A stretch of 37,665 bases of DNA from a virus. Taxonomy: Duplodnaviria; Caudoviricetes. This document shows positions 1 to 37,665 of this stretch, piece by piece; within the stretch, counting starts at the first letter, position 1, and each line of letters starts with the position of its first letter. The stretch is from the IMG/VR virus record IMGVR_UViG_3300020045_000748, positions 1 through 37,665 of that record; one strand, 5' to 3'. Below the pieces are notes generated by a model, which was not told where the DNA came from, did no database searches, and saw nothing but the letters and a program-made list of their open reading frames with translations. The translations under genes were made by a program, and so were the position numbers.

Positions 1-121
1 CGAAATATTAGTAAAGGCCGAGTTTTATATCAAAGAAGAATGAAAGAATACGTAAGCACCTTATGAGAAAATTAAAATATAACCTACCCCTAGACATCGC
101 AGTAGCGAAATCGGCGCACGC
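1..121. repeat. 121-bp direct terminal repeat, copy 1 (circular assembly overlap)
   Basis: 1-121 (cgaaatatta...ggcgcacgc) is identical to 37545-37665, and ORFs read through the junction. Confidence 0.97.
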
Positions 122-2576
122 GGTTAAGTGGAAGAACACGCACACCGATTGGCAAGCGATAGCCACCTCGTTAAGCGAGACGGAATACACCGACGAAACA
201 CAAAAGCAATACTTCGCAATGCCGAAGGACAAACAAGACACCATTAAGGACGTGGGCGGTTTTGTGGGCGGGAAGCTATCGGGCGGAACGTTCCGCAACC
301 GACGCACCCAGACTGACGAAGAGGTCAAAGCGCCCTACGGTTTACGCCGCAAAGGTCACGTCGAGTTTCGCCAGATGGTTGCGCTAGACGTGGACTTCGG
401 CGACCTCGACGTCTGGCTCGACTTCCGCGAGTTGGGTTTCGCTGGCTTGTTCTACACCACCCATAAGCACCAACCGACAGACCCGCGCTTGCGCGTAGTC
501 TTCCCGTTAGACCGACCAGTCACGCCAGACGAGTACGAAGCCATTAGCCGCACGGTTGCGTCGTGGCTTGGCATAGATTTATTTGACGACACCACCTACC
601 AGCCTACGCGTTTGATGTATTACCCGAGCACCAGCAAAGGCGCCGAGTATCTTTTCGACATCAACGACGCCCCGATAGCGTGCGCCGACGACATACTGCA
701 AACCCTCGACGACTGGGAAGACCCGACGACGTGGCCTATCTCTAGCCGCCAGCAGCAAATAAAACCTCACAAGGGTAGTACCGTCGAAGACCCCACCACT
801 AAGGCGGGTGTCATTGGCGCCTTTTGCCGCGCCTACAGTATCGAAGAGGCTATCGACGAGTTTTTGGCCGACGTCTACGAACCGACCGACGAGGCGACCC
901 GTTACACTTTTATCGGCGGGAGCACCAGCAAAGGTCTGGAAGTCTTCGACGGGCTTACCGCGTACAGCTACCACGCCACAGACCCCGCGGGTAGTAAACT
1001 GTCTAACGCCTTCGACTTGGTGCGTTTGCACAAGTTCGGCGACCTCGACTATAAACAAAACCCAGACACAGAAACGGCAAAGCTACCGAGTTTTAAGGCT
1101 ATGGCCGACTTTGCGGGTAATTTGTCGCCCGTTAAAAAAGAACTTTTAGCAGCCAGACGCGCGAAGCCAGACGATTACGACGCATTAGAAGAGCGCGCGG
1201 AACGTGTGGCGAACGCCGACGAGTGGGTCGAGGACTTAGAAATGGGCGGCAAGAACAAAGACCAAATTAAAAACACTATTTCGAACACCGTTTTAATACT
1301 TCATAACGACGAGTACTTGCGTGCGCGCTTTGCTTACAACGAGTTCGACGCCCGCGAAACGGCATACACCGCGCTACCTTGGGACAAAAAAGGGCTTAAG
1401 TACCCACGACCTTTGAGAGATACGGACGACGCGCAATTGCATTTGTATTTAGAACGCGCTTACGGTATCACTAACAAGGGCATAATCGCAGACGCGCTAA
1501 AGATAGCCACCTCGGAAAACAGTTACCACCCAGTTAAGAACTACCTCAACGCTTGCGAGTGGGACGGGACGCCTCGACTAGATACTTTATTTATTGATTT
1601 GTTCGGGGCCGAAGACAACGAGTACACGCGCGCAATAACTCGAAAAGCGTTCACGGCCGCCGTGGCCCGCATTTATAATGAGGGGTGCAAGTTCGACTAC
1701 GTGGTCGTTATACTTGGCGAGCAAGGAAAACAAAAGACTACGACTATAGAACTAATGGGCGGCGAGTGGTTCAGCAACTCGTTATTAACTATGGAAGGTG
1801 TTAAGGGCATGGAGAGTTTACAAGGCGCTTGGCTTATTGAATTGGGAGAACTGGCGGGCATGCGCAAGGCGCAAGTCGACGAGGTTAAACACTTTGTTAC
1901 TAAGCGGGTAGACATTTTTCGTGTAGCCTACGGCAAGAGAAACGAGCACTTCCCGAGGCGCTGCGTTTTCTTTGCGACGTCTAACGTTAACACCCCGCTA
2001 AGAGACACTACGGGAAATCGTCGTTTCTGGGTCGTTAATACGTTCGGCGGGAAGGGTGCGAAATTACCTAAAGATTACTTAACGCCCGTTATAGTGTCGC
2101 AGCTATGGGGTGAAGCTAAAGTAAGATTTAACGACGGCGAACTGTTATACCTTCCGCCAGCACTGGAAGAGGTCGCCGAAGAGGTACAGGCCGACCACCT
2201 AGAGCAAGACGAGCGCGGCGGTGTTATCGAAAACTATCTCGACAGACTGCTACCCGTTGACTGGCTTACGATGGACATACAAACACGCCGCATGTGGCTA
2301 GAGGACGAAACTAACGAGGGCGTTGTTAGGCGTCGCCAAGTGTCAGTACTTGAAATATGGGCGGAGTGTTTCGCGAATGAACCAAAGTATATTAAACGAA
2401 TGGACAGTTACGAAATCGGTAACATTATCCGAGCGATGAAAAACTGGCGCGCAGAAACTAAACCGACCAAAACGAAGTTTTACGGGTTGCAAAGGCATTT
2501 CGAAAACACCCTTGTACCCTTGGAAGAGGACAGAAAATACAAGGCGGCCAGACCGCGTAAGATGGGGCGCGAGTAG
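63..2576 (+). CDS. Primase-helicase, VirE/VapE family (N-terminal primase-like domain plus C-terminal P-loop helicase)
   Basis: 837 aa. N-terminal LDVD and YTTHKH..PRLRVVFPL primase-like motifs; C-terminal GEQGKQKTT Walker A, WLIELGEL Walker B and LRDTTGNRRFW typical of VirE proteins. Confidence 0.88.
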   Translation: MRKLKYNLPLDIAVAKSAHAVKWKNTHTDWQAIATSLSETEYTDETQKQYFAMPKDKQDTIKDVGGFVGGKLSGGTFRNRRTQTDEEVKAPYGLRRKGHVEFRQMVALDVDFGDLDVWLDFRELGFAGLFYTTHKHQPTDPRLRVVFPLDRPVTPDEYEAISRTVASWLGIDLFDDTTYQPTRLMYYPSTSKGAEYLFDINDAPIACADDILQTLDDWEDPTTWPISSRQQQIKPHKGSTVEDPTTKAGVIGAFCRAYSIEEAIDEFLADVYEPTDEATRYTFIGGSTSKGLEVFDGLTAYSYHATDPAGSKLSNAFDLVRLHKFGDLDYKQNPDTETAKLPSFKAMADFAGNLSPVKKELLAARRAKPDDYDALEERAERVANADEWVEDLEMGGKNKDQIKNTISNTVLILHNDEYLRARFAYNEFDARETAYTALPWDKKGLKYPRPLRDTDDAQLHLYLERAYGITNKGIIADALKIATSENSYHPVKNYLNACEWDGTPRLDTLFIDLFGAEDNEYTRAITRKAFTAAVARIYNEGCKFDYVVVILGEQGKQKTTTIELMGGEWFSNSLLTMEGVKGMESLQGAWLIELGELAGMRKAQVDEVKHFVTKRVDIFRVAYGKRNEHFPRRCVFFATSNVNTPLRDTTGNRRFWVVNTFGGKGAKLPKDYLTPVIVSQLWGEAKVRFNDGELLYLPPALEEVAEEVQADHLEQDERGGVIENYLDRLLPVDWLTMDIQTRRMWLEDETNEGVVRRRQVSVLEIWAECFANEPKYIKRMDSYEIGNIIRAMKNWRAETKPTKTKFYGLQRHFENTLVPLEEDRKYKAARPRKMGRE

Positions 2577-2618
2577 GACGGGCAAAAGGGTAAAGCGCTC
2601 AGCGCCAGCGTTTTAAAT

Positions 2619-2992
2619 GGTTACAAGGTTACAAGAAAAGTTACAAGAATCTGGCACTTTTTAAGTCTTGTAACCTATCTAATGCGCTGAAACCCACACC
2701 GTTACAATCCCAAGGTTACAAGGTTACAAGAATATTTATATAAGTATAGAATATAGTAATAATAGGTATTTATGTAACTACGGTACACACGTAATAAATG
2801 CATAATTACACGCCCGTAAAGGTTTTACCTTTATTCTTGTAACCTTGTAACCTTTTATATACGGGGCCCCGTGATAATCAGACCGTTAAGTAGGTTACAA
2901 GACTTAAAAAATGCCAGATTCTTGTAACTTTTCTTGTAACCTTTTTTTGTAACTGTCTGATAATCAGCGATAGCGTTTTTAAAGTTTGTAAC
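2619..2992. repeat. Putative replication origin: GTTACAAG iterons in nested inverted repeats around an AT-rich core
   Basis: 53-bp IR 2625-2677/2891-2943 (1 mismatch), 23-bp perfect IR 2712-2734/2832-2854, about 15 GTTAC(AAG) copies on both strands, AT-rich centre 2735-2831, directly after the primase-helicase. The repeats are certain; the origin role is inferred. Confidence 0.75.
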
Positions 2993-3015
2993 TATTAATT
3001 TATAACAGTCTGATA

Positions 3016-3288
3016 ATGAAAGAAATAACAGTCGAAAAGTATTTGATACGTAAGTCCGAGGCCGTCGGGTGGTGGTGCGTTAAGTTCCCGCCCATTTTCT
3101 TTGCGGGGTTCCCAGACAGGCTAATTTTAGGTGCGGGCGCTCTTATTATTTTTGTGGAGTTGAAAGCCCCCAGCAAAAAGCCGCGCAAGTTGCAGGCGTC
3201 AATACATAAAAAATTACGTGCTATGGGCTTCCGCGTTGAGGTTATAGATTCACACGAAGACGTAGACGCTTTAATACTAACGGCATGA
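3016..3288 (+). CDS. VRR-NUC domain nuclease (Holliday junction resolvase-like)
   Basis: 90 aa with GFPDRLIL...FVELKAP PD-(D/E)xK signature, upstream of an SNF2 helicase. Confidence 0.9.
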   Translation: MKEITVEKYLIRKSEAVGWWCVKFPPIFFAGFPDRLILGAGALIIFVELKAPSKKPRKLQASIHKKLRAMGFRVEVIDSHEDVDALILTA

Positions 3289-4766
3289 TTCAGAGAATTT
3301 ACGACCAGATAGCGGGTGTATGGTACGACACCGACCCGCACCAGATAGAAGCCTACGAACATTTAGAGGCGAACCCCCGCGCCGCTCTATTCCTTGGAAT
3401 GTCTTTAAGTAAAACATGCATAGCGTTAAGCTACTTACACGACATGCATTACCGCGAAGTCGCCTTTCTTAAAACGTTGGTAGTTGCTCCCGACAAAGTG
3501 GCGCGGGTTACTTGGCCCGACGAGTTGGCGAAGTGGCAGCACTTAAACGGTTTGCGAATGGTGGTAGTCTCGGGCACGGCAAAGCAACGATTAAAAGCGC
3601 TAGCCACACCCGCCGAGGTTTACGTCATTGGTATCGACTTGGTTAGCTGGTTGGTCGACTTGTACGTAAAACAGAAAGTGAGTAAAAACACGGGGCTAGC
3701 ATACGGCCCTTACCTCGGCGCTTTGCCCTTCGACAGTTTTATAGCCGACGAACTTAGCTTATTTAAGGGCCGCGGCTCTAACCGATTCGAAAAGCTAGAA
3801 CGCGCGCTAAGACAGTCTAATGTCGATTATCGTATTGGAATGACAGGGACACCATTATCAAACGGGTATGTTGATTTATGGGCGCAAATTAAACTATTGG
3901 ACGGCGGGCGAAGACTGGGCGAAACTTTCGGCGAGTATGAGCGCGAATATTTCACGACTCGAGGCAACGGCATGATTACCTACGAATGGCGCCCGAAGCC
4001 TAACGCGCAAAAGATAATCGCAAATAAGATAAAAGACATCGCGCTAAGTATGCAGACAAAGGATATATTAAAATTACCTAAGATGCACATAATCGACGAA
4101 GAGTTAACCTTCGCGCCGTTCGACCTTGAAATATACGAAGAGTTAGAACGCGAATACGTGCTGGAATTTTTCGACGACGAAGAGGTAACAGTCAAGACGC
4201 CCGCCGACCTATCGAATAAATTATTACAGATAAGCAGCGGGGCGGTTTATGCAGACCGAGAGGGCGAAGGTCCGAAAGTGTGGCACGAACTAAACACGCT
4301 TAAGCTGGACACTCTGGGCGAACTTTTGGCGGAATATCCAGACGAGACCTTTATCGTAGTGTATCAGTTCCGCCACGAAGTCGAACGCATTACCGCCAGA
4401 TTCCCGTATGCGCGCCAGCTTCGAAAAGGCAAAGGCACTGCCGAAGATGTACACGCGTGGAACCGTGGCGAAATCAGATTGCTAATAATACATCCAGCTG
4501 GGGCGGGGCACGGTTTAAACCTACAGTTCGGCGGGCGTCGTATGGTTTGGTTTTCGCCGACGTGGAACCTCGAACACTGGCTGCAAACGGTCGCTAGATT
4601 ATTAAGGCGCGGGGCGCTTAATGAGATATACATACACCGTCTTTTAGTTAAGGGCACCCGAGACGAGACAGTGCGCAAAAGAGTAAATTCAAAAGATAAT
4701 AACCAAACGTTTCTATTAAATGAAATAAAACAACTACGATTGAAATATGGCAAAGTTCGGAAATAA
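3285..4766 (+). CDS. SNF2-family (SF2) helicase
   Basis: 493 aa. Motif I LGMSLSKT (degenerate), DELS, MTGTP, DLWAQ, HPAGAGHGLNLQ, Q..ARL.R.G. Confidence 0.9.
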   Translation: MIQRIYDQIAGVWYDTDPHQIEAYEHLEANPRAALFLGMSLSKTCIALSYLHDMHYREVAFLKTLVVAPDKVARVTWPDELAKWQHLNGLRMVVVSGTAKQRLKALATPAEVYVIGIDLVSWLVDLYVKQKVSKNTGLAYGPYLGALPFDSFIADELSLFKGRGSNRFEKLERALRQSNVDYRIGMTGTPLSNGYVDLWAQIKLLDGGRRLGETFGEYEREYFTTRGNGMITYEWRPKPNAQKIIANKIKDIALSMQTKDILKLPKMHIIDEELTFAPFDLEIYEELEREYVLEFFDDEEVTVKTPADLSNKLLQISSGAVYADREGEGPKVWHELNTLKLDTLGELLAEYPDETFIVVYQFRHEVERITARFPYARQLRKGKGTAEDVHAWNRGEIRLLIIHPAGAGHGLNLQFGGRRMVWFSPTWNLEHWLQTVARLLRRGALNEIYIHRLLVKGTRDETVRKRVNSKDNNQTFLLNEIKQLRLKYGKVRK

Positions 4767-5388
4767 CAAAGGTAAGAAGTACAAAAAGTTAGTCGGCGAC
4801 GAGGTGGCCACTAAAGAAAGTCTGCGCGCGGCTCGCGCTTTTATGTATTGGTTCGGCATGCGCTTTGAGTCCATGCGCGACGTTTTGATATACTCGCACA
4901 AGTTCGACGACGAGATAGCAACAGACACCGCGCTAAAGATTTACGCCGATATTGAGCTTAAAGGTTTGATTATCAACGGTAAATATAAGTGGTATTACTT
5001 GCGCGCATACCATACTAACTATATCGCAGCAATGAAGCGCCAAGGCGTAAGCGCCGCCAAACTTAAAAGCATCGACGAAGACTTCGGCGCAGAGCGCGCA
5101 AACTTAATTGACACGCTCGCGACTGACGCGTACGACTGCGTAGTGTATGAAACGGTTACCGACGTATTGCGCGCCGAGGTGCTCGATTATGTACGCACGA
5201 AATACCCGCCCGACTCGGTTAGCCTTTTCGAGATTTACATGGAATTACAGCCCGAAATTAGTTATAAGAAACTTGCGCAACTTCTCGGACTGCCCCATCA
5301 AAAGATATGGCGCGCGATTGGTGAGATTAAGCGCGACGTCGTTTTGCAGTTTGAGGGTAGGCGAGAATTTTTACTATCAATAATATAA
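4747..5388 (+). CDS. Sigma70/ECF-like transcription factor, putative late-gene regulator
   Basis: 213 aa. Region-2-like KWYYLRAYHTNYIAAMKR and C-terminal HTH ISYKKLAQLLGLPHQKIWRAI; last gene before the packaging operon. Confidence 0.65.
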   Translation: MAKFGNNKGKKYKKLVGDEVATKESLRAARAFMYWFGMRFESMRDVLIYSHKFDDEIATDTALKIYADIELKGLIINGKYKWYYLRAYHTNYIAAMKRQGVSAAKLKSIDEDFGAERANLIDTLATDAYDCVVYETVTDVLRAEVLDYVRTKYPPDSVSLFEIYMELQPEISYKKLAQLLGLPHQKIWRAIGEIKRDVVLQFEGRREFLLSII

Positions 5389-5392
5389 ATAA

Positions 5393-5401
5393 TTATCTTT
5401 A
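5393..5401 (+). promoter_or_regulatory. Putative late promoter motif TTATCTTTA (packaging/lysis operon)
   Basis: Exact motif 4 nt before ATG 5406; recurs before other structural operons. Confidence 0.65.
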
Positions 5402-5405
5402 CTAT

Positions 5406-5684
5406 ATGGAAGCATTAATGTACATCATCATTTTATTTTTTAACGCTCTGGTTTGCAGACGTTTAGCATATTATTCGACGGTTCCTTGGGGGCCGTTGTT
5501 TCCTTTTAAGCCCTTCAACTGCGACGCGTGCCTAACGTTCTGGTACACGCTAGTAAGTTCTCTTTTCTGGGCTTGGTTACTTTCTGAAAGTACCGAAGTT
5601 TTAATTCTTTTCGGCGCGGTTTCGTTCGTGTCAACTATAATAAATTTTGTATATATTAAATCTAAAATTCAAATCAATGAGTAA
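5406..5684 (+). CDS. Small membrane protein with CxxC motif
   Basis: 92 aa, three hydrophobic segments, KPFNCDACLTFW. Confidence 0.75.
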   Translation: MEALMYIIILFFNALVCRRLAYYSTVPWGPLFPFKPFNCDACLTFWYTLVSSLFWAWLLSESTEVLILFGAVSFVSTIINFVYIKSKIQINE

Positions 5685-6486
5685 AGCAGTAAAAAAAGGC
5701 GCCATCGCTTTTAAAGACGCGAGCGCGCAATTAATTAAGAAGGTCGAGCAAGTTATCGACGAGTCAAAAAGACACATGTTTAGCGTGTCCAGAGTGTACG
5801 CGGCATATAACGAGACATTTCAATTGAATGAGACGCCCCAGACGTGCGGGTCTTGTCTGAAAAACCGCGCCGAGAAACTAGACGTTTGGTATAGACAAGG
5901 ACAAAAAGGGGTTAAGCACACCGCGGGCAAAGTGATAGACTTGGCGCCGAGAGTAACGGTAAACGCAGCGGGCGAACTTTCGGGCGAACCAAACCACGCC
6001 ATTACGTACATAGTCGAAGAGGGCGCCGAGCGTTTCGCCGTTGAGAACGACGGGACTACTCTGGCCGTGGTTAACTTCACACCCGAAGCGGACGGGGCAC
6101 AGTACGGCATCGCCACGGAAGCGGACGGGGTTACGCCAGCACCAGCATACACGTACATTCAAAACGGTACGGCGTACATGGTTAACGGTACCGAAGGGCG
6201 CTACACAGTAGTAACGGGCGAACCTATCGCAGAGTTTACACCAGCACCAGCACCAGCACCAGCACCAGCACCAGCACCAGCGACGGCGTGGGAAGCAATC
6301 GACGCGGGCGTTATTGAATTAGTTCTAAACGACGAAAACGCGCAACGCGTACACTTTACGACCGAAGACGGTGTAAAAGGGATAGTTAAATATGCGGACG
6401 GCTCGAACGTAAAAGCGGGCAAACACGCACTTTTAGACGGGACCACTCTAGCCGTGGCGGTTGGGTCTCGCGCAACTATTAAATAA
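5677..6486 (+). CDS. Hypothetical protein: N-terminal CxxC domain, (PA)7 linker, scaffold-like beta repeats
   Basis: ATG 5677 (MSKAVKK) overlaps the upstream stop; 269 aa; TCGSCL; C-terminus resembles part of the protease/scaffold protein. Confidence 0.75.
   Translation: MSKAVKKGAIAFKDASAQLIKKVEQVIDESKRHMFSVSRVYAAYNETFQLNETPQTCGSCLKNRAEKLDVWYRQGQKGVKHTAGKVIDLAPRVTVNAAGELSGEPNHAITYIVEEGAERFAVENDGTTLAVVNFTPEADGAQYGIATEADGVTPAPAYTYIQNGTAYMVNGTEGRYTVVTGEPIAEFTPAPAPAPAPAPAPATAWEAIDAGVIELVLNDENAQRVHFTTEDGVKGIVKYADGSNVKAGKHALLDGTTLAVAVGSRATIK
6241..6282 (+). repeat. Hexamer tandem repeat (CCAGCA)6 CCAGCG encoding (Pro-Ala)7
   Basis: Directly visible in the sequence. Confidence 0.97.
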
Positions 6487-6494
6487 TAAACCAC

Positions 6495-7040
6495 ATGAGT
6501 AACTTACAAAGCCCCAGATTTTTAAAAGGTAACCAGCAATGGAAGCTAAGGACGGTACACGGGCGCGGCAAACTGTTTGCAAACGGAGAACTATTGCGCG
6601 CTGAGGCGATGCTTTATTTTGACTGGTGCGATAAAAATCCGCGCATGAAAGCCGAACTAGTTAAGCACCAAGGCACGGCGGAGCAATACGACGTACCACT
6701 GGGACGCCCTTATACGATGGACGGGCTTTGTAATTATTTAGGTGTTTCGGGCGGGTACTTCCGCGCGGCCAAAGATAACTTAATAACCAAAATAACCAAG
6801 AAACTAGCGACAGTTGAGGAAGAGGAACTTCTAGACGCGATTAAATGGATTGAAGACACGACCCGCAACGACCAAATAGAGGGCGGTCTAGTCGGCCAGT
6901 ATAATGCTAACTTAGTTTCTCGCATTAATGGCTTGGCCGATAACGTTAACAACACCGTAAGCGGTCCCGCTGTCCTTTCTATCACAGTGAGGGACGACGC
7001 GACGGCGGTTAATTTATCCGCGCTAGAAGCGAGCCTCTAA
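6495..7040 (+). CDS. terS: Terminase small subunit (P22 gp3-like DNA packaging protein)
   Basis: GNQQWKLR..HGR..LF, YFDWC..NP, RPYT..GLC.YLG; immediately upstream of TerL. Confidence 0.88.
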   Translation: MSNLQSPRFLKGNQQWKLRTVHGRGKLFANGELLRAEAMLYFDWCDKNPRMKAELVKHQGTAEQYDVPLGRPYTMDGLCNYLGVSGGYFRAAKDNLITKITKKLATVEEEELLDAIKWIEDTTRNDQIEGGLVGQYNANLVSRINGLADNVNNTVSGPAVLSITVRDDATAVNLSALEASL

Positions 7041-7043
7041 CTT

Positions 7044-8219
7044 ATGCACACGACGAAAGTATTTAGCGACTTACTCGAGGCGTACATGGACCCGACCATC
7101 AACGTAATAGGTTTGAAGGGTTCCGCGCGTTCGTCTAAGACCACAAGCACACTACAATTACTAGACATCATAGGGCAAAAAACCACAACCGACCGACTTA
7201 TTAGTGTGGTGTCTGAAACTATGCCGCATTTGAAAAGGGGCGCAATTAGAGACTTTAAAAACGTGCTAGGACGAGACAAACGTTACGACGCGGCGAAGTG
7301 GCACGACACCGACAAAATTTATAATTACGGCAAGGGTAAAATTGAATTTTTTAGCGCCGACCAGTCGAGTAAGGTTTTAGGACCCGCGCGCGATTTACTC
7401 TACATGAACGAGGGTATTAACCAAGCGTACGAAATCTACAGACAGTTAGCTATTAGAACAACGGGCAAAATAATAGTCGATTATAACCCCGCCTTTGAAT
7501 TTTGGATGGACAGCAAGTTAGCACATAGGCCAGACGTTAAAATCATTCACAGCACTTATTTAGATAACGACTTTTTAAGCGCTTCGCAAGTGGCCGAAAT
7601 CGAGAGCAACCGCGACACGGACCCCGACTGGTTCAACGTGTACGGTCTCGGGCTTACTGGAAGTAAAGAAGGTCTCGTCGTGCAGAACTGGGATATAGTC
7701 GAAGCACTACCGACGCGCAACTTATGGAAGTCGGCGTATATCGGTATCGACTTCGGGGGCAGCGCGCCCACCGCGGTAATGCTTTTAGTGGAAGCACTCG
7801 GCGACATTTGGATACATCAAATTTTATACGGGCGAAACGTCGATAACGGCCCGATAGCCGACGCCATCAAAGACCAAGGCTTCGGCGACATCGAGGCTAT
7901 TTGCGACGCGGCGGACCCGTTCAGAATTAGAGACCTTCGAGCGCTAGGAATTAACGCGGTTAAGTCCGATAACAAAGAAATCATTTTCGGTATTACGCTA
8001 ATGAACCGCTGGAAAAAACACTATACCGCGGACAGCCTCGACAGCATCACAGAAAACAGACAGTACCGCTACCCTAAAGATAAGAACGGCGACTACGAAA
8101 AATTACCAAAGAAAGAACACGGGCACGCGAAAGACGCGGAACGCTACGTATTTTTAAATAGACTGTCACACATCGCCAGCGGCTTTGACATAACGGTCGG
8201 CTCGGCACGTAAAAAGTAA
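7044..8219 (+). CDS. terL: Terminase large subunit (PBSX/Terminase_3-like)
   Basis: Walker A GSARSSKT, Walker B LLYMNE, DYNP coupling motif, nuclease GIDFG and HAKDAERY. Confidence 0.93.
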   Translation: MHTTKVFSDLLEAYMDPTINVIGLKGSARSSKTTSTLQLLDIIGQKTTTDRLISVVSETMPHLKRGAIRDFKNVLGRDKRYDAAKWHDTDKIYNYGKGKIEFFSADQSSKVLGPARDLLYMNEGINQAYEIYRQLAIRTTGKIIVDYNPAFEFWMDSKLAHRPDVKIIHSTYLDNDFLSASQVAEIESNRDTDPDWFNVYGLGLTGSKEGLVVQNWDIVEALPTRNLWKSAYIGIDFGGSAPTAVMLLVEALGDIWIHQILYGRNVDNGPIADAIKDQGFGDIEAICDAADPFRIRDLRALGINAVKSDNKEIIFGITLMNRWKKHYTADSLDSITENRQYRYPKDKNGDYEKLPKKEHGHAKDAERYVFLNRLSHIASGFDITVGSARKK

Positions 8220-8223
8220 AATT

Positions 8224-8676
8224 ATGATATTCAGCAAAAGAAGCAAAGACGCATTACTCGGGGTCGAACCCGCTCTGGTGGCAGTTATGCAAGAGGCCAT
8301 TAAAAACGCCCCGCATGACTTTACGATAATTGAGGGGGTTCGAACGGCCACGACTCAAAAGAAGTATTTCAGCTATGGCCGCACGGTCGTAAACCCAAAC
8401 ACGGGGCCGCAGAAAGGTAAACCCTTCGGCGCCATCATAACGGGGCGCGATGGTGTAAAGCGTAAGAGCGAGCACCAAGTTAAGGCGGACGGCTTCGGCC
8501 ACGCGGTTGACTTTTGCCCGTACTCTAAAGCTGGCGGGCTAGAGTGGAACAACACCAAAGCATTTAAAGCCATAGCGGCGCACATCAAAACAGTAGCGGC
8601 CAAAATGGGCGTCGCGATAGTTTGGGGCGGCGACTGGATAACATTAATAGACTTACCTCACATTGAATTAAAATAA
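8224..8676 (+). CDS. Endolysin, M15 family (L-Ala-D-Glu peptidase-like)
   Basis: DFTIIEGVRT, SEH...GHAVD, WGGDW, DLPHIEL zinc-peptidase motifs. Confidence 0.9.
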   Translation: MIFSKRSKDALLGVEPALVAVMQEAIKNAPHDFTIIEGVRTATTQKKYFSYGRTVVNPNTGPQKGKPFGAIITGRDGVKRKSEHQVKADGFGHAVDFCPYSKAGGLEWNNTKAFKAIAAHIKTVAAKMGVAIVWGGDWITLIDLPHIELK

Positions 8677-8678
8677 CT

Positions 8679-9221
8679 ATGAAAGCAATAACACTGAAAA
8701 CCGCCGCCCTTATTGGGCTAATTATTTTTATCTTAGGATTTGCCGCGGGCTTCGCAGTATCTAAGCACATGTATAAATGCGAAGAGGCGCCCGTCGTTAG
8801 CGCAGTACGTGAGATTAAAACCGTACGCGATACCGTAAAGGCGAAAGTACCGCCAGCCGTTAAAGAAACGGTAAAACGAAAAGAGACCGCAAGGCTTAAG
8901 ATAAAGCCCTCGGTCGGTACAAAGACCCCGACTATAGTTAATGATTCATTAGCGGGCACCGCTGAGGTCGAAATACCCATTACAACAAAGATTTATGAAA
9001 CGCCAAACTACCGCGCCGTCGTTAGTGGGTTTCGTCCGAGTCTGGACAGTATGGAAGTTTACCGAGACACGCGGACCATAACCGAGACAGTCACGAAGCT
9101 ACAGCCCGCACGGCGTAAATGGTTAGCGTTGACGGTAGGCCCCTCGATAGGGTACAACCTCAACGGCGAGATAGTGCCCTCGGCGTCCGTCACGCTCGGC
9201 ATTATATTATTAAGCAAGTAA
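8679..9221 (+). CDS. Putative lysis accessory (Rz/spanin-like) protein
   Basis: N-terminal TM helix, DTV/ETV-rich extended region, C-terminal amphipathic beta-hairpin; follows the endolysin. Confidence 0.55.
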   Translation: MKAITLKTAALIGLIIFILGFAAGFAVSKHMYKCEEAPVVSAVREIKTVRDTVKAKVPPAVKETVKRKETARLKIKPSVGTKTPTIVNDSLAGTAEVEIPITTKIYETPNYRAVVSGFRPSLDSMEVYRDTRTITETVTKLQPARRKWLALTVGPSIGYNLNGEIVPSASVTLGIILLSK

Positions 9222-9224
9222 TTA

Positions 9225-9260
9225 AAAAGCCCCCTACCGTTAAGTCGATAGGGGGCTTTT
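9225..9260. terminator. Bidirectional intrinsic terminator
   Basis: aaaagcccccta-N12-tagggggctttt perfect 12-bp IR between convergent genes. Confidence 0.88.
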
Positions 9261-9261
9261 A

Positions 9262-9654
9262 TTATTTACGCGCGTTTTGCTTTATCTCTCGGGCCAAAGA
9301 GACCAGAGCCCGCAACGCGACGGGGTTGTGCGAAACGGTACCCGCGTTAATAACCTTTATACGTTCGGGCTCTTTGTAAACCCTAACTTTACGGACAAAC
9401 GCCGCGCGGTCGGCGGCCATCTTTTCGCGTATATGGTGCGGCACTATCTCGGGCCTAAAGGTTGCGCTTATACTTTCGCCAAAACCCCAGTCGACACCGA
9501 GTACCTCTTCGTTAGTGCTCTCGGCGAAAAGTGGGCGACTTACAGGGCGGGCGCTAGTTACCAATTTAATAGCGGTCTCGGCCAACTCTACCGCTTTGCG
9601 CGCTAGTATCGCGCTGTCTAGTTCGTCGAGGCTATTTATTTTTATCGGTTTCAT
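9262..9654 (-). CDS. Hypothetical protein
   Basis: 130 aa; last gene of the reverse-strand cluster, ending at the terminator. Confidence 0.7.
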   Translation of the reverse strand: MKPIKINSLDELDSAILARKAVELAETAIKLVTSARPVSRPLFAESTNEEVLGVDWGFGESISATFRPEIVPHHIREKMAADRAAFVRKVRVYKEPERIKVINAGTVSHNPVALRALVSLAREIKQNARK

Positions 9655-10321
9655 ACTTGTATTTTAATGTTAGATACTCTTTGATTTGTTCGGGCGTTGC
9701 GGGTCTCACGCGCTCGGCTATGCACGAACGATGACTAAAATACCCCGTTTTAAAATACTGGCTATTCATAAACTCGACCGCGTGAACCATACCTTCGTCG
9801 TCTTCGCTTTGTTCTTCGAAAAGCAAGGCATCGCCCATACGTGGGTATTGAGAAACTTTCGCAGCAGTACACACAACGACGTCGTTTATGCGCATTTCGT
9901 TGTGTTTGCCGTCGATACCGTAAACGAAAGTTATGTCGTCCACTTTTGTAAGGATGCGCACGCCCATAATTTTATGGACTTGTTCGCCGATGTCTTCGTG
10001 GTCTTCGTCGGTTAGCCCGTAGTTAAACGCTTCATGTATTAAAGCCAGACCAAGCGCGGCCATACAAGGCCCTTTTTTAACTATGTACATTTCGACGTCG
10101 TGGCGCGCGATGTCGGCCCAGTTAAGAACTTGCTGCAAGTTTGCCGCGGTTTCTATTTTTACGGCAGTGCCCCACGTTTGAGGCTCTGAAAGTTCGACTT
10201 GGATTTTGTTAGGTGGTATAAAATCCACGCTACCGTCGCGAGGCGCGGAGTCTAAGCGCTGCATGTTAGCAACTCGCAAGTTTTGAACTCTGATAAAGTC
10301 GGTAGGTTTTAGCTTTTCCAT
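9632..10321 (-). CDS. Hypothetical protein
   Basis: 229 aa, coupled to the upstream gene by TAATG; ends in an RPATPEQI motif common in small phage proteins. Confidence 0.8.
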   Translation of the reverse strand: MEKLKPTDFIRVQNLRVANMQRLDSAPRDGSVDFIPPNKIQVELSEPQTWGTAVKIETAANLQQVLNWADIARHDVEMYIVKKGPCMAALGLALIHEAFNYGLTDEDHEDIGEQVHKIMGVRILTKVDDITFVYGIDGKHNEMRINDVVVCTAAKVSQYPRMGDALLFEEQSEDDEGMVHAVEFMNSQYFKTGYFSHRSCIAERVRPATPEQIKEYLTLKYKYETDKNK

Positions 10322-10641
10322 TAGTTAGATATTACATAATTAATCATTCGATTCTGAAGGCAGTACACCGCTATAACTTTGCGGTTAGTAATCTCGCGGT
10401 ATATTTCAACGCCCGCCACGGCTACCGCGTGCGCCTCTGGGCCGTTAAGGCAACCATCAAAGACCACCACGTCGGCAGCTTCCACGCGCAAAACGTCTGC
10501 GACTTCGTGGGGTGTGCCTACTGACACTATAAAATGCGCGATTCGTTCGGGGTTAACGCCCGTAACTTTTAATAAGTCTGTTACAAATTCAGTTTTGCCA
10601 GCGCCTTGCGGGGCTACGATGGTAATGTCTAAGTTTTTCAT
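10321..10641 (-). CDS. Small P-loop NTPase-like protein
   Basis: ATG 10641 (MKNLDIT), 106 aa; ITIVAPQGAGKT Walker A and VVVFD Walker B. Confidence 0.75.
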   Translation of the reverse strand: MKNLDITIVAPQGAGKTEFVTDLLKVTGVNPERIAHFIVSVGTPHEVADVLRVEAADVVVFDGCLNGPEAHAVAVAGVEIYREITNRKVIAVYCLQNRMINYVISN

Positions 10642-10695
10642 GTTTGATTGTTTGAATGAACCACAAATGTAATAAATAGTTTTTAATAATACAAA
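10642..10695 (-). promoter_or_regulatory. Bacteroidota-type promoter with conserved leader (copy C)
   Basis: Minus strand TTTG-N20-TACATTTG followed by TGGTTCATTCAAACAATCAAAC-ATG. Confidence 0.75.
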
Positions 10696-10703
10696 TGCGA
10701 AAG

Positions 10704-10970
10704 TTAATAATTTTTCACGCCGCAAGTGGCGCACTCGTCCAGTCCGTCGCTAGAATATATAAAAGGGTGTTTGCACGGGTAATACAATCGAATGTATCTT
10801 TTAAATATTTTAGAGGCGACTTCATAGTCGGCCAAGCGCTGCGCGGTGTCCGCCAGTTGCACGAAAAGCCGAGCGCCTAACATCTTAAGGAGTTCGGCGC
10901 GGTGCTCGTCGTCGGCGGCGTCGTATTGAAACACCGCGAGCCTAAGGATTTTTTTAGCGTCTTTAGTCAT
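10704..10970 (-). CDS. Hypothetical protein, possible C-terminal Zn-binding motif
   Basis: 88 aa; CKH...CATC; overlaps the upstream gene. Confidence 0.65.
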   Translation of the reverse strand: MTKDAKKILRLAVFQYDAADDEHRAELLKMLGARLFVQLADTAQRLADYEVASKIFKRYIRLYYPCKHPFIYSSDGLDECATCGVKNY

Positions 10971-11223
10971 TGTCTTTATAAGGTAGGCGCACGCCTTCGC
11001 GTACGGGGTTAATTACGGGCGGGCCGCTTACGGTTACTTTATCTTTGCCGACCCAGTGCAAAGAGTTCGGCGCGTCGCCGTTCGCGTGGTATTCCATATA
11101 GCGAACGCGGTAACGGTTCCCTTTCTCTTCTATAATCTCGACGCGTATTTTGTGCGTCTTTAGAACGCGGCGCCCTAAGTCGTCCCACACTCTAAACTGG
11201 TACCTATAAACGCCCCGTTCCAT
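10963..11223 (-). CDS. Hypothetical protein
   Basis: 86 aa, TAATG-coupled. Confidence 0.7.
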   Translation of the reverse strand: MERGVYRYQFRVWDDLGRRVLKTHKIRVEIIEEKGNRYRVRYMEYHANGDAPNSLHWVGKDKVTVSGPPVINPVREGVRLPYKDND

Positions 11224-11465
11224 TAGATAACGTCTTTAGCGTCTCGGTCCTCTTGCGTTTCGTGCTCTCGATTAAAGCGCGTGTCGCTTATGGCTTGTTT
11301 TAAAAAAGTATCGCCCACGGGGTCGGCTGGGTCGAATAAACGGCGCCCGCTGTCCGTGGTTTTGTACGCCATACATATACGCCCGCTAGGGCTAATAAAT
11401 TCCACTTCGTAGCGGTCGCCTTCCAGTGTGAAGGTATCGCCCGCGTTTAAATCAGTTAGGACCAT
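11223..11465 (-). CDS. Hypothetical protein
   Basis: 80 aa within a tightly packed operon. Confidence 0.7.
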   Translation of the reverse strand: MVLTDLNAGDTFTLEGDRYEVEFISPSGRICMAYKTTDSGRRLFDPADPVGDTFLKQAISDTRFNREHETQEDRDAKDVI

Positions 11466-11469
11466 AATT

Positions 11470-11979
11470 TTAAATATTTGGGTTAATAGTCAAGACCTCG
11501 CCGCGCGAATAGTTAAGCGCGTGTAATTCAATCATACGACAAGCCGCTGGAAAAGGCGCGGGGTTTAAATTTACAATTTCGCCGTTTAATAACACGTTGT
11601 ACCCTTTGTCGGATTTTCTAATCCAATACCCTTGCACCAGTTCGTCGCGCGTGTCGAAAGTGTCCAGTACAACGCCGTTAATTACTGCGGTTACGTGGCG
11701 GCTTGTGTGCGCAATAAAAACGCCCTCGATGGGTAACTGGCCCACTTTAAAAGACCGCGGCAACGTAGACACGTAAATAAGTCCGACCGCGTAGGCCATC
11801 TGGGAGAACTCTAGCGAAAAGACGTTAACGCCTTGCGGAGTCATTAGCGGCTTTAAATACTCTCGGGCGATGTCATAACCGCAGTGCGTCGCGATTGATA
11901 AAGCGCGGGTAACACAGTCGGCTACTGCGTCGTGTGTGTTCGAGGCACTACGGCCCCCGTCGTTATAAATGTATTTCAT
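11470..11979 (-). CDS. Papain/C39-like Cys-His-Asp fold protein
   Basis: ATG 11979 overlaps the upstream TGA; YNDGGR, DCVTRALSIA, HVTAV..G..LDTFD. Confidence 0.6.
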   Translation of the reverse strand: MKYIYNDGGRSASNTHDAVADCVTRALSIATHCGYDIAREYLKPLMTPQGVNVFSLEFSQMAYAVGLIYVSTLPRSFKVGQLPIEGVFIAHTSRHVTAVINGVVLDTFDTRDELVQGYWIRKSDKGYNVLLNGEIVNLNPAPFPAACRMIELHALNYSRGEVLTINPNI

Positions 11980-12197
11980 TCGTTCCAAGATTTTATTTTA
12001 ATATATGCGCCTTTCTTTACTATGCCGCTAACCCAGCCCTTAGATGTTAAAGAAGTCATTTCGTTTTCTTTAAAGTCTATAAGCACCGCGCCGTCTGGTT
12101 CCATAATGCCGATAACATGGGCGCCCAAGTACGTACCGTTAGACCATGCGGCCGCGTTGTTACTATCCAGTTTAATTTTAATTACTATCTTTTCCAT
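11976..12197 (-). CDS. Hypothetical protein, first gene after early promoter B
   Basis: 73 aa; ATG lies at the end of the conserved leader repeat. Confidence 0.7.
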   Translation of the reverse strand: MEKIVIKIKLDSNNAAAWSNGTYLGAHVIGIMEPDGAVLIDFKENEMTSLTSKGWVSGIVKKGAYIKIKSWNE

Positions 12198-12256
12198 TTT
12201 AATTGTGTTTGATTGGTTGAACCATGCAAAGATATATAAAAAAACCTATTACGCAA
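12193..12256 (-). promoter_or_regulatory. Bacteroidota-type promoter plus leader (copy B)
   Basis: Minus strand TTG-N19-TATCTTTG-CATGGTTCAACCAATCAAACACAATTAAAATG; 12193-12246 matches 31470-31523 at 51/54 nt in inverted orientation. Confidence 0.85.
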
Positions 12257-12266
12257 ATAATAGGTT
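12238..12266 (-). terminator. Possible terminator of the portal-adaptor-holin transcript
   Basis: aacctatta-N6-taataggtt 9-bp IR followed by a T-run on the minus strand; the stem is AT-rich. Confidence 0.45.
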
Positions 12267-12273
12267 AAAATAA

Positions 12274-12783
12274 TTATACTTTTTTTTCTTCTTCCAGAAT
12301 ATCGTCTAAGCTGGTGCCTAGTTTTGAGGCCATTTCGCCCTTAAGGTGGCGGCGCATAATGCGAAAGAAGACCGCCTCGGGCCAGAGTAATAATATACTG
12401 GCAGACATAGACCAAAATTCACACGCCAGCGCCCACGCCGCGGCCAGCTTAACGCCAAAAAAGCCCGTGTCGTGTGCGAGTTTCTCGAGCATGAACACCA
12501 TTACCAGACTGGCGCCGTATGATGCTATTTTAAACATAGTTACCCGACCCAGTTTTGAAAGGGCAAACTGCCCGTTTTTAATACTAACGCCGATACCGAA
12601 GCCCGCGTCTAAAAATATGGCGACGAGCACCACAGTAAAGGCGTATTTTTCAGAGGCAAAAAAGGCTATAGGTATTGAGAGCGCCGAAAGACACCAGCCT
12701 AGCTTGGTCGATATTATTTTAAAATAACAAAGGGCTAATTTTTTAAATAAAAAGACGGCTTTAAATGAGGGTGCTAAATACAT
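12274..12783 (-). CDS. Holin (phage holin 4/TcdE-like)
   Basis: 169 aa, several TM segments, IFLDAGFG, S.LGR.T.FK, CEFWS pattern, charged C-terminus. Confidence 0.78.
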   Translation of the reverse strand: MYLAPSFKAVFLFKKLALCYFKIISTKLGWCLSALSIPIAFFASEKYAFTVVLVAIFLDAGFGIGVSIKNGQFALSKLGRVTMFKIASYGASLVMVFMLEKLAHDTGFFGVKLAAAWALACEFWSMSASILLLWPEAVFFRIMRRHLKGEMASKLGTSLDDILEEEKKV

Positions 12784-13316
12784 TATTTTCTACGGTTTGG
12801 GATAAATATACCACTTTCATACACAGACGCGGCGGGGCTGCCGCAAGTATCAACGCTCGCAAATAGTGGGTATTCGCTCGCGCAGCCTATTAGATAGTCT
12901 TGCAAAAACTTGGCCCACTGTTCGGCGTCGTCCTTAAGCCAGCGTCGCAACTGCGAAACGTCGTTAACGTCTACGCCTTTACTGTTTTCGCTCTCGCGGA
13001 CTGTTATACCTTTGTTTACGATGCTGGCCCAGTGGAAGGGCAAACCTTGGTACACGGCAAAACTCGCGAGCGCGGGGGCTATCTCAATTAGTAGGGCTTG
13101 GTTAGCTGGCGAAATTGGGTTAGTAGCTGGCGCGGGTGTAACGCTAGCGGCTTTAATTTGGTCTTGCAATTCCTTGTACAATTTGAAACCTATAATTTTA
13201 CGAATGTACATCTTTTGCGCTAAGAGCGTATAAGGCACAAACTTAGTCAAAACAGTGTCTTCTTTGATGGGGCCGTACTCTTTAAAGAGGGCCTCGCTAA
13301 TAAGGGCTATTTCCAT
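12783..13316 (-). CDS. Putative head-tail adaptor
   Basis: 177 aa helical protein (LISE..K, AQ..YI..IIG..LY) directly downstream of the portal. Confidence 0.6.
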   Translation of the reverse strand: MEIALISEALFKEYGPIKEDTVLTKFVPYTLLAQKMYIRKIIGFKLYKELQDQIKAASVTPAPATNPISPANQALLIEIAPALASFAVYQGLPFHWASIVNKGITVRESENSKGVDVNDVSQLRRWLKDDAEQWAKFLQDYLIGCASEYPLFASVDTCGSPAASVYESGIFIPNRRK

Positions 13317-14743
13317 GTTAAATTAATTTTACTGTTTAGGAGTGCTTTTATTTTACTAAAGAATTTCGCCTCGGGTGACTTTTTAGTAAGGCTTTGTTTC
13401 GCGGGCGCGAAGAGACGGTCGAGTGTGTCGTCGTCTAGTCCAAAGAGCGTTTTTAAAAGTTCGCGTTTTTGTGTCGCCGCAATGTTTGGGTTTTCAATGA
13501 TGGCCGTCATCGCATGCGTACCGCCGACGCCTATTTCGGCGGCCAGACTTCCCGCGGCGTTGTCTTCGCCCTCTGGGGCCGTAATAGCGTCGGGGCTATT
13601 GGTTTCGTTTATCTTAGTCAGTACGTCTAAATCGTCGATAGTTAGTACCGCCGATTTATTCAAGGCCGTAAAAACATTAAAACATTTAAGGACCTTACGG
13701 CGGGCCTTTTCGATAACCGTGTAATTATATAGCACATAGGCGTCGACTATCTCGGCGGCATTACCCGAGAGATTACCCGAACCAGACACACCCGCAAGTG
13801 TTGGGCTGCTAAGATTGTGCGCGCTTATAATCTTTTGAAAGACGATACCTTCGACATTGTTGTATATGTCGGCGTTAGCGCTGGCGTTAAAAGGCGTAAT
13901 TTTAGGAGCGGCACCAGCGGCCCCGCCTTCGCCCCAAATTACAATAATAGAAGAGGCGCCCTTCGCCCCGCCAAAAGCGCCTTCCATTTCGGTTTGAAAA
14001 GCTGCTTTTTTGGTGGCGTCGGGGTTGCTAGGCATTTCGATAACTACGGAAGGTGTGAAACCGTTTTCGATAGAATTATTGTAAAACTCGCCGAGCGTGC
14101 CGTCTGCTTTTACGTATTCCATTGCAGAAAAATAATTTGGAACGCTATAGCGCGCCAGTCCCGCGGAATAGTCCCACATGTGGAAAATATACGCTTGTCC
14201 TTTCTTGGCTTTTCGTATGCCTTCCCAAGCGTCTAACTCTATAGGTTTCATTTTGCCCGTTGTCTTGGTCCAGTCGTTAGAGATTTTAAACGTTTTCGGC
14301 GTGCCGTCTGGGTAAATCTCGCCTATCCTTACGGTGCTATAGTCTTGATGGAATAAAGAAACGGTAGAACTGCCCTTATTAACTATGACTTGCAAGTATA
14401 GCCCGCCGAAGGTTTTATAATCAGAGGCCACGGGTTCAAAAAGTTCGTCCCAGTCTTCCGTAGAATTGGGCGCACCAACTGAAACGCCCCTTTTCTTGGC
14501 CGTTGCGACGATACCCTTGCCGCACATGTACGTAACAGTACTATTAATAATCGCAGTGTTAACGGGGCTCTTACTATTGAGGTTAATTATCTCTTGTGGG
14601 AATAGATTTTTCGGCCCGAAGGCAACCCACCCCGCGCGATTCAATGATATTTTAGGATAGGCGGGGCTCGCCTCTGCGCCCGATAGTTTAATGATAGCTT
14701 GTGAAGGCCCCACGTTTACGGGTTCGTTTTCTATTTGTTCCAT
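13307..14743 (-). CDS. Portal protein
   Basis: 478 aa; W..FG..NLFP, D...FGG.Y.QV, YSVPNY, NN.I.NGFTPS, I.SAH..SP.L.G, as in Bacteroidota siphovirus portals. Confidence 0.85.
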   Translation of the reverse strand: MEQIENEPVNVGPSQAIIKLSGAEASPAYPKISLNRAGWVAFGPKNLFPQEIINLNSKSPVNTAIINSTVTYMCGKGIVATAKKRGVSVGAPNSTEDWDELFEPVASDYKTFGGLYLQVIVNKGSSTVSLFHQDYSTVRIGEIYPDGTPKTFKISNDWTKTTGKMKPIELDAWEGIRKAKKGQAYIFHMWDYSAGLARYSVPNYFSAMEYVKADGTLGEFYNNSIENGFTPSVVIEMPSNPDATKKAAFQTEMEGAFGGAKGASSIIVIWGEGGAAGAAPKITPFNASANADIYNNVEGIVFQKIISAHNLSSPTLAGVSGSGNLSGNAAEIVDAYVLYNYTVIEKARRKVLKCFNVFTALNKSAVLTIDDLDVLTKINETNSPDAITAPEGEDNAAGSLAAEIGVGGTHAMTAIIENPNIAATQKRELLKTLFGLDDDTLDRLFAPAKQSLTKKSPEAKFFSKIKALLNSKINLTWK

Positions 14744-14765
14744 TGTGTTAAGTTTGAATGTGTGT

Positions 14766-14795
14766 TAAGGATAAATTAAATACTAATTATCTTTA
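14766..14795. promoter_or_regulatory. Back-to-back putative late promoters
   Basis: TTATCCTTA on the minus strand (14774-14766) toward the portal, and TTATCTTTA on the plus strand (14787-14795) 4 nt before ATG 14800. Confidence 0.6.
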
Positions 14796-14799
14796 ATAT

Positions 14800-15540
14800 A
14801 TGGTAAAAATTGAATATAACAACGTACAAATACAAGTTCCCGAAAGCTGGGACGATATAACGCTCGGCACTTACGAAAAGTTCCACAAAGCGAAGCCCGC
14901 AACGCACCGCGAGCGCGTCACACAAACAGCCTTAGTGTGTAGCATAAACCCCGAAATACTTTTCGGATGGCCGACCGAGGTTTTTAACGAGGTGGTAAAG
15001 ATAGCCGACTTTATTTTTAAAGAGGACACGACCGCGCCGACGCCGATAGTCGAGATAAACGGCGTTAATTACGTTGTAGCGCTAGAGGACGACCTAACAC
15101 TAGGCGAGTTTTTAGATGCAGACGACATACAAAAGAATAGTGACGCCGTTTTGAGCAACGTTTTAGCGATAGTCTGCCGACCAGCGGGCGAAGAGTACAA
15201 CACAAAGAACAACGACGCGCGGGCGGCCATGTTTGCAGACGTCCCAGTGAGTAAGGTCTTAGGTGTACTAGCTTTTTTTTTGCAATGCAAACAGACATTA
15301 GAGAAACATACCGCGGCGTTTTCCACCCTCAAAGCGATGGCAGACCGATTGCCGCAGAATACAAAAAATTTGCTAAGGCTTACGGGTGGTATAAAATTGT
15401 CGCGGATTTGGCAGACGATTCACTACTTAATTTTGATGCGGTTGTTAAAAAATCGGTTACAGAAGTACTTACATTCTTACAGTACATCGCCCACAAAAAA
15501 ATCGCCGAGAAAGCACAAAACGACCTCGATAAATTCATAG
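14800..15540 (+). CDS. Tail assembly chaperone (gpG-like, zero-frame product)
   Basis: 246 aa; VPESWDDITLG.Y and DLTLGEF.D repeats; AFFL slippery site. Confidence 0.72.
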   Translation: MVKIEYNNVQIQVPESWDDITLGTYEKFHKAKPATHRERVTQTALVCSINPEILFGWPTEVFNEVVKIADFIFKEDTTAPTPIVEINGVNYVVALEDDLTLGEFLDADDIQKNSDAVLSNVLAIVCRPAGEEYNTKNNDARAAMFADVPVSKVLGVLAFFLQCKQTLEKHTAAFSTLKAMADRLPQNTKNLLRLTGGIKLSRIWQTIHYLILMRLLKNRLQKYLHSYSTSPTKKSPRKHKTTSINS

Positions 15541-15569
15541 CTAAAAATAGAAAAAATGCAGATAGTTAA
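15273..15569 (+). CDS. -1 frameshift extension of the tail assembly chaperone (gpGT-like)
   Basis: T9 run at 15273-15281; the -1 frame is open to 15569 and encodes FAKAYGWY.IV..LA...EVLTFLQY. Confidence 0.72.
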   Translation, partial: FFFAMQTDIRETYRGVFHPQSDGRPIAAEYKKFAKAYGWYKIVADLADDSLLNFDAVVKKSVTEVLTFLQYIAHKKIAEKAQNDLDKFIAKNRKNADS

Positions 15570-16080
15570 TTTTTGGTACGAACTCGCCAGACAAAATAAA
15601 GCTATTAAAAGTTTTATGTACGGTAAAAACGGCGCCAAGGGCGCGGGGAACGAAAAATATCCGCTTACGCACTTAGACGACCCGATTTTGGGGCGGTCGC
15701 AAGACACCGCGATACAATATACATGTAACATTGATATACTCGGGATTCCAAACGCAGACGCCAGCGTGCAAGACGTACAGGCTGCGGCCTTCGAAGTGGG
15801 TTTAAGCTACTGGCAAAAGATAAGAGAACTCAGAGGGCCTTTTCGTGTCGAAAGTTTCACGTTTATAAGTTTAAGCGAGTACTACGACAACGATGCAGCG
15901 GGGCACCGCTTCACGTTCGCGGTAATAAGCGCTAACCCAATAAACAGATGTACGGAGTATTTCGACCCCGCAAAACAATTTCCACTAATTGACGCACTCC
16001 CAGACTTTAAAACAGACGCGCCAGAGGGTTGCGCAGTATTTAGCGAAAAAAACGGGCTGCCTAACTTCACACTCGACTAA
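15556..16080 (+). CDS. Putative tail terminator/completion protein
   Basis: 174 aa; YP motif and ..EYYDN.AAG..F.F pattern; position in the tail operon. Confidence 0.55.
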   Translation: MQIVNFWYELARQNKAIKSFMYGKNGAKGAGNEKYPLTHLDDPILGRSQDTAIQYTCNIDILGIPNADASVQDVQAAAFEVGLSYWQKIRELRGPFRVESFTFISLSEYYDNDAAGHRFTFAVISANPINRCTEYFDPAKQFPLIDALPDFKTDAPEGCAVFSEKNGLPNFTLD

Positions 16081-16559
16081 TGAGCGCCGAGGGGGTCCGC
16101 CTCGCTACGCTAAAGATAGCGGGCGATTTACTGGCGTTATCGTCGGCGGTGTTAGAAGACGACAGTATCGGTGTTAATGACAAAGTAGGCCGAAACACTC
16201 TAGCGAATAGCGCGTTAAACGGAGACTTAGCCGCGAGCATAGGGCAGACTCTCGGAGACGACCCAGTAATCAAAGCGTTATTTAATCATTATGTCGTATA
16301 TTTAGAATGGGACCGTCCAAAGAAATACGGCAAACAGCCGCCAATAGACGTACTAAAAGACTGGGCGCAAAAGAACGGCATACCTACCGACGCGGACACG
16401 CTCTGGTCTATCTCTTACGCAATATGGCGCGACGGGCACAAAGGGCGGCCGATATTCGCAACAATAGACACGAACCTAGACGAACTTTTCCAAAGAGATT
16501 GGGCGGACCAACTTTTCACAAACATAGTTGATAACCTAGATAAATTTTTTAATGACTAA
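16080..16559 (+). CDS. Putative neck/virion morphogenesis protein
   Basis: 159 aa; Y..Y.E..R...GKQPPI..L..W...GI...I.R.G...RP pattern. Confidence 0.55.
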   Translation: MSAEGVRLATLKIAGDLLALSSAVLEDDSIGVNDKVGRNTLANSALNGDLAASIGQTLGDDPVIKALFNHYVVYLEWDRPKKYGKQPPIDVLKDWAQKNGIPTDADTLWSISYAIWRDGHKGRPIFATIDTNLDELFQRDWADQLFTNIVDNLDKFFND

Positions 16560-16562
16560 ATA

Positions 16563-18161
16563 ATGGGCTACATATCTAAAGACATCGCGGTAATTACCGA
16601 ACCGAAAATAATAACATTAAGCGCAGCGCCTAACTTCGTCCAGTTCGCAAGTAAGCCCGCGGTTAAAACTTTTCTAGAGATTAACGTCGCGGTTAATATC
16701 ACACAAGCGGCCGCCGACATTCCTACGGCTACTATCTTAAGATTAACCGAACCGTCGGGCATCGTTCACGCGTTCCACGGTTCCACAGACCCCGACGAAG
16801 TGGGCGGCTCGGTGTACTTTGTGGCCCCGACCGTTTCAGACACCGCCGAAAATTTACGCCAAGTTTTAATCGCTAACAGATGGATAGCCGCGAATTTTAA
16901 AATAATACTTCCCGCAGTCTGGACGGGCTCGGCCCTTGTCAATGGCACCACATTAAACATTAAAAGCAAAGGAACGGGCGCAGCCTTTAATATAACGATA
17001 GCGGCGCCTAACAACACGGCAAACGTGGCATACACCATTACACCCGTGGCCGCGGTGTCCATCAATAACGACAGCATTAGCGGCGAAGACAGCACAGCCG
17101 AAATCGAACTCGACGTATATACAGCGCCCGCGGTATTCCTAGGCGAAGAGGACCGACCAACGACCGCCGCCAAAATAGGCACGTTTGCAATACCTTTGCA
17201 GAAAACCTACGCGGGACAGCCCCTTTGGTTTGAACTAAACGCACTTAACGCGCAGTACGGGGGCTTTAATTTGCCGCCAGCTTCGGGGTGGTTTAACACG
17301 GGCACCGTCCGCGTTTACCGTTTCGCCGCTAAAGTTAGGGGTTTAAACTCTTTTACGTTCTACCAGTCGAGCGCGCTATTTGTTTTAAACGGGTACGGGC
17401 CCGCGTCGGAAGACAAAGACCTAACGCCATATATTTACGATAATAATGTCGTTAAATTGCTTACTAACAAGCCCCGCACGCCTTACGTAAAGGGCCAAAA
17501 AGAATTTTTAAATTTTATATTCAAGGACCCGACGCGCGGAACTGGCGCAGAATTTACGCTGCAAGTGGCTTATAGAATGTACAGCACTAGCGATAAATTT
17601 TTGGGTGTTGTTTACTCGGGCGCTGTCTTACGCTCTGCGCTGTCTATCGTCAATACTTGCGTGCTAAACATAGACGCGGCGCTATTAGCACACCCGACGG
17701 CGGGCATCGTTCGCGTAAGTCTAGCCAGAGGCACTACTTACGCGTCCGAGTCGCTAGAGTACACAATACGCCCCGACGGCTTACACGACCTAACCGAGTT
17801 CAGTTTCTTAAACAGGCTCGGCGGGTGGGACTCTTTTAATTTCGACAGCCTCGGGCGAAACGAAATAAAGCCCCAACAGGACACCTTTAATAAAACGGTA
17901 ACGCCCGAGTATAAAAAAGGCGACAGCATCGAGACGGTTTACACGGTGTCACTACTAAGCACCTACACAGTAGAAGGGGCGCCCGTGTCGGACGAGGTGG
18001 CCGAGTGGCTTAAAGAACTGGCGGCGGCCCGTGTCGTTTTAGACGGCGGCGGTAATTATGTTATAAAAGACGACTTCACGCTAACCGTGTCGTCAACTTC
18101 CCGAAATATGCAAATACCAACGATTAAATATAGACTAAGCGAAACCTATACAAATGACTAA
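16563..18161 (+). CDS. Tail structural protein
   Basis: 532 aa beta-rich; FLNRLGGWDSF motif; precedes the large tail protein. Confidence 0.65.
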   Translation: MGYISKDIAVITEPKIITLSAAPNFVQFASKPAVKTFLEINVAVNITQAAADIPTATILRLTEPSGIVHAFHGSTDPDEVGGSVYFVAPTVSDTAENLRQVLIANRWIAANFKIILPAVWTGSALVNGTTLNIKSKGTGAAFNITIAAPNNTANVAYTITPVAAVSINNDSISGEDSTAEIELDVYTAPAVFLGEEDRPTTAAKIGTFAIPLQKTYAGQPLWFELNALNAQYGGFNLPPASGWFNTGTVRVYRFAAKVRGLNSFTFYQSSALFVLNGYGPASEDKDLTPYIYDNNVVKLLTNKPRTPYVKGQKEFLNFIFKDPTRGTGAEFTLQVAYRMYSTSDKFLGVVYSGAVLRSALSIVNTCVLNIDAALLAHPTAGIVRVSLARGTTYASESLEYTIRPDGLHDLTEFSFLNRLGGWDSFNFDSLGRNEIKPQQDTFNKTVTPEYKKGDSIETVYTVSLLSTYTVEGAPVSDEVAEWLKELAAARVVLDGGGNYVIKDDFTLTVSSTSRNMQIPTIKYRLSETYTND

Positions 18162-21100
18162 CTCAGAACTTCTAATAAACGGTAAGCGCGCAGACGTGGG
18201 CCCCGACTTCGGTATAAGATTAAATCGCCAACTATTAAACCCGAGCGAGTTAAATACTAAGGACGCGCAATTTAGCTACAGTGTAACGCTGCCCCCCACT
18301 GATAATAATCATAGTATTTTTGAGCATGCTAATATCGAAGAGACACGCGACAAATTTAATAAGGTCTACAAGGCCGAGTATATCGTTAACAGTATTCGAG
18401 TATTCCCGCCCGCGGGTTCCGTTGGCTTATTGCGTTTGTCGGATATTAGCGGCGGCGCGTATAAGGGTAATTTATATGTGCCCGTTCAAAAGACGGTAAA
18501 AGACATTTTCGGCGAAATAAAGTTAAACGAAAACCCGCCGCTAGTACTGCCGTTCGAAGACTTTGCCGAGTACGTGAACCTTTACAACGAAGCGGCGGCC
18601 ATCGAACCACAGGCCGCAATATTCCCGTTTACGCTTTACGGGGTACTTTCTAAGCTACCACTAAACAAAGACGGCAACAGCTACAGCGCGCGCAATATTT
18701 GGGACGCGTCGGTACGTCTGGGCCTTCAAGACTTAGCGCCATCGATTAACCCGTTAATAATGCTTAAGCACATATTCAACGGCCAAGGGTACAACCTACA
18801 GGGCACTGCGTTTGACGACGAGCGACTGACTAAATTATACCAGTCATATAAAAACGCGGACACCTACGTACAGCCGTGGAACTATGGGCAACATGCAAAA
18901 ATACATGTGCGCGGGTCTTGGTCGTCCCGATACAACGCCCGCACAGGATTGGAACAACTAGAGCGCGGAGTTAGCCAAGGCAACGACCCCACAGGCATAA
19001 CGTACGGGTGTAATTTATTCGATGCAACTAATACGGAGCTGGACATAGTAGAAGACAGCGGCGGGAACGTCTTATATAAAGAAGTTAACGACGCCACGGG
19101 GCGCGCATTTGTACAAGCACAAATACGCATTCCGACCGCGGGTTTTTATAAAGTTATGTTTAAAGCTAATTTAAAAGTAAGCGACGCGGAGAACTGGCGA
19201 ACAACGGACCCCGCTACTGGCGTTCAACACATGGGCGGACGGACGGAAAACGCGCGCAATGATTTTAATGACAATCTTTATGAAGTGCGACTCTGCCGTG
19301 ACAAAAATAGCGCGGACTTCGGTATATTGTCGCCAAAATTAAACGGGCTATTTTATTACGATAACATGCCTCAAAATCAAATTTTTGACGGGGCGAACAT
19401 TCCGAAATACTTCCCACAGATAGCGGACGGCCAAACTAATTTCGTGGACACTGCGCAAGACGCGGCGCACCTTATGGGCTTTAATTTCGGGAAGCATAAC
19501 GGCGAAAGTACCGAGTACCGAAACCCCCGCGCGGGCAACGTTCCGAACGAACAAATATTAATCGCGAAACCCGCGGTAAGTTGGGACGCTTCGACTAACT
19601 CGGACAAGGTTACGCGCTTGGCCGTCCAGTCTTCGGGCTGGTGGAAGTATGGCCGTATAGGGTCCTTTGACAGTGAAGGCGACAACCCAGACACCGACAT
19701 CGACTACAGCGCGGGACCTTACGCCAACGGTAAAGAGTTAGACACCAACGGAAACCCACAAGACCCAAGCGTCGGTAATATAGGCGCCAGAATATACGGG
19801 TATTATATAAGCAGCGTTACGGGTTTTCAAACGCCATACCTCGGCTGGGCCGTAAGCGAATTTATAGAGATTGCGCTATATGACGCGCTAGCTTTTAGTC
19901 TACAGGCTACCGTAACCGACGACGCGGCCGTAACAGCTTTTTATGATGTTGATAAACAATTTATAGGTGCTGGCGTTTTAGGGCCGATAACGGGGTCGCC
20001 AGTTACGTACGTTAATGAAGCCTTGGTCGGGGTTCCTTTGGAAGCGGTTTACGTTAGAATTTCTGGCAGCACCGACGCCACCTTCGACATAACGGCTTTT
20101 AGTGCTGCCAACACCAACAGCATTTTACACCGCTTCGGGCTGTCTCGTTTTTACACATACCGTGTTGAAACGGACCCCGCCGACAATTACACAGGGTTTG
20201 CGTATATCCATAACGGGGGCGACGTGGGGCCTCTTTTGGTAGTGCCTTTCGTTGACGGGGTTGCGGAGTTCGACAGTACCTTCGCGCCTTTAACTACCGT
20301 CTCGCCCAAATTAACCCTTTATTTAAAAACGCCCGATTACGACGTTATCGGGACGCTGGTTATCTCGAGACGCATACAAGAGGGCAGCGAGGACGTTATC
20401 GACTGGGAGTTAACCGACAAGTACGAAATCGATTTACTGAACGCCCCCGCTAATTTCGCGAGGGTAGGGCAGCGCGAGGGGGTGCCCGCCCCCGCAGACT
20501 GGAACGCCGAGGGTGTGAGTAATGGCGTTGTTTGGTTTGACGCGGGCGAACTGTTAACGGTGGCCTCGGTATCTAGCGAAGGCCGTTACAGACGTGACGG
20601 GATGCACTCGACGTTTGGCTGGGTGTCTCACGACGTAGACTTCGATTTAAGCGTGCAACCGTTCCGAGTGGATAAAGACTGGTTAAAAGTCGATTTGAGG
20701 GGCAACGGTACCGCCGTAATGGACTGGAACGACGCGCCGAACTTCGACACCGATTTTATTAACTTGGTCGGGTTCCTTAATGCGGACCAAAAAACCGACG
20801 ATTATATTGATAATTTTTGTAAGGCGTTTAATTTGCGATTATCTCAAATTAGTAGTAATTCTTTTTCACTTGACGTAAAGCAAAATAAAACGGCGGTTAG
20901 TAGTTTGTTTATCAATTTGGATAAATTAACCAGCGTGAAGGGGCGCAATAATACGCCGCTAGGTTTGCCGTCCCAGTACAAAATAGGCTTTACCGTTAAC
21001 GCAGACGAAGAGGGCTACGCAGTAAGCGGAGACGACGGCGGGGGCTCTTTCGACACGGGAGTAAGTGACGGCGGTATTATAGAGCAAAAAAGTAATTTTT

Positions 21101-21579
21101 CTTATAACTGGTTTAAACAAATAACGCAAGGCTCGGTCTTTTTCGATTTGGCGGTAATATCTAAAGCGGACGTCTGGGCGCCAGCTATGCCATACCCCGA
21201 AGCCATGCGCAAGCGATACACGGACCTAGCGCATAGATTTTGGTACTATGACGGATTACTAAACGACAGCGGGGCGTCTTTCGCTTTTAACGGGGCCGAT
21301 TTGAAAATCGCCAAAGTTTCAAACGAAATCGAGGGCCTTAGTATCTTAAATTATAAAAATGTAAAATATACGATACTAGACAATTTTTTCACTCTGCTAA
21401 TAAATGGCTCGTCGCACTACACCGAAGTCGAGGGCTACGTCACACCGATACAATACGCAGCACTTGACGGGTCGATTATGGCGATGTTTAACGGCGACTT
21501 GTATTTCATTGCGGAACTAACGGGGTTCGACCCCAGCGCTAGAAATAAAACTAAAATAAAAATGATTCGTAAAATATAA
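18154..21579 (+). CDS. Large tail tip/hub protein
   Basis: 1141 aa; N-terminal LNRQ..P.EL...FSYS.TLP.T..N..IF; FCKAFNL near the C-terminus. Confidence 0.7.
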   Translation: MTNSELLINGKRADVGPDFGIRLNRQLLNPSELNTKDAQFSYSVTLPPTDNNHSIFEHANIEETRDKFNKVYKAEYIVNSIRVFPPAGSVGLLRLSDISGGAYKGNLYVPVQKTVKDIFGEIKLNENPPLVLPFEDFAEYVNLYNEAAAIEPQAAIFPFTLYGVLSKLPLNKDGNSYSARNIWDASVRLGLQDLAPSINPLIMLKHIFNGQGYNLQGTAFDDERLTKLYQSYKNADTYVQPWNYGQHAKIHVRGSWSSRYNARTGLEQLERGVSQGNDPTGITYGCNLFDATNTELDIVEDSGGNVLYKEVNDATGRAFVQAQIRIPTAGFYKVMFKANLKVSDAENWRTTDPATGVQHMGGRTENARNDFNDNLYEVRLCRDKNSADFGILSPKLNGLFYYDNMPQNQIFDGANIPKYFPQIADGQTNFVDTAQDAAHLMGFNFGKHNGESTEYRNPRAGNVPNEQILIAKPAVSWDASTNSDKVTRLAVQSSGWWKYGRIGSFDSEGDNPDTDIDYSAGPYANGKELDTNGNPQDPSVGNIGARIYGYYISSVTGFQTPYLGWAVSEFIEIALYDALAFSLQATVTDDAAVTAFYDVDKQFIGAGVLGPITGSPVTYVNEALVGVPLEAVYVRISGSTDATFDITAFSAANTNSILHRFGLSRFYTYRVETDPADNYTGFAYIHNGGDVGPLLVVPFVDGVAEFDSTFAPLTTVSPKLTLYLKTPDYDVIGTLVISRRIQEGSEDVIDWELTDKYEIDLLNAPANFARVGQREGVPAPADWNAEGVSNGVVWFDAGELLTVASVSSEGRYRRDGMHSTFGWVSHDVDFDLSVQPFRVDKDWLKVDLRGNGTAVMDWNDAPNFDTDFINLVGFLNADQKTDDYIDNFCKAFNLRLSQISSNSFSLDVKQNKTAVSSLFINLDKLTSVKGRNNTPLGLPSQYKIGFTVNADEEGYAVSGDDGGGSFDTGVSDGGIIEQKSNFSYNWFKQITQGSVFFDLAVISKADVWAPAMPYPEAMRKRYTDLAHRFWYYDGLLNDSGASFAFNGADLKIAKVSNEIEGLSILNYKNVKYTILDNFFTLLINGSSHYTEVEGYVTPIQYAALDGSIMAMFNGDLYFIAELTGFDPSARNKTKIKMIRKI

Positions 21580-21583
21580 AATT

Positions 21584-24500
21584 ATGGCAAGCACAGGCAA
21601 AAAAGAATACACCCTCAAAATAAACGGGGTTGCGCAGAATATCAAAGACGTTACCAAACTAGAAGAGACTTTAAACGCTCTCGATATTTCGCTGGCTAAA
21701 ACGCGTGAGACTTCCGTTAAAGCAACGGTCGAAACCCGCAAGACTACGCAAGCGCTAACCGACGAAGAGAAAGCAGCCAAGAAACTAGCAGACACCCAGA
21801 CGCGTATCGAGCAAGTAAATAGCGAAGCCAACCGCGCCCAAATCGAAGCCAACCTCACATTAAGAGAAGCCACCCGAGAAACGACGCGAAACATCGCCGT
21901 AAACAATTTGGCCGAGGGGTCTATCCGTCAGATGGGTATGCAATTAACGGACTTAAGAAACGCCTATGAATCTCTAACAGCCGCCGAAAGACTGGACGAA
22001 GAGCAAGGCGGGCGACTACTTACCCAAATACAAGCGTTAGACGTAGAGTACAAAGCGTTAAGAGAAAGTACGGGTAATTTTCGCGATAGTGTCGGGAACT
22101 ACGAAAAGGGTCTAAAAGGACTTAACGATTTAAAAGATAAATTCGAACTAGCGGCGCGCGGGTCGGTTAACCTTGCGTCGGACGTGGTGGGGTCTAACGA
22201 GGCGCTAGACGTTTTCGGGTCCACCACCGACGCCGTGGCTAAGTCTTCCGAGCAACTGGCGGGCGTTATGGCACTGGCTACCATCGCCGAAGAGGCCTAC
22301 AACGCCATAGTAATTGAGGGTATTGTTACGCAGAAAGCCGCCGCCGTTATGGACGGCATACGCGCCCTACAACTTCGAGCGAAGACCGCAGCGGAAGCAT
22401 TAAGCACTAAAGGCACCATCGCGGCCACTGCGGCACAATGGGCCTTAAACGCCGCCGCATACGCTAATCCGTACGTACTCTTAGCGTTGGCCCTCGCTAC
22501 CGTAGTGGGTGCCGTTTACTTACTGGCGACGAGCACAGATACCGCCGCCGAAAAACAAACAGAATACAACGCGATACAAGCTATTTACTTGGACCAGTTA
22601 GACGCAGAGGCGGCCAAATTAAAAGAGGTAAGCGACGCCAGAGTTAAGGGCCTCGAAACGGACTTAGCCGTATTGAACGCCAGAGGCGCCAAACTCGAAG
22701 AGATACGCAAAGCCGAAACGCGTTTAGCGAACGAACGCGAATTTGCCAACGCAGAACAAAGGGGGTTTTATAGTGACGAAATCGCAGACCTCGAGAAAAA
22801 CCGCGCGAAGGTCGAAGAGTTCCGCGCAGTACTGGCAAAGCTAAATATAGAGAAAGCCAAAGGCGAAGACAAAATAAAAATAGACTTAGACCTAGACGGT
22901 AAAATCGACAAGGTAAAAATTGACGAGGCCATAACCGCAGTACAAGGGTCTATCGACAATTTAGGGCGTAAAGTAACCGTCGCGCTAGACATTAAAAACG
23001 AAGAGGTAGAACTAGCGGCACAAGCTAAAATCGCAGCGGCCCAGAGAATAAAACAAGACGCAGACGCCAGCAAAGAAAGGGCCGACAAAGCGAGAGACGC
23101 CAGAGCCGCGGAACTATCCGCCGTTAGGTCTGGACAAGACGCCCGTATCTCTTTAATCGCCAACAGCTACGAACGTGAACGCAAAACGATACAAGTGACG
23201 ACGGCCCGCAATATCGAGGATTTAAAAATAAGACTAGCGAACGAAACTAATTTAACCGCCAAGGCCCGCCAAGCGATTAACGACACTATTAAAACGTTAG
23301 GCCTTATTCAAAATAAAGAACTTAAAGCACTGGCGGACGAACGCAAAGCGGACGAACTCGCAACAACTCGGGCGGCACAAGACAGCGAAACCGATTTGAT
23401 AATAAGCGGCGGAGAAAAGAGACGCACCGAGATAACAACGCAGTACGCCCGAGAGGTCGAGGATTTACAAACACGTCTCGACACTGAAAAGAATTTAACG
23501 GCAAAACAGCGCGAAGACATTTTAAGCATTATATTAAACACCAGACGCAGACAAGACAAAGAACTGGCCGAACTAAACGCGGCGGCTCTGGAAGCCGAAG
23601 CAAACGCGGAACTCTCGGCGCTAGATAGTTTACTAGCAGCACGCCAGCAAAAAATAGGCGAGTTAAAAGTCAGAGAAAAAGACGGCTTTAAACTTATAGA
23701 CGTTGAAGCAACACGCGCCAATTATACAGCCGCTAACGCAGCACTGGCGGATTATGTCGATAACGTCAAAAAATATCAACAGGATTTGGAAACGGCACAC
23801 AAAGCGGTATTATTAACTTTAAAAGAGGGTACGCCAGAATACAAAGCCGAAGTACAAAAATACACCGACGCGCAACTGTCAGCAACCAAGAAAATAAAAG
23901 ACGCACAAAAAGAACAAGTCGAAAATACCAAGGCGTCCAAAGAGGCCCAAATTGAGCAATATAGAGAACTAGGCGCGAAGGTTTCAGAATACGCCCAAGT
24001 GGCGGCCGATTTAATCGGGGGTTTGGCCGATACCGTAAACATGGGTATTCAAGTTCAGCTGGACGATATGACTGCCCGCCTCGAAGCCATTAACGAAAAG
24101 TACGAAGAGGCCCAGCAAAGAAGGGAAGAGGCGGCTAAAAATGTGGAAGACATCGAAACCCAAATACAAAACGCAACGGGGGGCACTGCCACCGCTCTTA
24201 AGGAACAACTGGCCGACGCAATGGCAGCCCGCAACGAAGCCGCGAGGGAAGAGCAACGCCTAGCCAAAGAGAAAGAAAAACGCGAGGCCGACATCGCCAA
24301 GAAAGAAAAACAAATGAAGCGAAACGAGTTAATCGCCAACATAGCGGGCGGGTTCGCTAATACGGCGCTGGGTGTAACTAAAGCGTTATCATTACCGTTT
24401 CCGCTTAACTTGTACATTGCTGGTCTGGTTGGTGCTATGGGTCTGGTTCAAATTGGAATAATGACGAAGCAATTAACCAAACTATCAGACGGGGGCCCTA

Positions 24501-24835
24501 TTGTCGGACCGAGCCACGCGAACGGTGGCGTCAGTATAGGGCTGGGCTACGAAGCCGAGGGCGGCGAATACATGATTAATAAAAGAAGCTACGCGGCAAA
24601 CGGCGACTTGGTACGCTTCATAAACGAAAACCCGCAGAGTTTAACCGCGGGCGATTTATTGGGCCTTGTGCCTAGCGATAACGCCCCAGTCGGTAAGACC
24701 GAAGGCAGCCGAAACAACAACGCCGATATAGTCGCCGCAATCGAAAGCCTAGACATGCGCCCCGTGGTTTCTGTTACAGACATTAACGACGTTAATAGTC
24801 GTCTGGCTGACGTTAAAGACCTCGCGGGGTTCTAA
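21584..24835 (+). CDS. Tail tape measure protein
   Basis: 1083 aa Ala/Glu/Lys coiled coil; GS..Q..L, VGNY, ANPY..L TM segment, GG.I.GPSH..GG...EAEGGEY.IN C-terminus. Confidence 0.9.
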   Translation: MASTGKKEYTLKINGVAQNIKDVTKLEETLNALDISLAKTRETSVKATVETRKTTQALTDEEKAAKKLADTQTRIEQVNSEANRAQIEANLTLREATRETTRNIAVNNLAEGSIRQMGMQLTDLRNAYESLTAAERLDEEQGGRLLTQIQALDVEYKALRESTGNFRDSVGNYEKGLKGLNDLKDKFELAARGSVNLASDVVGSNEALDVFGSTTDAVAKSSEQLAGVMALATIAEEAYNAIVIEGIVTQKAAAVMDGIRALQLRAKTAAEALSTKGTIAATAAQWALNAAAYANPYVLLALALATVVGAVYLLATSTDTAAEKQTEYNAIQAIYLDQLDAEAAKLKEVSDARVKGLETDLAVLNARGAKLEEIRKAETRLANEREFANAEQRGFYSDEIADLEKNRAKVEEFRAVLAKLNIEKAKGEDKIKIDLDLDGKIDKVKIDEAITAVQGSIDNLGRKVTVALDIKNEEVELAAQAKIAAAQRIKQDADASKERADKARDARAAELSAVRSGQDARISLIANSYERERKTIQVTTARNIEDLKIRLANETNLTAKARQAINDTIKTLGLIQNKELKALADERKADELATTRAAQDSETDLIISGGEKRRTEITTQYAREVEDLQTRLDTEKNLTAKQREDILSIILNTRRRQDKELAELNAAALEAEANAELSALDSLLAARQQKIGELKVREKDGFKLIDVEATRANYTAANAALADYVDNVKKYQQDLETAHKAVLLTLKEGTPEYKAEVQKYTDAQLSATKKIKDAQKEQVENTKASKEAQIEQYRELGAKVSEYAQVAADLIGGLADTVNMGIQVQLDDMTARLEAINEKYEEAQQRREEAAKNVEDIETQIQNATGGTATALKEQLADAMAARNEAAREEQRLAKEKEKREADIAKKEKQMKRNELIANIAGGFANTALGVTKALSLPFPLNLYIAGLVGAMGLVQIGIMTKQLTKLSDGGPIVGPSHANGGVSIGLGYEAEGGEYMINKRSYAANGDLVRFINENPQSLTAGDLLGLVPSDNAPVGKTEGSRNNNADIVAAIESLDMRPVVSVTDINDVNSRLADVKDLAGF

Positions 24836-24852
24836 GTTGCAAAATTTAAAAT

Positions 24853-24861
24853 TTATCTTTA
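24853..24861 (+). promoter_or_regulatory. Putative late promoter motif TTATCTTTA (head operon)
   Basis: Exact motif 5 nt before ATG 24867. Confidence 0.65.
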
Positions 24862-24866
24862 CTACT

Positions 24867-26030
24867 ATGAGAAATCCTAAACACCCCGTTTACGACTGTA
24901 AAATACGCGCCACCGATAACACGGGCATTTTTGCCATGTCGTTTGTAGAAGTTCCCGCCGTCGAAGAACTTTTCGTGGCCCTTAACGCTGCGCATAAAGT
25001 CACCCTCGTTAAAAATAAGCATAAGCAAATTTTAACGGGCGTTGTTCTTAAACCGAAACAATTAATTTACAGAAACGACGACCAGCTAGGCGAATACTAT
25101 ATTCGATACACTGCGGAAGACATCGAGCAAATTGCACAAAAAATGATGCGTACGGGCGTAGCGTTACGAACCACGACCCACGAACACGAAAGCCCCTTAA
25201 AAGGAAACTATTTAACGGAAGTTTGGATAGTTGAAGACCCGAAACGAGACAAAGCCGTCGCGCTAGGTCTGGGCGAATTGCCGAAAGGTACTTTATGCGC
25301 GTCTTACAAAATAGAAAGCGCTAAATACTGGCGCGAACAAGTGTTAACGGGTAAAGTGAAAGGCTTTTCTTTAGAAGGATTTTTTAATTATAAAACAGTT
25401 ATTATGAGCAAACCACAAATGACACCAGCAAAAACGGCGGCAGCCCTAGGGAAAAAACCTAGTGCGGTCGTTTCGTTTTTAAAATCCGTTACGGCTATGC
25501 TGGAAGGAGACAGCGAGGCAGCAGCGGAAGCAGTGGCCGCCGTAGCGGCAACAGACGAGGCCGACAGCGGTACACCTTTTTTAATTTTCACACTGGCCGA
25601 CGGGACCGAAGTATCAGTCGACGAGGACGGCTTCGCAACTATGGACGGCGAACAAGTGCCAGCGGGTGAGCACGCCCTAGACGACGGCAACATCTTAGTA
25701 ATAGACGACGCGGGCCTTATGGTAGTGACTACCGACGAAGTGGAAGCAGTAGAGCCAGAGGCAGCGGCAGCAGCTTTGAAAGCGGCGGCGGTGGAGCGTG
25801 GAAAAGCATTACTTTCGAAACAAAAAGCGCCAGCAAAGCCAGACCCTAACGCGGCTAAAATCGCATTATTGCAAGCGCAAATCGCGAAACTGAAAGCACA
25901 GCCTAGCACCGTTAAGCAAAAGCAAAACGTAACGGGGGCAGCAGCGACCAAAGACCCCGAGAAAATGACGCACACCGAGAAAATGGCCGCAGCTATCGCA
26001 GCCAGACGCGAACGTCAAGACGCGAAGTAA
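24867..26030 (+). CDS. Prohead protease (XkdF/S78-like) fused to a scaffold region
   Basis: ATG 24867 (MRNPKHP), 387 aa; S.VE.PA.E, L.G.V..P...IYR, EH, G.VKGFSLEG; acidic/Ala-rich C-terminus; precedes the capsid gene. Confidence 0.82.
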   Translation: MRNPKHPVYDCKIRATDNTGIFAMSFVEVPAVEELFVALNAAHKVTLVKNKHKQILTGVVLKPKQLIYRNDDQLGEYYIRYTAEDIEQIAQKMMRTGVALRTTTHEHESPLKGNYLTEVWIVEDPKRDKAVALGLGELPKGTLCASYKIESAKYWREQVLTGKVKGFSLEGFFNYKTVIMSKPQMTPAKTAAALGKKPSAVVSFLKSVTAMLEGDSEAAAEAVAAVAATDEADSGTPFLIFTLADGTEVSVDEDGFATMDGEQVPAGEHALDDGNILVIDDAGLMVVTTDEVEAVEPEAAAAALKAAAVERGKALLSKQKAPAKPDPNAAKIALLQAQIAKLKAQPSTVKQKQNVTGAAATKDPEKMTHTEKMAAAIAARRERQDAK

Positions 26031-26094
26031 TACCCCGAGTTAAAAAAAATCAATTTACGCATTTGCGTACAACCAAAAATTAAATATTTCACTT

Positions 26095-27378
26095 ATGGCA
26101 AACATGTATAACATTAACGGCCTAACCTACACAGCAAAAGAAAACCCCGAGTGGTTTACACGCGCAATGTTTGGCGGGCGTTTAGTTGCGGGCGGATATA
26201 TTCGCGTCCTAACAGGCATTAAAGGCGACGAACTTTTGAGCCAGATAGACTTAGAAAATAAGATTTTACAAATTGACGGTAAAGACTGCGCTTGGTCGCC
26301 TAACCAGATAATCAAATTATCGGAGAAAAAAGCCAGCGTAACAACGTACAAAATTAATCTAGAAGAGTGTATTGACACCCTAGAGAATAAACGTACACTT
26401 TACCAATTAAGCGAGGGCGCAACTAACGACAGTCTGCCCGCAGACCTAGAGGCTGCAACTTTGGCGCTTATTGCTATCGGTCTATCGAATGAGATAGAAG
26501 AAATGGTAATCGGCGGAAACTCTGCAACGGACGCCAACCAGTTCGACGGTATGGTGGAAACGCTTTTAAAATCTAGCGAAGCGGCTAAAATCGTCGGGCC
26601 CGTTTTAACACAGGCGAACGTTTTAGAGACGGTTCAATCGGGTTACGATAAAGTACTCGAAGACGTTTTACAAAGCGAAGACGCGGGCACGCTTTACGGC
26701 TTCGTATCTTATGGAACGCGTCGTAAATTACGCGGGGCTTTGTCTGGATTAAACAGCCAAGTAATTGCGCCGAACTGGTCGCTAGACGACTCGGACAAAC
26801 GCAACCCTAAAATTTTCTATTTAGGTATGGAAATGGTACCCGTTAAAGGTATCGGAGCGAACGACATTATTATCATAGATGGGCTTAACGCTTACTTGTT
26901 AACTGATTTGTTGAGCGACTTAGACGGTATCGAATTGGGTAACTTCCCGAAACCGAACGACGATAAGGTATTTATCAAAGGGCGTTTGCGTTTGGGCTTC
27001 GTAATTCCGTTCGAAGACGAAGCGGTAATCGTTTCGCCAAGAGTAACGACAGCGCAAGACAGCGGGGCGGGTAGCGACGATTTACGTCTAATTCCTAACT
27101 CGTTAGTGTTTAGTGCGGCGGGTGAAACTAAAACGGCTACGGTAATTACCAAAGACGCGGCGGCGACTATCTCGTTAAGTGCTAACCCAGTCGGGTACAC
27201 AATAACGGCGGGCGCTACGGTTGCGGGTGTAACTACCTTAACCATCGTTTCCACGGCTAACACTGGCGCATTTAACCCTAAAGTCGGCCAAATCGTTGTA
27301 ACTATCGACGACACCGACCGAAGCGGAGTAATTACGTTAGACACGCACAGCGAAGAGGTAACTAACATAGTACCCTAA
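26095..27378 (+). CDS. Major capsid protein with C-terminal Ig/BACON-like domain
   Basis: 427 aa after the protease; K.N.E.C...LE and FDG....L motifs; C-terminal LIPNSLVFSAAGETKT...NTG...G.IVVT. Confidence 0.82.
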   Translation: MANMYNINGLTYTAKENPEWFTRAMFGGRLVAGGYIRVLTGIKGDELLSQIDLENKILQIDGKDCAWSPNQIIKLSEKKASVTTYKINLEECIDTLENKRTLYQLSEGATNDSLPADLEAATLALIAIGLSNEIEEMVIGGNSATDANQFDGMVETLLKSSEAAKIVGPVLTQANVLETVQSGYDKVLEDVLQSEDAGTLYGFVSYGTRRKLRGALSGLNSQVIAPNWSLDDSDKRNPKIFYLGMEMVPVKGIGANDIIIIDGLNAYLLTDLLSDLDGIELGNFPKPNDDKVFIKGRLRLGFVIPFEDEAVIVSPRVTTAQDSGAGSDDLRLIPNSLVFSAAGETKTATVITKDAAATISLSANPVGYTITAGATVAGVTTLTIVSTANTGAFNPKVGQIVVTIDDTDRSGVITLDTHSEEVTNIVP

Positions 27379-27385
27379 ATTCTCG

Positions 27386-27413
27386 GGCGCGGGCTTCGGT
27401 TCGCGCCTTATTT
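27386..27413 (+). terminator. Intrinsic terminator after the capsid gene
   Basis: ggcgcgggc-TTCG-gttcgcgcc-ttattt; cUUCGg tetraloop. Confidence 0.75.
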
Positions 27414-27440
27414 AAAAATCTCACTTAATACTAAATTCTT

Positions 27441-28016
27441 ATGGGTGGTTGTAAATTAACTAAATCGTTAGACAATAAACTTTGCATTTACGCACTAGCT
27501 GGCGCGCGCGGGGTTTTCTTGGCTAATTACTACGGGCCCGTAACGGGAGCCGTGGCGGTACCGAACCAGATAGCCTACACAATTGACACCGACGGTTATG
27601 TCTCTGACATTGTGCTACCTACTGGCGAATACTTCTACAAAGTAGAGGGGGCCGAAAATACCGTTTCTTTCGTTGACGCGTTACTAGCTGGCGGGAACGG
27701 TGGTAAATACCGTCAACACACGTTAAACGCCGTAATCAACCAGCTTGACATCGACGTACTGAACGAGGGCGACGCGTTGAGTCTTGGCCGTTTTATCGCG
27801 GTTGTAATTACTAACGCTGGAAAAGCCGTACTACTAGGACGCACGGGCGGACTGGCAGCACCAGCGGGCGGGTTTGACTTCAACAGCGGGGCCGCAGAGG
27901 CAGACGCTACAGGCTGGACACTTATTTTACAAGGTTCGTCCACCGAGATAGCTAAAATTTTGCTGGACGAAACGGTAATAACGCCGCTTTACGTGGCACC
28001 AGAAATTATCCCTTAA
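27441..28016 (+). CDS. Putative major tail tube protein
   Basis: 191 aa; C...LAG...V.L.NY, FY.VE, AVV..N.G...LLG...GL, SG.A.AD..G.TL.L.G pattern. Confidence 0.65.
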   Translation: MGGCKLTKSLDNKLCIYALAGARGVFLANYYGPVTGAVAVPNQIAYTIDTDGYVSDIVLPTGEYFYKVEGAENTVSFVDALLAGGNGGKYRQHTLNAVINQLDIDVLNEGDALSLGRFIAVVITNAGKAVLLGRTGGLAAPAGGFDFNSGAAEADATGWTLILQGSSTEIAKILLDETVITPLYVAPEIIP

Positions 28017-28041
28017 TTTCCATTCTTTCTATTTTTTTATT

Positions 28042-28073
28042 AAAAGCGGTATTTTATAATATCGCTTTTTTTT
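28042..28073 (+). terminator. Intrinsic terminator
   Basis: aaaagcggtatt-ttat-aatatcgctttt followed by a T-run. Confidence 0.7.
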
Positions 28074-28080
28074 ATCTTTA
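28072..28080 (+). promoter_or_regulatory. Putative late promoter motif TTATCTTTA (tube paralog/spike operon)
   Basis: Exact motif 4 nt before ATG 28085. Confidence 0.65.
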
Positions 28081-28084
28081 ATAA

Positions 28085-28618
28085 ATGGCACGAATACAAC
28101 ACCTAAAACCCCCATGCGGGTACAATCTCGCGGGACTAGAGAAAATACTATTATTAGACTTCGAAGACTTCGCGGGGTTCAAGTTCGCGGGCGACGATTT
28201 ATACAATAATTGTCTCGTCGAGGCGATACTTAGAAAAGCGGAATTTGTAGAAGTTCAGACCCCAGACGGGGCGAAGTACACTAGCACGTTAAGCGGTAAG
28301 ATTTACGCGCACGTTTTAGAAACTTTCGTCTCTGAACTAAGCGCCGAATTATCGGCTAATTTGCACCTAGGCGCACGCCGTCGTCAAGTTCCCGTCTTTC
28401 AATTGAAGAGCGGTAAATATTTTACGTTTGGTTATGAAGCTGGGGCGGTCTTGACTTACGCCAACCAGACGGCAGAAAGTAGCGGGGCCGTCGTGTCTCT
28501 AACGGCCGCCTCGATATACCCGCTTTTTGAAGTAACCCCCGAGGCCCTCTTCGCGTCGTATTCTGAGGCATACACTTTAGATTTTATTAACGGCGCTTAT
28601 TGTGAAATAATACTATGA
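28085..28618 (+). CDS. Tail-tube paralog
   Basis: 177 aa with motifs collinear with 27441-28016 (C.Y.LAG, H.L, G....G...G, G....L...S). Confidence 0.6.
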   Translation: MARIQHLKPPCGYNLAGLEKILLLDFEDFAGFKFAGDDLYNNCLVEAILRKAEFVEVQTPDGAKYTSTLSGKIYAHVLETFVSELSAELSANLHLGARRRQVPVFQLKSGKYFTFGYEAGAVLTYANQTAESSGAVVSLTAASIYPLFEVTPEALFASYSEAYTLDFINGAYCEIIL

Positions 28619-29187
28619 TACAAACAGGACTAAAACAAGCAACGGTCGCGTACCTTGCAACAAAAGAAACAGGCGAACCCTTAGACATTAACGGCGAACT
28701 AACGAGCGTATCGGGGCGGAAACAGGCCATAGCTTTACTGGAAGGCGAGACTAACCCCAACGCCGCCCTCTACGAAGTGGCGGGCTATTTTGAGGCCAGC
28801 GCTTTATTGGAAGGCGAACCGACCGCGGAACCTTCGCCAGACTGTCCGCCGTCGTCGTTCAGCGTATCGCCTTTATCGGTGCAATTATCGCCCGACACCT
28901 TAACTGCGGTTATATCCGTTTTGAGTTCGGGGCCTTGGGCGATAGTCGGGGCGGTTCCCGCTGGCTTCACTATGTCGCAAACTAGCGGAACGGGAGCCGC
29001 CGAGATAACAATTACACGCACCGTGTCGGTGGGCCCTTTCGTTTTGGTCTTAAAACCGTCAGACTTCCCGACCTCTATTTCGGTAGACGTTTTAAATTTA
29101 GAGAGTATCAACTGGATTTTAGAGACGGGCGCTTGGCGAAACTACAAACTTTACAAAAATAACGGACTTTGGAAATTTAATATTTAA
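28615..29187 (+). CDS. Structural protein with BACON-like domain
   Basis: SVSP.S..L......ISV.SSGPW....S.TSGTG...ITIT; C-terminal WILETG.W. Confidence 0.65.
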   Translation: MIQTGLKQATVAYLATKETGEPLDINGELTSVSGRKQAIALLEGETNPNAALYEVAGYFEASALLEGEPTAEPSPDCPPSSFSVSPLSVQLSPDTLTAVISVLSSGPWAIVGAVPAGFTMSQTSGTGAAEITITRTVSVGPFVLVLKPSDFPTSISVDVLNLESINWILETGAWRNYKLYKNNGLWKFNI

Positions 29188-29191
29188 TAAT

Positions 29192-31429
29192 ATGGCTATT
29201 GTAAAAATAACAGAAAACATGACGGGGGCCGCTGTGGCGGACCTTCTTTTTAACAACGACACCGAACTTGAGGGCCAGCTGAGTAAAATAAACCCTTGGG
29301 TCGCGAAGGTTTACGCCTCTGGCTCACAAGTTAACTATCTCGGTCGCGATTGGGTGGCGAACGCCGCCACGGTCGCGGGAGACATACCCGCGACATCGAC
29401 CAAATGGATAGAGCGATTGAGTTTTTACAATCCAGAAACGGACCTAAACGACACTATTATCAGCAAGAGCCCCGAGGTCGTTTTCGGGCTTCGCGATGTA
29501 ACTATATTAGCGGGAGTTTTAGAGATTAGAAAGGCTAAATATTTTAAAAGTATTACTTTCGCGGTAGACACTAATTTTAATTTAGGTGTATCTAGTGCCG
29601 CGCGGGCCTTGGTTTACGACTACAGCACGTCTTCGCTCTTGGTTGTTGTCTCAACTGCGATAGACAGAGCCACCCAAGCGGTTATCGTATATGATAACGG
29701 CACTAAGATAGTGGACGGTGTTTTATGGCGGTTTTTTAAAATAAACGCGGCGGACGTTAGTACTGCTTACAACAAATCGACAATAGAAAGAAACCGAACA
29801 ATTTTAAGCGACTCTATAAAATCAAACCGCGAGGTACTTGTCGCGTTCTCGACGCTGCCTAAAACGCCAGATACGACGGTAAATTTTAATTCGTCGGCTC
29901 TTGTAGCCTCTACAAAAAACTACACAATAGACACGGTGCTAACCCCTCTATACCCCATTATATCAATACCCGCGATAATAGGCGGTGCTAATGACGGGTA
30001 CGTGTTTGTGGACGTTAACGGGAAGTATTTAACAGGGCGCACACTAAGGGACACCCCGACAGACGTTTTAATAACGGGGTCATTTATAGACATAATCATT
30101 CCAATAAACGCCCACCGTATTATTTTCGCCGTTTTAAATTCAGTAGCGCCAGAGTTTATTTATTATTCTAAATACGCGGTAAAATCAGATAAAATAACTG
30201 AGGCGGACAAGTCCGTATTAATGGGTAAAGATGTATTTTTAATAGAGGGCCAAGACTTGCCGATATACAAACGGGGGCTAACCAATAACATAAAAGTAAA
30301 GCGGTTGTGCGTAATATCTAAGGACACTACGGCTAAAAAATCCTACGCGAATATAGACTACGCACTAGCACCGCAGTACCATTACTTTGACGAAAAGCTA
30401 ATTCTAAACACAAACACGATTAAATCGCCTACTATCGACGTAGTTTGTATTTTTGACAAAGACCCCATTTTATTAACGGAAAACGGTATCGATTATTTAT
30501 ACGGAATTACCGCCGTAAATATTAATAAAGTGGCGGCCTCGGCGCTAGTCGGGTTATCAAAAGATATTTTAATGATTGGCGGCAGCACAACTAATAACGG
30601 GCTGGCAACCTATACGCGAAAATATATAGCTAACTTCGGCGTAACGGGTAACTATAAAGGCGGTATGAATGACGACCTAGGTACCGCGTGCGAAGCTACG
30701 GACGGCTGGGGCTCTGATACCTTGTTCGGAAAAAGAACGTTAGTAGGCAGCACCGTAATATACCCGCACTTAATGGCTGCCCCTCCCGCGGGAACCCCTA
30801 ACAGATTTATGTTTCTAGCCACGGGCGCAGATAAAATAAATAAACCTTCTTTTTGCTACACTTTTACGGCGGGGGGTGTCGCCCAAGAAACTACATACGC
30901 GGATTATACGGGAGAAGACAAACTCACGCGAGATTTTTATATTTTCAGTTTTTCGCAGTATTGTACCGAAAGAGTTATTCCTAACTTAGACGTAATGACT
31001 GTGCAATTAGGAATAAATGACATAAATAATAATACCTACGGGCTGACAGATTTACAAAAATTTATACCTGAGTTATTAATACAAGCTACCGCACTATTCC
31101 CAGCCATACAGATAGGAGTAATGCCTTCGGCAGCCTTTGGCGCGGGTACTAACGGAGATAATTTTTTAAAACGATATATCCCTTATATGATTAATCTTAA
31201 CTTAATGGTCGCGAACCTCGGTAAAACTAACGTTAAGGTTTTGTCGACGCAAATACACAGCGACCGCATAAACCAATTCGAGTGGCTGAGTGTGGTTAAC
31301 CTTTATTCAAACGGGAACTTAACCCAAAAAATAAGAACACAGGGCGACGCGTTCCACGGCAATAATAATTTTTATTTAGAAGTTGGCCGCGCCGTTGGGA
31401 TGTTCATCGCGTGGGCTTCCGCTAATTAA
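29192..31429 (+). CDS. Tail spike/receptor-binding protein with CBM5/12-like module and SGNH hydrolase domain
   Basis: W....Y..G..V.Y.G..W.A module; SGNH blocks IGGSTT, GWG, LGIND, DAFH. Confidence 0.7.
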   Translation: MAIVKITENMTGAAVADLLFNNDTELEGQLSKINPWVAKVYASGSQVNYLGRDWVANAATVAGDIPATSTKWIERLSFYNPETDLNDTIISKSPEVVFGLRDVTILAGVLEIRKAKYFKSITFAVDTNFNLGVSSAARALVYDYSTSSLLVVVSTAIDRATQAVIVYDNGTKIVDGVLWRFFKINAADVSTAYNKSTIERNRTILSDSIKSNREVLVAFSTLPKTPDTTVNFNSSALVASTKNYTIDTVLTPLYPIISIPAIIGGANDGYVFVDVNGKYLTGRTLRDTPTDVLITGSFIDIIIPINAHRIIFAVLNSVAPEFIYYSKYAVKSDKITEADKSVLMGKDVFLIEGQDLPIYKRGLTNNIKVKRLCVISKDTTAKKSYANIDYALAPQYHYFDEKLILNTNTIKSPTIDVVCIFDKDPILLTENGIDYLYGITAVNINKVAASALVGLSKDILMIGGSTTNNGLATYTRKYIANFGVTGNYKGGMNDDLGTACEATDGWGSDTLFGKRTLVGSTVIYPHLMAAPPAGTPNRFMFLATGADKINKPSFCYTFTAGGVAQETTYADYTGEDKLTRDFYIFSFSQYCTERVIPNLDVMTVQLGINDINNNTYGLTDLQKFIPELLIQATALFPAIQIGVMPSAAFGAGTNGDNFLKRYIPYMINLNLMVANLGKTNVKVLSTQIHSDRINQFEWLSVVNLYSNGNLTQKIRTQGDAFHGNNNFYLEVGRAVGMFIAWASAN

Positions 31430-31459
31430 ATTATTTTAAAAAAAAAATCGCTCTTGCTA

Positions 31460-31523
31460 TTGCAAGGGTGGTTTTTTTATTTATCTTTGCAGGGTTCAAC
31501 CAATCAAACACTATTAAAATGGA
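31460..31523 (+). promoter_or_regulatory. Bacteroidota-type early promoter plus leader (copy A)
   Basis: TTG-N19-TATCTTTG-CAGGGTTCAACCAATCAAACACTATTAAAATG. Confidence 0.85.
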
Positions 31524-31728
31524 TGCAAAAACAGACGAACCAGTAAGGGCCCAAATGAAAGCCATGAAAATAGGCGATAAATTATCATGGCCCAAAGAGC
31601 GCTACGATTATATAGTTAATTGTCGCACTAGAATACAAATGTCTGGCGTTATGCGCTTTTCGTCCACCGTCAAAGACAAAGACGACAAGGTAACAATCGA
31701 GAGAATACAAGACGCGCAAAGCGCTTAA
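31519..31728 (+). CDS. Small basic protein, possibly DNA-binding
   Basis: ATG 31519 (MDAKTDE), 69 aa; first gene of the replication operon. Confidence 0.7.
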   Translation: MDAKTDEPVRAQMKAMKIGDKLSWPKERYDYIVNCRTRIQMSGVMRFSSTVKDKDDKVTIERIQDAQSA

Positions 31729-31782
31729 CAATAAAGCGGCAGCACGAAGCGGCCGTAGTTTAACTAAATTAAATAAATCGTT

Positions 31783-32307
31783 ATGGAAATCAACGTAAAA
31801 TTAACAATTGAAGCGGGAGCAAGTTTTAAAGCATTAGTAGACCAGTTAACACCTAAAGCAGTAGCGGCCCCAGCAGCTAAAGCGCCCGTAGTTCTTACGC
31901 CTAAAATGGCTGTTGTAGCAGAAACCGCCGAACAAGAAGCACCGAAGCCAGCCAGAGCAACGCCAGCACCTAAAGCGGCAGTAGCGGCCCCAGCACCTAA
32001 AGCAGTAGCGGCCCCAGCACCTAAAGCAGCAGTAGCGCCAAAACCAGCGGCACCGAAGCCAGCACCTAAAGCCGTGGCCGTTAATTTCGAAGACCTAGAG
32101 CCAGCGGAACAACTGGAAGCGCTTAAGGCACACGCTACTAAACACACCAAAAAAGGCAAGACCGCAGACATTAAAGCGTTAGTAGCTAACTATGGCGCGG
32201 AACGTGTGAGCGAATTGGACCCAGACTATTACATCGAGTTTAACGACGTATTGACGCGATACAGCGACGGCGAGAGTGTAGAGGACATCTTCCCTAACGC
32301 TGACTAA
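31783..32307 (+). CDS. Pro/Ala/Lys-repeat protein with helical C-terminal domain
   Basis: APAPKA repeats; C-terminal IKALV..YGA.RVSEL...Y..F domain, typically found upstream of DUF2800 genes. Confidence 0.8.
   Translation: MEINVKLTIEAGASFKALVDQLTPKAVAAPAAKAPVVLTPKMAVVAETAEQEAPKPARATPAPKAAVAAPAPKAVAAPAPKAAVAPKPAAPKPAPKAVAVNFEDLEPAEQLEALKAHATKHTKKGKTADIKALVANYGAERVSELDPDYYIEFNDVLTRYSDGESVEDIFPNAD
31851..32073 (+). repeat. Imperfect 24-27-bp tandem repeats (cctaaagcagtagcggccccagca)
   Basis: Directly visible; encode PKAVAAPA units. Confidence 0.85.
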
Positions 32308-32310
32308 TAC

Positions 32311-33579
32311 GTGCCAGACAGACACGCAATACTAGGCCCTTCGGCTGCGGACAAGTGGGTAGCTTGTCCGCCGTCCGCTCGGTTTGAAGAGCAAATCGAA
32401 AACGAAGACAGCCCCTTCGCCCGAGAGGGCACACTAGCCCACGACTTAGCGGCGCTAATTCTAGCCACTAGGGCGGGAGTTTATGAAGGGTGTAATGATT
32501 CATTTATTGACGAGTTCCGAAACATTGAGGCCGACGTTATAGACTTCTATGAAGACGTCCATATCGGAGCGATAGAATTTACCGCGATGCTAGAGCACGC
32601 GGAGAACTGGGCCGCCTTTGTAAAAGACCAGCTTACGCGAGACAGCCGTTTAAGCATCGCGAACGAATACGAGTTAGCTATCGAGTGGGTCGGCGCGCCA
32701 CCTTCGGAAGTAATGGCGGGTTTTGAGTTATCCATCGAACGCGAATACGAGATTACAAAGTATGTGCCACTAGGGTACGGTACCAGTGACGCCGTTGTTA
32801 AAACGCCCCGTGTGTTATACGTGAACGATTACAAGTTCGGCGCTGGTAAGCGCGTCAGTGCTTACAAAAATAAACAAGGTCTTTTATATGCGCTCGGCGC
32901 ACTTAAAGCCGCGCTAAAGCAAGACCCGAACTACACGCCCGATTTGGTTATCGTTAGTATATTTCAGCCAAGAGTTAGCGGGGGCGAGACTAGTTTCGAA
33001 ATTACCGTCGCAGAGTTATTGCAATGGGCCGACGAAGTTATAAAGCCCGCAGCAAATTTGGCGATAGCGGGACAGGGTGACTTTAAAGTCGGGCCTCACT
33101 GCCAGTTTTGCAAGGCGAAAACCGTCTGCAAAAAGTACTTCGATACGTTCGCCCAGATTAAAAAGATACACGACAAGCGAACTATGACGGCGGCCGATTT
33201 GGAAACCGTTTTAAACTTCGGTAGTGTTGTTTCTAGCTGGGTTAAAAAAGTAGAAGAGGACACCGCGCGACGCATGCAGTCGGGCCACGTGGTCAAAGGC
33301 TTTAAACTTGTAGCGGGCGGCAGCCGCCGAACCTTTACCAGCGAAGACGACGTAATAGACGCGGCCTTCGGTACTGAAATCGAAGTCGACAAACTCTTTA
33401 GGACTGAGTTAGTTTCTTTAACAGACATCGAAAAAATCGTCGGCAAAAAGAACTTTGAAAAGATTTTCGGGCACGTTATTTTTGAAAAAGAATTTCAGCC
33501 GAAAGTAGTACCCGAAGACCACCCCGCGCCCGCGATAGGTCGCTCGGCACATGATGACTTTGAAGACGATGTAATTTAA
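32311..33579 (+). CDS. Cas4-like PD-(D/E)xK exonuclease (DUF2800)
   Basis: HA.L.PS....W..CP.S, EGT.AH, GTSD, DYKFG, Q..LYALGA, QPR, HCQFC.....C Fe-S ligands. Confidence 0.88.
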   Translation: MPDRHAILGPSAADKWVACPPSARFEEQIENEDSPFAREGTLAHDLAALILATRAGVYEGCNDSFIDEFRNIEADVIDFYEDVHIGAIEFTAMLEHAENWAAFVKDQLTRDSRLSIANEYELAIEWVGAPPSEVMAGFELSIEREYEITKYVPLGYGTSDAVVKTPRVLYVNDYKFGAGKRVSAYKNKQGLLYALGALKAALKQDPNYTPDLVIVSIFQPRVSGGETSFEITVAELLQWADEVIKPAANLAIAGQGDFKVGPHCQFCKAKTVCKKYFDTFAQIKKIHDKRTMTAADLETVLNFGSVVSSWVKKVEEDTARRMQSGHVVKGFKLVAGGSRRTFTSEDDVIDAAFGTEIEVDKLFRTELVSLTDIEKIVGKKNFEKIFGHVIFEKEFQPKVVPEDHPAPAIGRSAHDDFEDDVI

Positions 33580-33591
33580 TACTTTTATAAT

Positions 33592-33876
33592 ATGGCAACA
33601 AAGACCGAAGACGAAAAGAAACAAGCGCGCATACGTAAGGCGATGGAAGCCGCAGCCGCAGCACTGGAACGCGAGGGCGTCAAGTATTTTATCGGCGTCG
33701 TAGACAAGGACCCAACGGCTAGCGACGGGGGTAAAGCCTACGCACAAAGCGACATAACAGGCGAAGACTTTACCCACATTTTAGACATGGCCCTACCGAG
33801 CCGTCAAGATGTAATTAATCTCGGTATTTGGGTCGGCCAGCTAATTACGGCCCGAAGCAAAAACCCTTTACAATAA
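33592..33876 (+). CDS. Hypothetical protein
   Basis: 94 aa with AT-rich upstream region, within the operon. Confidence 0.75.
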   Translation: MATKTEDEKKQARIRKAMEAAAAALEREGVKYFIGVVDKDPTASDGGKAYAQSDITGEDFTHILDMALPSRQDVINLGIWVGQLITARSKNPLQ

Positions 33877-33895
33877 CAATTTAATAATTTACAAC

Positions 33896-34612
33896 ATGGC
33901 AGAAGCTAAAAAAAACCCGTTTAAATTTGTAACAAGAGACACGCACCGCGCGACATTCCTTTGGGTAAAAACGCCCGCAGTATTTAAAAACGAAGACGGC
34001 ACCGACGGCGACGCGAAATACAGTTGCACGTTTTTAATAGACCCTAACAGCGTAGACGTTGAGAACTACGACGCTATTATTAAAGCGCTTTACAACGAAG
34101 CAAAAGAAAGCAAATTTAAAGGCCTTCCGATTACTTCGAACAAACTCTGGAAGCCGTTAAGAGACGGCGCCGACTGGTTAGAAGAGCACCCAGACGCCAC
34201 CGAGTTTGAGGGCAAAATGTTTTTAAAGGCCAGCAGCAAAAGCCAGCCGTCAGTTTTCGACCAAGACGGCAACGAAATGATTGACTTAAGCGAAATTAAA
34301 AGCGGCGATTATGTACGCGCTTCGCTTACGGGTTACACTTTTAATAAAGCTGGTAATCGCGGTTTCGGTTTCTTTTTAAACTCAATTAAATTAATCGAAG
34401 TAGGCGAGGCGTTAGGCGGAAGCGTAGCGACACACGAAGACTACGACGACGAGCCCGTGACTAAGACGCGCACTTCGACAGCAACCAAGCCAAAGCCCGC
34501 AGCGGCCAAAGCCAAGCCAGTGCGTGAGTGGGCTACCGACGCCGAGGGCGCGGACATCTATAGCGACGACGGCGGGGTAAACTGGTTTTTTGGAGACCCG
34601 AACGAAGACTAA
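33896..34612 (+). CDS. Single-stranded DNA-binding protein (DUF2815-like)
   Basis: KYS.TFLI, PLRDG, F.KASS..QP, SG.Y.R.S...Y.F...GN.G..F.LN, GE.LGG, acidic tail. Confidence 0.88.
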   Translation: MAEAKKNPFKFVTRDTHRATFLWVKTPAVFKNEDGTDGDAKYSCTFLIDPNSVDVENYDAIIKALYNEAKESKFKGLPITSNKLWKPLRDGADWLEEHPDATEFEGKMFLKASSKSQPSVFDQDGNEMIDLSEIKSGDYVRASLTGYTFNKAGNRGFGFFLNSIKLIEVGEALGGSVATHEDYDDEPVTKTRTSTATKPKPAAAKAKPVREWATDAEGADIYSDDGGVNWFFGDPNED

Positions 34613-34627
34613 ATAAACACAACCTAG

Positions 34628-34659
34628 AAAGGGCGGCACTAACGCCGCTCTTTTTTTTT
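34628..34659 (+). terminator. Intrinsic terminator after the SSB gene
   Basis: aaagggcggc-actaac-gccgctc followed by T9. Confidence 0.85.
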
Positions 34660-34672
34660 ATACCTTAAAAAC

Positions 34673-34927
34673 ATGGCTAAAGAAACCCCCCACATTATGC
34701 GCACCCTTTGGGCCGAGACGCAAGCCGATAAAGTAAAAGTCGCCGAGATTAAAGACCAAATACAAAAGCACACAGGACTAAAAGAAATAGACGGCAAAAA
34801 AGTAACTATTAAATTTTTAACGTGCAACACTGCGGGCGTACTGTATTACGACGAAGACGAGCCCGTCGCTTTTCTTTCTATGGACTGGGCCGACATCGCG
34901 CTAAGAATAACTTACGTAAAATGGTAA
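34673..34927 (+). CDS. Hypothetical protein
   Basis: 84 aa; overlaps the polymerase start. Confidence 0.7.
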   Translation: MAKETPHIMRTLWAETQADKVKVAEIKDQIQKHTGLKEIDGKKVTIKFLTCNTAGVLYYDEDEPVAFLSMDWADIALRITYVKW

Positions 34928-36939
34928 AGTTACATCTCGATTTGGAGACCTATTGCGAACTGCCGTTAACAGGTCAAAAGTCCGTCGGGTCGTATCGATA
35001 CGCGCAGCATGAAAGTTTCGAGATTATACTACTGGCATACCGTTGGGACGATGGCGAAGAGTACGTCGTCGACATCGCGCAAGGCGAAGAGGTGCCCTTC
35101 GAAGTGTGGGACGCGTTGAGCGACCCTAACGTTATGAAGTACGCGCATAACGCGCCGTTTGAAATGGCGTGTTTGCAATTTGGCTGGGGTGTTTCGATAG
35201 ACCCGTCGCAGTGGCGGTGCACTATGATAATGGCGGCCTATTTGGGTCTGCCTTTGGCCTTGGATAAAGTTAGTAAAGTGTTACGATTGACTGAACAAAA
35301 GGACGCCAGAGGCTCGGCGTTAATTAAATACTTTTGCCAGCCCGTAGCGAAGCCCCGAAAGAAAGACGACTTTCGAACTCGGAACCTACCGCACCACGCG
35401 CCCGAAATGTGGGAAGAGTTTATAAACTACAACGGCCAAGACGTCCGCGTCGAGTGCGCTATCGACGACTATACCCAGAGGTACCCACCCGTCCCGTTAA
35501 TCGAGTGGGAATACTGGGCGATGGACCAGCGTATCAATATGGCTGGCGTTACCATCGACACCGACTTCGTGCGCGCTGCCATTAAGAGTAATAACGCATT
35601 CCAGAAACGCACGCACGAAGAAATCGTAAAACTGACGGGCGTTAGTAATCCAAACAGTACGGCGATGTTAAAAACGTGGCTAGCGTCGCAAGGCTTCGAG
35701 GTACCGAGTTTGAGTAAAGACTTTTTTCTGGACGTCGATTTGTCCGAGTTCCCGCCGAACGTGGCCCGCTTGTTCGAATTGCGCAAGCTGGCGTCTAAGG
35801 CGTCAATAAGTAAGTATAGTAAAATGTTAATGTACTTATGTGATAACGGGCGAAACCATGGGCTTTTTCAATTCTACGGGGCCAACCGAACGGGCCGAGA
35901 AGCGGGCCGAGGGGTGCAACCGCAAAACCTAAAAAAGACCTTTAGCAACGCCGAAAAGATAGAGGCCATCGCCAAGCGATTAAAAGCAAGCGAGGACGTT
36001 GTACGGCAGTTAGTAGGCGACGCACTGGAAACGGCAAAAGAGGCGGTGCGCTTAGGCCTTGCGGACGTGTTATATAGTGACGTTCCCGACATCATTAGTA
36101 AACTGGTGCGCACGGCTATAGTGCCCTCGTTGGGTAATATGTTCGCCGTGTGTGACTTCTCGGCCATCGAGGCCCGCGTCTTGGCGTGGCTGGCTGGCGA
36201 AGATTGGGTCTTGGAAGTATTTAAAAGTCACGGTAAAATCTACGAAGCCACGGCCTCGAATATGTTTAACGTTCCTTTCGAGAGCGTGACGAAGGGGTCG
36301 GACATGCGCGCTAAAGGGAAGGTCGCGACGCTGGCCCTCGGGTACCAAGGCGCCACGGGGGCCATGCTAACTATGGGCGCTCTTCGTGAAGGTATTCTCG
36401 AAAGTGAGATACCAGCCTTAGTAAAGGCGTGGCGTCGCGCTAACCCCGAGATAGTTAAATTCTGGCGCAAAGTTGAGGGCGCCGTTAAGCACGTACTAGA
36501 AAAAAAGTGTAAATATATATTACGCCTAAAGTACGCCTCGTTAACGTTCAGCTACGAACGCGGCTACCTCTTTATCGAACTGCCGAGCGGTCGGCGTCTG
36601 TCTTATTATGGCGCTAACTTACGCAGCAACAAGATTTGTTATTATGGGCTAGACCAAAAGACGGGCGGCTGGGTGCTTCAAGATAGTTACGGGGGTAAGC
36701 TGGTGGAGAACATTACCCAAGCGGTGGCCCGAGATTGTCTTTTCGATTCCATGTACCGCATGAGGCATTTAGATTTACGCATGCACGTACACGACGAAAT
36801 CGTCGCCGAGTCCTTGGCGGTCTTGGCCCCCTCGGTCCTTAAAGAAATGGAACAAATAATGTTGATTAGTCCCGTATGGGCCAACGACTTACCTCTAAGG
36901 GGTGACGGGTTCGTAAGTAATTTCTATAAAAAAGATTAG
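34921..36939 (+). CDS. polA: Family A DNA polymerase with 3'-5' exonuclease
   Basis: ATG 34921 (MVKLHLDLETY); exonuclease DLET and AHNAPFE; motif A DFSAIEAR, motif B KVATLALGY, motif C HVHDE. Confidence 0.95.
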   Translation: MVKLHLDLETYCELPLTGQKSVGSYRYAQHESFEIILLAYRWDDGEEYVVDIAQGEEVPFEVWDALSDPNVMKYAHNAPFEMACLQFGWGVSIDPSQWRCTMIMAAYLGLPLALDKVSKVLRLTEQKDARGSALIKYFCQPVAKPRKKDDFRTRNLPHHAPEMWEEFINYNGQDVRVECAIDDYTQRYPPVPLIEWEYWAMDQRINMAGVTIDTDFVRAAIKSNNAFQKRTHEEIVKLTGVSNPNSTAMLKTWLASQGFEVPSLSKDFFLDVDLSEFPPNVARLFELRKLASKASISKYSKMLMYLCDNGRNHGLFQFYGANRTGREAGRGVQPQNLKKTFSNAEKIEAIAKRLKASEDVVRQLVGDALETAKEAVRLGLADVLYSDVPDIISKLVRTAIVPSLGNMFAVCDFSAIEARVLAWLAGEDWVLEVFKSHGKIYEATASNMFNVPFESVTKGSDMRAKGKVATLALGYQGATGAMLTMGALREGILESEIPALVKAWRRANPEIVKFWRKVEGAVKHVLEKKCKYILRLKYASLTFSYERGYLFIELPSGRRLSYYGANLRSNKICYYGLDQKTGGWVLQDSYGGKLVENITQAVARDCLFDSMYRMRHLDLRMHVHDEIVAESLAVLAPSVLKEMEQIMLISPVWANDLPLRGDGFVSNFYKKD

Positions 36940-36988
36940 CATATTTAAATATTTTATCTTACGTTTGTGGTTCAATCATTCAATCAAG
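36937..36988 (+). promoter_or_regulatory. Bacteroidota-type promoter plus leader-like sequence (copy D)
   Basis: TACGTTTG at 36960-36967 followed by TGGTTCAATCATTCAATCAA; the -33 position reads TAG rather than TTG. Confidence 0.6.
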
Positions 36989-36997
36989 CGTAAACCT

Positions 36998-37030
36998 AAA
37001 CACGGGCCCGCTGGGCCTTGTTTTGTTTGT
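36998..37030 (+). terminator. Hairpin with T-rich tail
   Basis: aaaca(c)gggccc-gct-gggccttgttt followed by tgtttg. Confidence 0.6.
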
Positions 37031-37075
37031 ATCGATTATTGTCTTTATATTATTAACTTAACACCTAAAAAGCGA

Positions 37076-37282
37076 ATGAAAATTAAAGCTAAATTTAAAG
37101 GTGCTGACGGTTCCCTCGGGTATCGTAACGGCGAAAACTATTCTCTGAATTTCGGCACTCGATTAACGCAGTGCCTAACCCGCGAAGCGATAGTAGTATC
37201 GCCCGAAGTCCACACAAAAAGCCAGACCCCTATCGTTTACGAAAGTCTTAAATCGTTCTTAAACAACTGGCAAATATTATGA
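37076..37282 (+). CDS. Hypothetical protein
   Basis: ATG 37076 (MKIKAKF), 68 aa; ATGA-coupled to the next gene. Confidence 0.7.
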   Translation: MKIKAKFKGADGSLGYRNGENYSLNFGTRLTQCLTREAIVVSPEVHTKSQTPIVYESLKSFLNNWQIL

Positions 37283-37587
37283 AAAAGAAACTATCTAAAC
37301 TCTTAAGGGCGTGGGCCGATAAATTGTACACCGAGCCCCGACCGTTTCGCGTACCAATTCACGAAACAAAACTGACACGTTACGCGATAGACTACGCCGT
37401 GAGCGATTACGAATATAATGCGCGATTACGCCGATTCAACGGACACCCCGCAAAAGACCGCTTAGACGACATTTTAAAACAAGAAGCCATAGTAAGGAAC
37501 GCAATAGGTTTATCAAACGCGGTTAACGTAACGCATGAGAGGGGCGAAATATTAGTAAAGGCCGAGTTTTATATCAAAGAAGAATGA
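37279..37587 (+). CDS. Hypothetical protein spanning the circular junction
   Basis: 102 aa; stop is equivalent to positions 41-43, 19 nt before the primase ATG. Confidence 0.72.
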   Translation: MKKKLSKLLRAWADKLYTEPRPFRVPIHETKLTRYAIDYAVSDYEYNARLRRFNGHPAKDRLDDILKQEAIVRNAIGLSNAVNVTHERGEILVKAEFYIKEE

Positions 37588-37665
37588 AAGAATACGTAAG
37601 CACCTTATGAGAAAATTAAAATATAACCTACCCCTAGACATCGCAGTAGCGAAATCGGCGCACGC
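37545..37665. repeat. 121-bp direct terminal repeat, copy 2
   Basis: Identical to 1-121. Confidence 0.97.

Follow-up and report, generated by a model that had tools for sequence, protein, structure and literature searches.

The window analysed here, the whole stretch of 37,665 nucleotides (positions 1..37665), is a complete phage genome of 37.7 kb, recorded as complete with direct terminal repeats. Matches for terminase, portal, endolysin and DNA polymerase identify it as a double-stranded DNA virus of prokaryotes, and its host is probably a member of the Bacteroidota. We worked with 42 coding sequences (CDSs), chosen by hand among 147 open reading frames and totalling 12,164 amino acids. Neither a methyltransferase (PHROGs) nor an integrase was found among these CDSs. 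Tyrosine integrase (PF00589) was missing in 15 of 16 genomes, including three of four proviruses. Because proviruses themselves lack it, the integrase screen does not sort lifestyles, and a virulent lifestyle is not deducible from it.

The predicted proteins contain no Pro-Gly dipeptide, against 32.4 expected in 12,164 residues. Within-protein shuffles gave 32.5 ± 5.4 (minimum of 16 in 2000 shuffles), Gly-Pro occurs 30 times in the same CDSs, and an automatic picker of open reading frames agreed (0 Pro-Gly in 12,183 residues). Among the 400 dipeptides, Pro-Gly is the most depleted in the window and in each of its two closest relatives, G001 and G002. Every Pro-Gly codon pair spells CCNGG, so DNA free of CCNGG leaves no Pro-Gly in any protein. 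CCAGG, CCTGG, CCCGG and CCGGG each occur zero times in 37,665 bases, where approximately 65 CCNGG sites are expected from a gapped Markov model and 99.8 from shuffles of codon order. Both halves of the original prediction, that Pro-Gly is missing from the proteins and that CCNGG is avoided in the DNA, are therefore borne out far under expectation, and its rough estimate of 100 sites agrees with the codon-order shuffle. When codons were resampled synonymously with these Pro-Gly-free proteins held constant, 59.9 ± 7.7 CCNGG resulted, and the out-of-frame count, where 25 + 41 of about 99 sites (about two thirds) are expected, is also zero. Since the word is missing under fixed proteins and in the other frames alike, the loss acts at the level of DNA.

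Two further words, which the original prediction did not notice, are absent in all contexts: CCGG (0 versus approximately 145 expected) and GATC (0 versus approximately 50). Together with CCNGG, both have an observed-to-expected ratio below 0.1 with more than 15 expected, a threshold for elimination of the type used by Rusinov et al. CCNGG, CCGG, CCWGG and GATC are all listed as sites of Type II enzymes. Many more words are near-absent from the window beyond these three, and the known restriction sites GAATTC, AAGCTT, CTGAAG and CTGCAG are, like GATC, at or near zero. Several words persist on a single genomic strand only; ACAGG, for example, has 27 copies on the + strand and none on the − strand, independent of the direction of transcription. 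For eight such words, chosen post hoc, the ratio of forbidden to allowed orientations is 1:13 within the block transcribed in reverse and 6:150 in the rest of the genome. We know of no enzyme for these one-strand words.

The absence is specific to the lineage, as the relatives show. G001 has 1 CCNGG versus 84.5 expected and G002 has 0 versus 74.3, with no Pro-Gly in either, and 13 more distant outgroup genomes carry 32-348 CCNGG and keep 18-44 Pro-Gly each. Conserved Pro-Gly sites are retained at 0/16 positions in the window (0/16, 0/12 and 0/16 over the three genomes), compared with 102/167 Pro-X and 243/329 X-Gly control pairs in the window (about 70%; Fisher p 1e-8 versus Pro-Gly) and 117/142 conserved Pro-Gly in leave-one-out tests of the outgroups. 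The window clade sits on a long branch, so part of these losses is expected anyway, about 30% by the Pro-X and X-Gly control. Where a relative is missing just half of the CCNGG words, it keeps Pro-Gly by means of the allowed proline codons: G015 has no CCWGG and writes all 32 of its Pro-Gly with CCC or CCG, and L070 has no CCSGG and writes all 11 with CCA or CCT. CCWGG is also missing from 21 of 163 further loci, yet these encode 215 Pro-Gly versus 255 expected. In a polymerase tree, one fully supported clade holds 21 Pro-Gly-free tips among its 22, and no such tip lies outside it; the polymerases of this wider group, whose Pro-Gly freedom is claimed for two proteins, are only 54-64% identical to that of the window. 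Scanning viral sequences with P0198, P0075 and P0090 yielded no DNA of the wider group, all hits being outgroup genomes or genomes known before. We do not count L067 (87% identity over 62 capsid residues, 1 Pro-Gly) against the pattern: its protease has 54% identity to that of the window and 70% to that of G012.

Sites at which homologues conserve Pro-Gly are spread over the genome (+ strand unless marked −). In the replication and nuclease genes, the VapE-like primase/helicase reads Glu-Gly at residue 540 (1680..1685; Pro-Gly in 9/9 outgroup orthologues), the VRR-NUC protein reads Ala-Gly at residue 40 (3133..3138; Pro-Gly in 4/6 outgroup orthologues) and Pro-Ser, encoded by CCCAGC, at residue 52 (3169..3174; likewise 4/6), and the helicase reads Pro-Asn at residue 239 (3999..4004; Pro-Gly in 10/11 outgroup orthologues), where the two relatives have Pro-Asp and Pro-His. 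The exonuclease (DUF2800) has Val-Gly at residue 260 (33088..33093; Pro-Gly in 9/10) and Glu-Phe at residue 394 (33490..33495; 7/10), and DNA polymerase A has Gln-Gly at residue 54 (35080..35085) next to a short deletion, a position that is Pro-Gly in 9/9 outgroup genomes and 81/111 database homologues. A protein of unknown function carries Val-Gly at residue 272 (6460..6465; Pro-Gly in 3/4), a DUF6808 protein Pro-Ser at residue 155 (9141..9146; 5/7), and a DUF6712 protein Ser-Val at residue 154, in a gappy stretch (12852..12857, −; 8/12). Three sites fall in the portal protein: Glu-Gly at residue 174 (14219..14224, −; Pro-Gly in 100/120 homologues), Ala-Gly at residue 194 (14159..14164, −; 102/120 homologues and 12/12 outgroup genomes) and Pro-Asn at residue 202 (14135..14140, −; 60/120 homologues). 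A probable tail protein of 1141 residues has Pro-Ser at residue 30 (18241..18246) and Ser-Gly at residue 494 (19633..19638), each Pro-Gly in 4/5, and the likely major capsid protein, so assigned from its position after a protease-like gene, has Glu-Gly at residue 107 (26413..26418; Pro-Gly in 12/14). Where proline was kept, glycine became Asn, Asp, Ser or His; where glycine was kept, proline became Ala, Glu, Gln, Ser or Val. Such substitutions would preserve a turn at some cost. Nine of 16 replacements require more than one base change from Pro-Gly, and at several sites the replacing residues differ among the window, G001 and G002.

The original prediction had named four places where Pro-Gly is common in homologues. 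VRR-NUC residue 52 and the YSAG of the portal (residue 194) are confirmed by the alignments above, and a third, GDIPA, lies in a tail-spike-like gene discussed below. The endolysin KPFG is ambiguous: two of three outgroup homologues have KPG directly before the same strand, but MAFFT places KPFG within an insertion.

The tail-spike-like gene (29192..31429, +), an SGNH/GDSL look-alike for which an Atlas search gave only further SGNH/GDSL look-alikes, shares 78% amino acid and 71% nucleotide identity with phage G268, which is otherwise distant from the window and has a GC content of 34%. The GC3 of the gene is low (0.46). Residue 66 (29387..29392, +) is Pro-Ala within GDIPA, where 3/3 homologues read GDVPG, and residue 533 (30788..30793, +) is Ala-Gly, where G268 has Pro-Gly. 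Both Pro-Gly, all four CCGG and both GATC of the G268 spike are missing from the aligned window copy; the gene was likely imported and then stripped of the forbidden words. G268 itself retains 75 CCGG and 34 CCSGG; the spike is common to it and the window, and the host may be too, so this retention speaks against the restriction reading preferred below. A capsid-region protein of G268 is 35% identical to that of Nonlabens phage P12024. The single + strand CCTG of the window (31067) and its single CCTCC (30782) both lie in the spike gene.

We consider it very probable that CCNGG and Pro-Gly were lost through elimination of restriction sites under pressure from two enzymes, a CCGG cutter and a second one that cuts CCNGG or CCWGG, with restriction enzymes inferred as the selective agent. 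Under this scheme, (i) a host Type II enzyme cutting CCGG would select against CCGG and thereby also against CCSGG; (ii) a second host Type II enzyme would select against the remaining CCNGG words; and (iii) with all four words gone, the synonymous route would be closed, Pro-Gly would vanish and conserved residues would change. CCGG outside CCSGG occurs 0, 1 and 1 times in the three clade genomes, compared with 47-166 in those outgroup genomes where CCGG is not avoided, hence at least two pressures are needed. As CCSGG contains CCGG, cutters of CCGG and CCWGG fit the data as well as cutters of CCGG and CCNGG. By analogy with known hosts, we would call it even between an HpaII-like plus ScrFI-like pair, as in Flavobacterium psychrophilum, and an HpaII-like plus EcoRII-like pair, as predicted in Bacteroides. 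A Dcm/EcoRII-type pressure on CCWGG by itself was rejected: the window has no CCSGG and no Pro-Gly, whereas CCWGG-free relatives keep Pro-Gly. The multi-base replacements, the differences between genomes and the stripped spike gene suggest a loss of long standing that is still enforced, and the host of the clade would be a member of the Bacteroidota with many restriction-modification systems.

Of the alternatives, a non-classical defence fares best, although we regard it as unlikely: a DISARM class 2-type system, which is keyed to CCWGG, a modification-dependent nuclease (Type IV or IIM), or a Type III or IIG enzyme acting on CAGG/CCTG words, CCWGG among them. CAGG/CCTG is indeed depleted in every context (30 in the window versus approximately 131; 19 copies in G001), several words are confined to a single genomic strand, and the Type IV site SCNGS overlaps CCNGG (PMC6286503). 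However, G002 has 106 CAGG/CCTG yet 0 CCWGG, which makes the loss of CCWGG specific and shared, and in the available text of Rusinov et al. modification-dependent sites are avoided weakly (PMC6286503). Mutational decay, in which host m5C methylation of CCWGG and CCGG followed by deamination to T eroded the sites, is very unlikely. CTWGG exceeds its null in G001 (219 versus 138) and G002 (178 versus 139), as do TCGG and CTGG in the window, but the window shows no excess of CTWGG (115 versus 114) or TCWGG (93 versus 89), and the transversion neighbours CGGG, ACGG and GCGG rise there as much as the transition products. Decay would moreover leave a deficit rather than 1 site versus approximately 220 expected across three genomes, and would not remove a Pro-Gly conserved in 100/120 homologues. 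The single host CCNGG system of the original prediction (ScrFI/SsoII-like) is scarcely tenable as sole cause. All four CCNGG words are absent, 61 species rows, that of F. psychrophilum among them, name such enzymes (60 of the 61 rows covered), and the prediction was right in that the pressure acts on DNA, is lineage-specific and overrides conserved Pro-Gly; the near-absence of CCGG outside CCSGG nonetheless requires a separate pressure, and a CCNGG enzyme survives only as one of the pair. Least credible of all is selection on protein or translation (ribosome stalling or a host protease at Pro-Gly) with the DNA word following, which would suit the rank of Pro-Gly as most depleted dipeptide in all three genomes but is contradicted by the out-of-frame zeros and by the equal absence of CCGG and GATC, neither of which dictates a dipeptide.

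Candidates for the two enzymes of the preferred reading exist in the Bacteroidota. In F. psychrophilum, the two commonest restriction-modification systems are described as HpaII-like (CCGG) and ScrFI-like (CCNGG), and they keep incoming DNA out (PMC11837570). Bacteroides barnesiae and B. fragilis each have entries for CCGG, CCWGG and GATC enzymes alike (PMC6286503, supplement 4). Among 251 Bacteroidota genomes, the EcoRII-C family occurs in 12 and the HpaII family in 6, with both together in none; a search for the LlaMI family, run without a positive control, gave 0/251. Near-zero sites in the window include 8 of 28 listed for Flavobacterium and 5 of 17 listed for Bacteroides, but outgroup genomes score alike, so this motif fingerprint does not separate the two genera. 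For three other sites common in F. psychrophilum, observed versus expected counts in the window genes are 1 versus 14 for CTGAAG, 344 versus 261 for CGCG and 82 versus 79 for CGCAG. The F. psychrophilum sites CGCG and GCSGC are both abundant in the phage, which makes that species an unlikely host. Among named prophages, the nearest relatives come from Bacteroides and Rikenellaceae; comparing the likely capsid protein with 50,697 records of cultured phages gave no match, and the clusters of 10 polymerases and 10 G268/spike proteins held no organism-named members. We rejected as support L069, a CCGG-poor prophage with an HpaII-family gene in its host: the gene has no methyltransferase neighbour, no C5 methyltransferase was found in the host assembly, and the gene may be an inactive orphan.

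Site avoidance is usually described as silent, operating through synonymous codons. In this lineage silent escape runs out: once neither half of CCNGG is allowed, conserved residues are replaced in the portal, the likely capsid protein, the helicase, the primase and the polymerase. We put at about even chances the broader view that restriction systems stacked on one another hold an entire deep phage lineage under an enduring ban on one dipeptide, with imported genes protein-edited on arrival. If this is true, the lack of a dipeptide (Pro-Gly in the case of CCNGG, Gly-Pro in that of GGNCC) could serve as a proteome-only marker of the host restriction repertoire and would give direct access to what evading restriction costs in fitness. 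The relatives are clean controls (the half-avoiders and the shared spike), making that cost testable site by site, and the pattern points to an inexpensive proteome-level sign of host defences. A caution follows as well, in that DNA words leave their mark on protein conservation, and on codon models, in phages of this kind.

Several known systems resemble parts of this picture. Phage T7 has its EcoP15I sites in one orientation, as ACAGG in the window lies on one strand only, a side feature and not a cause of the Pro-Gly loss. Strand-asymmetric avoidance is discussed by Rusinov et al. (2018; PMC6286503), who report near-complete elimination of some site in roughly one in ten virus genomes; as there, palindromic Type II sites are near zero here in a double-stranded DNA phage. 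Here, however, elimination is total and removes a dipeptide, whereas the terms 'amino acid', 'synonymous' and 'protein sequence' are absent from the available text of that paper, and no zero occurs among 150 sampled of the 1,019 CCNGG rows of its supplement 5 (lowest, 9 of 83, among the 129 sampled rows with an expectation of at least 15). The window also lacks the Type IIG word CTGAAG and has one-strand words, neither of which the survey, in its available text, saw systematically. Synonymous motif removal, as reviewed in the available text of PMC8410138, shares anti-restriction selection inside genes, and the window's relatives do switch proline codons; the review has amino acids kept, whereas in the window conserved residues changed. 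The F. psychrophilum pair FpsJI (CCGG) and FpsJVI (CCNGG) matches the window clade, which lacks both words and GATC too, but the phage is rich in other sites of that species, CGCG and GCSGC, and the link is by analogy only (PMC11837570, available text). In the literature searched, where subscription journals are thinly covered, we found no paper on dipeptide loss through site avoidance. The mechanism, restriction-site elimination, is already known, and the window is an extreme case of it at the level of protein.

The window contains none of the four CCNGG words, of which approximately 65 copies were expected, and its proteins contain no Pro-Gly in 12,164 amino acids, against 32.4 expected. The original prediction that Pro-Gly is missing from every predicted protein is therefore borne out, as is the CCNGG shortfall. 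Across 2,000 within-protein shuffles the Pro-Gly minimum was 16, and the reverse dipeptide, Gly-Pro, occurs 30 times. We selected the 42 coding sequences (CDSs) ourselves from 147 open reading frames (ORFs), and an automatic ORF picker agrees with this set on the missing Pro-Gly. Because synonymous codon resampling of the same Pro-Gly-free proteins predicts 59.9 ± 7.7 CCNGG sites, and about two-thirds of the sites expected fall in the two frames that do not spell Pro-Gly, the deficit acts at the DNA level.

The two closest relatives, G001 and G002 (approximately 80% identity to the window in the polymerase, 83-88% in the likely capsid protein), have 1 CCNGG against 84.5 expected and 0 against 74.3, respectively, and each lacks Pro-Gly, with about 33 expected. 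A nine-gene tree of 14 genomes places the window, G001 and G002 on one long, fully supported branch. Related phages at large are not equally Pro-Gly-free: 13 more distant genomes hold 32-348 CCNGG and 18-44 Pro-Gly, and the cultured phages Bacteroides BC679P5 and Parabacteroides PM708P4 retain 23 and 16 Pro-Gly. Every one of 78 further loci has Pro-Gly, and among 86 additional loci the single one without it is G001 again. A wider group may share the trait, as judged from its polymerase and portal proteins. The nine closest polymerase homologues (76-100%) lack Pro-Gly, as do 10 of 111 others; in the polymerase tree, 21 of the 22 tips of one clade (support 1.0; two tips duplicate G001 and G002) are free and no tip outside it is, the exception being P0013, with 4 Pro-Gly. 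Portal homologues lack Pro-Gly in 16 of 120 cases, and in the portal tree one clade of 16 tips (support 0.96) holds 15 of the 18 free tips, the other three lying elsewhere. Pro-Met is also absent from the window CDSs (8.4 expected; 5 against 25 in the three genomes; 0 also in genome G008), and no single banned word accounts for this deficit.

We then considered positions at which Pro-Gly is conserved, defined as the 16 alignment columns in which at least 60% of orthologues from outside the three-genome clade have it. Orthologue sets excluded L018, L055, L067 and L069, and the count excluded the near-duplicate rows G011, L056, L057, L058 and L066. The window retains 0 of 16 such dipeptides, G001 0 of 12 and G002 0 of 16. 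Of Pro-X pairs conserved to the same degree, 102 of 167 survive in the window, as do 243 of 329 such X-Gly pairs (Fisher p = 1e-8). Leaving out each outgroup genome in turn, 117 of 142 conserved Pro-Gly were retained in total. The portal replacement claimed originally is seen at residue 194, which is Ala-Gly in the window and Pro-Gly in 102 of 120 homologues; residue 174 is Glu-Gly, against Pro-Gly in 100 of 120. Since 9 of the 16 replacements lie more than one base change from Pro-Gly, and several replaced sites vary among the three genomes (for example, Pro-Asn, Pro-Asp and Pro-His in the helicase), the loss is probably old and appears never to have reverted. Two proline-rich stretches of the window, a Lys/Ala/Pro-rich repeat protein (31783-32307) and a Pro-Ala repeat tract (6250-6290), also have no Pro-Gly.

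Other genomes provide natural controls. The relative G015 lacks CCWGG entirely, and the proline codon is CCC or CCG in all 32 of its Pro-Gly; in locus L070, which lacks CCSGG, all 11 Pro-Gly have CCA or CCT; and G005 uses CCA or CCT in 26 of 29. The 21 of 163 further loci without CCWGG, many of them close kin, hold 215 Pro-Gly against 255 expected. Half a ban is thus met silently, and Pro-Gly vanishes only when both CCNGG halves are banned. A mirror case exists for GGNCC: 57 of the 78 loci L073-L150, GGNCC-poor and many of them close kin, have 45 Gly-Pro against 575 expected by composition, the other 21 have 213 against 370, and the pattern extends to G014 (4 Gly-Pro against 25), G007 and L163.

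At 37,665 bases and with direct terminal repeats, the window spans an entire virus record. PHROGs and Pfam searches identified a VapE-like primase/helicase, a VRR-NUC nuclease, a helicase, both terminase subunits, an M15 endolysin, a portal, a protease-like protein, a DUF2800 exonuclease, a single-stranded DNA-binding protein and a family A polymerase, and found neither an integrase nor a methyltransferase among the 42 CDSs; no tRNA was found. The best cultured matches of the terminase are Bacteroides and Parabacteroides phages (approximately 37-38%), and the nearest named prophage relatives are in Bacteroides stercorirosoris and a Rikenellaceae metagenome-assembled genome (likely capsid protein, 66-67%), which together suggest a Bacteroidota host. 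The portal, DUF6712 and holin-like genes (12274-14743) lie on the strand opposite the terminase and remaining structural genes, an inversion also present in loci L165, L167 and L169.

A tail-spike-like gene (29192-31429) gives a direct comparison. Its protein is 78% identical (71% at the DNA level) to a copy in G268 (L250, 9479-12163), a phage of 34% GC, against 48% in the window; the remaining proteins shared by the two phages reach only 18-44%. G268 has 1 CCWGG and 75 CCGG in 22 kb, and its 8 Pro-Gly are all CCC or CCG. Both Pro-Gly of the G268 spike are gone from the aligned window copy (PPG to PAG, and GDVPG to GDIPA, the latter a replacement correctly anticipated), as are all 4 CCGG, both GATC, 3 GGAGG and 6 GANTC. 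The spike ranks second-lowest in GC3 among the longer genes of the window, and the genome's sole plus-strand CCTG and sole CCTCC lie within it; these features fit a later import whose cleaning is ongoing, with transfer probably into the window lineage. G268 also encodes a serine recombinase, and its capsid region includes a protein similar to the one in Nonlabens phage P12024.

CCNGG is not the only missing word. The window has no CCGG (approximately 145 expected) and no GATC (approximately 50), and GAGCT, CCTCC, GGGGA, AAGCTT, GAATTC, CACGAG, CTGAAG and CAGG in most contexts are absent or almost so. A word scan counted 75, 165 and 114 near-absent words in the window, G001 and G002, respectively, totals inflated by the many longer words that are chance or shadows of shorter ones. 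CTGAAG, a listed Type IIG site, occurs 0-1 times where 14-28 copies were expected, in each of the seven genomes tested (the window, G001-G003, G006, G013 and G015); Type IIG sites are reported as non-avoided in a phage survey (PMC6286503). ACAGG occurs 27 times on the plus strand and never on the minus strand, and CGGAG, GGAGA, GATTC, CAGAT, ATGAG, GGAGT and TACAG are likewise kept on one strand; for these words, chosen post hoc, the polarity persists in the reverse-transcribed block (9262-14743; forbidden to allowed copies, 1:13), as it does elsewhere (6:150). This resembles the head-to-head avoidance of Type III sites, which was not systematic in the survey of Rusinov et al. (PMC6286503).

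Because CCSGG contains CCGG, the CCNGG gap can be seen as two gaps, one in CCGG and one in CCWGG. Outside CCSGG, CCGG is down to 0, 1 and 1 copies in the three genomes, so of the host CCNGG system originally proposed the DNA-level loss stands, but a lone CCNGG enzyme does not. In genome G009, 29 CCGG are left, only 1 outside CCSGG, and CTAG, GATC and CATG are almost gone. Stacked pressures from a CCGG cutter and a CCNGG or CCWGG cutter would empty all CCNGG words. In Flavobacterium psychrophilum, HpaII-like FpsJI (CCGG) and ScrFI-like FpsJVI (CCNGG) are the two commonest restriction-modification systems, and they stop DNA transfer unless the DNA is methylated or the systems are deleted (PMC11837570). 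For Bacteroides barnesiae and B. fragilis, CCGG, CCWGG and GATC enzymes all appear in a REBASE-derived table (PMC6286503). A search of 251 Bacteroidota genomes matched the EcoRII-C family in 12 and the HpaII family in 6, with no genome carrying both; a LlaMI-family search, run without a positive control, matched 0. HpaII+ScrFI and HpaII+EcoRII pairs both exist in Bacteroidota and are inseparable by sequence alone. An HpaII-family endonuclease gene in B. stercorirosoris (G016; L158, 1486-2613) sits between two ORFs of housekeeping appearance and lacks an adjacent methyltransferase; a search of that assembly found no C5 methyltransferase. The HpaII family was also matched in B. thetaiotaomicron. 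Against a neat two-enzyme account, the B. stercorirosoris gene stands without a methyltransferase neighbour, the window keeps CGCG and GCSGC, motif lists single out no host genus, and G268 retains CCGG.

A non-classical defence is a possible selecting agent: two of the three genomes show a general depletion of CAGG/CCTG, although G002 lacks CCWGG yet keeps CAGG. For decay by deamination, CTWGG is above the null in G001 and G002, but the window lacks an excess of the specific product. Selection on proteins or translation fails, as out-of-frame CCNGG is also zero.

Site elimination itself is well known, affecting about one in ten viral genomes for some site (PMC6286503). Complete CCNGG loss looks rare among cultured phages, since none of 150 sampled CCNGG rows of 1,019 in Rusinov et al. 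is at zero; that survey left aside zero-count pairs with fewer than 15 expected, and it does not mention amino acids (PMC6286503). Our search of the literature on CCNGG avoidance and on protein-level effects of site avoidance showed, among the papers listed, none on dipeptide loss. The Pro-Gly loss in the window is real and well controlled, an extreme form of an already known way of evading restriction. Motif removal is treated as synonymous in a review (PMC8410138), whereas in the window lineage residues have changed.
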